Source of the DNA: an uncultured virus (IMG/VR IMGVR_UViG_3300023179_000081)
Lineage: Duplodnaviria; Heunggongvirae; Uroviricota; Caudoviricetes
Length of the DNA stretch: 64,000 nucleotides
Strand: one strand, 5' to 3'
IMG/VR virus record: IMGVR_UViG_3300023179_000081
In this document: positions 1-64,000 of the stretch, one piece after another
How positions within the stretch are numbered: position 1 is the stretch's first letter
Layout of the letters: the number at the start of each line of letters is the position of its first letter
Notes under the pieces: generated by a model
Seen by the model: the letters and a program-made list of their open reading frames with translations, nothing else
Database searches by the model: none
What the model was told of the DNA's origin: nothing
Program-made: the position numbers and the translations under genes

Positions 1-317
1 ACAGATTTATCTATTTTGTCAAAGCTATATTTTTTGCCATCTTTATCAATAGCTAGATAGGCGTTCCGCGTGCCTTTAATTCTTGCCACCTTCACGCCAT
101 CACTGAATTCAATTGTAACTCTGCAATCTTTGGCACCATTGTGTATTATGGTGTTGTTCCTTGGATAATTGTGAAGAACAAATGATATTGCACGCAATAT
201 AGCAGATTTGCCTGAATCTGAAGAGCCAAGAATTATATTTAGCCCAGGCGTGAAATGAATTGTTTCTTTTTTATAGCTTTGAAAATTTTCCAAAGTTATT
301 GTCTTAATGTATCTCAT
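1..317 (-). CDS. SbcC/Rad50/gp46-like SMC-type ATPase, N-terminal part (runs off window start; not in ORF track)
   Basis: Manual translation from ATG at 317: MRYIKTITLENFQSYKKETIHFTPGLNIILGSSDSGKSAILRAISFVL. This has the typical NFQS start and a Walker A motif (GxxxxGKS). ATGA overlap with the upstream ORF. Confidence 0.85.
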   Translation of the reverse strand, partial: MRYIKTITLENFQSYKKETIHFTPGLNIILGSSDSGKSAILRAISFVLHNYPRNNTIIHNGAKDCRVTIEFSDGVKVARIKGTRNAYLAIDKDGKKYSFDKIDKS

Positions 318-775
318 GATATTAGATTAGTTAAAAAGTTATCCTGAAAATGGTAACGAAAGTCACCATCGTTATTGAACTCAATTCCAGTAATTTCTGC
401 ATTAATTGGCGTCCACGCTAAACTATACGAATTGCAGAAACAATCTGACTCTGTGTATTTTGATATTCTTTTGCATATAAGACATTTCCACATAGAATAG
501 TTCATTTTTACGGCTGCATATTCGAATTCAATAGGAGAATTAGAAGAAATTACAATTTTTTTTGAATTACGATAATATCTGAAAGCGTAGTTTTCAATTG
601 GATTTACATGCATTTCCTGAAATTGTGATTCATCAATCACTAAGCCGCCGATGTTAATTGCGCCTATAACAAGCACAACACACATGAAGCCGGAACTTGA
701 ATGAACGATTTTATTTGGTATTGATTCAGCCATAAGTTTAAAGAAGGACGCGGTCATTGTAAATATTAAATACAA
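314..775 (-). CDS. hypothetical protein with CxxC/CxC (possible Zn-binding)
   Basis: ORF track; WKCLICK...CFCNS; stop overlaps the ATPase start. Confidence 0.6.
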   Translation of the reverse strand: MYLIFTMTASFFKLMAESIPNKIVHSSSGFMCVVLVIGAINIGGLVIDESQFQEMHVNPIENYAFRYYRNSKKIVISSNSPIEFEYAAVKMNYSMWKCLICKRISKYTESDCFCNSYSLAWTPINAEITGIEFNNDGDFRYHFQDNFLTNLIS

Positions 776-954
776 AACATGCCTTACGTAAAAATTGATC
801 GCGACACGATCCTCGATAAGATATACGCATGTAGAGGAAAAATAGATTTTACCAATGATGAGGCACTGAAATTAATCAGTGAAATCGTGGACTATGTTAT
901 TCACTCCCCTCTAACAGAAACTCAGGCAACTCTTCCTAAAATTAAAATATCTCG

Positions 955-1233
955 ATGAAGCACCTAGCAAACAAACTAGACGATTTAGGATTTTATAATG
1001 AAGCCGACGAGATCGACAAAATAATTTTCGCCAACAATAATTTTATGTTAACAAAGAGACGAAAATCTCCGATTAAAGACTTAGTCTCAAGGTTTGAACA
1101 GCTATCCGGCCAATTAAAAACTTTCATGGATAACAGCAACGACTCCAGCGGCAGCGATCAGCAAGAAAATGACATTACCGTCAACGAAAAAGAAATTGAT
1201 GGATCACAACAACTAGATTTTAGGATAAATTAA
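955..1233 (+). CDS. hypothetical protein with LANKLDDLGFYNEADEID motif
   Basis: ORF track; motif resembles the C-termini of the 12310-15122 paralogues. Confidence 0.65.
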   Translation: MKHLANKLDDLGFYNEADEIDKIIFANNNFMLTKRRKSPIKDLVSRFEQLSGQLKTFMDNSNDSSGSDQQENDITVNEKEIDGSQQLDFRIN

Positions 1234-1234
1234 T

Positions 1235-1468
1235 ATGACACCAGCAAGATTAAAAGAGATTAAGAAAAAATTTGATGCAGGCGATGGAGAATTGAAAGAG
1301 TTAAATGAGGTGTTATCGGACCTATTTTTGTCTAGCTCAGAGCATCTGAAGGAAATTAAAACAAAATTATCTGAGATTCAGAAAAACCAAGAAGCTCTGG
1401 GCCTGGAAATGCAGGCCCTTAAAAGTTCTATGAATCCAATCTACACCATCATTCAGACAGAAGACTGA
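1235..1468 (+). CDS. hypothetical coiled-coil protein
   Basis: ORF starts 1 nt after the previous stop; heptad-like sequence. Confidence 0.6.
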   Translation: MTPARLKEIKKKFDAGDGELKELNEVLSDLFLSSSEHLKEIKTKLSEIQKNQEALGLEMQALKSSMNPIYTIIQTED

Positions 1469-2145
1469 GCGTACACTACTCTGAAAGATTTGCCGTTGGT
1501 TAAATCCGTCCATACGTTGTGAGAAACTCGATACAGCTCTGACGTTCCAGTATATGGGCTTGTTAAATTTTCTGTTTGCGGATCAAAACGAACAACAGGC
1601 AGGAAATTTTCTCTGTCTATTTCGATCTCTTCCGCGCTCAAAACGCTTTCTTTACCATCTACGGCTCCAATTACTTTAAGACCTTGCAGCGTTAGAAATT
1701 CGTAGTCCATATCTTCGGCAATTTGTTCAGTTTCGCTTATTTTAAGGAGTCTTTGCAACTTAGTAGCAAGGTCTTCTTCAACTAACAAAGAATCATCGAT
1801 TTTTTCGATTCCTCTGGTTGCGGTTCTTGGTTTAGCTACAGAGTTTGATGAGGATTCCAGACATAGCTTGAGATTATCCACATTATTCAATTCAAGATTT
1901 TGCGCGATCATTTTTTCGACAGCGTTGCAGAATGAAACCCAGCCAATCGTGCTTGTTTCAAAATTTTCGCCGTGAGTCGGGACTAAATCAACGTTATCGA
2001 TCTTATCCAAGAGTTCGTTGATGGCATTCCAATTAAGATTGGCAGTGTCTAAGCCGAGATTATTTGCAGGATTTTTTAACAATCTTTCTTTGATTTTTTT
2101 TTTGATGTAGAGTTTTTTTTCAAACATATATCCATTGTACGGCAA
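1453..2145 (-). CDS. hypothetical protein
   Basis: 230-aa ORF; start uncertain. Confidence 0.65.
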   Translation of the reverse strand: MPYNGYMFEKKLYIKKKIKERLLKNPANNLGLDTANLNWNAINELLDKIDNVDLVPTHGENFETSTIGWVSFCNAVEKMIAQNLELNNVDNLKLCLESSSNSVAKPRTATRGIEKIDDSLLVEEDLATKLQRLLKISETEQIAEDMDYEFLTLQGLKVIGAVDGKESVLSAEEIEIDRENFLPVVRFDPQTENLTSPYTGTSELYRVSHNVWTDLTNGKSFRVVYAQSSV

Positions 2146-2184
2146 AATAAAGGGCCTGAAGACCTGAAATTAGAAAAAAATATT

Positions 2185-3042
2185 ATGCCAATAATGCCTT
2201 CGTCTTACTACGCGAATCTTTATTCGGTTAATTTCTTAGGCAGAACTCTTGTCGCGAAAAGTTATGATGTCATGCAAGACACCGGAGCTGAAAAAAAAAC
2301 TTTTGTTCAGGGGTCCGGCGCGAAATTAGTTCAAGACATGAAGCCAATCACTTACACTCAAACTTTCGTATTCCCTGTGCTTCTTGGTGTCAACAATAAC
2401 AGCAATAACGCCAATATTGTCAACTCAGTGTACTCACTAGTTATGCCATATTTGAACGGTCAAATTAATGCTTTAAACGGCGGTGGAACTTACAACCAAA
2501 ATTATTTTATTGAAAAATATTCACTGAATGCTTCCGAAGCTGATTTAACAGAAACAGTCGTGGTCAAATTTTCCACAGACAGCCCTCTTCCAGGTGGAAT
2601 CATTGGTCCGGCTACTCCAGCTTTATACGAACCAACTAGAGTAGCAAAAAATTATGATGTATCATTGGCAATGTCTCCATTTAGCCCAGCGTTTGTTGAA
2701 GGTGCAGAGTTCTCAATTGAATTTGAAAACTCTGTTCATTATTTTGTTAATAATTCTGGATTTGCTACTTTTTTGATTAAAAGTTATAACGTGGATCAAA
2801 AATTCTCTATTGTCGGTGGTGAATCATACGTGCAAAATATTTTTAATGTGACTGCTGGTAATTTTCAAACAATCACACCTCAAATTGCTCTTGCCATTCG
2901 CAATAGAGTGTTTTATTCTTATAGTTTACCGTTAGTTGTAAAATCAAGAAGTAACAAATATAACAGTGGCGATCTTATCAAAGTAGATTTAGGTCTTTCC
3001 ATATATGGTGCGACAGTTTCTTCACCGTTTGCATTTAACTAA
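2185..3042 (+). CDS. hypothetical protein, possibly virion structural (beta-rich, tail-tube-like composition)
   Basis: 285-aa ORF rich in S/T/N/V/F; the functional guess rests on composition only. Confidence 0.5.
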   Translation: MPIMPSSYYANLYSVNFLGRTLVAKSYDVMQDTGAEKKTFVQGSGAKLVQDMKPITYTQTFVFPVLLGVNNNSNNANIVNSVYSLVMPYLNGQINALNGGGTYNQNYFIEKYSLNASEADLTETVVVKFSTDSPLPGGIIGPATPALYEPTRVAKNYDVSLAMSPFSPAFVEGAEFSIEFENSVHYFVNNSGFATFLIKSYNVDQKFSIVGGESYVQNIFNVTAGNFQTITPQIALAIRNRVFYSYSLPLVVKSRSNKYNSGDLIKVDLGLSIYGATVSSPFAFN

Positions 3043-3046
3043 TATC

Positions 3047-3610
3047 ATGGAACAACCAAAAGACATTTCAATCACTGAGAAAGAATTAAATTACAAAGAC
3101 GGCACACTACTATACTCTTTAGTTGTCCCATCTTCACCGGCTACTAAAAAAAATAGCAGCAGAATAGTAAAAATCAAAGGTTTTTATAAGATTATTCCAA
3201 GTAAAAGATTCATAGAATATCAAAAGTTTTGCGAGCCATATTTCACATCACTTCGGAAAAAGGATGGATTGCCACCAATGGATTTTGGTGTCTCAATTAA
3301 AATACGAGTTGCGACTGAAAAATGGATTGTTCCAGACTACACAAATATTTGTCAGGCGCTAGGCGATATCTTGCAGCACTACGGTGTCATTTCTAATGAC
3401 CAGTGGATTCACTGGACAGATGGCGAAGTTACTGATAATATTCCGAAACAACATTGGTTTATTGGAGTTGATAAAAATCAACCAAGAATGGAGATCGAAA
3501 TCAGAAGATTCAGGCACCCATTGGAATTTAGAGATAAATTCATAGAAAAATACAGCGAAATGCCTAGTGAACCGCCAGAAAAGCCTAAGCGAACTCGTAA
3601 AACAAAATGA
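3047..3610 (+). CDS. RusA-like Holliday junction resolvase
   Basis: PDYTNICQALGDILQHYGVISNDQWI...DKNQPRMEIEI resembles the RusA pattern PDxDN..K...DAL...DD...PR.EI, with some catalytic positions divergent. Start moved to ATG 3047. Confidence 0.65.
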   Translation: MEQPKDISITEKELNYKDGTLLYSLVVPSSPATKKNSSRIVKIKGFYKIIPSKRFIEYQKFCEPYFTSLRKKDGLPPMDFGVSIKIRVATEKWIVPDYTNICQALGDILQHYGVISNDQWIHWTDGEVTDNIPKQHWFIGVDKNQPRMEIEIRRFRHPLEFRDKFIEKYSEMPSEPPEKPKRTRKTK

Positions 3611-4308
3611 TGAAAGAAATATGGATTTCACCTAGCGACCTTTCTTATTTTTGGTCTGATTCAAAAGTTGGGTTTTATGATAAATACGTTTTGGAAATAT
3701 ACAGACCCAAAGCTCCTTTCCCTTCTGTTTTTAATACGATTGATTCAAAAATGAAAGATGAGTTTAACGACAAATCAATCTTAGACATCGTAGTAAATGC
3801 GCCGTCAGGCAAACTTATCCATAACGACTTAAACGTCAAAAGTAAACTTATTACCCTTGGTGATTTTAAAATCGGGTTTAAAGGTATGATCGACTGTCTT
3901 TTAGAGCACGCTGATGGTTCCTATTCTGTTATTGATTATAAAACAACGCATGTATCAAACAAGCTAGACGAAATCTATTTTCTTCAGCTTATGGCTTATG
4001 CTTACAGCCTTGAAAATCCAGAGTATGGAACTCCGAAAAAAATCAACAATATTGGCCTAATAGTGTTTGAGCCGCAAACATTCACATCAAAATTGGGAGA
4101 GGGCAGCCTCGGCGGATCACTGACCTACGTCGAAATCCCATTTAATAAAGAAAAATTCAAAAATTGGCTTAAAAAAGATTTACATCCTCTTATCCACAAT
4201 GATCGCGAAAATATTTTTGTATCTTCAAACGATAAATCTTGGATCAGATATGTAAACAGTTTTTATCTTGAAGAAGACGATAGTAATTCAGCCGAAAATG
4301 TAGCGTAG
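3607..4308 (+). CDS. PD-(D/E)XK (RecB/Cas4-like) nuclease
   Basis: ISPS start; KGMIDCL...VIDYKTT...QLMAYAY motifs. Confidence 0.8.
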   Translation: MMKEIWISPSDLSYFWSDSKVGFYDKYVLEIYRPKAPFPSVFNTIDSKMKDEFNDKSILDIVVNAPSGKLIHNDLNVKSKLITLGDFKIGFKGMIDCLLEHADGSYSVIDYKTTHVSNKLDEIYFLQLMAYAYSLENPEYGTPKKINNIGLIVFEPQTFTSKLGEGSLGGSLTYVEIPFNKEKFKNWLKKDLHPLIHNDRENIFVSSNDKSWIRYVNSFYLEEDDSNSAENVA

Positions 4309-4375
4309 GTGCTTGCTGGTTAATTACTTAACTATCTTTCTTGTCAGTCGCTTTGCTGTACAAGAAAGATATAAT

Positions 4376-4792
4376 ATGAAACCAGCACTATTTAATGAAA
4401 AAAATGAGCAATCTTCCGGCGGTTTACCTAGTTTATTGGGTTCCTATTCTAATCAAATAAGAAAACTCTACGTAAATTTACTTAAGGAATCGGGCGTAAA
4501 AAATCTAGACGAAAAAATTACTGTCAGCACGAAATTTCCAGACGGCCACGTGATGGAGCAGAAGTACAAAGCTGGACATCATTTTATTATGTATCTGTTC
4601 GATTCGCAAGATCTTGCCGAAGATATTAAGAAGCTCGATGAACATTTCTTAGCCAATTGTCCATGTGAAGATAAGGAAGAAGTTTTAATTCACTTAAAAC
4701 ATATGCTAACTGAATGTGGTTCAGAATCAATTTCGGAAGAAGACTGGAAAGAGTGTCTCAAAGATTTTAAAACTTGTGAATATGCTTACTAA
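4376..4792 (+). CDS. hypothetical protein
   Basis: ORF track 4313..4792; ATG 4376 is the more plausible start. Confidence 0.55.
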   Translation: MKPALFNEKNEQSSGGLPSLLGSYSNQIRKLYVNLLKESGVKNLDEKITVSTKFPDGHVMEQKYKAGHHFIMYLFDSQDLAEDIKKLDEHFLANCPCEDKEEVLIHLKHMLTECGSESISEEDWKECLKDFKTCEYAY

Positions 4793-4833
4793 TTTAACAG
4801 GTTCAGCGTAAACCCATATCTAATTATATAGAC

Positions 4834-5058
4834 ATGGAAGTAAAAGAAGAACCAAAATTTAATTTTAAAGTATTAGCATTCAGAGCATGGACCGCTGCAT
4901 ACACTGTGTTTCTTGCCGCCTTTGCTCAAAGTTATTCCGTTAATCCAGACCTTAGTAAAGCTGCTATTGATGGGCTGGCAGCGGTACTGCCAGCCGTTAT
5001 CCTTGCTTTCGGCGCAGACCAGGCAGTTTATCACTACACTAAAAAAAAGCAACCCTGA
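4834..5058 (+). CDS. small two-TM membrane protein (holin-like)
   Basis: Two hydrophobic segments and a basic C-terminus (KKKQP). Confidence 0.5.
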   Translation: MEVKEEPKFNFKVLAFRAWTAAYTVFLAAFAQSYSVNPDLSKAAIDGLAAVLPAVILAFGADQAVYHYTKKKQP

Positions 5059-5096
5059 AAGGTTAGTTTTTAAATCTAACAGAAAACTAGTATCAG

Positions 5097-6089
5097 ATGG
5101 CAATATCTGATACTAGTTTTTTTAATAATTATCAGTCGAGTCTTGGCGTAATATATTCCAAGAATTTACAAACTCTACTTGATCCTTCAGATTCTTACCA
5201 GGCCTTAATCAACACAAGACAAAATCTTTTAACTGCTTTGTCTACCACTGAAGTTACAAATGGGATAATTGTTGTAAACAGCTCACTGCAAGCTGAATCA
5301 AGCATGCAGAGCTTAAATAATAACGCCATCACAGCTTTGAACTCAAGCTTGAATTCATTTTTTCAGAATCAATATGGATTTCTTCTTAGGGATTTTTTTA
5401 CTGGTCTAGGTACAAACAACAATATTCCATGGACAAACTCTTTCAAGGATTCTTGGCAAAAAACCACTTCAACAGAACTAGTTCAACAATTGGGCTTTGC
5501 AACATGGACTGGAACCAGTTTTGTTTTTTATCCGCCAATATCAAATTTAACCAACACTTACAATATTGGGTCCATATCATCGACTCTTGGAAACAATGTT
5601 ACATTTTCTTCATATAGCCTAGATGGTGATTTGTCAAATTTTGCATTGCCAGGTTATTACGTTGTTGCTTACGACGGAAGTTTCCCATCAGCCAGCGCAA
5701 TCAGTCTATCGACTTCCGTTGTTTCTCTGCTTCCAAATAACACCTTGCAATTAAATCAGCCAATTGGCTCAGCAACATCCATGATTGCATTTAGGCCTCT
5801 CCAGAACAGTGAATTTCTGGAATTCAGATGGGGCTCAAACTCTGTCACTGGAACAGCGGCCACATCCATTTCATCACCTTTGGTTATTAACGTTACGCTG
5901 CTCACCGTTTCTGGGTTAAGCACCGCTTCTGTGTCACTTACTTCAACTGTAACTAGGGCAAATATTGGGATATACAATCAATCAATTTACAAAGCCACTG
6001 GAATTGCCAGTATAGGCATATCAACCGGATCTGTAGCATCACTTGGCACTCAGGCATCACTAGAAATTTGGGTCAAATCAAACAATTAA
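5097..6089 (+). CDS. Ser/Thr-rich protein, probably virion structural
   Basis: 330-aa ORF, very high S/T/N/G content. Confidence 0.55.
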   Translation: MAISDTSFFNNYQSSLGVIYSKNLQTLLDPSDSYQALINTRQNLLTALSTTEVTNGIIVVNSSLQAESSMQSLNNNAITALNSSLNSFFQNQYGFLLRDFFTGLGTNNNIPWTNSFKDSWQKTTSTELVQQLGFATWTGTSFVFYPPISNLTNTYNIGSISSTLGNNVTFSSYSLDGDLSNFALPGYYVVAYDGSFPSASAISLSTSVVSLLPNNTLQLNQPIGSATSMIAFRPLQNSEFLEFRWGSNSVTGTAATSISSPLVINVTLLTVSGLSTASVSLTSTVTRANIGIYNQSIYKATGIASIGISTGSVASLGTQASLEIWVKSNN

Positions 6090-6101
6090 CGTATATTTAA
6101 T

Positions 6102-7115
6102 GTGCTTAAACAATGCTCACAACTATCATTCGATGACGTCTGGCTAGAGCCTCAATATTCTGAAATTACTAGCAGAGTCATCCCGGACCTATCCAGTAAT
6201 CTTTCGGACTACTGCAAACTGCGACACCCAGTGCTAGCCACCAATATGGCATCTGTCGTCGGGCCAGCCATGGCCAAAACTTTTGATACATCTGGCTCTC
6301 TGGCTTTTCACCATAGATTCCTTGATCAAGACACTCTCTGTGGCTATGCAAAAGATTTTATTGAATCTGATTCTTCTATTTTTGCATTTTCAGCCGGAAT
6401 TCAGGACACAGACCTCGAAACAGCAAAAAAAATATTCGACATTGTTGGCGAAAAAGGTGTAATTCTTATAGACATAGCTCACGCTCATACCAAAATGATG
6501 GGAGTGTTTTTAGGTAAAATTAAAGCCGTTGGCTTTAAAACACTTGTTGTCGGAAACGTTGCTACCAGTGATGGATATGAATTTCTTTCTGATCATGGTG
6601 CCGACGCCGTAAGAGTTGGAATTGCAGGCGGGAGAGTGTGCACAACCAAATATGTAACCGGCCATCATGTGCCAACACTACAATCTGTGATCGATGTTGC
6701 TATATGGCGTCAAACAAAAAAATACAAGCCTGCAATCATCGCTGATGGCGGCATTTCATGCTCAGGAGACGCCGCAAAGGCCATCGCAGCTGGTGCGGAT
6801 TTTGTTTCTGTCGGATCTATATTAGCATCTACCTCTGATTCTCCATCTGATCTACTCCAAGACCCAAGCGGTAAATTATATAAGCTGCACTACGGGATGT
6901 CAAGCCGCACCGCGCTTGATAAATTTTTTGATGGCAAAAAAACTCATGTAGCGCCTGAAGGCAAGACTGAGAAAATTCTTTATTCAGGTGAGACAGATTT
7001 TGTTTTGAACGAATTTTTGTCAGGCATCAAATCATCACTTAGCTATAGTGGTGCCAAGAATATAGCGGAATTTCAGAAGAAAGCGATTTTGAGATACGCT
7101 GTTCGCGGGAAATAA
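6102..7115 (+). CDS. GMP reductase / IMP dehydrogenase family enzyme (no CBS domains)
   Basis: LSFDDVWLEP, IDIAHAH, GNVAT, VGIAGGRVCTTK (catalytic Cys), IIADGGI, YGMSS, PEG, SYSGA motifs. Confidence 0.9.
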   Translation: MLKQCSQLSFDDVWLEPQYSEITSRVIPDLSSNLSDYCKLRHPVLATNMASVVGPAMAKTFDTSGSLAFHHRFLDQDTLCGYAKDFIESDSSIFAFSAGIQDTDLETAKKIFDIVGEKGVILIDIAHAHTKMMGVFLGKIKAVGFKTLVVGNVATSDGYEFLSDHGADAVRVGIAGGRVCTTKYVTGHHVPTLQSVIDVAIWRQTKKYKPAIIADGGISCSGDAAKAIAAGADFVSVGSILASTSDSPSDLLQDPSGKLYKLHYGMSSRTALDKFFDGKKTHVAPEGKTEKILYSGETDFVLNEFLSGIKSSLSYSGAKNIAEFQKKAILRYAVRGK

Positions 7116-7118
7116 TGT

Positions 7119-7730
7119 TCAAGAGGGCGTTGAATCGTCCTCTTTACATGTCACCAACCTAAATCTTCCTGGTATCTTTGACATTTCTTCTATATTCTTA
7201 ATAGAATCGTCAAGAAAATGAACTCTGTCAAGATTCTTCTCTTTCATGAGTTCTTCCACTTTCATTCTTTTTTTCTCAGCTGTACTATTGCCAAGTATTT
7301 GTAAATCTTTTGTGATTATGTGTGTGATAGGGAATCCACTTTCGGGTAATAAGTCTTGGCAAAATTTATCAACAGCATTCTTAATATCCAGCCTATTTTT
7401 ATGGCCACTTCTTGCGGTCACAATGTATAGATTTAGTGATTCGCTGCTTATATTGCTGTGTTTAAGAATATTTCTGAATATATGTAGATTTCTTTGCACG
7501 GGCCTTGGATTCACAACTTTTTCAAAGTTATCATAATTCAAAATTATTTGTTTTGCCAACTCTTTAGTAATGCCTTTTTCTGGCAATTCTTTATGCATCT
7601 CAAATAAAGCATATTCTCGTGAATTCAAATGAATTTCTGAGTTAGATTCTGTCACAATTTTTACGGTATTATCTGTAAAAAATAATGTGTCATCAAAATC
7701 GAATACATGTAGGTGAGATTTTTTAGCCAC
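7119..7730 (-). CDS. HAD-superfamily hydrolase
   Basis: DFDDTLF, VTAR, K and FLDDS..N motifs I-IV. Confidence 0.8.
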   Translation of the reverse strand: MAKKSHLHVFDFDDTLFFTDNTVKIVTESNSEIHLNSREYALFEMHKELPEKGITKELAKQIILNYDNFEKVVNPRPVQRNLHIFRNILKHSNISSESLNLYIVTARSGHKNRLDIKNAVDKFCQDLLPESGFPITHIITKDLQILGNSTAEKKRMKVEELMKEKNLDRVHFLDDSIKNIEEMSKIPGRFRLVTCKEDDSTPS

Positions 7731-7759
7731 ACTACATTTACGATTTTTTTAAAAATCTC

Positions 7760-8527
7760 TTGCCGAATTACCTATTCGGCGTACAATCAATATACATGCT
7801 TGATTATTGCCTATTTACATGTATTTACGCAAACGAAATTGAGACCTACAATTTTGTCGGCGGATTTTTTGAAATTCACCCGCTTGTGTCTCAGGTGATG
7901 CAAGCAAAACAAATCATGCAATGTGATGAATCGGATTTGATTTATATTCATAATGAAAGTTACAAATTTATAAACTTTTGGATTGACCACTATTTAGTTG
8001 CTGGCCAGAAATGGCTTTTTATAACAACTAGAGATAAAGATTATCAAGAAATTTTATTCAAAGATATCAGGTTTTGCGCAGAGGACGCCTTTATTATTGA
8101 TGGTTTGATCGTTCTTAAAAACATTAAAAATAGCTTCCGTGATTTCAAGCGGAAAGATTTTAACTTTCCTGTGTTAAACAGAAATATAGAAGATTTTTTT
8201 AATCTCACAATCGATAATCACGACGACTCTGTCGATATGATTGATATTAATGAGGCTGCTTATGTTGTTAAAATACTGAAGAGTAATAGTGATTTCGTAT
8301 ATTTTGGCACGAACATACAATCAATATATTCACACATCGATAAACTAAAGCAGTTACTTCATATGAATTTGAAAGTTCTAGAATGTAGAACTTTCGATAA
8401 CGAACTATTGGGTTACATTTGTGAAAAAGATTTTGTAAGCAAATTCTTGGTATTTCTAGGACACCAAAACGATGCGCTTCACCAATATTACAAACTTAAT
8501 ATTTGTAAACTTATAGTTCCAATTTGA
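7760..8527 (+). CDS. hypothetical protein
   Basis: 255-aa ORF; start uncertain. Confidence 0.6.
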   Translation: MPNYLFGVQSIYMLDYCLFTCIYANEIETYNFVGGFFEIHPLVSQVMQAKQIMQCDESDLIYIHNESYKFINFWIDHYLVAGQKWLFITTRDKDYQEILFKDIRFCAEDAFIIDGLIVLKNIKNSFRDFKRKDFNFPVLNRNIEDFFNLTIDNHDDSVDMIDINEAAYVVKILKSNSDFVYFGTNIQSIYSHIDKLKQLLHMNLKVLECRTFDNELLGYICEKDFVSKFLVFLGHQNDALHQYYKLNICKLIVPI

Positions 8528-8559
8528 TAATATTTTTGTTTTTTTTCGTACAATGAATT

Positions 8560-9093
8560 GTGCACGAGAAAATAACCGGAAATGAACCTTTTATTTGCTT
8601 AGAAGTGAGCAGACTAGAAGATTTTGAAGATCTTTCTAGAAAGTTTGACATTCTTTTCCCAAACAGGATTATACGGCTCGTTCACGAGGGTAACTATACA
8701 CCATATTTCTACTTAGGCGAACATCGGTGGGAGTTTAAGCCACCTTTGTCTTCAACAATAGATTTATCTTTTCGAATTTTGACAGATAATAATATTTTTG
8801 ATTTATTTTCTGTTGATGAAATCAATGATTTAAGTCTTTTAGTTGGCTTTGATGACCATTTGTTGTGTTACAAAGTTATAACCCATGCAATATTAAACAA
8901 CAAAGAATATGAAGGAGCTTTTCTTTCTAATGGAACATTACATTTTTTAAGCCGGAGGAAATTGCCCGACGTGGAAAGTTTTATTGAAGATTTCATTCAT
9001 TTTCTTGATGCAAAAATTGTTTTGGATTTACTAAATGAATGTGGTATAGTTGCCTTGGAAACCAAACAAAATATTCTAGGAAAAAATGATTAA
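8560..9093 (+). CDS. hypothetical protein
   Basis: 177-aa ORF; TACAAT lies 5 nt before the GTG. Confidence 0.6.
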   Translation: MHEKITGNEPFICLEVSRLEDFEDLSRKFDILFPNRIIRLVHEGNYTPYFYLGEHRWEFKPPLSSTIDLSFRILTDNNIFDLFSVDEINDLSLLVGFDDHLLCYKVITHAILNNKEYEGAFLSNGTLHFLSRRKLPDVESFIEDFIHFLDAKIVLDLLNECGIVALETKQNILGKND

Positions 9094-9265
9094 AGTAACC
9101 CTAAAAAACAATGAATCCTTCGACTCACTGTTGCGCAGGTTTTCTGCAGCTGTATCAGCTGATGGGATCCTCAAAGAAGTAAAAGAGCGCAGTAGATATG
9201 AAAAGCCTTCTGTTAAAAAAAGAAGACTAAGAGAACAAAGAAAAAGAGAACTCGCTGTAAAATAA
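9086..9265 (+). CDS. rpsU: 30S ribosomal protein bS21 (59 aa, absent from ORF track)
   Basis: Manual translation: MIKVTLKNNESFDSLLRRFSAAVSADGILKEVKERSRYEKPSVKKRRLREQRKRELAVK. Matches the S21 signature (ES.D..LRRF....GIL.E...R..YEKPS). Confidence 0.92.
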   Translation: MIKVTLKNNESFDSLLRRFSAAVSADGILKEVKERSRYEKPSVKKRRLREQRKRELAVK

Positions 9266-9269
9266 AACT

Positions 9270-10073
9270 ATGAAATTTAAATCTGACAGTTTACCGCAAA
9301 ACGAAGTCCCCGCCCAAGCCGTTATCGGTGGTTTAGGGGAACAAGTCAATCAGCCGACACCGCCAAGGCCACACGTTAACGTTGTATTTTGTATTCCTGG
9401 AAGAGAATTTACATCAAACTTCTTACAGTGCTGGACAAATCTCGTAAACACACTACACCAGAACAATATTTCATATGCTCTTTCTAACGCATATAGTCCA
9501 GTTGTTTACTACGCTAGATCAGCTTGTCTTCGCGGACATGTGCTGAAAGGCCGGAACCAAAAGCCATTCCAAGGAGAAATTACATATGATTACATCATGT
9601 GGATTGACTCGGATATTGTTTTCAAACCAGAAGATTTCTACGCTCTTCTTAAAAGAATGGAAGAGAATAAACATCTTCAACTTTTGTCTGGACTGTATTT
9701 AATGGCAGACGGATATCACACTACTTGCGTTGATAAGTGGGATGAGGATTACTTCCAGCAAAACGGAAGCTTCCAATTCTTAACAAAGCAAGATGTGGAC
9801 AAAAAGAAGACTGAGTTGGAGACTAAAGCAAATGGAGGCATTTTTGAAAGTGTCTACATTGGCTTTGGTTGGCTGATGGTCCGATACGGAGTTCACGAAT
9901 CATTTGAATATCCGTTCTTTAAGCCTCAATTCCACGAACTCAAAGGCGGAGAAATCTATGACTTTTCGAGCGAAGACGCCTCATTCTTCCTTGAACTTCG
10001 AGACAAGGGCACGAAGTGCTTTGTCGATCCAAACATCTTGGTTGGTCATGAAAAAATGACCGTACTTCGGTGA
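9270..10073 (+). CDS. GT-A fold glycosyltransferase-like protein
   Basis: WIDSDIVF (DxD), GFGW, SEDASF and VGHEK motifs. Confidence 0.8.
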   Translation: MKFKSDSLPQNEVPAQAVIGGLGEQVNQPTPPRPHVNVVFCIPGREFTSNFLQCWTNLVNTLHQNNISYALSNAYSPVVYYARSACLRGHVLKGRNQKPFQGEITYDYIMWIDSDIVFKPEDFYALLKRMEENKHLQLLSGLYLMADGYHTTCVDKWDEDYFQQNGSFQFLTKQDVDKKKTELETKANGGIFESVYIGFGWLMVRYGVHESFEYPFFKPQFHELKGGEIYDFSSEDASFFLELRDKGTKCFVDPNILVGHEKMTVLR

Positions 10074-10079
10074 TTCTCT

Positions 10080-10141
10080 AAGCTTGGCACAATAGAGCAA
10101 AAATTATTTTTTTTTAATTTTATCACAATTGTGCCAAGCTT
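10080..10141. terminator. 14-bp inverted repeat between convergent genes
   Basis: aagcttggcacaat ... attgtgccaagctt with an AT-rich loop. Confidence 0.45.
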
Positions 10142-10191
10142 AAAAACACAAAACACAATCGTTAACATAACCAATTAAACTGGGCTAAAAA

Positions 10192-11673
10192 TTACTCAAA
10201 GAAAGATCCGCCCTGCATTTGAGTTTCAAGCCCAGCTAACACAGATGAAGGTTTATCAAACATACCCTTCTGCGTAGCTTGATTGAATTTTTCATTCAAT
10301 TGATCTGGATGAGCCTTAAATTCATTATATATTTCTCTTGCAGTCGCTTGATCACCCGGTGACAAATCACTCATCTTGATCTTGCCAACTAAAGCATTAA
10401 CTTTTTCATCTGATATTTCAGCTGGATTTTCCTTTGGCCCGCCATCTTGAGCTTTCTTTGGTCCATGCTGCACGAACATACAGCCAACGCTTATAATAAG
10501 CCAAATTGGAGCAGCATATGGCAACCCAACAAGGCTTGCAAATCCAGCTAATGCAGACAGGATATTACATCCAGTTTTGGCGTCCAAACCATAGGTTTGA
10601 AAGTCCTGTATAACGCCTACCGTTTCGAAGAGCACTGCAATTGGGCCAAGAAATTTTGCAAATTTTCCAAGTACTTCGGCGAGCTTAGGAAATTTTTCTG
10701 CAAGCTCAAAAAGAATTTTCTTTACAATCCCGGCGTTTTTCGTAGGGGCAGTTTGTAAAAATTTTTCTGAAGCCTCAAAGCCAAGACCACCTGGGCTAAT
10801 GTGTTTTTGGAAAAGTTTTGCACGAGTTTTTTGCCCCGCCGTGTTCTGAAGAAATTCAAGAACCTCTTCAACAGTTTTGCCACGAAATTGGTTTTTTTGA
10901 GCAGGTGTAAATCCATCAAAGCTTTCGACAGCTGGATGCGTCCAATTAGTGCCAGTTAGTTGCGGAATCTTATTGACAAGTGGTATTTTCTTGAGCAGTT
11001 TACTTCCGGAAGCTAGGTCCGACTTCAGAGAAGCAGCGGCTTGGTTTATAAATTTTTGTAGTTCCTGAGGTTTTCCAAGCGCCGTTTTGGCGGTGTCTAG
11101 GAACTTTTGTCTAATTAAGACTGGTGATTTTCCAAGCGTGACAAATTCCTTTTGTGACTTATTTAATATCTCGATTGCTTCATCCCAATGACCATTCTTG
11201 ATTAACTTTTCAAATACTTTAAGTTTTTGATTGTACACTTGCGGAATCGCTTGTATCCCAGCTGGTCCTTTGCGTAATTTGTATGCGTCTGGAGCATAAT
11301 CAATATACATATCGATTGGCCACCATGGATTATGCGCGGCGCTATCTATTTTGTTTGTGGTTTCATTTGTGGGTCTATAATATCCTTGCTCTGTGACATT
11401 TCCAGTGTCTCTTGTACGATAAGCTGGAGCACTATTTTGCTGTTGTTGGTAGCTAGGAACTGAAAATCCTGAGCCCGCGCCGGAAGGGTATGGAATGGCC
11501 TGGGCTCTCTGCGCAGTTCTTGTTGAATTATCTCCAACTCGTGCAATCTTACACAATCTTATCACAGCTGAGTCTATTTCACTCGCAAGATTTGGATTGA
11601 TGTCTTCTATCTTATTGGCATATTTAAGAGCACCAAGAGTGCCTTGTTCCAATATTAATTTATATACATCCAC
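10192..11673 (-). CDS. hypothetical protein with C-terminal hydrophobic segments
   Basis: 493-aa ORF; N-terminal YANKIEDINPNLASEIDS motif; TM-like LSALAGFASLVGLPYAAPIWLIISVGCMFV. Confidence 0.7.
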   Translation of the reverse strand: MDVYKLILEQGTLGALKYANKIEDINPNLASEIDSAVIRLCKIARVGDNSTRTAQRAQAIPYPSGAGSGFSVPSYQQQQNSAPAYRTRDTGNVTEQGYYRPTNETTNKIDSAAHNPWWPIDMYIDYAPDAYKLRKGPAGIQAIPQVYNQKLKVFEKLIKNGHWDEAIEILNKSQKEFVTLGKSPVLIRQKFLDTAKTALGKPQELQKFINQAAASLKSDLASGSKLLKKIPLVNKIPQLTGTNWTHPAVESFDGFTPAQKNQFRGKTVEEVLEFLQNTAGQKTRAKLFQKHISPGGLGFEASEKFLQTAPTKNAGIVKKILFELAEKFPKLAEVLGKFAKFLGPIAVLFETVGVIQDFQTYGLDAKTGCNILSALAGFASLVGLPYAAPIWLIISVGCMFVQHGPKKAQDGGPKENPAEISDEKVNALVGKIKMSDLSPGDQATAREIYNEFKAHPDQLNEKFNQATQKGMFDKPSSVLAGLETQMQGGSFFE

Positions 11674-11720
11674 ATGATGTTTTTAAAGGGCATAGTTAAA
11701 ATTACCTATAAAAATATTAG

Positions 11721-12308
11721 GTGATTAAGTTAATTGTGCCCAAGGATCTTCCTAAAAATAAATTAGAATCTGTTGGCATAAGTAAGGCGACAAATGAAGG
11801 CCATTTAAAGCTGTGGCAAGGCTACGTAGAAAAAAATAACGCAATTGTGACTGATCTTGATGCCAAGAAAGATTTAAAGAACGTAAATGCAATATATTCT
11901 GACGTTAGAAATCAAAAATTAGCTCAATCATTCGCATATGGCGGGTACATAAACCACAAAGTATTTTTTAATCATTTAAATGGTGACGGAAAGCCAACCA
12001 AAGAATTCAACGCTTTAATTAAGGCTACATACGGAAACTTTTCCAATTGGCTTAACGACTTAAAAGCCACTGCACTAGCTTCCAGGGGCTGGGCGTTTAT
12101 AGCTTATTGCTACGAGCATGAACAAATTATTAATGTTCTTGGAGACACCCAGGACACATTTCCAATATGGGGCTGTGATTTAATTGGAGCAATCGATATG
12201 TATGAGCACGCTTATTTTTCAGACTTTGGAACAGATAAAGCATCATATATTGATGCGATTTTATCTATTATGGATTACAATCAAGTAGTCAAAAATATAA
12301 GAGGGTAG
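11721..12308 (+). CDS. Fe/Mn superoxide dismutase family protein
   Basis: HLKLWQGYV, NHKVFF, RGWA and DMYEHAY metal-ligand motifs. Confidence 0.88.
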   Translation: MIKLIVPKDLPKNKLESVGISKATNEGHLKLWQGYVEKNNAIVTDLDAKKDLKNVNAIYSDVRNQKLAQSFAYGGYINHKVFFNHLNGDGKPTKEFNALIKATYGNFSNWLNDLKATALASRGWAFIAYCYEHEQIINVLGDTQDTFPIWGCDLIGAIDMYEHAYFSDFGTDKASYIDAILSIMDYNQVVKNIRG

Positions 12309-12309
12309 T

Positions 12310-13260
12310 ATGGGTGCTATATTCAAGAAATTATCTCAGCAAAAATTTGAAAAACACAAACCCAATTACTCTGGTCAATTTCCGATTCAAACAGATAAAT
12401 TAGACGCTGATTATGTGAAGCATGTCCAACAAGAACATAAAAATCAATCGATATTATTTGAAACCCCGGACGATTACACCGAAGATACGGATGGTTATTT
12501 CGGAGGCGGCTCAGGGCATTACATAGTACATGGTGATGGTGGGCTTTCCAAACTATATCTCGGCCACAGAACTCACCTTGCAAGTATCACTGATGCGGCC
12601 ACCTTGCCAAATCCAACGGCGAACCCGGATAAGTTGACTGGCCATGAAGATGAACGTCGTCGGCGCTATTGGGATAATCATTATTCAGAAGGAGACGTGT
12701 ACAAACTAATACACCATCTTTTTGATGGCGGCATAAGATTGTTTTATTTAGGTAAAAGAGTTGTGATTACGGCTTATCAAATTCCATCTGATGAACAGCT
12801 GAATATGATTCAGAAATTCTGTGAGATTCAGGGAATAACTTCAATAGATATGGATCTTTATTTACAAAAATCCGAAAAAAACAGAGATATAACTCATTAT
12901 GATTATAGATTTGACAGCTTTGAAAGTTTTAAAAGCAAAATGCTTAAACTTAGATATTCACCTCGGAATTTAGATCAAGATGCAATAAGAAGAATACAAT
13001 TGTTACAATCTTTCAGGAACGATTCAGATTTTGAAAATCCAAAACCAGCTGATTTTGCGACAAAACCAAAACCCGCTAGTGAGCTAGGAAGAAAATTAAC
13101 TCGTGAAGAGATAAAGGATATTTTAAGTAAATATCCTCCGCTTAGAAACATGGAGAAATCGGCAAGAAATCGCGCGATTATTAGAATAGCTGAGCGCTTA
13201 GATGAAAACAATTGCTATCAACAATCTGATTGGGTGATGGAGATGGTGAATGAAGTATAA
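12310..13260 (+). CDS. hypothetical protein, tandem paralogue 1 of 3
   Basis: PNYSGQFP, LIHHLFDGGIR and the C-terminal motif are shared with the next two genes. Confidence 0.8.
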   Translation: MGAIFKKLSQQKFEKHKPNYSGQFPIQTDKLDADYVKHVQQEHKNQSILFETPDDYTEDTDGYFGGGSGHYIVHGDGGLSKLYLGHRTHLASITDAATLPNPTANPDKLTGHEDERRRRYWDNHYSEGDVYKLIHHLFDGGIRLFYLGKRVVITAYQIPSDEQLNMIQKFCEIQGITSIDMDLYLQKSEKNRDITHYDYRFDSFESFKSKMLKLRYSPRNLDQDAIRRIQLLQSFRNDSDFENPKPADFATKPKPASELGRKLTREEIKDILSKYPPLRNMEKSARNRAIIRIAERLDENNCYQQSDWVMEMVNEV

Positions 13261-14215
13261 GATTTCTGTGGAATTCAAGAAAATAGCTCAACAAGTCGTT
13301 GAAAAACACAATCCGAATTATTCTGGACAATTTCCGGTTAAATCAGATGCACTAGATGCGGATTATGTGAGAGATTTTAAAAACGCTCATCAAAAATTGT
13401 TAAAGAATGATTTTCAAAGTCCTGAAGATTTTGTTAGCAGAATTGGAAAATTTGGTTATGAAGGCGGGCATTACATAATTCGAGGCGATGGTAGTATGGG
13501 CGAGTTAGCTAAATCTCATGTCACACATATGAGTGATGCCACGACAAAAGCCGGTGATCGTACAGAAAAGATCAAACGTACATGGTTTAATAAAAAGCGC
13601 AAACCCACTCCAGAGGAACTTGAGCTTCCAACTAGATACACAAACAACTACAGAACTCATGAAACCTACGAACTCATTCACCATCTTTTTGAAGGCGGCA
13701 TAAGGCTATACGTAACTCCGTCAAAAATTGTAATCACTGCTTATCAAGTCCCATCTGATCGCCAGCTGGATATGATTGAGAAGATATCAGAAATTGATTT
13801 TATAGACAATATATACTCATACATAGTATTGCAGAAAAATAATGAAATTGTCAAGTATACAACAAATTCAAAAAACTTTGAAGATTTCAAAAATTTCATC
13901 ATGAAACTTAGAGATTCTAATCAAGCTGCATCTCAAGAAGCAATTAACAGAATTCAATTATTACAATCTTTCAGGGGTGATTCAGATCCAAACGCCACAG
14001 AAATAATGCGGTTGACAAAACCAAAACCCGCTAGTGAGCTAGGAAGAAAATTAACTCGTGAAGAAATTCAAGCTATTCTGGAGAAATATCCTCCGCTTAA
14101 AAACATGGAGAGATCTGCAAGAAATCGCGCGATTATTAGAATTGCTGAGCGCTTAGATGAAAACAATTGTTATCAACAATCTGATTGGGTGATGGAGATG
14201 GTCGATGAAGTATAA
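13250..14215 (+). CDS. hypothetical protein, tandem paralogue 2 of 3
   Basis: Same motifs; 11-nt overlap with the previous gene. Confidence 0.8.
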   Translation: MKYKISVEFKKIAQQVVEKHNPNYSGQFPVKSDALDADYVRDFKNAHQKLLKNDFQSPEDFVSRIGKFGYEGGHYIIRGDGSMGELAKSHVTHMSDATTKAGDRTEKIKRTWFNKKRKPTPEELELPTRYTNNYRTHETYELIHHLFEGGIRLYVTPSKIVITAYQVPSDRQLDMIEKISEIDFIDNIYSYIVLQKNNEIVKYTTNSKNFEDFKNFIMKLRDSNQAASQEAINRIQLLQSFRGDSDPNATEIMRLTKPKPASELGRKLTREEIQAILEKYPPLKNMERSARNRAIIRIAERLDENNCYQQSDWVMEMVDEV

Positions 14216-15122
14216 GATAGAGATTAAGTTTGAAAAAACGGCGGCGAGTGCTAAAAAACACATACCTAATTACTCAGGCCAATTTCCGGTTTGGGATAGC
14301 GAAGTGGATGCAGACTACGCTCGTGATTTTATGCGCAGACATCGCGATACAGCCGCAGATTATTTCAGTAAACCAGATGAATTTACGACAAGCTATAAAC
14401 GTTACAACTCTTACATACTTCATGGAAATGGCGGCTTATCTTTACTTAATTCAGGGCATGTCGATCACATTGATAATGTCACTCAAGACATAGCTTTGAA
14501 ATATGAATCTGATAGAAGAAGGACTAGATATCGCAATAATGCCGAGAATTACCATGAAGCTTACGAATTAATTCACCATCTTTTTGACGGCGGAATTAGA
14601 GTGTACTTGGAAGGAGATGATCTCTATCTCACTTCATATCAAATTCCAACTGATGAGCAGTTAGCAATGATTCAAGAAATATGTGATCATAATGACGTCA
14701 CATCAATCGAAATTTCAATGTTTTTATATAAAAACAACCGGACAGTCGAATATTTCGAAGATTGTTATAGCTTCGAAGAATTTAAAAACTTTGTATTAAG
14801 CCTTAGATACAAGCATGAAACCGCAGACCAAGATTCTTTGAGAAGAGTTCAATTGCTACAATCATTCAGGGGTGATTCAGAATTGCCCCAAAATAGAACT
14901 TTGAATACGTTAGGTGAAAAACCAAAACCTGCTAGTGAGTTAGGGGCGAAATTAACCAAAGAAGAGATTCAAAGTGTTCTTGAGAAATATCCTCCGCTTA
15001 GAAACATGGAGCGATCTGCAAGAAATCGCGCGATTATCAGAATTGCTGATTATTTTGATTCTAACAATTGTTATCAACAATCTGATTGGGTGATGGAGAT
15101 GCTAAGCGGCCATCTTGCATAA
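14205..15122 (+). CDS. hypothetical protein, tandem paralogue 3 of 3
   Basis: Same motifs; 11-nt overlap with the previous gene. Confidence 0.8.
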   Translation: MKYKIEIKFEKTAASAKKHIPNYSGQFPVWDSEVDADYARDFMRRHRDTAADYFSKPDEFTTSYKRYNSYILHGNGGLSLLNSGHVDHIDNVTQDIALKYESDRRRTRYRNNAENYHEAYELIHHLFDGGIRVYLEGDDLYLTSYQIPTDEQLAMIQEICDHNDVTSIEISMFLYKNNRTVEYFEDCYSFEEFKNFVLSLRYKHETADQDSLRRVQLLQSFRGDSELPQNRTLNTLGEKPKPASELGAKLTKEEIQSVLEKYPPLRNMERSARNRAIIRIADYFDSNNCYQQSDWVMEMLSGHLA

Positions 15123-15141
15123 TAACAAGATGGCCGCTTTT
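15104..15141. terminator. intrinsic (probably bidirectional) terminator
   Basis: AAGCGGCCATCTTG / CAAGATGGCCGCTT stem plus TTTT, between convergent genes. Confidence 0.7.
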
Positions 15142-15144
15142 GTG

Positions 15145-15705
15145 TTAGCTAACTTTAATTGTTAACTTTTCTTTCGGTTTTTCTTCTGGCTCAGTGTAAT
15201 TTACTTTAATGGTAAGAAGACCGTTTTTGACAGTGGCTGTAAATGAGCTAAAATCAATCTGCCGAGAATTATCGCGCGGCAAATGAAACTGCCTTGCTTG
15301 TTCGCTGAGAATTCGCTCACGAATCTTAAAGCTCGGCTTTGATTCTTTCTTCTCGTATTGCTTTTTAACTTTTACATCAACCACATATTTTTCAGTGTCT
15401 ACTGTCACCTCTATATCTTCAGATGAACTTCCAGCTACATCTACGTTCAATGTGATCGTGTTATTTTCAATGAAATAATCAGTAGCGAGTGACAACGACA
15501 TTGCCCATGGTCTTATTGGCTCTTTCCATAGAGCGTCTATTTGTGGCCCGCGAATATTGTCATTTAACGGGAATAATGATCGGCTCAAATCTAGAAGGTC
15601 ATTTAGATTCGATAAATCTAAATTTGAACGATACAATCCATCGTATACATTTGGTCGATATAATCCGTCGAATACATTAAGTTGATTTAATCTGTTTTCT
15701 TTCAT
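15145..15705 (-). CDS. small heat-shock protein (Hsp20/alpha-crystallin)
   Basis: VDVAG..SEDIEV, RER...RQFHLP and A..KNGLLTI motifs. Confidence 0.85.
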   Translation of the reverse strand: MKENRLNQLNVFDGLYRPNVYDGLYRSNLDLSNLNDLLDLSRSLFPLNDNIRGPQIDALWKEPIRPWAMSLSLATDYFIENNTITLNVDVAGSSSEDIEVTVDTEKYVVDVKVKKQYEKKESKPSFKIRERILSEQARQFHLPRDNSRQIDFSSFTATVKNGLLTIKVNYTEPEEKPKEKLTIKVS

Positions 15706-15816
15706 TTTTCTCCATCGTGGTTCTTCTCAACCACGGTTATTATTATATACGATTTTCTGGCCCGCAATGTTTCCATTTCTCCAGGAATTTTCATAAATAA
15801 TTTCAAATTATTTATT

Positions 15817-17322
15817 GTGTGGTATAGATTTGCACAATCAAAAAGAGATGAATATTTGAAGAATATTGGGATTGACGATTCTATTATTGCATTCATTAAT
15901 TCTAACCCCGACAAAGCTAACGCAATTGTGTCTATTGTGCGAAAAAATCCATCGGTCACTATCGATGAAATTCTGGAAATAACCGCGCCAAAACAAAAAC
16001 AAATCCACAAAACCCAATTGGAGGCAGATCAGTGGAGGGATAAGTTGGAGCGTCGATTTCCTATTTTTGATGAAAAATTTAAAAACTGGTATATTATTCA
16101 GGCCCTGAAAAAATTCAAGGCTAATCCAGAATATCGCGAAAATTTGAAGCAAATATTCGAAACTGGCTCTAATGTGAGAGAGCTTTATGATTTTCAAAAA
16201 AGTCAACTACAGGATAATCCTAGATTTGATCTAAATTCTTATAGTTTAGATCAAATCGAAAAAATGTCGCACGATTGGCACGAAGCAATAGCTTCAGAGG
16301 GATCTGGAAAATTTTATCTTCCATCAAAACCAGAAAACACTATTTACACATTTGAAAATGGCTGGAGATTAGTGAACGTAACTAATGAAAACGACCTCGA
16401 TGTTGAAGGCAATCTAATGAATCATTGTGTAGGGTCATATGCTGACGAAGTGGCTGATGAAAAAATTAAAATCTTGTCTTTAAGAGACTTGTCGAATAGG
16501 CCGCATGTCACCATAGAAATCTCTCCAGATATGAAGCAAGTCAAACAGATACAGGGCGCAAATAACCACAACCCTAAGCCAGAGTACAAAGAACTATTGA
16601 AAGAATATTTTTCAAACACAGAAACAGCATTTGAAGAAGATCAAACAATTTCTGAAAAAGTAGATGATCTTTATTGGGGAAACCCGCGCGAGTATGACGA
16701 AGAGCTTGAGAAAATCCTTAAGGAAGAAGGTCAAGAAAGAGATGATTATGGTTTTCTTAAAAGATCAGCGGATGATGACGTTGATTTTACTGGTATTATA
16801 TCTTCGGTTGAGGATACTGTTGCTGGATCAAATTCTAGAAGATATTTTTATCACTACAGATATGATCTCGCTAATACACTAGTAGATTACGCCTATAGAA
16901 AAGACATCGAATTTTTGGAAAAGTTAAATTCATCTAATACTAAAATACCAGATTCCCCATGGGGTAATTTAAGCAAGCTAAGAGAGATTGAAAAATACGC
17001 AGAAAATACGTTAAGTGAGTTTTATGACTCGTACGATTATAATTTTGATTATTGTAGTCAACCATACCCGCAAGAAGAAGATTTTGAATCAACTGAAGAA
17101 TATAATGATGCTATTGAAAAATACCAAGAAGCGTGCCAGGAAGAAGAAAATAGTGCATTTAATGATGCCGTTAGTGAAAATCCAAAAGCAGATTTTGCGC
17201 TTAAAATATCCGAAATTGTTGATCTTCACAAAAAAGATAAAGATTTTATAAAATTACAGAACGAGGTTTTTTCAAAAGCAGCCGTGCAGGGAAATTACCA
17301 TTTTAGTAATTATTATAGTTAG
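15817..17322 (+). CDS. PcfJ-like domain protein with MWYRFAQ N-terminus
   Basis: DLDVEGNLMNHCVGSY...SLRD..NRPHVTIEI...QIQGANN is the PcfJ-like motif. Confidence 0.75.
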   Translation: MWYRFAQSKRDEYLKNIGIDDSIIAFINSNPDKANAIVSIVRKNPSVTIDEILEITAPKQKQIHKTQLEADQWRDKLERRFPIFDEKFKNWYIIQALKKFKANPEYRENLKQIFETGSNVRELYDFQKSQLQDNPRFDLNSYSLDQIEKMSHDWHEAIASEGSGKFYLPSKPENTIYTFENGWRLVNVTNENDLDVEGNLMNHCVGSYADEVADEKIKILSLRDLSNRPHVTIEISPDMKQVKQIQGANNHNPKPEYKELLKEYFSNTETAFEEDQTISEKVDDLYWGNPREYDEELEKILKEEGQERDDYGFLKRSADDDVDFTGIISSVEDTVAGSNSRRYFYHYRYDLANTLVDYAYRKDIEFLEKLNSSNTKIPDSPWGNLSKLREIEKYAENTLSEFYDSYDYNFDYCSQPYPQEEDFESTEEYNDAIEKYQEACQEEENSAFNDAVSENPKADFALKISEIVDLHKKDKDFIKLQNEVFSKAAVQGNYHFSNYYS

Positions 17323-17331
17323 TGGTGTAAT

Positions 17332-19146
17332 ATGTGGTATAGATTTCTAACGGCTGGAAGAAAAGAGATTGAAGGCAAGTTTGGTAAACAAACTTATGAA
17401 ATTGTAAAATCCATTGATTCCAATTTACAGCCCAGCGCCGCTATTTTTGTTAACCACATCCTTAACAATCCAAACAACGGGTCAACAATTGAACAAGTGA
17501 TAGACACTTTCAAAACTGCTTCCGAATTAGTTCAGAAGAAATACATTAATGTTATAGCGAAGGGTGACGAAGTACATGTTATAAAAAATCAAAATGATGT
17601 TTTTAAGCCAGATGAATTTTTACCTTTCACTGAAAAAATAGACTTTTATAAAAGCTTACTGACTCCAGCCAATACCGCGCAGCAAAAAAACACGGAAGAT
17701 GATCTTCAAATTGCAGATGGTCAAATAACCGTCAAGAAAGCTAACAATGTTAGTGACGCGATTCGCTACGGCCAAGGCACAACATGGTGCATATCACAAC
17801 CTAGAAACACCATGTATCAGTCATACCGCACGATGTATGCTTCCACTTTTTATTTTGTTTTTGATACTACTCGACCAGAAGGTGACCCTCTAAGGAGGGT
17901 TGTAGTTGATGCTCGCGGCGGCGGAGTTGTGCTTACTGATCTCGACAATAATACTGGAACAATTTCTCATTTTAAAAATGAATCAGAATATCTTGAATAT
18001 TTAAAAAATAATGGAGTTGATGTAAGTCAGTTTAAAAACGAGCCACTAACTGAAAAAGAGAGAAAAGAATACAACTTTATCTCAGATAGAGTTTATCAAT
18101 TAGACAGCTTTATCAGCCTTCATTCCAGAGCAAGGAAAGCGGGAATCGAAGATATATATTCAAAATACATAGGTTTTGGGCATATGTTATCAAGTGACCA
18201 TTTGAAATACCTAAAAAACATTGGCGCTAAAAATTTAATTGATCAATATGTTGGAACCGGAAACCCAATTCACAAAGATGATATCGAAATATTAAGTAAT
18301 CAACAAAAAAATTCTTACTTTAGGGCAAGAAATATTTTTTACGAAAATTTAAAAAATGAACAATACACAAATTACAATGGTGCTTTTGATCCTGACTCCA
18401 TGACAAATAATGTGCATAACGACCAATTCATCGATGGATTATTTTTTGAAAATCTTCTCAAGGAAGGCGCTTATCCTACAAATATTTTCCGAAAACTAAT
18501 TGAAGTCAATTATCAAAATGACGGCAAGCTCAATGATATGGTTGAAAAAATGATGAATTTGGAATACAATAAAACAGATCTTAATAGAGTGACTAATTTG
18601 CTGTGTTTCACCAGCAGAGATGATAAACTTTTAGATAAGTTTTTAGATTTACATCCTGAACAGATTAATTATTTAAAGAATGAACTAGAAACACACAGCT
18701 ATAATTTCTCCGGGTCAGAGATGAGTTTTATGAATGGATATTTGTTTAAAAAGTTTAAAGACCCGAGTTTATTTGTGGAGCTTGCTGCAAGATTGATGAT
18801 TAATAACGATTATGAATATGATGGCCTTATTCAAGAGATGTTAGAAGCTGGTTATGCAGACAAGATTATGGATGAGATGCTTGGAAAAAACTATCCGCTT
18901 CAGCCTCAAATTGATTTCCTTTTAGCTAACGGCGCTTCTTTAGAAAAGGCGGGAGAATTGGCTATTTCTAAGTATTATGTTAATATAGCAAACGGCCTTC
19001 ATATTATGCGATTACTTAGAAGCAAGGGTATTGACCCATTGGCGGAAAAGCCGCCTGAGGCCAAAGAACAAGATTTTCAAGAGCCAGTAATGGATGACAC
19101 TAAACAAACACAATCGTTTAATCTGAAAGCATTTTTAAAAATCTAA
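17332..19146 (+). CDS. large hypothetical protein, GTTWCIS domain, MWYRF N-terminus
   Basis: 604-aa ORF; WCI..Y..YR...STFY motif shared with the 19143 and 21079 genes. Confidence 0.75.
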   Translation: MWYRFLTAGRKEIEGKFGKQTYEIVKSIDSNLQPSAAIFVNHILNNPNNGSTIEQVIDTFKTASELVQKKYINVIAKGDEVHVIKNQNDVFKPDEFLPFTEKIDFYKSLLTPANTAQQKNTEDDLQIADGQITVKKANNVSDAIRYGQGTTWCISQPRNTMYQSYRTMYASTFYFVFDTTRPEGDPLRRVVVDARGGGVVLTDLDNNTGTISHFKNESEYLEYLKNNGVDVSQFKNEPLTEKERKEYNFISDRVYQLDSFISLHSRARKAGIEDIYSKYIGFGHMLSSDHLKYLKNIGAKNLIDQYVGTGNPIHKDDIEILSNQQKNSYFRARNIFYENLKNEQYTNYNGAFDPDSMTNNVHNDQFIDGLFFENLLKEGAYPTNIFRKLIEVNYQNDGKLNDMVEKMMNLEYNKTDLNRVTNLLCFTSRDDKLLDKFLDLHPEQINYLKNELETHSYNFSGSEMSFMNGYLFKKFKDPSLFVELAARLMINNDYEYDGLIQEMLEAGYADKIMDEMLGKNYPLQPQIDFLLANGASLEKAGELAISKYYVNIANGLHIMRLLRSKGIDPLAEKPPEAKEQDFQEPVMDDTKQTQSFNLKAFLKI

Positions 19147-21038
19147 TCTCTGTCGTAACGCTCGGCTCTTTCTTGCGCTCTATTATCTATTTGCTCTTGT
19201 ATTTTTCTATCTTCTATCTCTTTTCTCAAAGCACCGTTTTGATCAGCACCTATACCTATAAGTTCAAGAAAATCATCCGCGCTTTCTTTGGGCAGATTTT
19301 GAATAACATCTTCAAGATTAAATTTTGGATGATTTTGCATTTTAGCCGCAAACTGAAATTTATCCAAGTCAGGTAACAGGCGCATAGTCGCGCCAAAATC
19401 AAATTTTGGATGGTTTTTCATAGACCTTGCGTATTCTTCTCGAAGACGCCATGGCACGTGTTTCATTGCATTGTAGAAATTGAAACTTGGGTGATCTTTC
19501 ATTGATTTAATAAATTCATCCACTTTATTTGGCTCTATAACATTCAAAAAACTTGTGAAATCAAATTTTGGGTGATCCTTAAATGATTTAATAAAATCAT
19601 TTTTATCGGCACCATCAGTAACTTTATAAGCTATTATCGGCGAAAATGTCGGATGATCCTTCATATTCTCAATAAACTCTTTAACATCATTCGGAGGTAT
19701 GTAGCCTGCGTAGTCTATGAAGCTAAACCTAGGATTATCTTTCATGTCGATTGCAAATTGCATTCTTTCATTTGGCGGCATATAGGTCATTGCGTCCCAG
19801 TAGTTATACGCTGGATGATTTCTCATTTCCCAGCAAAAGTCACGCCTTTTGCTTTGATCCATGTTTTTAAGCAAGTACTGAAAATTTATTACAGGATTTT
19901 CTTTGAGTTTTTCAACATTTTTACTAGCATATTCACCAATATATTTCATCATTTCATCATCGCCGTTCATATATTCGTCAACATTTCGACCTTCTTTCAG
20001 CAATGCTTCAATCACAATCTTTTTCTTTCGCGTGTATGACTCTAGCTGTTCTTTATTAAGTAGAGCTTTTACATTCGGATGCAATCCCCAATCATTATTT
20101 ACCAAATCGTTAATAACGCCTGTCTTTCCAGTGTCGATTAACCATTTAAGCTGCGATTTTGTAACTGGCCATCTCTGAACATAATGGTTTAGAACATCGG
20201 GTAATATTTTTCCGTTCACTTCAATATTTTCTAGTTTCTTAAAATCTTCCAAAGCTTGTTGGCTAGTAACATATTCAATCTGCTCACTTATCGCTTCATG
20301 CTCAACTCTTTCCTCTTCAGACAATGGTTTCACTGGGAAATCAGCGGGATTTAGTCCAAGCTCTTTAAGTAACTCCTCGCCATCTCCCATGTCATCATTT
20401 GAATTACTGAAATTCGTATAGAATAGCCCTTCATCAGTACTTCGTAGAGCAACCGCATGATGATCATCGTTAGTGGGTAGATTGTGATTAATGATGATAT
20501 AGAACGTGCTGTTATTTATCATCCTATAATTCATATATAGGTTCCCGGATTTCCACGTAATACACCATGGTGTACCTGGAAATTTCAATCTTTTACCTAC
20601 TTCAATAGCTTCTTCTTCAGAATCAATCGGAATAATTTCTATTCCATCACCGCCAGAGAGAACAGTTGGCTCATTCTTGCCGTCAGGATCGTTTTTCCGC
20701 ATCTCTTTCGATTCTTTGGCGTGAATAGCCGATAGAAAATCTAATGAATTATTTAGAATTAAATCGTTAACTCTGAGTGAACCATTGTCTAGTCTCGAAA
20801 CTTGCAATTTGCTTCCATACATTTTTGACAACCGTCGCACTAGGTCAGTCATCTGAGTTTTGTTAAGATCTGAGCATTTTGCCAATATGTACTTATAGCT
20901 TGTCAACTGCTTTGGTGGGATATCCAATCTCTTCAGTACATCATTCAGATATCTATTGAATTCTTCAGGATTTGCAAATTTCTTATTTGACATTTCAAAT
21001 AATTCTTGTTTTAGGTTACTTGCAAATCTGTACCACAC
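19143..21038 (-). CDS. large protein with GTPWCIT domain and ~23-aa MKDHPxF repeats (paralogue A)
   Basis: 631-aa ORF; N-terminal half nearly identical to the 21079 gene. Confidence 0.8.
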   Translation of the reverse strand: MWYRFASNLKQELFEMSNKKFANPEEFNRYLNDVLKRLDIPPKQLTSYKYILAKCSDLNKTQMTDLVRRLSKMYGSKLQVSRLDNGSLRVNDLILNNSLDFLSAIHAKESKEMRKNDPDGKNEPTVLSGGDGIEIIPIDSEEEAIEVGKRLKFPGTPWCITWKSGNLYMNYRMINNSTFYIIINHNLPTNDDHHAVALRSTDEGLFYTNFSNSNDDMGDGEELLKELGLNPADFPVKPLSEEERVEHEAISEQIEYVTSQQALEDFKKLENIEVNGKILPDVLNHYVQRWPVTKSQLKWLIDTGKTGVINDLVNNDWGLHPNVKALLNKEQLESYTRKKKIVIEALLKEGRNVDEYMNGDDEMMKYIGEYASKNVEKLKENPVINFQYLLKNMDQSKRRDFCWEMRNHPAYNYWDAMTYMPPNERMQFAIDMKDNPRFSFIDYAGYIPPNDVKEFIENMKDHPTFSPIIAYKVTDGADKNDFIKSFKDHPKFDFTSFLNVIEPNKVDEFIKSMKDHPSFNFYNAMKHVPWRLREEYARSMKNHPKFDFGATMRLLPDLDKFQFAAKMQNHPKFNLEDVIQNLPKESADDFLELIGIGADQNGALRKEIEDRKIQEQIDNRAQERAERYDRD

Positions 21039-21078
21039 GGAAGTTATTTTCAGCTATCGATCTCTTTGCACCTGTCTT

Positions 21079-23370
21079 TCACTCGCTTGAAAAATCTTTA
21101 AGCTTTTTATACCTATCTGAAAAAAAACCTGGTGTATATATATCAACAGCATCCTGGTCGTATTTAGGATGACCTTTCATTTCTTCAAAAAAGCCAAGTC
21201 TTACTTCGGGTTTCAAAACACTTAAAGATTCGGCGGCCTCACGAAAATCAAAATTTTGATGATCTTTCATTGACCTCAAGTATTCCAGCCTTTGTTCCTC
21301 TGGGATTACCCGAGCTATTTCACCAGGTTTTAATTTAGGATGATCTTTAATTGAATTAACAAACGGTAATTTCAAATCATCAACCAACGCTTCTGTTGCT
21401 TCAAGAGGATCAAATTTAGGGTGATCTACCATTGCCGTGGCAAGTTGTGAAGTTTGATCTTGTGGTACACCATTCATAGCAGTATAAAAATCAAATTTTG
21501 GATGGTTTTTCATTCTTAACGCAAAGTTTAATTTTTGTGCATCAGGTATCCGATTTAAAGCCTCTCGAAAATCAAACTTCGGATGATCCGCCATGGCCTC
21601 GACAAATTTGAATTTATTATAATCATCCAATATAATCATGGTTTCTTCAAAATCAAAATCTGGATGGTCTCTCAATTCCATTGCATATTGATATGCAATA
21701 TTTGCAGGAGCCTGTCTCAAAAATCTGCCGGGCCTAAATGTTGGATGATCTTTAAATAAAATATAAAATTCGTGAAGACTTTGCTTTGGAATAAGATCTA
21801 CCAACGTATTTACGTTAAGACCAGGTTGTTTTGCAATTTTTCTAATTATTTCCATTCTTTCAGAAATTGGAACAAATTGCAACGCCAAGGAAGGTTTAAA
21901 CGTTTTGTGCCCAATCATTTCCTCTATAAATTGCCTCTTATGTTCAAGATTTGTTAATGCACTTTCAAAATCAAAATCTGGATGATCTTTCATCATAATT
22001 GCTAGTGGATCTCTAATTTCATCCGGCAACTGATACATGGCTTTTCCGAAATCAAAATTCGGATGCTCCATCTTTCCATAAATGTATTTAAGAACCTTAT
22101 CATCTGAATGCCGTCTGTATAATGAGGCTGCCATAAACACTGGATCAAAGTCTTCGCGGCCTTCCATTTCTTCAACATATTCGTCTATGTTATCTTCAGG
22201 AATGCATATTGAATAACCATAAGGTTCAAACTTCTGATTCTGTTTAAGATTCTCAAGATTGTTCATGATGTAATTCCCGGCATATTCCTGCATTTGCGGG
22301 TCGCCGTTACTATATTTTTGAAGGTCTCTTTCTTCTTGCCCATTTTCAATCAGCGCCTCAACCACAATCTTCTTCTTACGTTTATAAGATTCTAACTGAT
22401 CTTTTGTCAACAATTTTCTTTGTTCATGTGGCATTCCATAATCGTTATTTACCAAATCATTAATAACGTCTCTTCTGCCATTATCAATGAGCCATTCTAA
22501 TTGCTGGTCTGTAACCGGGTGTCTCTGAACATAATGGTTTAAAACATTAGGTAATATTTTTCCATTCACTTGGATATTCTCTAATTCTTTGAATTTGTTT
22601 AAACTTTGATTTTTATGTTTTATCGCTTCATGTTCAACTCTTTCCTCTTCAGACAATGGTTTAAGAGGAAAATCAGCGGGGTTCAGGCCAAGATTTTTCA
22701 GTAACTTCTCGCCATCTCCTTGATCACCATTTGAATTACTGAAATTCGTGTAGAACAATCCGCCATCTGTTACTCTTAAAGCAACCGCATGATGATTGTC
22801 GTGAATTGGCAGATTGTGATTGATAATGATATAGAACGTTGAGTTGGCAATCGTTCTATAGTTCATGTAAAGATTCCCAACCTTCCATGTAATACACCAT
22901 GGTGTGCCAGGAAATTTCAATCTTTTACCTACTTCAATAGCTTCTTCTTCAGAATCAATCGGAATAATTTCTATTCCATCACCGCCAGACATCACAGTTG
23001 GCTCATTCTTGCCGTCAGGATCGTTTTTCCGCATCTCTTTCGACTCCTTCGCGTGAATAGCCGATAGAAAATCTAATGAATTATTTAGAATTAAATCGTT
23101 AACTCTGAGAGAACCATTTCCAAGTCTCGAAACTTGTAATTTGCTACCATACATTTTCGACAACCGTCGCGCTAAGTCAACCATCTGAGTTTCACTAAGA
23201 TCCGAGCATTTTGCCAGTACGAACTTATACCCAGTTAACTGTTTAGGTGGAATATCAAGTCTCTTAAGTACATCATTCAGATACCTGTTAAATTCATCTG
23301 CATTTGCAAATTGTTTGTCTGATAATTCAAACAATTCTTGTTTCAAACTACTTGCAAATCTGTACCACAC
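21079..23370 (-). CDS. large protein with GTPWCIT domain and ~23-aa MKDHPxF repeats (paralogue B)
   Basis: 763-aa ORF; more repeat units than paralogue A. Confidence 0.8.
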   Translation of the reverse strand: MWYRFASSLKQELFELSDKQFANADEFNRYLNDVLKRLDIPPKQLTGYKFVLAKCSDLSETQMVDLARRLSKMYGSKLQVSRLGNGSLRVNDLILNNSLDFLSAIHAKESKEMRKNDPDGKNEPTVMSGGDGIEIIPIDSEEEAIEVGKRLKFPGTPWCITWKVGNLYMNYRTIANSTFYIIINHNLPIHDNHHAVALRVTDGGLFYTNFSNSNGDQGDGEKLLKNLGLNPADFPLKPLSEEERVEHEAIKHKNQSLNKFKELENIQVNGKILPNVLNHYVQRHPVTDQQLEWLIDNGRRDVINDLVNNDYGMPHEQRKLLTKDQLESYKRKKKIVVEALIENGQEERDLQKYSNGDPQMQEYAGNYIMNNLENLKQNQKFEPYGYSICIPEDNIDEYVEEMEGREDFDPVFMAASLYRRHSDDKVLKYIYGKMEHPNFDFGKAMYQLPDEIRDPLAIMMKDHPDFDFESALTNLEHKRQFIEEMIGHKTFKPSLALQFVPISERMEIIRKIAKQPGLNVNTLVDLIPKQSLHEFYILFKDHPTFRPGRFLRQAPANIAYQYAMELRDHPDFDFEETMIILDDYNKFKFVEAMADHPKFDFREALNRIPDAQKLNFALRMKNHPKFDFYTAMNGVPQDQTSQLATAMVDHPKFDPLEATEALVDDLKLPFVNSIKDHPKLKPGEIARVIPEEQRLEYLRSMKDHQNFDFREAAESLSVLKPEVRLGFFEEMKGHPKYDQDAVDIYTPGFFSDRYKKLKDFSSE

Positions 23371-23394
23371 GGAGGTTATTTCTACTTAAAAGAG

Positions 23395-24015
23395 CTAAGC
23401 TCCTAATTGCATGACCATCTCTTCACCAATTTTCAGGCAACGAAATTCTGTATTTCCAATTTTCTTGCTGAAGGCTCTATGCCAGTGGCCTATCACCCAT
23501 TGCTTTGGCTGATGGATCTTATATATCTCTTGAAGTAGCCTTCCAGTGTGTGTTTCCAGCGGCATGAAATTCTTTATATACTTCGTGAATTCTGGCGGGC
23601 CATCATGTGATATTACTAAATCAACATTATTAAACTCTCGCTCCCATAATTGTAAGCATTCCTCAGTCTCTACGTAATTTAGTTCCTCATCGGGCCACCA
23701 AGAAATTCCTTCTTTTCTGTGATGCCTGTCGATTGAATACGCGCCACCAACGAAGAATATCTTTTTGCCTGCAAATTCTAAAATGCCGAATCTTCCCATA
23801 TTGTGTGGGTGCTGAGACAAAATAGAATAATTATCGTGATTGCCAAATAGCACCTTAAACTTTTCAGAACTAACTAAATGCACGTAGGCCTCCGCGCCAA
23901 AACCCGCGCCAAAATCCCCAATCTGTATCGTAAGGTCATACAAGTGACAGGTTTGAAACATCTGCGTGATCATATCGTGGTCGCCGTGTATATCTCCACC
24001 TATTCTTAGTGTCAT
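23395..24015 (-). CDS. calcineurin-like metallophosphoesterase
   Basis: GDIHG, GDFG, GNHD, SHD and GHWH motifs; start moved to ATG 24015. Confidence 0.88.
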   Translation of the reverse strand: MTLRIGGDIHGDHDMITQMFQTCHLYDLTIQIGDFGAGFGAEAYVHLVSSEKFKVLFGNHDNYSILSQHPHNMGRFGILEFAGKKIFFVGGAYSIDRHHRKEGISWWPDEELNYVETEECLQLWEREFNNVDLVISHDGPPEFTKYIKNFMPLETHTGRLLQEIYKIHQPKQWVIGHWHRAFSKKIGNTEFRCLKIGEEMVMQLGA

Positions 24016-24059
24016 GATTAAATATACGTTTATGGCGTTTAAAAAATACACTATACCTA

Positions 24060-24725
24060 TTATAAAAAGGGTACCCCCTGAAAAAACCCACCCCCCCCTT
24101 CACTTTTTCAAAAAAATAAAATTCAATTTTCAAAAACACGATTTTGAAAACGCGATTTTGAAAATTCAAAAACACAAAATTTAAAATCTCAATTTCAAAA
24201 AACGTAATTCAAAAATAAAATGCGCAGTGGCTAACTCGGGATTTTACGCGGGCAAATTTACATTATTCAGATTGTGGTTAGGATACGATTCAGATTGCTC
24301 CAGATTGCTCAAGATTGTGATTCAGATACGATTCAGATTGTGTAGTGTATGTTCAAGGGGTGGAGCGATTTTGAAGGCCGGGTGAGATGGGTTCCCTTTC
24401 TAGAAAAACCCCCCCCCCAGGGGGTCCCTATAGGGCTTTTGCAATTCAATCACAATTGTAACACACGCGAAAAAACCACAATCTCACAATTGCAAATCTC
24501 TAACTACAAATACACAATTGCAAAATGCACAATCTCACAATTAAAACTTACACGCTAAAACCACAATCTCACAATTGTAACACACGCGCAAAAACCACAA
24601 TCTTGCCCCCGATCCCAACGTACACAATTGTAACACACGCACTAAATACACAATCTTGATATTAGAAATCACACAACAAAAACAAAAAAAATCACAATTG
24701 TATAACACATACAATTGTGATTTAA
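24060..24725. repeat. non-coding region: A-tracts, AGATTG array, C/G tracts, then ~15 CACAAT(T/C) copies in the opposite orientation
   Basis: ttttcaaaaa/ttttgaaaa tracts at 24100-24220; cagattg repeats at 24267-24342; poly-C then ggggg at 24409-24424; cacaatt/cacaatc repeats at 24451-24720. Confidence 0.8.
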
Positions 24726-24798
24726 CTACAAAAACAAGCCGCCGTATGACCGATAACTCAGCCGACGACAGTTGCTTGAATGTTGTTTTAGTCGTGGA

Positions 24799-24951
24799 TT
24801 ACCAGACTATATCCTTTTGTGATAGTTCGCGGCGTTCTTCTGCATGATCGCTGCGTTGCCGGTCCAGCCAGGCCTCTTCGGAAAGTGCCTTGAGAATCTT
24901 TGCGTCCTGTGCTTTGAGTTCGGCTGAAGTTTGTGTTGGTGAAGTTTTCAT
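24799..24951 (-). CDS. 50-aa hypothetical protein (last cassette; not in ORF track)
   Basis: MKTSPTQTSAELKAQDAKILKALSEEAWLDRQRSDHAEERRELSQKDIVW; preceded by the element and an AAGGA leader. Confidence 0.6.
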   Translation of the reverse strand: MKTSPTQTSAELKAQDAKILKALSEEAWLDRQRSDHAEERRELSQKDIVW

Positions 24952-25023
24952 GTCGCTTCGTTCCTTACGTGCTTATTATACCCGGCGGTCTTGAGGGTGG
25001 GAAAATCCCACCCTTTTCGCGTC

Positions 25024-25857
25024 TCAGTCCTCGATCACTTCTGCAACAATCCCGCGAATGAAGTCCGCTGCTTTTTGCGCTTGTCCGCTTGCCTTGACAA
25101 GCATTGCAGGATCGTTGCGTAATGCTGTCATCCAGTTTTGCAAATATGCGGCGGTTTGGTCGATCTGCCGCGTACTGTTAAGGCCGCAAGTTTGGCACAA
25201 GAACGCCGAAGTGAACTCTGCAACAAGTTCTTCTTGCGAATATGCTGCATTGCCGAATCCGTCGCTATTGACAATTCCTGGCCGTTTCAACCGAGTTTCA
25301 GCGCCGGTGGCGTGGCCGAGTTCGTGAAACAGGGTAGCGTAGTAGGCGTCAGGTGATGTAAATGCCGTCATTGGCGGCACCTTAACTATGTCTTTTGAAG
25401 GAATGTAGCAAGCTACGTTTCCACCGGTTAAGATGATGTCCGCCATACCGGATTGTGCAACGATGATGGCCGCATCGGCGTTCTCGACTACTGCAACTTC
25501 TGGGAAATTGCATCCTTCGGTCTGCTCGGCGTTGAACACGGCGTATGTTTTGAGCCATGCAAAACTTTTGTCTTTGCCAGTATTTACATCTTGCTCTTTG
25601 CCGAAGTTCCAGAAAACTACCGTAGTAGCTTTTTCGCCCTTCTTGACGCTTCCGCCAAGATCTTGCGCTTGCTTGAAGGTGACCCAGCGGTTGGATTGGT
25701 ACGCGCTCATTCCCAGTACCAGCGAGTTGATTCCACGGTAAGCCTTACCGGTCTTACCGTTCGCCGGTGCGTGATTCCAAGGCTTTTGCCAAGGAATGAC
25801 TCCAGCTTCCATCCGTTTCATTACTTGGTTGAAGATCGCTTCGTAAGCTTTGCTCAT
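25024..25857 (-). CDS. ardC: ArdC-like ssDNA-binding antirestriction protein with zincin-like domain
   Basis: PWQKPW, YRGINSLVL, WVTFKQAQ, VFNAEQ, YYATLFHELGHATG and YSQEELVAE motifs. Confidence 0.9.
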   Translation of the reverse strand: MSKAYEAIFNQVMKRMEAGVIPWQKPWNHAPANGKTGKAYRGINSLVLGMSAYQSNRWVTFKQAQDLGGSVKKGEKATTVVFWNFGKEQDVNTGKDKSFAWLKTYAVFNAEQTEGCNFPEVAVVENADAAIIVAQSGMADIILTGGNVACYIPSKDIVKVPPMTAFTSPDAYYATLFHELGHATGAETRLKRPGIVNSDGFGNAAYSQEELVAEFTSAFLCQTCGLNSTRQIDQTAAYLQNWMTALRNDPAMLVKASGQAQKAADFIRGIVAEVIED

Positions 25858-26047
25858 AACACCCTTATTATACCCGCCGCTCTTGAAGGTTAGAAAATGT
25901 TTTTTGGTTGTGTTTTTGGTTGAAAGGTATTATACCCTTTGATTGTGAGGGTTGGAAAAACTGTTGGGATTTCGGACGGCGAAATGGTAGTAAACGAACC
26001 CTAGTCCCAACAGTGATTTTATTGTGATTGTGCAAGAGCCAAGATTG

Positions 26048-26392
26048 CTAGCGCTTGATTTCCTCGAATGAAATCACAACCTTTGCACGTGCATCAATTG
26101 CGCAAAGAGCCCATGCTGCTAATGCAATTTCGTTCTCAGTGACATGTTCTGCAAATTCCATACCGAGTGTATAGAGGGTGTCATCATCCGGTGCGGCTTG
26201 GCTATCGCGTTTACCTCTTGGAACTTCCTTGTAATAGCTGCAAGCGCAAGTCCACCAGCTACTTGCATCATCACCATCTTGTTCGGTGGATGATCCGCGC
26301 ATTTCGGCCTCTATCACTCGAATTCCCCAAGGGATCTCGTTTAGTCCGGCTTCGATGAGAATATCTGCGGCTTTTTTGTTTTCGATTTCCAT
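26048..26392 (-). CDS. hypothetical cassette protein (paralogue of 44857..45216)
   Basis: WGIRVIEAEMRG...W.TCA vs WGKAIIEAERYG...WETCA. Confidence 0.7.
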   Translation of the reverse strand: MEIENKKAADILIEAGLNEIPWGIRVIEAEMRGSSTEQDGDDASSWWTCACSYYKEVPRGKRDSQAAPDDDTLYTLGMEFAEHVTENEIALAAWALCAIDARAKVVISFEEIKR

Positions 26393-26474
26393 TGCTTCGT
26401 TCCTACGTGCTTATTATACCGGCTTGGTTTGAGGGTGGGAAAATCCCGCGCGATTTTAGCGCGGGATTGTTGCT

Positions 26475-26696
26475 TTAGAGTTTTTCGATTGCGCCGTTGA
26501 TGATTTTGAGTTCGCGCTCAAAATCAGCAATAATGCTATCATGAGATTGTCCTGGATTCGGCGGGGTACCTTCCAAATGCTGTTCCAGGGCGTCAATATG
26601 GCTATTGCGTGCATATCGCAATAGCTGTTTGAGTTCGCATTTTCCGATCTCAACGTTGCCATTTTCCAATGGTGCGATTAGGATTCCTTTGATCAT
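26475..26696 (-). CDS. hypothetical cassette protein (family with 28099, 32598, 35252)
   Basis: Leaderless ATG after the element; LENGNVEI...LKQLL pattern. Confidence 0.65.
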   Translation of the reverse strand: MIKGILIAPLENGNVEIGKCELKQLLRYARNSHIDALEQHLEGTPPNPGQSHDSIIADFERELKIINGAIEKL

Positions 26697-26736
26697 CGTG
26701 CTTATTATACCGGCTTGGTTTGAGGGTGAGAAAATC

Positions 26737-26952
26737 CTACATGTTTCGCTGTGCATTTTGCTTGAAAAACTGAAATAAATCCCAGGTTCCATATACAATG
26801 CATGGAATTGCATTTGCAATACCGATGACCCATACAATTGGGTTGTTGGTGAAATAGAGTAGAAAAAGGCAGAAGATGGAAAGCCATGCTGCATATCCTT
26901 TGACAAAAAAGTCCACATACCAGTTCCAGATTTGTTTCAACGAGTTTTTCAT
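26737..26952 (-). CDS. small membrane protein
   Basis: Start corrected to the ATG after the element and AAGGA; two hydrophobic segments. Confidence 0.6.
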   Translation of the reverse strand: MKNSLKQIWNWYVDFFVKGYAAWLSIFCLFLLYFTNNPIVWVIGIANAIPCIVYGTWDLFQFFKQNAQRNM

Positions 26953-27073
26953 TTTGTTCCTTGTGGGTTTATTATACCCGGTCTTTCTGAGGGTGAGAAA
27001 ATCACTGTTGGGATTTCGGGATCTTGGCCAATTACACCAAGCGAGCCCTAATCCCAATAGTGATTTTATTGTT

Positions 27074-27283
27074 TTAGTACGCGCTGAGCATTTTTGCCGT
27101 CATAATGGCTTCTGCCCCCCGTGTACCTAGCATCTCTTTGTAAGCATCATAGCGTGACATCAGGTACTTGCGTCCCTGAGCGTCTACCCTTGGATTTTGT
27201 TTGATCCAAGCGTCTAGGTTCGCGTCAGAGTGAATACCTAATCTTGCAAGTGCGTCGATGTGAACCTTTAGCGGGGTTTTCAT
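27074..27283 (-). CDS. hypothetical cassette protein
   Basis: ORF follows the element and an AGGA leader. Confidence 0.65.
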   Translation of the reverse strand: MKTPLKVHIDALARLGIHSDANLDAWIKQNPRVDAQGRKYLMSRYDAYKEMLGTRGAEAIMTAKMLSAY

Positions 27284-27361
27284 TTCGTTCCTACGTGCTT
27301 ATTATACCCGGTCTTTCTGAAGGTGGGAAGTATCGCGCGATTTTAGCGCGGGATTGTTGCT

Positions 27362-27715
27362 TTAGTCCTCGTCGTCAGGTAGCGGGTCATTACTTGACCA
27401 TCGCGGAGTCATGCCGTAACCTTTTTGTTCACATTCTAGCGCCATCCATTTCGTGAACCAAAGACACAATCGCAAAGCGAGAACTTCTTTAAGGCGTTTC
27501 GGTTTTGTTGGATTGTTGAAATGGTCCTCGATTGAAACTAATGCTTTACGCCATGCTCTTGCAGAATGACACATTCCCTTTCCTTGAGATTGAATCATTT
27601 CAACAATACGCGTGATTTCGGCTTCAGAACTAGTTCCTTTACCGCTATTGAAAACTTTTGTCAGAAGCCAATGGGTGGTTAGGAAGATTTTTCGACTGTG
27701 AATGAATTTGTCCAT
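27362..27715 (-). CDS. hypothetical cassette protein
   Basis: ORF follows element 27735. Confidence 0.65.
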   Translation of the reverse strand: MDKFIHSRKIFLTTHWLLTKVFNSGKGTSSEAEITRIVEMIQSQGKGMCHSARAWRKALVSIEDHFNNPTKPKRLKEVLALRLCLWFTKWMALECEQKGYGMTPRWSSNDPLPDDED

Positions 27716-27769
27716 GTTTTTCTCTTCGTCGTGGTTATTATACCTCGATTTCGTGAAGGTGAGAAAATT

Positions 27770-28036
27770 CTAGGCTGGCCAAACGGTTTTAATGCCGTTA
27801 TTTTCTCGAATCTCAAGGTTTTGGATGGCTTTGGACACTGCGGCTAAAGTTGGAAAATTGCTACGGACATGAAGCCCAATAATACCGTTCTTCTCATTTT
27901 CGATGGAGTTACCCATGCGCACATTCCATTCGCCGTTTTTGCCAGAAATGCACACTACGCCAAGATTTGAATAACCTACGCGGTAGTTTCCAAATGGACT
28001 AAGTTTCGGTTCGATATTGAAGGGGATTTTTGCCAT
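27770..28036 (-). CDS. hypothetical cassette protein
   Basis: ORF follows element 28053; stop abuts the next element. Confidence 0.65.
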   Translation of the reverse strand: MAKIPFNIEPKLSPFGNYRVGYSNLGVVCISGKNGEWNVRMGNSIENEKNGIIGLHVRSNFPTLAAVSKAIQNLEIRENNGIKTVWPA

Positions 28037-28098
28037 GCTTTCCTTTGTTACCTTATTATACCCGGTCTTTCTGAAGGTGGGAAAAACCGGGTATTTCT

Positions 28099-28311
28099 TT
28101 AGAAGGGTTCTAGCCGATCTTTGGCGTTTTTAACACGTTGTAGCGATTGCTCCATAGTTTGGATAAGGCGCGGATTTCCGCCGCCGGTGTACGTTGCTCG
28201 GTCCACGCCGCCCTTGAATGCGCTTTCTGCGGCATTAAGAAGCCACTGTAGATCTTTGCTTTGGATGATGATTCCGTCGCCTTCGGCGAATTGGAGTTCG
28301 ATTGGGTCCAT
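28099..28311 (-). CDS. hypothetical cassette protein
   Basis: Leaderless ATG after element 28317. Confidence 0.65.
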   Translation of the reverse strand: MDPIELQFAEGDGIIIQSKDLQWLLNAAESAFKGGVDRATYTGGGNPRLIQTMEQSLQRVKNAKDRLEPF

Positions 28312-28352
28312 CGTGGTTATTATACCTGCCTTTTTTGAGGGTGGGAAAATCC

Positions 28353-28490
28353 TTAACTAAAGGACAATCCTATAACTGCAAAAGCGATGACTACAGGAAG
28401 TATTACCTGCAACAGGACTTCCTTGTCAGTCACCAGATCAAACGATTCCTTTAGGGTTCGCTTGCTAAAAATCTCTTTGATTTGCTTCAT
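28353..28490 (-). CDS. 45-aa membrane peptide (not in ORF track)
   Basis: MKQIKEIFSKRTLKESFDLVTDKEVLLQVILPVVIAFAVIGLSFS fills the space between two elements. Confidence 0.6.
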   Translation of the reverse strand: MKQIKEIFSKRTLKESFDLVTDKEVLLQVILPVVIAFAVIGLSFS

Positions 28491-28530
28491 GCCTTATTAT
28501 ACCCGGTTTGGGTAAGGGTCGGAAAATCCT

Positions 28531-28650
28531 TTAGCCTAAGATCATGCAAATGTCCATAGTTGCAATAACCATGATACATGGCAGGACCACAAACCAGAAC
28601 ATGTCAGCGTCGATTTTCGCGTTTCTCAAGAATGCGATTTGAGTTCTCAT
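28531..28650 (-). CDS. 39-aa membrane peptide (not in ORF track)
   Basis: MRTQIAFLRNAKIDADMFWFVVLPCIMVIATMDICMILG fills the space between two elements. Confidence 0.6.
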   Translation of the reverse strand: MRTQIAFLRNAKIDADMFWFVVLPCIMVIATMDICMILG

Positions 28651-28720
28651 CGTGGTTATTATACCCAATGGTTTTTGAGGGTGGGAAAATCCAGCGCGAT
28701 TTTAGCGCGGGATTCTTGCT

Positions 28721-28918
28721 TTAGACCAGCGCTACTTTGATGCCTCTAGCTTCGCCGTAGTAAAATGTCACTGCAACAACTTCGTAAATGTCGCCAGTTA
28801 CGGCGCATCGGTAAGTTTGCCCTTCCGTGAAAAGAACTTCTGTGTGTTCTGCAATTCTCATGTCTTTGAGCAGTCCTTCTTTGAACAGCTTCGTAACGAT
28901 GTACTTCTGATTCGCCAT
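28721..28918 (-). CDS. hypothetical cassette protein
   Basis: Leaderless ATG after element 28923. Confidence 0.65.
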   Translation of the reverse strand: MANQKYIVTKLFKEGLLKDMRIAEHTEVLFTEGQTYRCAVTGDIYEVVAVTFYYGEARGIKVALV

Positions 28919-28997
28919 GCCCTTATTATACCTCGATTTCGTGAGGGTGAGAAAATTGGACAGAATTGAGGGACTTTGCTATTGTCCCTCAATTGCT

Positions 28998-29429
28998 TCA
29001 GCTGTATTTCGCTACGTATTCCTGATCGGCTTCCAGCGATTCAAAAAGCACCGAAGATTCGCTATTGCCAGTTTGTGACAAGATGACTTTTGCACCACCT
29101 GGACGCTTAGCCACAATCATAAGAGGTGGTCCGTAGTTGGGATGCTGATAAAGCACATTTCCTTCATTAGTGGCAATCCTCAGAATTCGGTGGGTTGCAA
29201 TTGGCATACCGTTCCAATCCCGACGGTTCTTCATTAGCAACAAAATGGGTTTTGCGCCATTGCTGCGTCCGATATATCCCTTTGTGTTAAAGGTTACTGA
29301 ACCATCTTCAGGATCGCCGAAGCTTAGGTTAACATTTAGAATTCCATTGGGCCACAAGTTTTCCAAGATCGCGATTACCTGCGGATCGGTGCCGTTCTCG
29401 TAATGAGTTGGACTTAAGTGAGCGTTCAT
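28998..29429 (-). CDS. hypothetical cassette protein
   Basis: Leaderless ATG; followed by a hairpin at 28964-28994. Confidence 0.7.
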   Translation of the reverse strand: MNAHLSPTHYENGTDPQVIAILENLWPNGILNVNLSFGDPEDGSVTFNTKGYIGRSNGAKPILLLMKNRRDWNGMPIATHRILRIATNEGNVLYQHPNYGPPLMIVAKRPGGAKVILSQTGNSESSVLFESLEADQEYVAKYS

Positions 29430-29820
29430 CGTGCTTATTATACCTCGATTTTGTGAGGGTGAGAAAAACCGCGCGGGTTCCGTGAAAGGAAAAACCGCGC
29501 GGTGAAGGGACGAAAGTTATTTGATTGTGAGGGTGAGAAAGGTGTTTAAGTTACTTCATTTTGTTTGCCTTAGTCCTTTGGTAGTCCTTTATCCTCGATT
29601 TCGCTTTCGGGATGTTCGTGCCATTTTGTTGCGACTTCGTCGCGCGGCTTTTGCCTTGGCTGGCGATTGGGTGAATTTCGGTCCTTGCGTCGGCGCTTGA
29701 ATGGGTTCGGCGGAGCCAGCGGCGAAGGCGGCGAGTACGTATGCTAGAGCGTTCATGATGTTTGTTGTTCCTTGCGTTCTTATTATACCCAATCTGGGTA
29801 AGGGTGGGAAAATTGTTCGG

Positions 29821-30129
29821 TTAGTTTGCCTTTGATTTTTCGATTCGTTCCACAGCTTGCCTTACTGCTTCTTTCTTGAGACAGACAAGACCAGCCGGTG
29901 TTGGATAATCATCTCTATTAGTGAAAACTTGCCTAGTGACTAATAGATGCATTCTGTCCCATTCTCCAATTCCAATATGATTGTAGTTTGGATCTTCAGC
30001 ACTAATACACCTTTTCACCATATCGTGGTTTCGAGATAAAACCACTCCTAGTTCTTCTACCATAGAACCGTAATATTCACGGTGGGTGACTTTGCCTTCA
30101 AGGTAGTCTTTGCGTTTGATTTATCCCAT
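29821..30129 (-). pseudogene. cassette gene with in-frame TAA at codon 3
   Basis: ATG GGA TAA ATC AAA CGC AAA GAC TAC... continues in frame into ORF 29821..30063. Confidence 0.55.
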
Positions 30130-30187
30130 GTTCGTTCTTATTATACCCAATCTGGGTAAGGGTGGGAAAATCCCACCCTTTGGCTTT

Positions 30188-30676
30188 TTAGCCGCAAGTG
30201 ATGCTTTCGATGTTTTCAACCTTAATAGCGTTGAACGGCACCGATACCTTGCCGTCGGCACTTGGTTCTGACTTTTCTGGTCTTTCCGCGTATTCGTTAG
30301 CAAGTAGCATATGCTGAATACTAGCCAACGTAACCTCTTTGCCATCGTATAGCCATTGTACCTTTGGCTTATTGCCAGTTACTGGCATTGGGAAGTATAC
30401 CTGTCCGTTTTTTCCGCGCCAGAACTTCACACCGGAAATGTAAAACGGCTCTTGGATGTGCTGCGGTAGCGCTGGTGCAACCATATTGCCAGCGGCAATA
30501 GCTTGCTTGACCGGCCCCCGGCTTGCGTAGTCACAATTTTGCCCTTGGTACACGGACCTTTTTGTGATATTTTCGCCTTTGTAAGCCGCCCTAAGATTGG
30601 CCGGGCGGTTTACCGTTACAGTGAAGATGCGTCCTTTTTTGGCTTCCAGGACTGATGCGATGCTGTTAGCGTTCAC
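30188..30676 (-). CDS. hypothetical cassette protein
   Basis: Leaderless GTG after element 30681. Confidence 0.7.
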   Translation of the reverse strand: MNANSIASVLEAKKGRIFTVTVNRPANLRAAYKGENITKRSVYQGQNCDYASRGPVKQAIAAGNMVAPALPQHIQEPFYISGVKFWRGKNGQVYFPMPVTGNKPKVQWLYDGKEVTLASIQHMLLANEYAERPEKSEPSADGKVSVPFNAIKVENIESITCG

Positions 30677-30728
30677 GCCCTTATTATACCCAATGGTTCT
30701 GAAGGTGAGAAAATGACGATGTTCTAAG

Positions 30729-30765
30729 AAAAAAAAGGACTAAGGTTTTGGGTTACCTTAGTCCT
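30729..30765 (-). terminator. intrinsic terminator
   Basis: AGGACTAAGGT/ACCTTAGTCCT 11-bp stem followed by a T-run on the minus strand. Confidence 0.7.
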
Positions 30766-30784
30766 GATCCAGATTGTGAATTTG

Positions 30785-31063
30785 TTACTGGTTCCTGTTT
30801 CTCCAGCTATCCCAGTTAATCCTCTTTCTCACAACTAGCTTGTCAGGTTCGTATCTAGCGCACAATTCTTGATGTAGCGCCTTATACTCTTCTGGCTTTG
30901 CGAGACGTCCGCGAATTACCCAAGACGGGCATGCTTCGCCATGTTGGCCAACATATAAGTAGGTCATAATCCTATTTTGGTTCGTCTCTACGGTTGGCAA
31001 GATCGCCACCACATCACCATCAATGTAACGGTAGATGACCGGAATTTCTGTAGCTGTGCTCAT
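30785..31063 (-). CDS. hypothetical cassette protein
   Basis: Leaderless ATG; YVGQHGEA...A.PEEY.AL..EL motif. Confidence 0.7.
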   Translation of the reverse strand: MSTATEIPVIYRYIDGDVVAILPTVETNQNRIMTYLYVGQHGEACPSWVIRGRLAKPEEYKALHQELCARYEPDKLVVRKRINWDSWRNRNQ

Positions 31064-31126
31064 CGTGCTTATTATACCTCGATTCCGTGAGGGTGAGAAA
31101 ACCGCGCCCTAATTCTGTGGGTTTCT

Positions 31127-31402
31127 TTATTTCAAAACGCCCAAAGACCAGGAACTAAAATGTTCACATGCCTTTTTGCTGTCAATGGGGCTTAATGGCC
31201 CAAGGTTGCGCCATTCTAGCAGCTTTGATGCTTTCAACCTCACGATGCTTCCACCACCTTTTGGCATTTTGTAAACGGTTGACTTATCCTTAGATAACGA
31301 TGCCCAAAATGGCACATTTTCTTCGGTATCTTCCATCTTATGCCAGACGCCATCGCGAACAAGTAATGGCAACATGCTTATAGTACGCGGATTGTGTCTC
31401 AT
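31127..31402 (-). CDS. hypothetical cassette protein
   Basis: ORF follows element 31418. Confidence 0.6.
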   Translation of the reverse strand: MRHNPRTISMLPLLVRDGVWHKMEDTEENVPFWASLSKDKSTVYKMPKGGGSIVRLKASKLLEWRNLGPLSPIDSKKACEHFSSWSLGVLK

Positions 31403-31466
31403 TTTTCGTTCACGTCCTTATTATACCCGGTCTCTTTGAGAGTGAGAAAACCGGGCACAATTGTGA

Positions 31467-31712
31467 TTAAGCCGTTGGAAAGTAGTCTCCATAATCGCGC
31501 TCATCCAGATTGCCATCAAAATCAAGATGCTTGATCTCGAACATCGCGCGTTCATCACCAATGTGAAAAAAAACGCTCGTTTTATCGGATTGACGCCAAA
31601 GGATTCCGCCGACACCCTTTACACGTTCGTAAACGTATGGGCTTGTAGTCGCGCAAGTGCCGGGTAGGCAGTGCAGACTTTTATCTGGTTCCTGAGTTGG
31701 GAGTTTCGCCAT
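31467..31712 (-). CDS. hypothetical cassette protein
   Basis: Start corrected to the leaderless ATG (MAKLPT). Confidence 0.6.
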   Translation of the reverse strand: MAKLPTQEPDKSLHCLPGTCATTSPYVYERVKGVGGILWRQSDKTSVFFHIGDERAMFEIKHLDFDGNLDERDYGDYFPTA

Positions 31713-31771
31713 GTCCTTATTATACCTCGATTTCCTGAAGGTGAGAAAAAAGAGATAGGCGGTTTCCCGCC

Positions 31772-31957
31772 TCAATTGTAATCGTGGTTATCCCAGTATT
31801 CTTGGCAGACACTAGGATTAGGGTTGTACGGGTCACCCACCGCTAATTCAAATCGTCGAGTGTCTTCGCCGGGCTGAAAATATGGCCCGTCAACGCCGTT
31901 TTTCAGCAGAATTGCACCACCAGCCGAGTCCCATTCGATTGTGTATTCGTTGTCCAT
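31772..31957 (-). CDS. hypothetical cassette protein
   Basis: Start corrected (MDNEYT). Confidence 0.6.
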   Translation of the reverse strand: MDNEYTIEWDSAGGAILLKNGVDGPYFQPGEDTRRFELAVGDPYNPNPSVCQEYWDNHDYN

Positions 31958-31993
31958 GACGTTATTATACCCACCCATTTTGAGGGTGGGAAA

Positions 31994-32269
31994 CTACAAC
32001 ATACAACACAAAACTTTTGCTTTAGAACACATATAGGTTATTGTATTACCGTGGTCATCCGTAAAATCTGGCTCTAAATCTTCGCTAGGCTTTACTATAT
32101 AGACGTATCCATCATAACCTGCGTATTGTTGCGCTATGCCAATAACTGTAGTGACATAAACATCTTCCATTCTTTCACCATGTCCCGAATCTTGCCCAGG
32201 CACGATGAATTGCCCGTTGTCTATATATTGCAAAGAGCCATGATAGAATGTCAATTCCCCGTGTTCCAT
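31994..32269 (-). CDS. small ADP-ribosyltransferase-fold protein (Arr-like)
   Basis: FYHGS...IVPG...VYVTT...A..YA...GYVYIVKP...LEPD resembles the H-Y-type ART fold. Confidence 0.55.
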   Translation of the reverse strand: MEHGELTFYHGSLQYIDNGQFIVPGQDSGHGERMEDVYVTTVIGIAQQYAGYDGYVYIVKPSEDLEPDFTDDHGNTITYMCSKAKVLCCML

Positions 32270-32597
32270 CGTCCTTATTATACCCGGTCTGATTGAGGGT
32301 GAGAAACTACGGGCCAAATTTCCCAAGCATATTTTGAATGTTAATATGTTCGATTTTGTTCCAAAACTTTGGCAATTGTGTGAATCACCATATCTTTATC
32401 TTTAGGATCAAAATTAAACTCCAGGGATTCATAAATTAACTCAGCCAATTCAACATCACTTTTACCACAAAACCCATATATTGACGATTGTTGACTATGC
32501 ATTTCTTGGTTTAATTGTGCGAATGTTTTCATATCTTGTGTTTTAAGGGTGGGAAAATCCCGCGCGTTTTTAGCGCGGGATTGTTGCTTTAGCCAGC

Positions 32598-32795
32598 TTA
32601 TTTGTCTAGCTTATAGATGGCAGAGTCAATGTTTTCGACTAATTCATTGAGTACGGCAACTGAAACAGTGCCGGAATCGCCGATCTTTGCAATGTCATTT
32701 ATTACAGATTGGCGAGTGGTTTGCAAAAGCCACCTAAGCGTTTTTTCGTCGATAGAGAATTCACCGCCTGGGAGTTGTTCCACGTATATCAGCAT
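32598..32795 (-). CDS. hypothetical cassette protein
   Basis: Start corrected (MLIYVEQL). Confidence 0.6.
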   Translation of the reverse strand: MLIYVEQLPGGEFSIDEKTLRWLLQTTRQSVINDIAKIGDSGTVSVAVLNELVENIDSAIYKLDK

Positions 32796-33313
32796 GTCGT
32801 GCTTATTATACCCGGCCATGGTGAGGGTGAGAAATATACTTCTCAAATGTAGGTGAGCTGTGGAAATCCGTCTACTTGATACCCTGATCGCCAATTTTTA
32901 GCTACTTGCCATTTTTCGAAACTGATCCATTCGTAGATGATTTGCCCGTCATCAAGAAGCCGCGTATAGAATATGTCACGATTGTCATCTATTTGCTTAA
33001 CTTCGTCAAGAATTTCGGTGATATTCACTCGTTCCCCTTTTGAGTTAGTGTAGTATGCGATTATGTCAGTTTTTAGCATTAACAACCCTAAGCAATGATC
33101 TGCTTACTCCAGAATACCCAATTGCCGTTTCTGCTCCTTTCCCAAATCTTTGCAGGTAGACGCATTCGCCACAATCTGAAACGCTCTTGACAATTCCCCA
33201 TCTGTCTGGATCATCAATGAATTCAGCTATTTTTCCAGGGATAAACTCTTCTTCCATGCCCTTATTATACCTCGATTCCGTGAGGGTTGGAAAATTTTCA
33301 CCTTAATCTGATA

Positions 33314-33850
33314 TTATTTCTTAATCAGATCTTGGAAAGATGGTCCGAATAATTCGAGAAAATCTGCATGCATCTTTTCCATCAGTTGTGGCAGTCTTGC
33401 ATTAAGCACGTTTTTGAGTTCTTCTGATTTTGCAACGGCTTCAGGAGTTTTATATCCCAATTGCTCATTATTCATCAAAGATTCAATGTCAATGTCCTGG
33501 TCGCTATCTAATACACCCCAGATGATATGAGATTTAAGTGTGTCCGAGTTCATGGCATCAATATATTGTGTGAACCCTGCATGATACAATGCATTTGCAA
33601 TGTAATGCATTGGACCATCGTTCACATTGCAAAGATGCCATTTGATGTATTTCTTAAATTCAGGAAAAGCTTCCGCAATTTCTACATGAATACAACCGGC
33701 GGCATAGTGACCGCCAGCGCCGATTTCTCCAGTGATTGAGAAATATGGACCCTGTCCAAGATCCACCAATTCTGCAAGCATGCTGATATTTAATTGCTTG
33801 CCGCAGTAGTTAATGGTGGTTGATCGTCTTACCTGGGTTTTCTGTTTCAT
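33314..33850 (-). CDS. hypothetical cassette protein
   Basis: Leaderless ATG; YFSITG...GCIH.EI...KWHL...GPMHY motif. Confidence 0.75.
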   Translation of the reverse strand: MKQKTQVRRSTTINYCGKQLNISMLAELVDLGQGPYFSITGEIGAGGHYAAGCIHVEIAEAFPEFKKYIKWHLCNVNDGPMHYIANALYHAGFTQYIDAMNSDTLKSHIIWGVLDSDQDIDIESLMNNEQLGYKTPEAVAKSEELKNVLNARLPQLMEKMHADFLELFGPSFQDLIKK

Positions 33851-34284
33851 GTCCTCATTATACCTCGATTTCGTGAGGGTGAGAGAATAGAACCGCGCGG
33901 ATTCCGTGAAAGGAAAAACCGCGCGGTTAAGGGACGAAAATTATTTGTTTTTGAGAGTTGGAAAGGTGTTTTAAGTTACTTCATTTTGAGTTTTAGGGGC
34001 GGTTTTGCCGCCCCAATGACATGAATATGATCTCAACATGACGAACTGCTTTTTATTAAAAGCATAAAAATTGCTTGGCCGTCGGTGGTGGTTAGACCGC
34101 TCACCATTCCGCGCATATTATTTGGTAATATTTTGCGGTTGCCAGATTTTTTCTGACTATAGGGTCTCTTTATTCTTCTATCCGATATTTTATTCGCGGC
34201 CAAATCTGAACGTTACGCCATTATTATACCCAATGGTGCTGAGGGTTGGAAAATGGGCGGTGTCTCCCGCCCATTGTAATCAAG

Positions 34285-34581
34285 TTACTTAAAGAACTCA
34301 GTGGTGGTGAGAACAGCGTTACCGACGATCACGTCAGTGCTGCCAGTTGCCTGCTGATACACCTGAGTTGCGTTTTCGTTGACAGGACTGCCATTCAGCT
34401 TACCCTCTTCGTCCACGATCATGATCTGATTAGAATGTTCGTCGTCGTCCACGCCGCCAACATGAAGTGCTTCAAGCCAGCTAACTCCCATGAATTGCCG
34501 AAGTTCGTTCCCGGTAAAATCCGTTCCATTGTTCGGTGCGATCTCAGTGGTGGTGCCGTCGATACTGTAGAGTGTTGCCAT
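34285..34581 (-). CDS. DUF3846-like protein
   Basis: MIVDEEGKL.G.PVNENAT...DVIVGNAVL; start corrected. Confidence 0.7.
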   Translation of the reverse strand: MATLYSIDGTTTEIAPNNGTDFTGNELRQFMGVSWLEALHVGGVDDDEHSNQIMIVDEEGKLNGSPVNENATQVYQQATGSTDVIVGNAVLTTTEFFK

Positions 34582-35001
34582 CGTGCTTATTATACCCACC
34601 GGTTCTGAAGGTTGGAAAATCTCATCGTGGTTCAGCTATAGAACGCTCGATTCTAGTGATAGAATCCTCGATTTTATCAAGACGTTCCTGGCGTTCAATG
34701 TAACGGCCACGTGCAATTGAACCCATAATCACGACGGCGATTAGAATAGAGACGATCCAAAACCAATCCCAAAAAGGGTTAGGTTTGCTTCCGTTGCCAA
34801 GATTGTAATTGTTCATGTTTTTCCTTGCTTAAATGACTATAGGCGAATCGTCATGTAACGATTCGCCTATTAATTCTTCAGATAGTTTTTGGTATTTTTC
34901 TAATGAACCTAGTGATGCTACATTTTCTTTCGTCCTCGTTTTTCTGTCTGGTTTTTTACCTGACACCCTTATTATACCCAATGGTTCTAAGGGTGAGAAA
35001 A

Positions 35002-35199
35002 TCAGCGCGTCCTTTCGGCCCAAACTTCGTAAACGCCAGCACCGATGGGTTTTGTGCTTATGAAGTAACCATGTCCGCCTCGCATTACGAAGCTACCCGC
35101 AAGCATTAATGCTCTTGCATCTTTTGCTGGATAGCGGCGGGGTTTCTTCGGAATGGCGGTTAAATCAAAACAAATTTTAGATGCTTCAGCTTCGGTCAT
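35002..35199 (-). CDS. hypothetical cassette protein (GAGVYEVWAE family)
   Basis: Start corrected; paralogue of pseudogene 36398..36637. Confidence 0.65.
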   Translation of the reverse strand: MTEAEASKICFDLTAIPKKPRRYPAKDARALMLAGSFVMRGGHGYFISTKPIGAGVYEVWAERTR

Positions 35200-35251
35200 G
35201 CCCTTATTATACCCGGTCTTTTTGAGTGTGAGAAAACCGGGCAAAATTGAT

Positions 35252-35467
35252 TCACCTATCGTGTTTTAGAATCAATTCAATTTGTTCGCTAATTGAATCA
35301 ACCTTCTCTTACAGCGAGATTGCAGTTGCGGACTTTGGCTTGTTTAACAACGCAAGTTCATGTTCAATCAATCTCCGGGTGCAGTTCAGTAACCAAAGAA
35401 GCTTAGTGTTGCTCACTTCATAGTTCCCGTTTTCCAATTTGCCAATAACTTGTTTCTCTTTCGGCAT
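35252..35467 (-). pseudogene. cassette gene with in-frame TAA at codon 53
   Basis: MPKEKQVIGKLENGNYEV...ISL*EKVDSISEQIELILKHDR; sequence after the stop still aligns with the 32598 paralogue. Confidence 0.55.
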
Positions 35468-35489
35468 GTCTTTATTATACCCAATGGTT

Positions 35490-35792
35490 CTAAGGGTGAG
35501 AAACTTCTAGAATACAGTCAGTTGTTTCAGTGTACCACTCTTTTAGACTTTCAGAATCTGTAACATATTCAGGAATATCATCCTGGTGCATCTTTCTGTG
35601 ACCTAACTTATAGTGAACATATTCAGCACCTTCAATCGTAATTGGTTCGTCTGTCGTGAGTCGCTGAATATGTTCTGCAATCATTTTGAAGCACGTAGAG
35701 CTAGAAAGTTCGCCGGATTGACAGTAAACACCGTTAATCCAGAGGCGCGAATGCCCCCAATAATCCGTTACATGCATGATCGTGAGTTTCAT
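35490..35792 (-). CDS. hypothetical cassette protein
   Basis: Start corrected; stop lies inside the next element. Confidence 0.6.
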   Translation of the reverse strand: MKLTIMHVTDYWGHSRLWINGVYCQSGELSSSTCFKMIAEHIQRLTTDEPITIEGAEYVHYKLGHRKMHQDDIPEYVTDSESLKEWYTETTDCILEVSHP

Positions 35793-35837
35793 TGTCTTTA
35801 TTATACCCAATGGTTCTGAAGGTTGGAAAACCGCGCG

Positions 35838-36167
35838 TTAATATCCCTCGTAATGTCCCTGCACTTCGACATTATCTGGAAAATCAACACAATTGCAGAA
35901 CCAGCATGTCGTACCAGCGCTATTATAGTAGTGTTTAAAAATAACCGGACCCATGGCGGTTTTGCAAAATGGGCAAACCGGTTTTGACTTTTCAAGTTCT
36001 GCTTCAAGTTTGTTCAGTTCTGTTTCAAGTTCCTGAATTAGATTATAAGCATCAATTGCAACACCGCCAAGTCCCAATAGATCATTCTCATTGACCTTCC
36101 ACCGCGACTTTTTTCCGAGGTATCCGGCAAGCGGATCAACTTCTTTCACAACCTTTTTACGTGGCAT
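35838..36167 (-). CDS. hypothetical protein with coiled coil and Zn-ribbon (CPFC...CNC)
   Basis: Start corrected (MPRKK). Confidence 0.65.
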   Translation of the reverse strand: MPRKKVVKEVDPLAGYLGKKSRWKVNENDLLGLGGVAIDAYNLIQELETELNKLEAELEKSKPVCPFCKTAMGPVIFKHYYNSAGTTCWFCNCVDFPDNVEVQGHYEGY

Positions 36168-36174
36168 GCCCGTA

Positions 36175-36390
36175 TTATACCCAATCTTTTTGAGTGTTGG
36201 AAAGCATTTGGCTATCGAAGTCAGCGCGCTCCCATGATGACCAATCATCCGGCCAGCCCTTTTCTTCGAAAATTGCATATGCAGCAATTACAGTGTCCCT
36301 CACTTTTTTCGGATCACGTGTTGCAACGGCTTTTCTGAGTTTTGCCCTTAGTCCAGTCAGTTCAGATTGAGTCAAAGTGTATCCTTGCAT
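36175..36390 (-). CDS. hypothetical cassette protein
   Basis: Start corrected (MQGYTL); GWPDDWSSWERA; stop is the TAA of the next element. Confidence 0.65.
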   Translation of the reverse strand: MQGYTLTQSELTGLRAKLRKAVATRDPKKVRDTVIAAYAIFEEKGWPDDWSSWERADFDSQMLSNTQKDWV

Positions 36391-36397
36391 GCCCGTA

Positions 36398-36637
36398 TTA
36401 TACCCGGTCTTTTTCAAGGTTGGAAATTTCGGCCCAAACTTCATAAACGCCAGCCGCCATATGCTTACCTTTGATTGTGTAATAAATATCACCGACAGGA
36501 ACAATTGAACCATTTGCCAAGATATGGCGAGTCGCTTCGCGGCCATATCTATGACGCATCCCAGGTGCAACGCGGCAAATATGTTAGCATTCCTGAATTG
36601 CCGTCGTTGCGTCAATTTGTCTCATTGAATCTTCCAT
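36398..36637 (-). pseudogene. paralogue of the 35002 gene with in-frame TAA at codon 18
   Basis: MEDSMRQIDATTAIQEC*HICRVAPG...GKHMAAGVYEVWAEISNLEKDRV. Confidence 0.6.
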
Positions 36638-36689
36638 TACGCCCTTATTATACCCACGAAATATGAGGGTGAGAAAATCAAAACAATAC

Positions 36690-37180
36690 AGTCAAAACAA
36701 GTAGAACAAGGGTGCCAAGCGGCACCCAAAATTCCAATTTTGATTCTGTTTCCAGAAATTTCCGCATTTTACGGCTTCTTATATCGTGGGAGTTTTCTGA
36801 TGAAACAATCCTTCGGATACACCACGTTTTGAATAGCAGGATAGTCACCGTCAACTACCAGCAACTAAAATCGCTGGCTTGCTTCAAGCCAGTTTTCGTG
36901 TTTGAACTCACGGCAGACGCCGAAGGCGTCTGCAACAGCGAACAATAGGATGATTGACTGCATCCTTGCGATATATTCCTAGTTCAAAGTAGTAATATCG
37001 TTTACTGCGGCAACAAAGTTGCCGCAACTCTTGAATTTTACGTCAGAGAGTCTATTTCTGACAACCATATATTCTGATTTCAATGTACCCGGCGGCAAAG
37101 CCGCCGATAGTATATTTGTACAACATTTTTCAAAACTCGATTCCTGCCACAACACAATTGTGAGAAAATCTCACCCTTAG
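36690..37180. other. hairpin-dense non-coding segment
   Basis: Perfect stems at 36710-36727, 36874-36892, 36913-36933, 37006-37026 and ~37091-37107; no credible ORF. Confidence 0.7.
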
Positions 37181-37181
37181 A

Positions 37182-37559
37182 TCAATTATATCCAGAAGTT
37201 CGCAAACGCTGGCGAATTTCTTCCATTGATTCACCAGACTTGCCAAAAAACTGACTATGCTCTTCTACAATTCTATCAAATTCCGCGAGTCTTTCATCAA
37301 GCTTCGCGTCAATAGTTAATTTTTCATTGGAAGTTTTGAAAACAAGAAGTGCATCGCCAACAATAGTAGCCAAACGAGAAAATTGTGAGCACAGCTGGTC
37401 TTTTGCCTTCCAGAATACAATACAAGTATCCCAGTAGTCGCGAGTATTCACCATAGTTTCCCATACATCACCAATCTGACAAAAGATGGCTAGGTTCTGA
37501 AAGCCAGCGGCTTTACTATAAATCAGATCAAGCTTTGGATGAGTTGTGTTCGTGTCCAT
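37182..37559 (-). CDS. hypothetical cassette protein
   Basis: Leaderless ATG after element 37564. Confidence 0.65.
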   Translation of the reverse strand: MDTNTTHPKLDLIYSKAAGFQNLAIFCQIGDVWETMVNTRDYWDTCIVFWKAKDQLCSQFSRLATIVGDALLVFKTSNEKLTIDAKLDERLAEFDRIVEEHSQFFGKSGESMEEIRQRLRTSGYN

Positions 37560-37609
37560 GTTCTTATTATACCTCGATTTCGTAAGGGTAGGAAAATCAG
37601 TTCCTGTCT

Positions 37610-37954
37610 TTAGTTACCTTCAAGTTCTCGTAGCAATTCCCATGCATCATTGATAGCGCTTTTCGCTCTACTGATTGTGTCTAGTGTTCTATCACTATTG
37701 GGATCTTTTTGAATTTGCATCAATGACCATGCTACTTCACTGAGGGTTTCGGAATGACGTGACCAATTCCAACCGAATCGAACCTCTTCGATTAATTTCC
37801 AGAAAGTTTTTTCATTTGGAGTTGCAACCATTTCGCGCCAGGCCTCACCAACGTGTTCCGAATCAGCTAATAGCTGTAAACGGCCATAATTATCTACCAG
37901 GTAACCTTCTAAATAATCCTTGACTTCGCTTGGGTATTCCGTTTTTGCGTTCAT
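37610..37954 (-). CDS. hypothetical cassette protein
   Basis: Leaderless ATG after element 37959. Confidence 0.65.
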   Translation of the reverse strand: MNAKTEYPSEVKDYLEGYLVDNYGRLQLLADSEHVGEAWREMVATPNEKTFWKLIEEVRFGWNWSRHSETLSEVAWSLMQIQKDPNSDRTLDTISRAKSAINDAWELLRELEGN

Positions 37955-38023
37955 GTTCTTATTATACCTCGATTTCGTAAGGGTAGGAAAATCGCGCGGA
38001 TTCCCCCACCCTTATTTCAACTC

Positions 38024-38719
38024 CTAGGCAAGAATCACAAAGCCGCTATCGTCCTTGCGTGCTTTGCCCTTGGCCTTGAGTCCAACAATAACGTTGCGCG
38101 GGTCATTAAACCGCAGATCGTTCACGTCACCGTCAACCACGGTGTAACCAATGTGATCACCTGGCAAATCCTTGCTGAACACTGCTGCAACATTGCCACC
38201 TTTCGCAAGAACCTTGATACAGTCATCCCAGTTCGATTCGCTACGCGAAAAGGTAAGGTGATAGTTTGCAGGAAACTTGCCATCACAATAGCGGAGCATG
38301 CGGGTCAACACCTTAGTGTAGTCATAGAATTGCACATCCGGGAAAGCTTCCATAATTTCTTTGGCCATAGATTCCCAGCCTAAATCAGAAGTTCCGTTAA
38401 GTCTAACGCAAGGTTTTAGACCTTTGTTGTTAGCCTCAATGACAAGAATTGCAATATCCGACTTGAGCACCGACAAGAAGTCAGCGCGGTTTTTCATCAG
38501 AAATTGCGTTTTACGAATTCTCGCTTCTTTTACCTTAGGGTATGCGCCATGGCCAGCAGTGAAGAGGCACGCGGTGGTGCATCCGGCGGAACGACTAGGG
38601 CAAACTTCGAAGCCAGATTCCATGGCCGGTGCAAGGTAAAGGATACCGGTAAGGTATCCAGAATTGACACCCTTTTTGGTCTTAGCATCAGCGCCTACGC
38701 TCAAGAGATTGTACTTCAT
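38024..38719 (-). CDS. GP88-like protein (three-Cys motif, radical-SAM-like)
   Basis: CPSRSAGCTTACL, RLNGTSD, QFYDYTK, YHLTFS and GD..DLRF.D motifs. Confidence 0.75.
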   Translation of the reverse strand: MKYNLLSVGADAKTKKGVNSGYLTGILYLAPAMESGFEVCPSRSAGCTTACLFTAGHGAYPKVKEARIRKTQFLMKNRADFLSVLKSDIAILVIEANNKGLKPCVRLNGTSDLGWESMAKEIMEAFPDVQFYDYTKVLTRMLRYCDGKFPANYHLTFSRSESNWDDCIKVLAKGGNVAAVFSKDLPGDHIGYTVVDGDVNDLRFNDPRNVIVGLKAKGKARKDDSGFVILA

Positions 38720-38767
38720 AACGTTCTTATTATACCTGCGGATTGTGAGTGTTGGAAAAACCGATCA

Positions 38768-38947
38768 TCACGGAAGGTCACAGTAAATCATCACGTGATT
38801 TTCGCCAGCGGAACCGCTAACTTGCTTTACTGTTATGTCCGAGGAATGAAATTCCTTGTATGGGCAATCGTGGCCGTAGCTACACACCACGGCTTTTTGA
38901 TCCTGTTTCTTTAGGATTTCGATGAGTTCTGCGACTGTCATTGTCAT
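38768..38947 (-). CDS. 59-aa hypothetical protein (MTVAELIEIL family; not in ORF track)
   Basis: Fills the unit between elements 38727 and 38955. Confidence 0.6.
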   Translation of the reverse strand: MTMTVAELIEILKKQDQKAVVCSYGHDCPYKEFHSSDITVKQVSGSAGENHVMIYCDLP

Positions 38948-39003
38948 TACGTCCTTATTATACCCTGCGTTTGTGAGTGTTGGAAATACCCGTGATCAAA
39001 TGG

Positions 39004-39167
39004 TTAATGCCCATACATCAAAGGTTGCGGTGCCCAACGCAGTTTAGGATCGTCAAGACTAATGCGTGAACTGCCCCACCCACAAGGGGATGGGGTTTTC
39101 TCGCTCCCCCTATAAATTGTTCGCCATTAGGTGGCGCGGTATCCATTGTCTGCCATTCTACTTCCAC
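39004..39167 (-). pseudogene. disrupted paralogue of the 41649..41885 gene
   Basis: MEVEWQTMDTAPPNGEQFI (cf. MEVNWQTMETAPDSGEEFM), then an IS-like insert; the WAPQP remnant is in another frame. Confidence 0.65.
39066..39111 (-). mobile_element. 46-bp IS200/IS605-like remnant (fused ends)
   Basis: Minus strand: TTTAT|AGGGGGAGCGAGAAAACCCCATCCCCTTGTGGGTGGGGCAGTTCAC, i.e. a TTTAT target, a subterminal hairpin and a GTTCAC end. Confidence 0.6.
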
Positions 39168-39230
39168 GTGATTATTATACCTCGATTTCGTGAGAGTTGG
39201 AAAGCCAAATTTGAACTCAATTATTAATAT

Positions 39231-39773
39231 CTACAATTTTTTTGACCTTTCCTTCCAAATTTGCAAATCAAGCTCAGCAGTGCTAACATTTCTTTTCTTT
39301 GCTTCAAGAAGAAACAATTGCTCGATTTCTTTATATCTTTTTCCTGCCGGGGTTGATTTTGGGATATCATTATACCCAAGCGATTTAAGCCACGCAAGGA
39401 TATGTGTATCAAGAATTGCATAATTTTGATTCGGTCTAGAATGGGTGATGAAAAATCTTGATGTCTTTTGCCCAATACCTGGTATTGCTTCTAGTTGCTC
39501 TGCTGTGCAATTTTCAAGATCAATGCACACAATCTGCTTGAAGATTGTATATAATCGATTGTATTGTCCTAGCTTTGATTCCTTTAAACGTTGCATTAAA
39601 TCAATCCGCTCGATTTTTTCAAATGGAGCACCTTCACCTATATCCAAAAACCACTCTAATTTTCTGGACTGCTGGTGAGCTGATTTTCCAGCTACCACTG
39701 CACAAAAAAGAGCAAACTCTTGTAGTTCTGCAATTGTGCGGTTAAAATTTGTGACCTGGTTTGGATCAATCAT
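39231..39773 (-). CDS. helix-hairpin-helix DNA glycosylase (Ogg/HhH-GPD-like)
   Basis: LEAIPGIGQKTSRFF (HhH with Lys), AILDTHIL, Y.EIE..F, DLQIW; start corrected. Confidence 0.8.
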   Translation of the reverse strand: MIDPNQVTNFNRTIAELQEFALFCAVVAGKSAHQQSRKLEWFLDIGEGAPFEKIERIDLMQRLKESKLGQYNRLYTIFKQIVCIDLENCTAEQLEAIPGIGQKTSRFFITHSRPNQNYAILDTHILAWLKSLGYNDIPKSTPAGKRYKEIEQLFLLEAKKRNVSTAELDLQIWKERSKKL

Positions 39774-39811
39774 GTGCTTATTATACCCTGCGTTTGTGAG
39801 TGTTGGAAAAT

Positions 39812-40432
39812 TCATCCGAAATCTTCTATTCCTGCTTCGTGCATTTCTTTTTCAGTTAGATCGGGTATTGTGCTTAGCACTTCATACAAGTGATAATGTT
39901 TTGGTTGAAAGCTACTGCCGCAGAAAGTTTGATACACACGTTTTGCATTGAAGCATCGCACTGCATGTTGGTGGGTTCCACTGTCAATCATCTTTGTTTC
40001 CCAATTTGCCATACCAACAATATAGAAACCTCCTGGAAAAACATGAACACCAGATTGATAGCGCATAACCTTATGTGCTAAATTAGATTTTGCATACAGA
40101 ATCCAATCTCTTTGCTGGTTATTAATCTTAATGCCGGATTTTTCTAGCCAAATCAAATAATCTTCCACGGTATCAAAAGATTCTGGCACATCTATAATTA
40201 CAGCACCATTTAATTTTGCCACAGGTATGTGTTCAAGGCGATATTCATTTTCTGTAAATCCAAACGAAACATAATGTTGGTCAACAGGATATTTAGAATC
40301 AAGCCATCTATAGTCAGAAGGTTGAAAGTGAATCAGAGACCAGTTTCCTTGATGAAAGTAGCCACTGCCATAAAAAGCATCAGGGTGCACCGCAATTTTG
40401 TTTTTGTACATTCCTGCGAAGATGGACGTCAT
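39812..40432 (-). CDS. hypothetical cassette protein
   Basis: Leaderless ATG; stop abuts the next element. Confidence 0.7.
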   Translation of the reverse strand: MTSIFAGMYKNKIAVHPDAFYGSGYFHQGNWSLIHFQPSDYRWLDSKYPVDQHYVSFGFTENEYRLEHIPVAKLNGAVIIDVPESFDTVEDYLIWLEKSGIKINNQQRDWILYAKSNLAHKVMRYQSGVHVFPGGFYIVGMANWETKMIDSGTHQHAVRCFNAKRVYQTFCGSSFQPKHYHLYEVLSTIPDLTEKEMHEAGIEDFG

Positions 40433-40471
40433 GTCGTTATTATACCCTCAGATTGTGAGTGTTGGAAAATT

Positions 40472-40557
40472 TGGTGCCCCCACTCGGACTCGAACCGAGA
40501 CGCCTTTCGGCAGCAGTTTTTAAGACTACCATGTACTGCCAGTTTCATCACAGGGGC
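40472..40557 (-). tRNA. tRNA-Leu (anticodon TAA), CCA encoded
   Basis: GCCCCTG acceptor stem; anticodon arm GTAGT-CTTAAAA-ACTGC; long variable arm GCC-GAAA-GGC; GGTTCGAGTCC T-loop; ACCA 3' end. Confidence 0.92.
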
Positions 40558-40595
40558 AAAATCTGAAAAGGGGTGTCACCACCCCCTAACAATTG

Positions 40596-40847
40596 TTAGT
40601 TTAGTTCGATATCTCCGTGTGCGATCCAAACGCTCACATCCGTATCACCGTCCACTACACGATACACCGTGTATTTGTATCCTTTTTCACCATCGCCATA
40701 GTACTCGTTATCATAGACGTTAATGTCGAAATCGTCATCGCCGATCCAAGTGTCGTCTGAGTTATCCTCGATTTGCGCGAGTAGACCATTAATGTGTTCG
40801 ATGGTGATTGCCGATTCTTCTTCGTGAGTGATGTTCTTTGCTTTCAT
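40596..40847 (-). CDS. acidic hypothetical protein (paralogue of 41321..41602)
   Basis: MKAKNITHEEES vs MHARNITHHKES. Confidence 0.7.
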   Translation of the reverse strand: MKAKNITHEEESAITIEHINGLLAQIEDNSDDTWIGDDDFDINVYDNEYYGDGEKGYKYTVYRVVDGDTDVSVWIAHGDIELN

Positions 40848-40901
40848 CGTGCTTATTATACCTTCAGATTGTGAGTGTGAGAAAATCGCGCGGGTTTTCT
40901 T

Positions 40902-41312
40902 CTAGCATGAATCCTTGCCGTATTCTTTGCGCCATTTTTCATAACCCTCGAATTGAAGAATATCAACCGGAAGAGTTCCGTCTGGTCCAGACGCATGCAA
41001 GTCAACCCAGTTACGAATCGAATAATTTCGAATTGGGTGTTTTACTCCGTTAATCTCTTTGTACACCGTTGTTACATCACCAACCCAATGGTATTCTTCA
41101 ATTGCAGCAATTAAATTTTTGGAAAGTTGCTCTACAATGAGAAATTCAAAAAGGGCACCAAAATACCGATCATTAGTGACGCTAAAACCATCGTCATAAT
41201 CTGGAAGCATCTTGGCTTCTTCAGTCAGTTCCCTAATTCGCGCAACAACTCTCTCAGATAGTTGGTTTGCGCCGCAAATCTTAGGCTCGATTTCTTTCTT
41301 TTTACGTGGCAT
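40902..41312 (-). CDS. hypothetical cassette protein
   Basis: Leaderless ATG. Confidence 0.65.
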   Translation of the reverse strand: MPRKKKEIEPKICGANQLSERVVARIRELTEEAKMLPDYDDGFSVTNDRYFGALFEFLIVEQLSKNLIAAIEEYHWVGDVTTVYKEINGVKHPIRNYSIRNWVDLHASGPDGTLPVDILQFEGYEKWRKEYGKDSC

Positions 41313-41320
41313 CGTGCTTA

Positions 41321-41602
41321 TTATACCTTTAGATTGTGAGTGTTAGAAAATCTCAAGGTGTACAGATCAATGTCACCAGTTGCGATTTGCTCTCCCGACT
41401 GATATACAATATATTTGCAACCTTGAGTATTGGCTTCAAATTTACTGCTGTCATAAGCATTTAAGTCATATCCGTTATCAGCGTAAATCCAAACGTTACT
41501 TTCCTCAATGAGTTCTTTTGTTCGAATTTGCGCAAGTAGACTATCAACGTACTGAATAGTGACGAACGACTCCTTGTGGTGAGTGATGTTTCGTGCATGC
41601 AT
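41321..41602 (-). CDS. hypothetical protein (paralogue of 40596)
   Basis: Leaderless ATG; ends in the next element. Confidence 0.7.
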   Translation of the reverse strand: MHARNITHHKESFVTIQYVDSLLAQIRTKELIEESNVWIYADNGYDLNAYDSSKFEANTQGCKYIVYQSGEQIATGDIDLYTLRFSNTHNLKV

Positions 41603-41648
41603 CGTGCTTATTATACCTCGATTTCCTGAGTGTGAGAAACGATCATGG

Positions 41649-41885
41649 TCAGATCCATTCTACTGCCTTTGGCTTAGGTTGAGGTGCCCAAAAAAGATCA
41701 ATGTGATTCAAGTCACTGGTCATCTTCCTCCAATCCATATAGTTTTCATACCCACTGTTAATGCCGTACTCATATAGATGGCCATTTATAATCTTGCAGC
41801 GCGGGTGCCAATCTCCAAACCATGACACCATGAATTCTTCACCAGAATCCGGCGCGGTTTCCATTGTCTGCCAGTTTACTTCCAT
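41649..41885 (-). CDS. hypothetical protein (WQ..ETAP..G family)
   Basis: Start corrected (MEVNWQTMETAPDSG). Confidence 0.7.
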   Translation of the reverse strand: MEVNWQTMETAPDSGEEFMVSWFGDWHPRCKIINGHLYEYGINSGYENYMDWRKMTSDLNHIDLFWAPQPKPKAVEWI

Positions 41886-42484
41886 GTGCTTATTATACCG
41901 ATTCCCCTTGAGTGTTGGAAAATTGTTAGCAACGTTCCGCCAGTGTGATCGTAATACCAAATCTTGAGTGAAGTTTCATTATTCACATACCCAGGAATAT
42001 CTGAAATGCTACACATTGTCATCAAAAATGAATTGATTTCATAACCACTTACACTATTTCCTTTGGCATTCAAATCAGCAACATATTTCAAAATCCGCGA
42101 GGACATAACCCTCTGATCACATCGACCTTCGACAAATCTCTCTCCATTGATCCAGCCGGTGCTCCAGCCGTTCTGGTCTGTCACAATCGTGCAATTTAAG
42201 AACCCTGATTTAGGTTCTTCTTCGTGCTCAACCACAGATTCAACAAAAACATTGCTTTTGTCATACTCGTATTCACCATAGCGCGTGATTTCATCATCTT
42301 GTTGTTCATCATCGACGGCCTTAATGTCAGTTCCAAATTCTTTGAAATAGCCGTCTTTGGATCTAACCTCGAAAATACGAATTGCTTCTTCTAGAGTTTC
42401 AGCGGCGATTTCGCATTTAAAATCGCCGCGATAGGTACGCCTTCGTTCCTGCTCATATGGGATGGTTAATTTGAATGTTTTCAT
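41876..42484 (-). CDS. hypothetical protein (N-terminus paralogous to 43721..43960)
   Basis: FKLTIPY..CEIAAETLEEA vs FKFQVPY..CEIEADSKEEA; reads through the next element. Confidence 0.65.
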   Translation of the reverse strand: MKTFKLTIPYEQERRRTYRGDFKCEIAAETLEEAIRIFEVRSKDGYFKEFGTDIKAVDDEQQDDEITRYGEYEYDKSNVFVESVVEHEEEPKSGFLNCTIVTDQNGWSTGWINGERFVEGRCDQRVMSSRILKYVADLNAKGNSVSGYEINSFLMTMCSISDIPGYVNNETSLKIWYYDHTGGTLLTIFQHSRGIGIISTWK

Positions 42485-42676
42485 TTTTTGTACCTTAGGT
42501 CAACAGTTTGAATAGCATGGTGAACACCCAAGTCCAAAATGCTAGAGTGACTACAAGAAGGATCACGTTGAATAAAAGGTCCCACAATGCTTTTTGCATG
42601 CGTCTCTTTTCTGCGTCTTTTCTCCAGCCGTTTAGTTCGTCTTCCATGCGCTTATTATACCCTCAGATCGTGAGTG

Positions 42677-43114
42677 TTAGACAATATCGCTGAGATCGCC
42701 ATTAACATACGAAAATTGCAAGTGCAAGTACGGCCAATAGTCTGTGTTGGGACTAAAGTGATTCGTGTACATTCTCTTGTAGTCGCCATATCTTTCGTGA
42801 GTTTCACCAAACCACAACGAAGTAAAAGTTGCACAAACATCAGAAAGAACATCTTTTGCAGTTTCAAAAAGAACCGGCGTGCCGTCGTAGTCAATATAGA
42901 AAATATAGAAATGATTTCCTTTCAGAAGGTGAGCCGCCGTGGAAGCCGCTAAATTTGCAAACTCAATAGTAACTCCAGCGGAGTAGATGTAAGCCTCATA
43001 TTCCACGCCGTCGTGTACTAAAACGATTCTTAGCGGCTTTGCTAGGAAAATTTCGTGAATATCGTACAAACCTTTATTCACAATCGTGGTTGAATCAGTC
43101 TTTTGGTTTTCCAT
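42677..43114 (-). CDS. hypothetical cassette protein
   Basis: Leaderless ATG. Confidence 0.65.
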   Translation of the reverse strand: MENQKTDSTTIVNKGLYDIHEIFLAKPLRIVLVHDGVEYEAYIYSAGVTIEFANLAASTAAHLLKGNHFYIFYIDYDGTPVLFETAKDVLSDVCATFTSLWFGETHERYGDYKRMYTNHFSPNTDYWPYLHLQFSYVNGDLSDIV

Positions 43115-43121
43115 GTGCTTA

Positions 43122-43427
43122 TTATACCCTCAGATCGTGAGTGTCGGAAATTCGCGCTTCAGAGAGTTTAATGATCATGTCTGAGTGGCTAATATCCACA
43201 AGAAAAGGATTCAGGTCAAAGACATTGTGATCATCTTCAAGATCACTACCCCAATGACCATCCAGGAATTTTTTGAAATGGTCAAAATTCGCGCGATTAT
43301 CAAACGCAACATTAAAGTACAAATCCCCGAAAATCTCTTGCTCGTGTATCTCGAAACCCTTCCAGGTATCAAACACACACGAAACAAGGCTATTCAAATG
43401 AAATTCGTCTAACTTCAGCGGTCTCAT
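43122..43427 (-). CDS. hypothetical cassette protein
   Basis: Start corrected; ends in the next element. Confidence 0.6.
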   Translation of the reverse strand: MRPLKLDEFHLNSLVSCVFDTWKGFEIHEQEIFGDLYFNVAFDNRANFDHFKKFLDGHWGSDLEDDHNVFDLNPFLVDISHSDMIIKLSEARISDTHDLRV

Positions 43428-43720
43428 ATCCTTATTATACCCCGTCACTCTGAGCATGAGAAAATCGCGCGTTTTTCATCCTAGAGAAGACGCTCGAAAG
43501 CGAACAGATAGCATTCTCGTGCATCACGCCCAATTGACCGCTCATCAACAATTTCACGATTCAAATGTACACGCATCCGCTTGAGCGTATAACATCAAAA
43601 AACACAATTGTGTCTCCTTCTTGAACAAGTTCACCAGACTTTAGCCAGCGATATCCATCCGTCGGTGGAATCTCAGCAGTGTAATCAGGTCGATGTGTCA
43701 TGATTTTAATTTTGTCTTAA

Positions 43721-43960
43721 TCATTCCCATTTAATATCCTCTTCATCGAAAACCTTGTCAGCAGCTTCGTCAACATCTAATTCCTCTTCCGACGCAACAA
43801 TTCGTCGGCCATCAACTAAACAATTATCACAATAGCTATTTTCTCGAAAAATCTGTAAAGCTTCTTCCTTAGAATCAGCCTCGATTTCGCAATCAATAAC
43901 GCCATGAACGATGATGATCTGCCTTTGATTATAGGGAACTTGAAATTTGAATGTTGCCAT
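43721..43960 (-). CDS. hypothetical cassette protein
   Basis: Start corrected (MATFKF). Confidence 0.65.
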   Translation of the reverse strand: MATFKFQVPYNQRQIIIVHGVIDCEIEADSKEEALQIFRENSYCDNCLVDGRRIVASEEELDVDEAADKVFDEEDIKWE

Positions 43961-43967
43961 GCGCTTA

Positions 43968-44336
43968 TTATACCTCGATTTCCTGAGTGTTGGAAACTCT
44001 AGGTCTCTTGAACTTGAACCAACCCCAGTCGCCAACCTGAGTGCCTTGATAGTAAGCCGAAATATCAGACCAATCATCAGTACCGAGTTCCGCCCACTGG
44101 TCACCAGGTTGTAACGGGCCGCTTACCAATTGATCAAACTTAACAGCCGTGTCTGTCTCAGAATTTGGCTTCCAGCCCGTCAATTCAATCAGTGCTTCCC
44201 AGTGATCACGATGGATTCCAGACTTAAACGTAAAGTCATATGCATCTTCATAGGTCCTTTCAGTGGCTTCACGACAGTCCAGAAGAGCCTTGACGTGCTC
44301 CACTAACATTTTATGGGTGATGGTTTGATTACTCAT
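43968..44336 (-). CDS. hypothetical cassette protein
   Basis: Leaderless ATG; ends in the next element. Confidence 0.65.
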   Translation of the reverse strand: MSNQTITHKMLVEHVKALLDCREATERTYEDAYDFTFKSGIHRDHWEALIELTGWKPNSETDTAVKFDQLVSGPLQPGDQWAELGTDDWSDISAYYQGTQVGDWGWFKFKRPRVSNTQEIEV

Positions 44337-44390
44337 GTGCTTATTATACCTTCAGATTGTGAGTGTGAGAAAATCGCGCGTTATTAACCC

Positions 44391-44849
44391 TTATTTGAAC
44401 TCCGGATATTCATCGTCATGGGTAACAATAATTTCAGGTGACAAACCTTCGAAAAAATGTGTGACACGAACTCGGACATAATCAACCGCTTCCTCAACAG
44501 TTTCGAAAAAATCGTACATGTTCAAACCACATTGAATAGATGCTTGATATTGTCCACCACCATCCGCAATCCAGGCAACACATTTTTCCCCGATCTTATA
44601 CGAGAAGACTGTTTTGTCTTTTTCTGATTGCTCCCATTTTGCAAGTAAAACAATCTTTCCACCGTTATCTTCAGCCTTGAGGTACTTAATGGCAGTGAAG
44701 CCAGGCTCAGCAGCCTCATCATAAGCAATACTTGCCTGAATTTCACAGTTTTCGTCTTCTAACCACGGGTCTTCGCAGACGTATAGTTTTTCGGGGACAG
44801 AGACGTAAATAACGTCTGGCATCTTGGCGTTTAGTTCGGTTTGACTCAT
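44391..44849 (-). CDS. hypothetical cassette protein
   Basis: Leaderless ATG. Confidence 0.65.
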   Translation of the reverse strand: MSQTELNAKMPDVIYVSVPEKLYVCEDPWLEDENCEIQASIAYDEAAEPGFTAIKYLKAEDNGGKIVLLAKWEQSEKDKTVFSYKIGEKCVAWIADGGGQYQASIQCGLNMYDFFETVEEAVDYVRVRVTHFFEGLSPEIIVTHDDEYPEFK

Positions 44850-44856
44850 GTCCTTA

Positions 44857-45216
44857 TTATACCTTCAGATCGTGAGGGTGAGAAACAGTGCCGCTACGCA
44901 CAATTTTTGCTCGATTCTCAATATCTACCAAACATTGTGCGGCTTCAGCAAAATTGTTGCCCATAACAGAGTAACCAAATTGTTTTCCAAGCCCGCGCAA
45001 ATCGCGATCCAACGGCCCACTTTCCTTGAAGAACGGAATAAACAACGGGATGCCCCTTTGCAATCCTACAGCACAAGTTTCCCAACTACCCGCCTTTGCC
45101 AAGTCGTTGCCGGTAAATCCGCCATAACGTTCAGCCTCAATAATTGCCTTTCCCCAAACACGACGGTTAAGCTTCGCTTCTTTAAGAATAGATTCTGCGG
45201 TTCTGGTTGTGTTCAT
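44857..45216 (-). CDS. hypothetical protein (paralogue of 26048)
   Basis: Leaderless ATG; ends in the next element. Confidence 0.7.
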   Translation of the reverse strand: MNTTRTAESILKEAKLNRRVWGKAIIEAERYGGFTGNDLAKAGSWETCAVGLQRGIPLFIPFFKESGPLDRDLRGLGKQFGYSVMGNNFAEAAQCLVDIENRAKIVRSGTVSHPHDLKV

Positions 45217-45258
45217 GTGCTTATTATACCTTCAGATCGTGAGGGTGAGAAACCGTGT

Positions 45259-45684
45259 CTAATCTTCCCCAAGATGGTTTACTGCGTAATCCTCGATTTC
45301 ATTTAATCGCTCTTCTTCTGCATTTGTCAACGGATTACAGCGAACCATAGCCAACAATTCTTCAATTAAATCACACGATTTGAGGATTTTGTCCTTCAAT
45401 TCTTCTTGCCAGCAAAAAACTTTATAATTCTCTAGATCGCTGGCAAGAGTGCCATTTTCAAGATCAATTTCGGTCATATCAAGCTCTCTCTGCCAAGCCT
45501 TCAGTTCTGCTTCAAAAATCGCATAGTATTTAGTATCAAAAGTCGGCCAGTTTTCCAGGCGTGAGCGAGAATATTCTAAAGCTGCAACAACTTTCTCATA
45601 GTACCTTTGTGTGGTCATTTCTTCCATGGTCATTTCCATGGTCATTTCTTCAAAGGTCAGTTTTCGTAAGGATTTATTGTCCAT
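45259..45684 (-). CDS. hypothetical cassette protein
   Basis: Leaderless ATG. Confidence 0.65.
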   Translation of the reverse strand: MDNKSLRKLTFEEMTMEMTMEEMTTQRYYEKVVAALEYSRSRLENWPTFDTKYYAIFEAELKAWQRELDMTEIDLENGTLASDLENYKVFCWQEELKDKILKSCDLIEELLAMVRCNPLTNAEEERLNEIEDYAVNHLGED

Positions 45685-45764
45685 GTGCTTATTATACCCA
45701 ATGGTTCTGAGGGTGAGAAAAAACGCTTTGTTTCGAAAATCTTACAATTGTGTATAAGTAATAA

Positions 45765-45995
45765 ATGGAACCAATTAACCCAGTAGGTAAAGTTACAGAA
45801 GAAGCATCATTCGTGGATAATTTTCTTAAAAAGCTCGCACAAGAACAAATAATCGAAACTTCGCCAGTGAGAACAGAAGAATACAGCATGCCTGTTACAG
45901 AAATCGCGGGCGGGACTGCGCTAGGTGAAGGTAATTTTATTCGGCCTAGCGACAGCGCGCGGGCTTTTCAGAAGGTCATCAGTAATTTAGAATAA
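45765..45995 (+). CDS. lone plus-strand hypothetical protein with LKKLAQ motif
   Basis: ATG preceded by GTATAAGTAATAA; divergent from element 45689. Confidence 0.55.
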   Translation: MEPINPVGKVTEEASFVDNFLKKLAQEQIIETSPVRTEEYSMPVTEIAGGTALGEGNFIRPSDSARAFQKVISNLE

Positions 45996-45999
45996 TTAT

Positions 46000-46335
46000 T
46001 GCGTTTGTGTCGCTATTGTTTTCGTTGTGCGATTGTGTTTGTTGCGCTGCTGTTTTCGTTACGATATTGTTTTTGTTGCGCTGCTGTTCAGATTGTGAGA
46101 TTGTGTTTGTGAGGTTTGTGCAGCAGCGACGATCAAAAAACACAATCTGAATAGTGCCACAAACAATCTGAATAGTGCCACAAACAATCTGAATAGTGCC
46201 ACAAACAATCTGAATATATCTGAACAACTATAAATTCACAAAAAACACAATCTGAATAACAATCTAAATAGTGCCACAAACAATCTGAATAACACTGAAT
46301 TCATCCCATACACAATCTGAAATCACAATCTATAT
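46000..46335. repeat. inverted GATTGTG/CACAATC array including a 21-bp tandem repeat
   Basis: acaatctgaatagtgccacaa occurs three times plus partial copies (46142-46330), preceded by gattgtg copies (46030-46110). Confidence 0.85.
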
Positions 46336-47165
46336 AACGTTGAATCAAGCCGAAACCATGACCTGAGCCGTGACGAATATCCTCGCTCCAGATGCCATTC
46401 ATTCTAGCCATTATATCACACAACACAAATATAAAACCGCTCCACTTTTATCCACAAAAACCCACTTTTCTCCACTATTTTCCACTTAAAACAAGTTCAA
46501 ATTACCAAATCACCATTAACCGATCACCATTCTGCACTCCCCACACTCTCCCCGTTTTCCGCACCTGTATTATCCCATAAGACCCCAAATATAACCCACA
46601 AAAATAATCTAAAAATAATATGAAAAATGTTGAAAATATTCCACGAAAATGAAGGACTGGCAGGTGGTCATTTTTAATAAACAACTGTAGGAAAAAAGTA
46701 ATTACGGTAATGAGGGGTAAAGCAACAAAACAGCTAATCCCCTCAAGAAAGTTTATACACTAACTCTCAATTACCCACTTTCTCCTCCCTTTCATAGAGT
46801 GAGATAGTGCAAGAAAACAACGTTTTGAACCTGAGACCATCTTCCTGCCCTTCCAGAATAACAATGCGCAACTTCATCACTACCACGGAGTTCTGCACTT
46901 CCAATAGATGACTATATGATATTTTTTTGTATACAAAAAAACCGCCGTCAAGATCGCTGGAAGCCAAGCGCATTATGAACAGAAAAGCATGGAAAGTGGC
47001 ATGTATCAGATCGTGTTTTCATGGCGGCGTCCAGCATCATCCTGGTGAAATAAAAGTGTTCTATTCCCTGTTAAAAGCTAAGCATTTCTTGCAAAAGGCT
47101 CCCGAAGGATATTTCGAATTAGTGTCTTCGCCCAGGAAACCCCAGAAGAAACCTCATGAGAAACC

Positions 47166-47876
47166 TCATGATGCTTGATCGTCTGCTACGTGGTCATGCT
47201 CTAATTCAAACAGAATACAATTCACAATGGCGATTGCACACGAAAGACTAGGAAGTTGAAAAGTTGTCACTTCTGTAAAAATCTCCAAATTGTTCTGTGT
47301 GATTCGTAGCGACAATGGGGCGTCAACATTCACTGCTCCCTTATCCACTGCAAACCTAATTTGAAACTTATGTCCTTTATCAGAAATAAACTCTAGGTCT
47401 ACATCATCTACAACATACCATCCACCAAGATTAAGTGTGTCGCAGAAAGAGGTTCTATTGATATCACGAATGATCTCATACTGCATACGCTCTGCAATAC
47501 GTTTTGCTGATGCCACAGACTTTGCAGTAAAATATCCCCATGCATTATCCACTGACTTATAAGCAAGAGTAGTGTATGGGTTTTGATGTGCTTCTGGTCC
47601 CCAAATTGAAAATTCAACACCCTGAGAAGTGCAAGATTGGTAAGTGTCTCCCTTGCGCACCCAATTGGACCAATCTTGTCCTTTGGACCATTTTGGCTTT
47701 GGTTTGAATTTCTTGAATTTACTCTCGATATATTCAAAGATATCTGAGAAGAATTGCGCTGGTGTTTTCTTTGGCTTTAGTTTGTTTAGATCGTAGTCTG
47801 CCATGTTACTTTTTACACCTTTAGGCTTTGTAAGCAATGACCTTTCGAAGATGTTGTAGGGCTTCGATCTCGTCAA
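47166..47876 (-). CDS. hypothetical protein (true start probably MADYDL)
   Basis: 236-aa ORF; the annotated start overlaps the upstream gene. Confidence 0.6.
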   Translation of the reverse strand: MTRSKPYNIFERSLLTKPKGVKSNMADYDLNKLKPKKTPAQFFSDIFEYIESKFKKFKPKPKWSKGQDWSNWVRKGDTYQSCTSQGVEFSIWGPEAHQNPYTTLAYKSVDNAWGYFTAKSVASAKRIAERMQYEIIRDINRTSFCDTLNLGGWYVVDDVDLEFISDKGHKFQIRFAVDKGAVNVDAPLSLRITQNNLEIFTEVTTFQLPSLSCAIAIVNCILFELEHDHVADDQAS

Positions 47877-48024
47877 GTTGTGTCTTTAGTGCGTTGCGCT
47901 CTCGTTCTCGCTCACCTGCGATGCGTAGGCTCGCCCAGTCGCCGCTTTTGGTAAGTCTATCAATCTCTAGTTCTAGATCTGCGATACTTGCTTTAGCTGC
48001 GCTGATTAGTTCGGTGTTGTTCAT
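47821..48024 (-). CDS. small coiled-coil protein
   Basis: Leaderless ATG after element 48030. Confidence 0.65.
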   Translation of the reverse strand: MNNTELISAAKASIADLELEIDRLTKSGDWASLRIAGERERERNALKTQLDEIEALQHLRKVIAYKA

Positions 48025-48123
48025 TACTCTTATTATACCTTGGGTTTGTGAGGGTTGGAAAACGTTTTCTGTGGGTATTTCTGTATGTATTTCTGTATGG
48101 GGAAAACCGGGCGAATTTACGGG

Positions 48124-48762
48124 TTAGGCCGTAATCAAGGCGTGTAGAGTTCCGCAGGGGTCCAGTAGTTCCCAATCCAATGTAAAAAACCTATCTGGTA
48201 ATACGTGCTTCACATTGTTGATGATTCTCAAAGCACTGCATGATTGTAATACAATATTGTAATTAGGATTGGTAACATAATTAAGATAATCCAATGCGTA
48301 GCGCCTAAGCCTGTTATTAGATTTACAACTGCCATAATAAAGCTTTGCAACTGAATAATTTTGGCGATCTGTAATCATAGCAAGCCAATCATCGCCAATT
48401 CCATCTTTATCTGCAATAGGTTGATATTGTTTTAACAACTCCCATACAAAATCAATCACAATCTTTGATCGCTTCTCTTCCTTTGCTTCATCACGACCAG
48501 TACCAGCGGCAAGCGGAAGAAGGTTTTTCCATTGTTCAGAGTTTCGCATTTCTGAAGAAATCTCATCTTGAACGGCGATAATCCAACTTCCGATTACATC
48601 ACTCATGCAATCGGGAATTTCGTCGGTTAGTTTATTGTAAAGAGAGAGATTAATTGCGGCAACGGAACAGGCTGATGCTTCAGTTCCTAAGCCGTATGCT
48701 AGTGTGTGGTCTTTAAGAAAGCTTGTGATCTTTTCTTCTTGTTCTTGGGTGATGGTGCTCAT
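48124..48762 (-). CDS. hypothetical protein (paralogue of the split gene 57943..58572)
   Basis: ACSVAAINL...PDCMSDVIG...LLPLAAGTGR. Confidence 0.75.
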   Translation of the reverse strand: MSTITQEQEEKITSFLKDHTLAYGLGTEASACSVAAINLSLYNKLTDEIPDCMSDVIGSWIIAVQDEISSEMRNSEQWKNLLPLAAGTGRDEAKEEKRSKIVIDFVWELLKQYQPIADKDGIGDDWLAMITDRQNYSVAKLYYGSCKSNNRLRRYALDYLNYVTNPNYNIVLQSCSALRIINNVKHVLPDRFFTLDWELLDPCGTLHALITA

Positions 48763-48985
48763 GTTCTTATTATACCTTGTGTTTTTGAGAGTGAGAAAAT
48801 CGGGCCAGATTATAGGCCTTCAGAGTGTTGAGTGTGAGTCATGGTGCTCTGAGTTTTCGATGGTCGATGATCAGAAGCTTCTACTATCAGCCAAGTTTGC
48901 ATAAGAATGTACCAAACAGTGAGAATACACATGAACCAGCAAAAAAAGCGATTAGTGTTCCTCTCTTCCGTATTTCCTGAATATT

Positions 48986-49324
48986 TCATGATTGTTCTCC
49001 CGGTAGGCTCTGAATTGCTTTATCGAATGCTTCCAGCACCATTTTTTGCGTGGTGCGTTCGTCGTCGTTAAACCTCACTATACTTTCCCACGAGCCAGGG
49101 AGATTAGCAACCAACGTGGACGATGCACCTTCGTGGCAATATAAAGATTTAGACGCTCGCACCATTGCCCCTATGGCGCAAAATTGACAAGCGTATCGTC
49201 CAAACGGGGAAACTCGAAGTCCGCGTTTTCCACGTGCTGGCGTCCTTTGCGTCCAACCGTTGGCAATTAAATGGCGAGCTTCTGTGAGAACTTCGATGAG
49301 TTGTTTGCGGGGAATGGTGTTCAT
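48986..49324 (-). CDS. DUF6197-like protein (GWTQ..C..GA..FND family)
   Basis: Start corrected; motif shared by five genes in the window. Confidence 0.65.
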   Translation of the reverse strand: MNTIPRKQLIEVLTEARHLIANGWTQRTPARGKRGLRVSPFGRYACQFCAIGAMVRASKSLYCHEGASSTLVANLPGSWESIVRFNDDERTTQKMVLEAFDKAIQSLPGEQS

Positions 49325-49558
49325 GTGATTATTATATCTTGGGTTGGTGAGGGTTGGAAAACTTCTTTGGGTGTAGCGTTGCTTGGTTTTCCAGATCACC
49401 TGCGTTCATGCAATCTTCTATGTATTTACGCATATATTCTTTATGCGCTTTATTGATGTTGACTCCAGATAGTTTGATGATTCTACCTGTAAGTTTAAGA
49501 CTTCGCTCTTCGTACATGTTATTGTTTTTGCAGATTCTGTAGGGAAGTATCGCGCGGA

Positions 49559-49930
49559 TTAGGATGTCTTAGACTTCAAGACTTGAATAGCTTTCTTGAA
49601 TACTTCAGTCACTTCAGATTGTGTTCGCCCTTGGCCATCATTGTAATATGTTAGATCATATCCATTAGGTGGAAGTTGCTGATCAACGAGATCGTAAAAA
49701 TACGCATACTGAGACAATAGACCATTCTGAATTGCAGAACGCTCGATGGCTCCACCTCCACAAAACTTACATGCTGAAGGATCTGTTAATTCTACACTTT
49801 CGCCATCTGCATCAATCGCACTAGCATGCTGTATCCATCCATTTTCAATAAGACTGAGAGCTTCTGAAAGAACAATTGTGGCTTCGTAATCTGATGGTTT
49901 AATCTTCAATTCTTGATTGTCGGCGCTCAT
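49559..49930 (-). CDS. DUF6197-like protein
   Basis: GWIQ...CKFCGGGA...YND..GRT..EV..VF.KAI. Confidence 0.65.
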   Translation of the reverse strand: MSADNQELKIKPSDYEATIVLSEALSLIENGWIQHASAIDADGESVELTDPSACKFCGGGAIERSAIQNGLLSQYAYFYDLVDQQLPPNGYDLTYYNDGQGRTQSEVTEVFKKAIQVLKSKTS

Positions 49931-49934
49931 GTGT

Positions 49935-50273
49935 TTATTGCGCCTTTAGATTCTTGATAGTTGCATCGAGAACCGCAAGTACTTTTGCTTGCGTAGTATC
50001 CTTGAAGTCGTTGAAATCTACAATTTCACCATTATATTCATCAGGGATATTTGCCTCTAATGCAAGTTCTGCGCCTCTGTGACCAAAACCAGAATATGCC
50101 GCGCGGCATATTGCCCCATGCAAACAAAATTGACAAGCGATTCTGCTAAGAGGATACACAGCGCTTCCAGTCTTATCTCGTGCAAAAACGTCTTGTGTCC
50201 AGCCATTCGCGATTAAATCACGAGCTTCGATGAGAATTTTGATTGGTGATCGACTCGACTTTGGTTTACTCAT
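49935..50273 (-). CDS. DUF6197-like protein
   Basis: GWTQ...CQFCLHGA...FND...T...VLAVLD. Confidence 0.65.
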   Translation of the reverse strand: MSKPKSSRSPIKILIEARDLIANGWTQDVFARDKTGSAVYPLSRIACQFCLHGAICRAAYSGFGHRGAELALEANIPDEYNGEIVDFNDFKDTTQAKVLAVLDATIKNLKAQ

Positions 50274-50288
50274 GTCGTTATTATACCT

Positions 50289-50852
50289 TTAGATCGTGAG
50301 GATGGGAAAATCGCGCGGACGATCCGCTCGTACAAAATCACCATTGTCATCGAGTTCATAAAGTACGTTCGGAAGAATTCCGTCTTCTCCAACATATGCA
50401 ACTTTAACGCGATAGTATTTACCACTATTAAAATTAATGATCAAAGTTCCATTTTTGCCTGAAGCGCATTTTCCAAATTCATCAGAATCACTTACACCAC
50501 CTTCACCAGAAAAACTAGTTCCACGGTAACCAGAAATACTTCTTCCTTCGCGACCAGAAATACTCGTTCCAGCTTCACCTGACATACTTGTTCCATAATC
50601 GCCAGAGATACTTACTCCATCGTCGCCTAAAGTACTTCGTATACGTCCGCGATCATCCCAAGTGAAGTTAGGAGTTCGAAGGTGTTTTAGATCGTAACCT
50701 TCGACAACAAGCCATCTGAAATAGCTAAATTGCCCCTGGCGAATAGTTTCCAGTGCTGGATCGAGTCCTGCGTCCAATGCGGCCTTGACGAACGAGATAC
50801 CGTCATTGTAAGCGTCGTCTGCGCGAAGATTTTCGATGGTGATTTTTTTCAT
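50289..50852 (-). CDS. 8-aa Gly/Ser repeat protein (paralogue of 55875)
   Basis: SISGDYGT-type repeats; AYVGEDGILPNVLY. Confidence 0.75.
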   Translation of the reverse strand: MKKITIENLRADDAYNDGISFVKAALDAGLDPALETIRQGQFSYFRWLVVEGYDLKHLRTPNFTWDDRGRIRSTLGDDGVSISGDYGTSMSGEAGTSISGREGRSISGYRGTSFSGEGGVSDSDEFGKCASGKNGTLIINFNSGKYYRVKVAYVGEDGILPNVLYELDDNGDFVRADRPRDFPILTI

Positions 50853-51515
50853 TGTCGTTATTATACCTTGTGTTCGTGAGGGTTGGAAAAATTCAATTCT
50901 CTATACGCTATAATTTCTTCTTCTGAAAGATTACATTTCCAATATTTTCTATTTGGTTTCACTCCTTTGATTATCTTTTGGCATTTCAGGCATATTGCGT
51001 TGAAACATTTTTCTTCTTCTTCTGGAACATAATAAAAATCCCATTGATGTTGGCATTTATTAAACATCCTAAACAGTATTTTCTTTATCATGTTACTTTG
51101 TGTGTTTTGAATGTGAGAAAATCGCGCGGATTACCGTTTTTGTCTTTCAAACTGAATTTTAACATTACGCTTTTATTATACCCTCACGTTCTGAGGGTTG
51201 GAAAATTTTAAGGGACGGCTGAATATTAATGAAAATCACCGCCCCAACCTTATGATCGTCTCAATGATCGTCTCAAACACTACGAACTGCTTTTAAAACA
51301 CAAAAAGCATAAATGTGTTTGTCAACTAAGCGCCAAAACATCTCTCATGAATTAACGCTCTTCTTGCAGGGCTCATTACGAGCCGTGGATCGAGGGCATT
51401 GACATACCCCCAAATTGTTACGGGATCATTCCAATGAATTGGAGAAAGCGATAGAATAAATAATCAAGGCAATCAATCGCATCGCCGATCAAATCAATCA
51501 TGCCATAAACAATCA

Positions 51516-51887
51516 TCATTGGAGTTGTGCCTCTAGTTTTGTGATTGCTCGATCAAACATTCCCTGAATATCTTTTGCGGTAGTTTCCGGCAAGTCGTTA
51601 AAATAAGGAATCGACTTGTTGCCTTCAGGAAGTTCATTTTCTAACTTAGTCAATGCTAAAATGTCCCAGTTTGTTTCGCAAGGAATTGCTATTAGGTGAA
51701 ATGCAGTGTGCATCGCTCCCATAGCACAATAGCAAGTTGCTTCTTTACTTCCAATGCAAACATTCACACCGTCGGCATTGCGAGCGTAAAAATTTTGCGT
51801 CCAGCCCTTCTCTACAATAAGATTTCTGGCTTCCTGAAGAGCAATAAGTGCTTTGCGCATATCTTCGATTTCTTCTGTCGTTTCCAT
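51516..51887 (-). CDS. DUF6197-like protein
   Basis: GWTQ...CYCAMGA...FND.P.TT; start corrected. Confidence 0.65.
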   Translation of the reverse strand: METTEEIEDMRKALIALQEARNLIVEKGWTQNFYARNADGVNVCIGSKEATCYCAMGAMHTAFHLIAIPCETNWDILALTKLENELPEGNKSIPYFNDLPETTAKDIQGMFDRAITKLEAQLQ

Positions 51888-51931
51888 GTCTTTGTTATAC
51901 CCGACGTCCGTGAGGGTTGGAAAATCTTCGC

Positions 51932-52363
51932 TCATTCCTCAACCTCTACGAACGCTAGTTTCACGCGCTTCCCATGCTTGTTGCGCAGAAGAATTGGCGT
52001 ATCCCAACCATTATGTTGGATGTAGCCGTTACGTTCGAGGGTGTCAAATTTTGTAGCCATATCAAGTAAGTTTGCCCAACTGAGATCGAATTCGTCTGCA
52101 ATCTCCTGCATGGTTGGTGGTCTGAAGTTCTCAATTGTGAACTTCTCAAGAAACGCCAAGATATTTTCTTGGTATCTGTCTAGCACAACTACTTCAGCAT
52201 TTTTTAGATCGGCTGCCGCTTCGTAGAGTTCGTCTTGCCAGTACCCATGGTCAACGTACATGTTGTTGCGCTGTGCTTGACTTTCCCACTTGTTGGCATC
52301 AAGTGTCTTTTCGCATTGAATTACTTGACGTTTCGACCTGTCGTATCGTTCTTGCTTTGTCAT
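51932..52363 (-). CDS. protein with LexA-like N-terminal wHTH segment
   Basis: QENILAFLEKFTIENFRPPTMQEIADEF...LERNGYI resembles the LexA DNA-binding domain; no peptidase domain. Confidence 0.55.
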   Translation of the reverse strand: MTKQERYDRSKRQVIQCEKTLDANKWESQAQRNNMYVDHGYWQDELYEAAADLKNAEVVVLDRYQENILAFLEKFTIENFRPPTMQEIADEFDLSWANLLDMATKFDTLERNGYIQHNGWDTPILLRNKHGKRVKLAFVEVEE

Positions 52364-52557
52364 TATTCATCCCCGTAAAGCCTCATGCGCTTCTCTTCAA
52401 TCTTGCGATTTCGTCGCTCAGCTTTTCGTTCCTTATCTTCATGAGCACCAAACCCAGAGTACGAATTGTGTCCCGTAGGTGGAAACAGATTCACTTCTTC
52501 AGTTCGAGTTTTATTTCCCAAGGTTAAACGAATCTTGGTTTTAGCTTTCTTTGCCAT
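52363..52557 (-). CDS. small basic protein
   Basis: Leaderless ATG after element 52562. Confidence 0.65.
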   Translation of the reverse strand: MAKKAKTKIRLTLGNKTRTEEVNLFPPTGHNSYSGFGAHEDKERKAERRNRKIEEKRMRLYGDE

Positions 52558-52595
52558 GTCTTTATTATACCTTTTGTGTGTGAGGGTTGGAAAAA

Positions 52596-52913
52596 CTAAT
52601 TTTCCCAGCTAAGGACAAATAAATGGTCGGCCCAAGAAACTTTATAACCTAAGTCCATAAGAGTTTTGGTCACAATCTCTCTTGCTCCTTCAGACAAGGG
52701 TTGAACAATATTGCGCCATTGAACGTTAATAATCTCAAGTTTGTATTGGCCATCTCTTGCTCGTGCTTGACTGGATTCCAAAACAATATCTACAAAATTA
52801 CTTGAATCATTATGGTCTTTTTCATCTCTTTCGGTGCGCACACGATCTGCTATAGATCGTAGAGATTGCGCCGTAGGAGTTTTGGATTTTTTTTCGTCTT
52901 GGATTGGTAGCAT
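52596..52913 (-). CDS. hypothetical cassette protein
   Basis: Start corrected. Confidence 0.6.
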   Translation of the reverse strand: MLPIQDEKKSKTPTAQSLRSIADRVRTERDEKDHNDSSNFVDIVLESSQARARDGQYKLEIINVQWRNIVQPLSEGAREIVTKTLMDLGYKVSWADHLFVLSWEN

Positions 52914-52951
52914 GCCTTTATTATACCTTTTGTGTGTGAGGGTTGGAAAAT

Positions 52952-53467
52952 TCAATCATAAAACCGACGGACTACATATTGGAATACCCAATCCTCAAAA
53001 GGATAATCATTTTCATCAAAGTAGTTTTTGACAAAAGCTCCAGCGGCGGCTTCAGAAGTAAACCTGCCGGTGGACTTTTGACCCGCAAAGTCACACCATC
53101 CTCTTCGGTCTATATTAACCTCAATTACGTAGTATTCAGAAAAAGGAACCAGCATTTCATTGAAAAATTGCCGCGCGTCGGGCAATTTTTTGAATCTCCT
53201 ATTTGCTTCCCGCCCGTAGCCCGTATCATAGGTTACTTGGAACTCGGGTAATCGGTTGGGTTCCGGTTTTTCTTCCCATGCAGGCTGATATAAAAATAGT
53301 CGCAAAATCCTATTGCCATTTTCCACTTTTTGGCAAGCATTAAGTTTAGCAATTGCGTAATCGTTCCGCTCAATAAAAGTTACACCATTGTGAGTAACTT
53401 CTCTTTCCGCGAATTCAGTCTTTGAGTTGAATCTTGGCTTCCTAGTCGTATTCATGCCACTTTCCAT
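52952..53467 (-). CDS. hypothetical protein
   Basis: ORF track; stop abuts the next element. Confidence 0.65.
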   Translation of the reverse strand: MESGMNTTRKPRFNSKTEFAEREVTHNGVTFIERNDYAIAKLNACQKVENGNRILRLFLYQPAWEEKPEPNRLPEFQVTYDTGYGREANRRFKKLPDARQFFNEMLVPFSEYYVIEVNIDRRGWCDFAGQKSTGRFTSEAAAGAFVKNYFDENDYPFEDWVFQYVVRRFYD

Positions 53468-53904
53468 GTGATCATATCTTCCGTTTGTACAAACTCGCCT
53501 GTGCTTTCCTCATCAATAATGCGGTACTTCGTGCCTTCTTTAAGAACAGCAATTTGCATAACTGCATGCTCTCCATAAGCAAGCTCTTCCAACTCTTCAA
53601 CCACTTGAACAAGTGCAGGGTCTGTACGCTCAAATATGAAGCAAGACATCGTGTATTTCTTGTAAAGTTCTCGCGATAATCGTTGCTCATCTTCGGAAGC
53701 TTTTCTATATTCTCGCTGGTCAAAAATAATACCAACACGCTCTTCCGGTGATACCGTCCAGTATTCATTGACACCGCGCTTGTTTTTTTCTACGTAAAGC
53801 GGAATGCCTTTTAGTTCAGCATAGCGCTTCATTCCTTCTTCGCTAATGCCAAACACACCTGGCTCACTATTGTAGACGATCTTTACCATCTTCTCTGTGT
53901 TCAT
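53452..53904 (-). CDS. hypothetical protein (paralogue of the 54385 C-terminal domain)
   Basis: RYAELKGI...YWTV.PEER...R.DPALVQVVEEL. Confidence 0.75.
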   Translation of the reverse strand: MNTEKMVKIVYNSEPGVFGISEEGMKRYAELKGIPLYVEKNKRGVNEYWTVSPEERVGIIFDQREYRKASEDEQRLSRELYKKYTMSCFIFERTDPALVQVVEELEELAYGEHAVMQIAVLKEGTKYRIIDEESTGEFVQTEDMITWKVA

Positions 53905-53940
53905 GTGTTTATTACACCTTATATCCGTGAGGGTTGGAAA

Positions 53941-54321
53941 TTAATCCTTAGGCCTGATCTTTACAAACAATGACTCCAAAAGATCCTTTAGGAGACCTGT
54001 AGCAATTGCATAGATGATGAAAAATGCCCAGAGATGTGGGATGGTTGCTGGGCTGATCAAGAGATTGATAATCCACACAACAATAAAGAAAACACTAAGC
54101 GACTTAATCATACTCCAGGTCACTGCCAACTTCCTAGCGCCGCGAATTTGATCCCTAGTCAACTGACCGTCAAGGGCCTGGATTGCCGGGTGCCGCTTAT
54201 CTCTTGGGTCAGGGACAAATGCTTCTTCATCGTCTTCACCATTTATGTTAACCATGAGATTCATCTTAGGGGGAGCGTACTGATTGGTTTTATAGATTGG
54301 TTTTTGTCTTTCGTTCTTCAT
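53941..54321 (-). CDS. membrane protein
   Basis: Two TM segments; stop abuts the next element. Confidence 0.65.
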   Translation of the reverse strand: MKNERQKPIYKTNQYAPPKMNLMVNINGEDDEEAFVPDPRDKRHPAIQALDGQLTRDQIRGARKLAVTWSMIKSLSVFFIVVWIINLLISPATIPHLWAFFIIYAIATGLLKDLLESLFVKIRPKD

Positions 54322-54384
54322 GTCTTTATTATACCTTTAGATTGTGAGGGTTGGAAAATCTGGGCAGATGCGGTTCTCGAAGTT

Positions 54385-55059
54385 TTAAGCTACTAGCCAA
54401 TCGGTTTCGTCATAGATTTCTACGAATTCCTCCGCATATGGACTACTTATTCTGTATTTAGTACCTCGCGCGATTTCCACAATTCCCAACTCTGAGCGCC
54501 TTCCGTTAGCTTCTTCTCCTAATTCCTCCACTACTTGGACGAGTGCTGGGTCCGCACGGTAAATTTTTTCAGAGCACAAAATATAGTTGTTGTATAATTC
54601 AGCGGATAACTTGCGAGCTTCCCAAGTAGCCTGATTCCATTCGTAAATATTGTATAGTGCTCCTGTGCGCTCTTCCGGCGGCACCGTCCAATACCGCCAG
54701 CCTGTTAGTCCATCATCTTCTACCCATAGCTTGATACCTTTAAGCTCGGCATATCGGCGCAAACCTTTATCACTTAGGAGAAACATGTTGTCGGATTTGT
54801 TTATCACAATTTTTACCATCGGCGGGACTTCAGGTTCTACAAGAAACTGACACGCACGATCATGTTCTAAAATCTTGCCGTCTACCAGGTCTGCCATCAC
54901 GTAGTTTTCGCCAGAATCGTCGTTCGATATTGCCGTGATAAGTAGTGTATCCCGGTCTACGATGGGCCAAGCATCCGGTACTACGAAGTATTCCATAGCT
55001 GAAATATGCTGTCCGATAAACCGTGCAGCTTCGTTGGGGTTGATTTCGATAATTTCCAT
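54385..55059 (-). CDS. hypothetical protein
   Basis: GAGG leader; paralogue of 53452. Confidence 0.75.
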   Translation of the reverse strand: MEIIEINPNEAARFIGQHISAMEYFVVPDAWPIVDRDTLLITAISNDDSGENYVMADLVDGKILEHDRACQFLVEPEVPPMVKIVINKSDNMFLLSDKGLRRYAELKGIKLWVEDDGLTGWRYWTVPPEERTGALYNIYEWNQATWEARKLSAELYNNYILCSEKIYRADPALVQVVEELGEEANGRRSELGIVEIARGTKYRISSPYAEEFVEIYDETDWLVA

Positions 55060-55539
55060 TGTTTTTTCCTCGTGTTTATTCTACTCGGTGATTGTGAGTC
55101 TCAATTAGTCGTTATTATACCTTGGGTTCGTGAGGGTTGGAAAATTTAGTGTTGACATTCGAAGATGACCCATGCACCTGCGTAGCATCTGTCAAGTATA
55201 CCCGTTACTGCCAAAAGTTGGTCAAGATCGTCAAAAAGATTCATAATAAGAGCAAATGTAATGTCAACCATGAATGCGTGAATTAGTTTATAAACTTCAA
55301 GGCAACAAATGTATGTTCGCACTCCATCTCTTTCGCCGATTAATTGGCAATCGCTAAAATGAAAACAATAATCTCCGTGATCGAAAATTCTGTAGCCGCA
55401 GCCTGCAATAGCATTTGCGCCAATTTCCAAAAGCACATGATTAATTAACTTTACGGAGATATACGGGTCAATAGAATGGAAGTAAAGTAATCCTATCATG
55501 TCCCGGTGATTATTCGTAACTACAGTGGTCATTGTTTTG

Positions 55540-55812
55540 TTAGATTTTGTTGTCTTTAATGTAGCTTGCGATTGAGTCAAGGTCGTATGGTAAGCTAAGC
55601 TCAGAGAAATGCTGCTCTAACTCGCCCATCCACAGCGGCTCACCGTTTGTAGTGGCGAAGAAAGTACCATTTTCGCACTCATAAAGCCGAGCAGCTTCAT
55701 CAAATTGTTTTCCATTGTCGCAGATGAAACGGAATCGAGAGCCAACTGGGTAACTGCCGTTGAGAGATGAAGAACCGAAGTATTCGAGGTCGAGAGGGTA
55801 AGTATTGTGCAT
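55540..55812 (-). CDS. hypothetical cassette protein
   Basis: Follows element 55834. Confidence 0.6.
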   Translation of the reverse strand: MHNTYPLDLEYFGSSSLNGSYPVGSRFRFICDNGKQFDEAARLYECENGTFFATTNGEPLWMGELEQHFSELSLPYDLDSIASYIKDNKI

Positions 55813-55874
55813 AGCGGTTTGCCTTTGTGTCCTTTATTATACCTTTAGTTTGTGAGGGTTGGAAACCGCGCGGA

Positions 55875-56528
55875 TTAGGATACCATTACAAAATCACCAT
55901 CGTCATCTAGTTTATAGAATACGTTCGGAAGAATTCCGTTTTCTCCGACATATGCCGTTTTAATGCGGCAGCGTGAACCGCCCATAAACTCAATAACTAA
56001 AATTCCATTGTCGCCGGATGCGCATTGTCCACCATAACCCGAAGTACTTGTTCCACCATAGCCTGAAATACTCGTTCCATAGTCGCCAGAAGTGCTTTTT
56101 CCTTCGCGACCAGAAGTACTTGTTCCATGGTATCCAGAAGTACTCGTTCCATAGTCGCCAGAAGTGCTTTTTCCTTCGCGACCAGAAGTACTTGTTCCAT
56201 GGTATCCAGAAGTACTTGTTCCATGGTATCCAGAAGTACTTGTTCCTTCGCGACCAGAAGTACTTGTTCCATGGTATCCAGAAGTACTTGTTCCATGGTA
56301 TCCAGAAGTACTTTGAACGATTCCTTCCTCATTCCATGTGAAGTTAGGAGTTCGAAGGTGTTCTAGATCGTAACCTTCGACAACAAGCCATCTGAAGTAT
56401 TCAAATTGCCCCTGGCGAATAGTTTCCAGTGCTGGATCGAGTCCTGCGTCAAATGCGGCCTTGGCGAATTCAATACCGCTATCGCAAGCGTCGTCTGCAA
56501 TAAGATTTTCGATGGTGAGCTTTTTCAT
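55875..56528 (-). CDS. 8-aa repeat protein (TSTSGYHG repeats)
   Basis: Leaderless ATG; 24-nt tandem repeat. Confidence 0.8.
   Translation of the reverse strand: MKKLTIENLIADDACDSGIEFAKAAFDAGLDPALETIRQGQFEYFRWLVVEGYDLEHLRTPNFTWNEEGIVQSTSGYHGTSTSGYHGTSTSGREGTSTSGYHGTSTSGYHGTSTSGREGKSTSGDYGTSTSGYHGTSTSGREGKSTSGDYGTSISGYGGTSTSGYGGQCASGDNGILVIEFMGGSRCRIKTAYVGENGILPNVFYKLDDDGDFVMVS
56035..56312. repeat. 24-nt coding tandem repeat (~11-12 units)
   Basis: ccagaagtacttgttccatggtat and variants. Confidence 0.85.
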
Positions 56529-56567
56529 TGTGATTATTATACCTTGTGTTTTTGAGGGTTGGAAAAT

Positions 56568-57137
56568 TCAGGAAAGATACGTGCCTGCCGCAATGCAATC
56601 TTTAATCATGCTTCTAGTGCTGGCAGATACTGAATCGTACATATTCCATCCTTCAGCGTTAGTAAAAACATCACCATCAAATAAGCGAAGCACGCCAGCC
56701 TCGGCATTATACGCAACAGACTTTGTAACGCAAGTAGCAACAATGCCATCAAATGCTGGAGTTAATTCCGGGAAGTTAATAGCATTTCGAGCCGCTAAAA
56801 GCGCATATCTTGCCGAATCATTACAAGAAGCAAATTCGGATTGAGAAGCGTATAACTTCGCCCATTCGAAGGCAGAAGTTGGTTCCGATAATTGATCATA
56901 CTGATAACACAGAACTGAGCGATAAATATTATTGGCTTCTTTATTAAAATCTTCCAATTGATTTGCACTCAGTTCCTTGCCTGCAATACGTAAATTAAGA
57001 AGCCATACAGCGTGATCAATCACAAAGCCGACAACTGGGTAGATATTTCGATCTAAATCTAGTGCGAAGGTGAGAAGATATCGGTTAAATTTAGCATTGA
57101 TGATTAGTTGATCGGCGTTTTCTTCGGAAATGTTCAT
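56568..57137 (-). CDS. hypothetical cassette protein
   Basis: Leaderless ATG. Confidence 0.7.
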   Translation of the reverse strand: MNISEENADQLIINAKFNRYLLTFALDLDRNIYPVVGFVIDHAVWLLNLRIAGKELSANQLEDFNKEANNIYRSVLCYQYDQLSEPTSAFEWAKLYASQSEFASCNDSARYALLAARNAINFPELTPAFDGIVATCVTKSVAYNAEAGVLRLFDGDVFTNAEGWNMYDSVSASTRSMIKDCIAAGTYLS

Positions 57138-57595
57138 TGTCGTTATTATACCTTTAAATTGTGAGGGTTGGAAAAACAGTTAAGACCATGACTTCAGCTT
57201 AGGAATTTGATTTAGCATCCATAAGTATTCTGGGTTGTTTCTGTCATTAGCGCTCCAATACCGCGTTAGAAACATAAGAGTCCTAAGATCGTAGAATTTG
57301 ACACCAAGTTTATTTGCTTTAAACATGGATTCCAAAGCGGCTTTTACCCATGCTCTTGCTTTAGTGCTACCTTGAGTCAAAACAACTCGTTTTAAACTAA
57401 GGTCATCTACCCCGGTAACAACCCACTCTCCGCATACTATATTAGCGTTTAGGGAAAGCATGCCTGAATGTAGATTTGCTAATTCTTCTGAGTTACGAAA
57501 CTTATGTCCACAAGAATCAATGATAGGAAATTTCATCGCACGAACCGAAAGTGGCTTACCCAGGCTTTTTTTATGGTAAGATAAAGCTGTTGCCA

Positions 57596-57904
57596 TTAGA
57601 CAGTTGGCCACCCGCAATTGCTGCGCAACCCATTTTTGAGTGCGTCTGCCGCTTTCTTGCCATTTTTGAGACCAATTGGTGGCAAGTGAATGTCGTGTGC
57701 TTCATCCATAGTGATTTGGATGGCCCCGTTAGAATAAAGGGTAATGCTGACGACATCATTGATTAAAAATTTTGGGTGTGTATAGGTCATCCAGGAATTA
57801 GAAATACCCTTGACCAATTCCCAACCACTCCAATCGTATCCCTGAAATTCTTTTGGAACCTCAGTTCCGTCGGCGAGCGTGTTTGAGTTTTTGTATTTTC
57901 TCAT
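57596..57904 (-). CDS. hypothetical cassette protein
   Basis: Leaderless ATG. Confidence 0.65.
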   Translation of the reverse strand: MRKYKNSNTLADGTEVPKEFQGYDWSGWELVKGISNSWMTYTHPKFLINDVVSITLYSNGAIQITMDEAHDIHLPPIGLKNGKKAADALKNGLRSNCGWPTV

Positions 57905-57942
57905 TGTGCTTATTATACCTTGTTCGCTTGAGAGTTGGAAAA

Positions 57943-58572
57943 TTATGCTTCGATTAATTGTCGGAGTAGACCCGAAAAGTTAATATCACTCCACTTTACG
58001 CCAGTTTTACTATTTGGGGTGATGGCGATCAGTGCGCAAACCGCCCAATGAATTTTCAATTCAAAGATAGTATCATTATTATAATAATTGAGATAACTTA
58101 AAGTATGACTAAGGCCATATTTGATTGCGAACGAATGAAGTTCAGGAAAGTCATAGTTGTCACGTTCAGGCTCAAGATTTGTGATCATAGCATCCCAATC
58201 ATCACCTACTCCTTCTTAATCTGCAATCGGCTGGTATTGCTTTAGCAACTCCCACACAAAAGCAACAATCAGCGTGAGTCTCTTTTTCTCCTTTTCTTTA
58301 TCGCGACCAGTACCAGCCGCAAGCGGAAGAAATGCCTTCCACTTCTTAGTGTTTCGCATCCTGCCGGGCATTTCATCCTGCATTCTGACAATAAATTCTC
58401 CAATAACATTACTCATATAATCTGGAGTTACGTCAGTGTGAGTGCCAGTGACCGCGAGATTAATTGCAACGATGGAGCAGACTGATGTTTCGGTTTCCGT
58501 GCCACGTGAGAGTGTTTGCCCGACTAAGAAATCCGCGATCTTCTTTTCTTGTGCTTCAGTGATGGTGCTCAT
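57943..58572 (-). pseudogene. paralogue of the 48124 gene split by an in-frame TAA (58216-58218)
   Basis: QPIAD*EGVGDDWDAMITN vs QPIADKDGIGDDWLAMITD; ORFs 58216..58572 and 57943..58188 are in the same frame. Confidence 0.75.
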
Positions 58573-58625
58573 GGGATTATTATACCTTGTGTTCTTGAGA
58601 GTTAGAAAAACGCGCCAGATTAAAT

Positions 58626-59087
58626 CTAGACCGGCACCTTCATGCTACATACAAGTACTTGTCCATCTAGCAAAATCGCTTTAATACATGCAAGATAGAC
58701 TTTTACCATATATGCGTTATCGCCCCATTTATCTCGCGCCAGCGTTTCAGTGGTCGCGTTGTATTCAAAAACATCAGTGGGATGGCCATGAGCATCCAGA
58801 TGCTCTTTGACTTCAGGCCCAGTGTATGCAAGCACATAGTCGCCACAAATTTCGAAGATACCATACTTTTGTAACACCGCGCGATAGTGCTCTTTGAAGA
58901 ATGATCCCCGCTCACGCAACTTATTAGCGGTTTCAAGTTCATCCTCAAATTTTCGTTTACTGAACCACGAGAATACTAAACCTTCGTTGATATTATGGTC
59001 AATACGCAAGTCCAATTCAAACAAGCTCTTTCCGTTTTCGAAGAGTTCCATCTGATTTGGTTCGTATTTAAAAGTTTTATCGCTCAT
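58626..59087 (-). CDS. hypothetical cassette protein
   Basis: Leaderless ATG. Confidence 0.65.
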   Translation of the reverse strand: MSDKTFKYEPNQMELFENGKSLFELDLRIDHNINEGLVFSWFSKRKFEDELETANKLRERGSFFKEHYRAVLQKYGIFEICGDYVLAYTGPEVKEHLDAHGHPTDVFEYNATTETLARDKWGDNAYMVKVYLACIKAILLDGQVLVCSMKVPV

Positions 59088-59125
59088 GTGATTATTATAC
59101 CTTGTTCGCTTGAGAGTTGGAAAAT

Positions 59126-59512
59126 CTAAATGACTTTGTTAATTACGATTTCAAAACCACCATAATAACCATTGTGTTCATTGTGATTTGCAAAAGAAAT
59201 GTTGCCACGATCAGTGATGATTACCAAGAATTGAATTGCACTAGAATGTGAATCCATCATATCAAATTCATCATCGACCCATTCTTCCGTTGCTTCTCGC
59301 AATTCTATTGAGAGAAAAGTTGCGCCTACATATTCGTCCAGACCATCATCTGTGGTCATATAGCGCCTTTCACAGCAACTTCGCTTGCTGTCGTAGATGT
59401 CAAACAGATTGTCACCAATAGAGAGCCTAAGTACACTATAATCGCCTGATTGACCAAGGACAATTGACGTGATTTTTCGGCCAGATAATTCATTGAGATC
59501 TTCTAATTGCAC
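59126..59512 (-). CDS. conserved-looking phage protein (SCCE...HNGYYGG)
   Basis: Leaderless GTG; SCCERRY and NEHNGYYGGF motifs. Confidence 0.7.
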   Translation of the reverse strand: MQLEDLNELSGRKITSIVLGQSGDYSVLRLSIGDNLFDIYDSKRSCCERRYMTTDDGLDEYVGATFLSIELREATEEWVDDEFDMMDSHSSAIQFLVIITDRGNISFANHNEHNGYYGGFEIVINKVI

Positions 59513-59550
59513 GTGATTATTATACCTTGTTCGCTTGAGAGTTGGAAAAT

Positions 59551-59865
59551 CTAAGCGTTCCAGCGGGCGTTACGCAGTGATTCGATCACGGTGCGTTGGC
59601 TTACTGAATCGTTCCAATCTGCCAAACTTTCTGATCCATATCTTCGGCCCAGTGCCGCTTTATAAAGATCATAATCAAACTTTTCAGTGTTCATATCATG
59701 CACTGCTCGCATAATTGCTCCCTGAATACACCATGATTTTGCATCTGGACTAAGAGCCCAGCAAGGTCGCTGGAGCCAATCTCGCGCGTTTGTGAGCTTG
59801 CAATGGCCAATAGTGACAAGTTCTTCAGCACGACGATAAACTTCTGCTAGTTTAGGATTTCTCAT
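59551..59865 (-). CDS. DUF6197-like protein
   Basis: SWCIQGAI...WND...Q..VI..L. Confidence 0.55.
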   Translation of the reverse strand: MRNPKLAEVYRRAEELVTIGHCKLTNARDWLQRPCWALSPDAKSWCIQGAIMRAVHDMNTEKFDYDLYKAALGRRYGSESLADWNDSVSQRTVIESLRNARWNA

Positions 59866-60182
59866 GGTTCGTTCCAGAAACGCAAATCAGTTTCATAATA
59901 ACCGCCATAACCACAAGTGTCACAACCATCAACATCATCACGCCCAGTTTCTGCACCCTGGTTCACGCCAAGAATCTTAGCGATTTCTAGGTATGCTGTT
60001 AGCGTCGAATATGATCCGTGGAACGAGACATAATCACTACCACCGCGAACAGTAATGTGATATCCGTCGTCTCGCGTTTGAATCGAAAATGTGCCACGCT
60101 CGCCAAGCCAAAAAACTTTCTTGATCGCTTCAATCTGTTCTTCGGTTGGTTTACTGTAGGTTTTCTTCGCAGGTTTGCTCAT
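59862..60182 (-). CDS. hypothetical protein (GCDTCGYG)
   Basis: Start corrected (MSKPAK). Confidence 0.65.
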   Translation of the reverse strand: MSKPAKKTYSKPTEEQIEAIKKVFWLGERGTFSIQTRDDGYHITVRGGSDYVSFHGSYSTLTAYLEIAKILGVNQGAETGRDDVDGCDTCGYGGYYETDLRFWNEP

Positions 60183-60189
60183 GTTTTTA

Positions 60190-60795
60190 TTATACCCGTG
60201 CTGCCTGAGTGTTGGAAAGGGCCACATCTCTTACCCATAGAGGAAGATCATTCTTTGCCCAGGTAGAAAGAACAAATACCGCGACAACGACAGCGCACTT
60301 AATCGTTGGGAGAACAACCGTGCCACTAACATTGAAATCAAACGAACTTCGTTGCCGCCGCTGCAAAAATAGATCGGCTGGTCTATTATAATCAATTCTA
60401 GGCTTCAGAAGATTCATATGAGTGAACATTGCGCTATCACCAAATTCAGATAACAAGCGAGTGTGGCCGTAGTAATTATGCCAACCTGCCAACAGGTCAG
60501 CAATCTCATTATTGTCTCGAAGTTCTGGATTCTCAATCTCTGAGAAAATAAGATCGGCAAGTTGCTTTGCTTCGGCAGCAGAAGATACACAAATGTTTCC
60601 GCACAAACACCTAGGCATTGGCTCCGATTGCTGATATGGAGCTTCAATGTTTAATCGAACAGGTTGCAATGGCTCTTGTCCAATATAAAACCGATATCCA
60701 TTGGAAGTTTGGATGGTCATCTTATCTTTAAAGATGCGTTGCCAGCCATCAAAATTGTGTGATTTAGTCCATTCGGGCAGCTCTGAGTTGTGCAT
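60190..60795 (-). CDS. hypothetical cassette protein
   Basis: Start corrected; ends in the next element. Confidence 0.65.
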   Translation of the reverse strand: MHNSELPEWTKSHNFDGWQRIFKDKMTIQTSNGYRFYIGQEPLQPVRLNIEAPYQQSEPMPRCLCGNICVSSAAEAKQLADLIFSEIENPELRDNNEIADLLAGWHNYYGHTRLLSEFGDSAMFTHMNLLKPRIDYNRPADLFLQRRQRSSFDFNVSGTVVLPTIKCAVVVAVFVLSTWAKNDLPLWVRDVALSNTQAARV

Positions 60796-60880
60796 GCGTT
60801 TATTATACCCACGTGGTCTGAGTGTTGGAAATTGTGGAGAGAAGATTTCGGAAACTTCCTCCACAATTTCGATTTAGTGA

Positions 60881-61126
60881 TTAGGTTCGAGGATCGTAAT
60901 ACTCTTCGAAGTATTGAGGTTGCCGAGGCACAATTACATCAACTGATTCTAGTGACTCCAATAGCAACTCTGAAGCTTCATCCAAATCCTTCAGGGCGAG
61001 CAATCGAGTTTCACCGTATCCAGCAGTGGTGCGCCTAAGCGCTGGATAGAACGCCATGTATCCGCCACCGTCGGATACTGGTAGTCGTTGAATATTAATG
61101 TCTAAACTTGCAAGATCAATCTTCAT
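60881..61126 (-). CDS. HicB-like antitoxin domain protein (orphan)
   Basis: DGGGYMAFYPAL...GYGET...ALKDLDEA..LLLE matches the HicB N-terminal pattern. Confidence 0.65.
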   Translation of the reverse strand: MKIDLASLDINIQRLPVSDGGGYMAFYPALRRTTAGYGETRLLALKDLDEASELLLESLESVDVIVPRQPQYFEEYYDPRT

Positions 61127-61129
61127 TTT

Positions 61130-61675
61130 TTACTCCATTTCCCAATCACGACCATCTACACCCGAGTCTTCCCAGAAATCGTCGTCATCGTCATAGCCCT
61201 CGTCCTCATTTTTATCGCCGATGAACTCAATGGTAAACTTTACAAGTTCACCATCCACAAAATACCCATCTCCAGAATATACACCGTCGCCAAAGCCTGT
61301 GCTAGATACAAATCCATAAGTATTTACTACACCGCACATTGTTTCTTGGAGGGTGATATCGCAACAATCTCGATAAAATCCAGGCGTTTCATAATCTCCG
61401 CCATCCTCATAGATTTCAGTGTCAAAGATTCCAAACTGACCAGAGTCCACAGGAAATTCACCTAGCGACTTAAACTCGGCGCTCTTTATAAAGCAATAGT
61501 CTTTGTGGAGGATTGTTAGTTGCCGCACTCTAGTATAATAGCCTTCATCGCAGCGCACATATTCAACGATTACATTCCATTCTCCATTTTTGGCCGGAGT
61601 CGTCATGTCGGCATCGTAACATGGGTCGGTCAGGTAAACCTGACCGGACTTGATCTCAAAAGTGTGATTTGTCAT
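61130..61675 (-). CDS. DUF4241-like protein
   Basis: SGQVYLTDPCY...VDSGQFGIFD...STGFGDGVY. Confidence 0.65.
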   Translation of the reverse strand: MTNHTFEIKSGQVYLTDPCYDADMTTPAKNGEWNVIVEYVRCDEGYYTRVRQLTILHKDYCFIKSAEFKSLGEFPVDSGQFGIFDTEIYEDGGDYETPGFYRDCCDITLQETMCGVVNTYGFVSSTGFGDGVYSGDGYFVDGELVKFTIEFIGDKNEDEGYDDDDDFWEDSGVDGRDWEME

Positions 61676-61713
61676 CGTTTTTATTATACCTTTAGATTGT
61701 GAGGGTGAGAAAC

Positions 61714-62790
61714 TTACTCACCCGTATTGATAAGAAACTTATTGGAGATAGCCTTGAAAGACATGCGTCGGCCATTTAAAACTTCTTCTCGTTCGGGCCT
61801 CCAAACTAACCCTTCTCGCTCAACCTTTGGATTGAGAATCGACTTACCTTCTGCCATTTTAAGGATTTCGTCCACAGTGGTACTAGAATTAATCTTACCC
61901 CAAGTAACCCACGGAACCCATTTCAGGCCAAGGTTCTCAACGTAACCTTTCGCTGTGTTATTATCTAAATATCTACCGGATTTAATATGGTAAACATTAA
62001 ATACATAGAGTTCGGTTTGTGTCAAATCGTACATATTCTTTTGAATACCTGGGCCAATTAATTCACCCTGGATACAAACACCCTCTTCTAGCTTGTTAGG
62101 AAGGTCATATCGCCGCGCGATCTCCCAGAAGGCGTTCCCTTCAGTTTCCTTTAGGTCCAGATTTCGGCTACACACGCCAAAGTATCCATCTTGACGGTAG
62201 AAAGTGGCTGAACTGCCATTCAATTTTTCGTTTAATACAAACAAAGTGTTATACATGGCAGGAAAATATTGTGACAAATTCTGGACTCGCTCCTCATCGG
62301 TCTTGATAAGAAAGCCTGGAAAATCGCCACGTGCTTGGCCAGCAAGTTGCGCAGGAATTTCTCGCTCCCACTTCAGGACACCCAAATCCCAGGTAACATC
62401 TTTCCCAATGCAATCATCATTAATTAAGACCTCACGAATTCCATCCTGAAGATCAGTGTAGTATTCATCAGAGCCATCCTGATAATAAGTCGGAATAGAA
62501 GAAAGAGGGCAAATCAAACCCTGGCTAATCTGTTTTCTGAGCGAAATCGTCTGCAATCGCTCTCCAGCAACACCCTGGTAAACACGTGGCTCCTTACCCT
62601 TAGAAAGAAATGGAGCGATGCTGTGCGGTACCCAAGAGTCAATCTCAAGATACACAATCTTTTGGCCGACGCTATAAATTCCCTTCTGAATTACGGCCTT
62701 CCATCCGTTTACAGTGGCGACCTCGATGGCATCCGCTCCATCAATCGGCTGAATGTCTTTGATGACTTGAATCGTTGCTAACTTTCTCAT
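61714..62790 (-). CDS. RNA ligase, DRB0094/Rnl2-like family
   Basis: MRKLATIQ...ADAIE, KTDEERVQN, EKLNGSS (motif I), QGELIGPGIQKN, REGLV, SFKAISNKFL. Confidence 0.9.
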   Translation of the reverse strand: MRKLATIQVIKDIQPIDGADAIEVATVNGWKAVIQKGIYSVGQKIVYLEIDSWVPHSIAPFLSKGKEPRVYQGVAGERLQTISLRKQISQGLICPLSSIPTYYQDGSDEYYTDLQDGIREVLINDDCIGKDVTWDLGVLKWEREIPAQLAGQARGDFPGFLIKTDEERVQNLSQYFPAMYNTLFVLNEKLNGSSATFYRQDGYFGVCSRNLDLKETEGNAFWEIARRYDLPNKLEEGVCIQGELIGPGIQKNMYDLTQTELYVFNVYHIKSGRYLDNNTAKGYVENLGLKWVPWVTWGKINSSTTVDEILKMAEGKSILNPKVEREGLVWRPEREEVLNGRRMSFKAISNKFLINTGE

Positions 62791-62829
62791 TGTGTTTATT
62801 ATACCTTCAGATCGTGAGGGTTGGAAAAA

Positions 62830-63393
62830 CTAAGCCATATCAAGCTTCCGAAGCATTTCTTGCAAAGAAATCAAATCGTCTGGATTTAATTCGTCAAAGC
62901 TGTAAGCCCTGACGAGTTTAACTGGATGATGATCTTCAACGCCACAATCGCTATCGAGAAAGAAAAACCGGTCTTGCTCGGTTAATGGCGTTGTATTATT
63001 GCCCTTATAAACCTCAAAAGTTTCTTGATCAAGATCAATAACGTAGCACCATTCACAAAATAGTGAATCTGCTGCGAACTGCTCGTCGTCTTGAACTGGC
63101 AAGATTTCGTCACCTTCATATTCGTCAAGGTATCGAAGTAATTCAGCGCCGTGAAGCTTGTAGGATAGCCAAGGATATTTTTCGTGCCAATCTGGAGTGG
63201 ATTGCAAAAGTAAATCATCTTCAGATGCAAAACGTACCTTCGACATCAATTCTCGAATCCGCTTTGCGCCAGCATGCTTAATGAATGTTGCAAGATCAAA
63301 TCCTAGTCCGGTCAGGTAGCCGTCGCTATTCCCATACTTAGACAGCCTAGTTAGGCCGTCAAACTTAACAATTGTGAGGTTTCGTGTTCCCAT
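62830..63393 (-). CDS. conserved-looking phage protein (MGTRNL...DGY...EWCYVIDLD)
   Basis: Start corrected to the ATG after element 63399. Confidence 0.7.
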   Translation of the reverse strand: MGTRNLTIVKFDGLTRLSKYGNSDGYLTGLGFDLATFIKHAGAKRIRELMSKVRFASEDDLLLQSTPDWHEKYPWLSYKLHGAELLRYLDEYEGDEILPVQDDEQFAADSLFCEWCYVIDLDQETFEVYKGNNTTPLTEQDRFFFLDSDCGVEDHHPVKLVRAYSFDELNPDDLISLQEMLRKLDMA

Positions 63394-63439
63394 GGTGTTT
63401 ATTATACCTTTAGATCGTGAGGGTTGGAAAATCGCGCGA

Positions 63440-63955
63440 TTAGAGGCTCTTGATCTGAGTCTCTTCGAATGTAATTCGTCGGTAGCGCCCAAGCTGATGT
63501 GGCAGAACCTTTGTTCCAGGACGATCTGTGGTAGCCCAAGCTCCATTATAATATTCGTCTGTTGGTTCAATAGATTGACCAACTTCAGGATACAAATAGT
63601 TGATATTCAAATAGCCAATAGAATCCACATTAACACTGATTGGTCTCATATAATTGTGAGAACATTTCTCTTCAATCTTTGTACCAAACCTATATGCAGC
63701 AACGTCAAAAAGATCGACTTGGCCGTTCATTTTAGTAAAATACACGTCTCCCGGCAATAGCATATCTCCGGCGCGAAGTTCAATCCAATTATTTTTAATC
63801 TCTCGTGGAATTTCATACCAAACACAATGCTCAAAACATGCGTGTTGATTTCTGTCGGTATGTGAGTGTGTGCTGTAAGACTTAACGACGATAGAGCAAA
63901 GATGAAGCACTCCAAGAAAAGCATTTAGTGTCTCTTCTTTCTGAAACCTGGCCAT
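63440..63955 (-). CDS. hypothetical protein
   Basis: ORF track. Confidence 0.5.
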   Translation of the reverse strand: MARFQKEETLNAFLGVLHLCSIVVKSYSTHSHTDRNQHACFEHCVWYEIPREIKNNWIELRAGDMLLPGDVYFTKMNGQVDLFDVAAYRFGTKIEEKCSHNYMRPISVNVDSIGYLNINYLYPEVGQSIEPTDEYYNGAWATTDRPGTKVLPHQLGRYRRITFEETQIKSL

Positions 63956-64000
63956 CTTTAGGCCAAAAACATTTTCATCCTGATCAATCGAGTGTCGAGT

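Follow-up and report, generated by a model that had tools for sequence, protein, structure and literature searches.

In a 64,000-nt stretch of DNA from an uncultured lake phage (the window), an array of 77 promoter-plus-gene cassettes on the minus strand (24974..63436) was identified, in which neighbouring promoters carry the same variable spacer more often than expected by chance. The promoters are repeated, identical spacers cluster among neighbours, the identity is confined to the promoter, and cassettes are present or absent at promoter joints in both close and distant relatives. We consider it rather likely that gene cassettes leave and enter the array through homologous recombination between the promoter repeats, and that some patch conversion occurs as well.

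The array was delimited by a position-weight scan of both strands, downstream open reading frames and sigma-70 consensus scoring. The scan found 77 same-strand copies of the element at 24974-63400, and none in positions 1-24900 or on the opposite strand. Copies are named by the plus-strand position of the TATTATA start. Read on the minus strand, the element is (A/G)TTTTCyxACCCTCA-N9-GG-TATAATA; its parts TTCyCA, CCCTCA, nine variable nucleotides, GG and TATAAT follow each other in a sigma-70-type promoter layout. The spacer is 9 nt long in 76 copies and 10 nt long in a single copy (28657). Almost every small gene in the array is preceded by one copy. The earlier note set the limits of the array at 26411..59550; copies do occur there, but the array extends past both sides and may continue beyond the window end.

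The elements are predicted to be host-type (sigma-70-like) promoters of an accessory-gene region of the phage, with genes that are probably early. The copies listed in the promoter prediction match the sigma-70 consensus at 10 of 12 positions with a spacing of 17-18 bp, and 86 promoter-like sites were counted at 26.0-46.0 kb, compared with 40.1 +/- 6.9 in shuffles. In 57 of the 77 copies the start codon lies 4-6 nt past TATAATA, leaving no space for a ribosome-binding site, and the mRNAs are therefore probably leaderless. Leaders of 16-75 nt are present in approximately 14 copies, mostly at 24.9-30.2 kb. The 45 nt upstream fold with an energy of -10 kcal/mol or lower in 17/77 copies and of -8 kcal/mol or lower in 29/77, versus 25% of random 45-mers; there are 30 terminator-like sites versus 18.0 +/- 4.3 in shuffles (both strands). 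The early promoters of phage T4 are host-RNA-polymerase promoters that have conserved positions beyond the two hexamers and occur in many copies before small early genes. The array resembles them in its conserved positions beyond the hexamers and its many copies before small genes, but its extra conserved sequence consists of CCCTCA and a family-specific 9-mer, and its mRNAs would be leaderless.

The spacers vary widely, as the earlier note had stated: 47 distinct spacers, including 12 singletons, occur in the 76 copies whose spacer is 9 nt long, and only 50 of 2850 pairs are identical. A permutation check confirmed the claim that identical spacers are local. Nine adjacent pairs are identical versus 1.33 expected; the maximum in 10,000 shuffles was seven, so that none reached nine. 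At a rank distance of at most 3, 17 identical pairs were observed versus 3.9 expected (shuffle maximum 14). The mean spacer Hamming distance at lag 1 is 4.40 versus 5.58 (sd 0.20), and the Mantel rho of 0.168 was equalled in 0/2000 shuffles. Shuffles restricted to blocks of 6, 8, 12 and 19 neighbours gave p-values of 0.03, 0.023, 0.0014 and 0.0006, respectively. Exact shared tracts of at least 30 nt were found in 12 of 2850 pairs, 11 of them at a rank distance of at most 3. Unbroken identity covers 22-42 nt in identical-spacer neighbours, whereas other adjacent pairs have a median of 13 nt and do not exceed 20 nt. This identity is confined to the promoter: the upstream flanks of identical-spacer copies are only ~25% identical. 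Four contigs of other assemblies match the window at 99.95-100% over the repeats, which are therefore not an assembly artefact.

All ten groups of identical spacers that had been listed earlier are in the sequence, with coordinates correct to within 1 nt; all are on the minus strand. The pair 26412/26703 (26412..26736; plus-strand spacer GGCTTGGTT) has an exact tract of 32 nt and flanks a gene for a 73-aa protein (26475..26696). The trio 26970/27300/28054 (26970..28087; CGGTCTTTC) has an unlike copy, 27736, in between. The terminator and leader flanks of copy 27300 are as in 26412, with 32 nt upstream and 23 nt downstream in common, but a patch of ~25 nt with the box and spacer differs, and copy 27300 is therefore a mosaic. 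The pairs 29781/30139 (29775..30172; CAATCTGGG) and 37565/37960 (37557..37993; TCGATTTCG) are identical over 39 and 42 nt, respectively, and the spacer of the latter pair is also carried by copies 27736, 28924, 33856 and 39173. In the trio 34970/35473/35799 (34969..35832; CAATGGTTC), where copy 35799 is an addition to the pair listed earlier, the first two copies are alike in box and spacer, and the last two in spacer and pre-ATG bases. Unlike copies also lie within the pair 38956/39779 (38956..39812; CTGCGTTTG; copy 39173) and within the trio 57911/59093/59518 (57911..59551; TTGTTCGCT; copy 58578), where 59093 and 59518 have 42 nt exactly in common. The pair 42653/43120 (42653..43153; CTCAGATCG) flanks the gene 42677..43114, the pair 44855/45222 (44855..45255; TTCAGATCG) holds the gene 44857..45216, and the pair 52563/52919 (52563..52952; TTTTGTGTG) has an exact tract of 35 nt.

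A close relative of the window was found in run X10 of another study, with contigs ~95-96% identical to the window; the comparison is of contigs, not reads, and its results come from the joints listed (15/49) and the pieces listed (32/369). X10 lacks three segments at identical-spacer groups and retains a single promoter at each of the joints 29781/30139, 34970/35799 and 37565/37960, every joint lying within one contig. The missing segments are 29775-30132 (one promoter and the gene 29821..30063; joint 29774->30133 in record 2, 2199 nt, depth 43), 34969-35797 (three cassettes with the genes 35002..35199, 35309..35467 and 35490..35792; joint 34968->35798 in record 4, 5337 nt) and 37557-37951 (gene 37610..37954; joint 37556->37952, also in record 4); 39, 20 and 42 nt, respectively, fit both sides of these joints. 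At the second of them, the X10 promoter is a fusion of the gene side of 34970 to the box side of 35799. Sequencing depth over the skipped segments equals the value for the flanks alone (for the bin 37339-38005, 272/667 x 43.4 = 17.7, as observed), so the cassettes are absent from X10 and were not skipped by the assembler.

Two further minus-strand segments are missing in X10, namely the cassette 26712..26984 (gene 26737..26952; joint 26711->26985 with CACACG between) and the 250-nt segment 36391..36640, which holds promoter 36396 (joint 36390->36641). The flanking window promoters have unlike spacers in both cases, and at the former joint X10 has one promoter with a third spacer. The earlier proposal that a new gene stands between two identical copies where the empty allele has one thus agrees with three X10 sites but fails at these two, and two of five indels between unlike spacers, one with a third spacer, point to spacer changes beyond the exchange model alone. 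Identical-spacer pairs constitute ~13 of the roughly 150 pairs at a rank distance of at most 3 in the region, and the finding of three out of five well-supported promoter-bounded skips at such pairs, among the X10 joints listed, corresponds to a binomial p of ~0.006. The 15 of 49 joints listed include no indel at the remaining identical-spacer pairs; X10 retains both copies of 42653/43120, record 5 being unbroken over 41761-43141. The direction of gain or loss is inferred for each event; each difference could be an X10 deletion between copies that were already identical, and the identity would then have to have arisen otherwise, for example by conversion or through a previous insertion.

No DNA relative was found among 50,697 phage records. 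Among the distant relatives, contig L070 differs from L040, L085, L023 and L039 by cassette indels and replacements that end in promoters or within ~20 nt. A single L040 promoter (4899) matches the L070 promoters 3151 and 4487, which are separated by three extra cassettes in L070. The gene order is shuffled among the relatives. Their promoters are almost uniform within one genome, and the 9-nt spacer is nearly invariant (CACAATCTG in 74/119 copies on 12 contigs).

The cassette genes encode proteins of 25-358 aa, and 16 of the 76 array proteins have a Pfam match at E<=0.001. The upstream half of the promoter goes with the site and not with the gene, because paralogues and the gene 39231..39773 carry the spacers of their local neighbours. 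The paralogues 44857..45216 and 26048..26392 have different spacers, each the same as that of its own neighbour. The gene 39231..39773, coding for a helix-hairpin-helix glycosylase-like protein of 180 aa, occurs in eight other contigs with 88-90% nucleotide identity behind promoters with other spacers; across the phages it stands behind four different spacers, each equal or close to those of its local neighbours.

We propose that the promoters could serve as portable homology, since a sequence of ~40 nt recurs about every 500 bp in direct orientation. A general recombination system of the phage or its host would swap DNA between two copies, and such an exchange would remove the cassette or cassettes lying between them. 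In the reverse exchange, a promoter-plus-gene fragment, or possibly a circle, would enter at a resident copy. Exchange would be far likelier where the 9-nt spacer matches too and unbroken identity reaches 22-42 nt. Each insertion would leave two copies sharing the stretch where the crossover lay, so identical-spacer neighbours could be both footprints and hot spots of exchange. The hybrid products expected from such exchanges would be copies with a common spacer that differ in the 5 nt preceding the ATG or in the upstream box. Letter-perfect neighbouring promoters mark places of gene gain or loss in the close relative.

This pattern could also be produced by short-patch gene conversion only. 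In the course of recombination-dependent replication or repair, a promoter would pair wrongly with a neighbour and take over 10-40 nt from it with no gene moved; the X10 indels would then be secondary deletions at homogenised tracts. Homogenisation by local recombination had been suggested before and fits the mosaic found in the comparison of 26412 with 27300. The differences at 3-10 other element positions in several identical-spacer pairs (27-34/37 matches), the positional clustering of box variants (Mantel rho 0.122, p 0.0005), the third spacer in X10 at 26711->26985 and the near-uniformity of promoters within the relatives' genomes are all in line with conversion. Yet reciprocal crossovers yield hybrid copies equally well, and conversion by itself gives no reason for cassettes to be present or absent at identical pairs (3/5). 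No example of changed spacers with unchanged gene content appeared among the X10 joints and pieces listed. We regard conversion as an unlikely sole cause. Tandem duplication of promoter and gene, after which one of the gene copies diverged or was replaced, seems hardly credible. The array does contain a few paralogues, namely three DUF6197 genes (48986-51887) and the pairs 48124..48762/58216..58572 and 50289..50852/55875..56528, but none of the nine paralogue pairs detected among the 76 downstream genes (blastp, E<=1e-3) is an identical-spacer neighbour pair, in agreement with the earlier observation that identical copies flank unrelated genes. Moreover, two paralogues that are adjacent (48986..49324 and 49935..50273) differ in their spacers, and the identity is perfect within the promoters but does not reach beyond their edges.

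It is also conceivable, if quite improbable, that the 9 nt act as an operator or determine specificity and that spacer families represent factor or time classes whose co-regulated genes adjoin. The window spacers group into few families with regional ranges, and the 9 nt are nearly invariant in the relatives. Their invariant promoter spacer motif, ACAATCTGA, occurs 19 times in the window versus 0.93 expected, mostly in clusters outside promoters, as might be expected of a protein-binding site. Eight copies form a cluster at 46089..46320, in a promoter-free gap (45.7-48.0 kb), with a perfect 21-nt x 3.6 tandem repeat at 46142-46216; tandem repeats with the CAATCTG motif are also found at 24133..24603, just past the last cassette. 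Near-invariance in the relatives and clustering outside promoters suggest that part of the spacer is probably functional, and the statement in the earlier note that promoter function alone would not require identical spacers accordingly holds only in part. On the other hand, 47 distinct spacers with 12 singletons are too many for classes, the enrichment outside promoters is limited to the CAATCTG family among the spacer families, perfect identity extends past the spacer into otherwise variable positions in near neighbours only, and the adjacency excess persists in block-restricted shuffles. Nor would regulatory classes predict indel joints at identical pairs. The earlier note had further envisaged a CRISPR-like copying step and spacers that record the order of acquisition. 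A dedicated machine that copies the repeat with each inserted gene, giving a chronological array with CRISPR- or integron-like polarity, would explain why three sites show two identical copies in the filled allele and one in the empty allele, but we find it extremely improbable. A Pfam scan of 96 window proteins revealed no cas, integrase or recombinase family, and homology of 20-42 nt, as in plain homologous exchange, explains every joint, so no such copying step is needed. The identical pairs do not sit at one end but are spread throughout 33 kb (26.4 to 59.5 kb), and gene order is shuffled among relatives; hence nothing suggests an acquisition-order record. CRISPR arrays combine nearly identical short repeats and short unique spacers with cas genes and acquisition at the leader end. 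The array is like a CRISPR array in having a repeat on both sides of a variable insert and one more repeat per insert, but we rejected this identity: the inserts are genes, the repeats are promoters with variable cores, identical pairs are scattered without polarity, and there is no cas family among the proteins scanned. Integrons are similarly one-directional arrays of unrelated small genes with a repeated recombination site between them and single-cassette gain or loss, possibly as circles. In integrons, a tyrosine integrase acts with attI, and attC sites bound promoterless cassettes; here the promoter is at once the repeated unit, each cassette either carries a promoter of its own or acquires one, and exchange seems to require homology. 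This identity was also rejected: a promoter precedes every cassette, none of the 96 window proteins scanned matched an integrase family, and the window showed no attC-like structure.

Returning to recombination between promoter repeats, we speculate that the 9-nt core might act as a homology address, with cassettes integrating efficiently only next to a resident promoter whose core matches; this extension is possible but doubtful. If it were true, the array would grow by local budding of like-addressed cassettes and would capture genes in the manner of an integron but with no recombinase. The history of individual insertions could then be reconstructed from the shared cores, the hybrid boxes and the bases preceding the ATG, and the uniform core CACAATCTG of the relatives would be the opposite strategy, making every cassette exchangeable with every site.

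The array is best read as a variant of the gene shuffling already known from T4-type phages, where promoter-early stem-loops (PeSLs) have been described in RB49/phi1, T4/PST and KVP40/nt-1 (Arbiol et al. 2010, PMC2839356; Comeau et al. 2014, PMC4122927). The same exchange mechanism was demonstrated for the PeSLs of RB49 and phi1, with replacement of a flanked ORF by a single chimeric motif (PMC2839356). Repeated sigma-70-like promoters precede orphan genes in a plastic genome region in both systems; a cassette flanked by two motifs in one phage corresponds to one chimeric motif in a relative; and homologous exchange proceeds, or here would proceed, without a dedicated recombinase. No T4 core family appeared among 26 larger proteins of the window, which is only part of a genome. 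PeSL systems are also characterised by extrachromosomal mini-circles that hold one motif and the cassette. The PeSL motif includes the stem-loop and ends, on its 3' side, with a Shine-Dalgarno site and a start codon, whereas here there is no Shine-Dalgarno site and a strong stem-loop adjoins only about 17/77 copies. The variable 9-nt core splits the repeats of the array into homology classes, and matching classes are locally clustered; neither feature appears in the part of the PeSL description considered (PMC2839356). The array is also denser, with 77 copies in 38 kb compared with about 50 PeSL copies per genome in phi1 and RB49 (PMC2839356).

On the plus strand, the promoter element has the form TATTATACC-N9-TGAGGGTKRGAAAA, which corresponds to (A/G)TTTTCyxACCCTCA-N9-GG-TATAATA on the minus strand. 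A position-weight scan of both strands identified 77 copies, of which 76 have a spacer of 9 nt and one (28657) has a spacer of 10 nt; copies are named by the plus-strand coordinate of the TATTATA start, and the variable nucleotides are referred to as the spacer or core. Every copy has the same orientation and lies within 24974-63400; the opposite strand and the first 24.9 kb, which are richer in AT than the array, contain no copy. The copies score 10/12 in a consensus scan against TTGACA-17/18-TATAAT, the -35 hexamer being TTCCCA, TTCTCA or TTTCCA. The region 26.0-46.0 kb contains 86 promoter-like sites, compared with 40.1 +/- 6.9 in shuffled sequences. Each copy is followed downstream by an ORF of 25-358 aa on the minus strand.

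A start codon is located 3-8 nt past TATAATA in 63/77 copies (59 ATG, 4 GTG); the distance is 4-6 nt in 57/77, comprising 37 copies at 5 nt, 19 at 6 nt and one at 4 nt. Placing the -10 hexamer at -12 to -7 puts the A of ATG at +1 or +2, and the mRNAs of the array genes are therefore probably leaderless. Leaders of 16-24 nt with an AGGAAC-like ribosome-binding site are present at copies 24974, 26412, 26970, 27300, 27736, 28054 and 29781, which are grouped in 24974-30172, the downstream end of the array; elsewhere leaderless copies prevail. Universal terminator hairpins were rejected, since the enrichment of upstream folds is weak (-8 kcal/mol or lower in 29/77 copies versus 25% of random 45-mers). 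A terminator-like module (CTAAAGCAACAATCCCGCGC-loop-GCGCGGGAT) occurs in at least four places (26436-26470, 27325-27355, 28690-28725 and 32549-32590), and in three of them it adjoins a promoter. This module is a second repeated unit that combines with promoter cores independently.

The spacer was described in the earlier note as highly variable along the array and identical in neighbouring copies that flank unrelated genes. All ten groups of identical spacers listed there are present, displaced by at most 1 nt; the 76 copies contain 47 distinct spacers, and 50 of 2850 pairs are identical. The positional autocorrelation is evident from permutation: nine adjacent pairs are identical versus 1.33 expected, and none of 10,000 shuffles reaches nine (maximum 7). 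At rank distance <=3 there are 17 identical pairs versus 3.9 expected (shuffle maximum 14), and the Mantel rho of 0.168 for spacers is reached in 0/2000 shuffles. The excess holds when shuffling is confined to blocks of 6-19 neighbours (p from 0.03 to 0.0006), and a short-range effect therefore acts on top of a regional one. The spacer families CGAAATCGA, GAAAGACCG and GAACCATTG are found at 26.9-45.7 kb, and the group of CAATCTxAA and CAAACACAA mostly at 38.7-63.4 kb. Variants of the conserved box are also arranged in blocks (Mantel rho 0.122, p 0.0005).

The identity between neighbours with the same spacer extends from near ATTTTCC to the ATG or just short of it, and their upstream flanks are ~25% identical. 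The exact common tract is 22-42 nt in the nine adjacent identical pairs, compared with a median of 13 nt and a maximum of 20 nt in the other adjacent pairs (n=66). Exact tracts of at least 30 nt occur in 12/2850 pairs, 11 of these 12 at rank distance <=3. The flanked genes are not paralogues: an all-against-all blastp of 76 products yielded nine paralogue pairs, none of which are identical-spacer neighbours. Unlike spacers precede the neighbouring paralogues 48986..49324 and 49935..50273. The spacers also differ between 26048..26392 and 44857..45216, paralogues that lie far apart, and each of the two matches the spacer of its own neighbour. The copied or exchanged unit is thus the promoter alone, without the gene, and the upstream half of a promoter follows the site, not the gene. 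Tandem duplication of a gene together with its promoter was rejected, because the flanked genes are not paralogues and the identity is confined to the promoter. The cassettes (one promoter plus a small minus-strand gene) between identical pairs are not foreign in composition (GC 0.422 versus 0.438 +/- 0.043 in the others).

Many copies are mosaic. Copies 26412 and 27300 have in common 32 nt of a terminator hairpin upstream and 23 nt of a leader downstream, and differ in the patch of ~25 nt, box plus spacer, between these common flanks. Copy 34970 agrees with 35473 in box and spacer, and 35473 agrees with 35799 in the spacer and the pre-ATG bases, but not in the box.

Contigs, rather than reads, of four public metagenome runs were aligned to 26000-45990. 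The identical strain is present in runs X6 and X8, in which contigs are prone to end at promoters. Run X10, from another study and year, contains a relative that differs at ~4-5% of positions (35 in 788; 43 in 1057). In the contigs of this relative, colinear with the window, five promoter-bounded segments are skipped; the comparison rests on the joints and pieces listed (15 of 49 and 32 of 369, respectively). Three of these joints fall between copies with identical spacers: 29774->30133 (358 nt skipped, 39 nt fitting both sides, pair 29781/30139), 34968->35798 (829 nt, 20 nt, pair 34970/35799) and 37556->37952 (395 nt, 42 nt, pair 37565/37960). At each of them the X10 relative has one promoter, and the window has two identical promoters and one or three genes. 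The expectation of the earlier note, a filled allele with two identical copies and an empty allele with one, thus holds at these joints; it does not extend to two further indels between unlike spacers, 36390->36641 (250 nt skipped) and 26711->26985 (273 nt skipped, six different nucleotides in between), at the latter of which the X10 relative carries a third spacer. As identical-spacer pairs make up ~13 of ~150 pairs at rank distance <=3 in the region, three of five corresponds to a binomial p of ~0.006.

An assembly jump could produce such joints at repeats longer than the assembler word, presumably k=31. The X10 depth over the skipped segments equals the contribution of the flanks alone (in the bin 37339-38005, 272/667 x 43.4 = 17.7, as observed), so the skipped genes are absent in X10 and a jump is rejected; contigs of the identical strain break at promoters and do not jump. 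Each of the five differences may be a gain or a loss, 39-42 nt being too short for an argument from divergence.

In metagenome contigs, a pattern scan yielded 100 loci. Four contigs (Ga0214917_10001676, Ga0214921_10004052, L035 and L067) belong to the same phage (99.95-100% identity) and, coming from independent assemblies, confirm the array sequence. They contain no informative indel, only 9-nt and 1-nt gaps: over 21,979 aligned bases Ga0214921_10004052 differs from the window solely at 36693-36701, a 9-nt direct-repeat slip of CAAAACAAG, and at 45138 (1 nt). Many other contigs come from distant relatives, in which the same promoter forms arrays of uniform orientation and its 9 nt are nearly invariant (CACAATCTG in 74/119 copies of 12 contigs picked as non-redundant; minor forms include CAAATCGAG and CAAAATCTG). 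With spacers mostly alike, the relatives show only a weak autocorrelation (lag-1 Hamming distance 1.82 versus 2.10, p = 0.007), and adjacent identical minority spacers number 1 versus 0.88 expected.

Genes common to the relatives and the window have 34-93% amino-acid identity and a different order. Among the relatives, cassette indels and replacements end in promoters or no more than ~20 nt away. In place of the one promoter at 4899 in contig L040, L070 carries two (3151 and 4487) that enclose three additional cassettes; the L070 segments 6467-6868 and 7652-8024 are missing from L085, which has one promoter at each joint; and L023 and L039 show additional promoter-bounded differences. Gene 39231..39773 is found in eight contigs at 88-90% nucleotide identity, with flanks otherwise unrelated to the window, and the homology stops at the promoter. 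Its spacer is CAAACGCAG in the window, the same as in copy 38956; CAAAATCTG in L064, the same as in the neighbour; CACAATCTG in L076, the same as in the neighbours; and CAAATCAAG in L069, L072, L074 and L091.

The simplest account of array turnover would be homologous exchange of the type mediated by the promoter-early stem-loop (PeSL) of T4-type phages. Promoter-mediated exchange of PeSL cassettes has been demonstrated experimentally in RB49 and phi1 (PMC2839356, PMC4122927). Direct promoter repeats would serve as linkers: exchange between two of them would excise the cassette in between and leave one chimeric repeat, and the reverse exchange would insert a cassette at a resident repeat. A matching core makes the unbroken homology two to three times as long, and exchanges would be expected mostly between like copies. 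Each cassette inserted through a crossover within this homology would leave a pair of copies that agree in the core and differ in their outer parts, and this pattern is seen at 34970/35473/35799. Repeated insertion beside like copies could then build local clusters of one core. Homogenisation by local recombination, one of the options in the earlier note, is retained in part: short-patch conversion has a share in the process, as indicated by the mosaic copies and the third spacer of the X10 relative, but exchange is invoked as well for the gain and loss of cassettes. Neighbour identity may have arisen by either reciprocal exchange or conversion. The other option, copying of the element upon gene insertion as in CRISPR, adds a step that is not needed, and no cas or integrase family was detected among the 96 window proteins scanned. 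The suggestion that spacers record the order of acquisition is unlikely, given that identical pairs are scattered over 33 kb and the gene order of the relatives is shuffled.

Part of the spacer is probably functional, and the invariant core of the relatives suggests a constraint. The motif ACAATCTGA occurs 19 times in the window versus 0.93 expected (0/100 shuffles reach 19), mostly outside promoters, where other spacer families show no enrichment. Eight copies form an iteron-like cluster at 46089-46320, the sole long promoter-free gap of the array, which includes a perfect 21-nt x 3.6 tandem repeat of ACAATCTG (46142-46216); further copies lie in iteron-like tandem repeats at 24133-24603, just beyond the last cassette. 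Inverted forms of the relatives' core are found inside promoters (CCCAGATTG at window 29781 and GATTGTGTA at L076:1640), so the motif occurs there in both orientations. The motif ACAATCTGA looks like the site of a putative DNA-binding protein, which would be located between -35 and -10 in the relatives' promoters and in some of those of the window. The motif may be a regulator- or origin-binding site, and the co-occurrence of the iteron-like clusters with the relatives' core motif points to a putative DNA-binding regulator of the promoters. Such a role leaves the letter-perfect identity of neighbours and the indel joints unexplained. Single plus-strand copies of ACAATCTGA at 13221, 14176 and 15077, ~900-950 nt apart, lie near the 3' ends of the tandem ORFs 12310-13260, 13250-14215 and 14205-15122; these three ORFs of similar size may be paralogues.

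Accessory regions of phages are the chief reservoir of genes of unknown function. To our knowledge, their turnover is understood mechanistically in detail for just a few T4-type phages. Functionally, the array acts like PeSL-mediated modular shuffling. It differs from PeSL in that the Shine-Dalgarno site is missing and a strong stem-loop adjoins only ~17/77 copies. Promoter-mediated shuffling extends to an uncultured lake phage lineage without a cultured relative, in a pared-down form with the promoter only and probably leaderless mRNAs. Our literature search found PeSL papers and nothing on neighbour-sharing of promoter cores or on this phage lineage; what we believe to be new is a variable core that neighbours share and that is directly linked, in a natural population, to the filled or empty state of the allele. 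The varying core is a natural internal marker: exchanges leave footprints, namely identical cores and hybrid flanks, that can be scored in population metagenomes as filled versus empty alleles. The rate of cassette exchange and the unbroken homology it needs are therefore measurable from environmental data.

Most array products have no known family; a Pfam match at E<=0.001 was obtained for 16/76, including ArdC-like, RNA ligase, GP88-like and helix-hairpin-helix glycosylase-like proteins and three DUF6197 paralogues. Protein searches for close cultured relatives reached no more than 46% identity for the RNA ligase and 52% for the GP88-like protein, and the 763-aa protein had no match. DNA searches of 50,697 phage records revealed no relative, a tRNA-Leu match being the sole hit, and a scan of a viral contig collection found nothing matching. 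The runs that contain the window sequence are labelled lake water or freshwater metagenomes, and the listed ones include no RNA run. At the array edge there is a sharp composition shift, from GC ~0.36 (1-24900) to ~0.43 (24900-64000). The promoter-free region 1-24900 has larger genes on both strands, with GMP reductase/IMPDH-like, superoxide dismutase-like, PD-(D/E)XK nuclease and PcfJ-like products among them. The tRNA-Leu gene (anticodon TAA; 40472-40557, minus strand) lies between two cassettes, and the X10 relative, which skips 40471->40558, appears to be without exactly this gene. A 72-nt tandem repeat with a 24-nt sub-period (56003-56314) lies inside gene 55875..56528, and a weaker version (50506-50627) inside its paralogue 50289..50852; the repeat number is unequal between the two (217 versus 187 aa).
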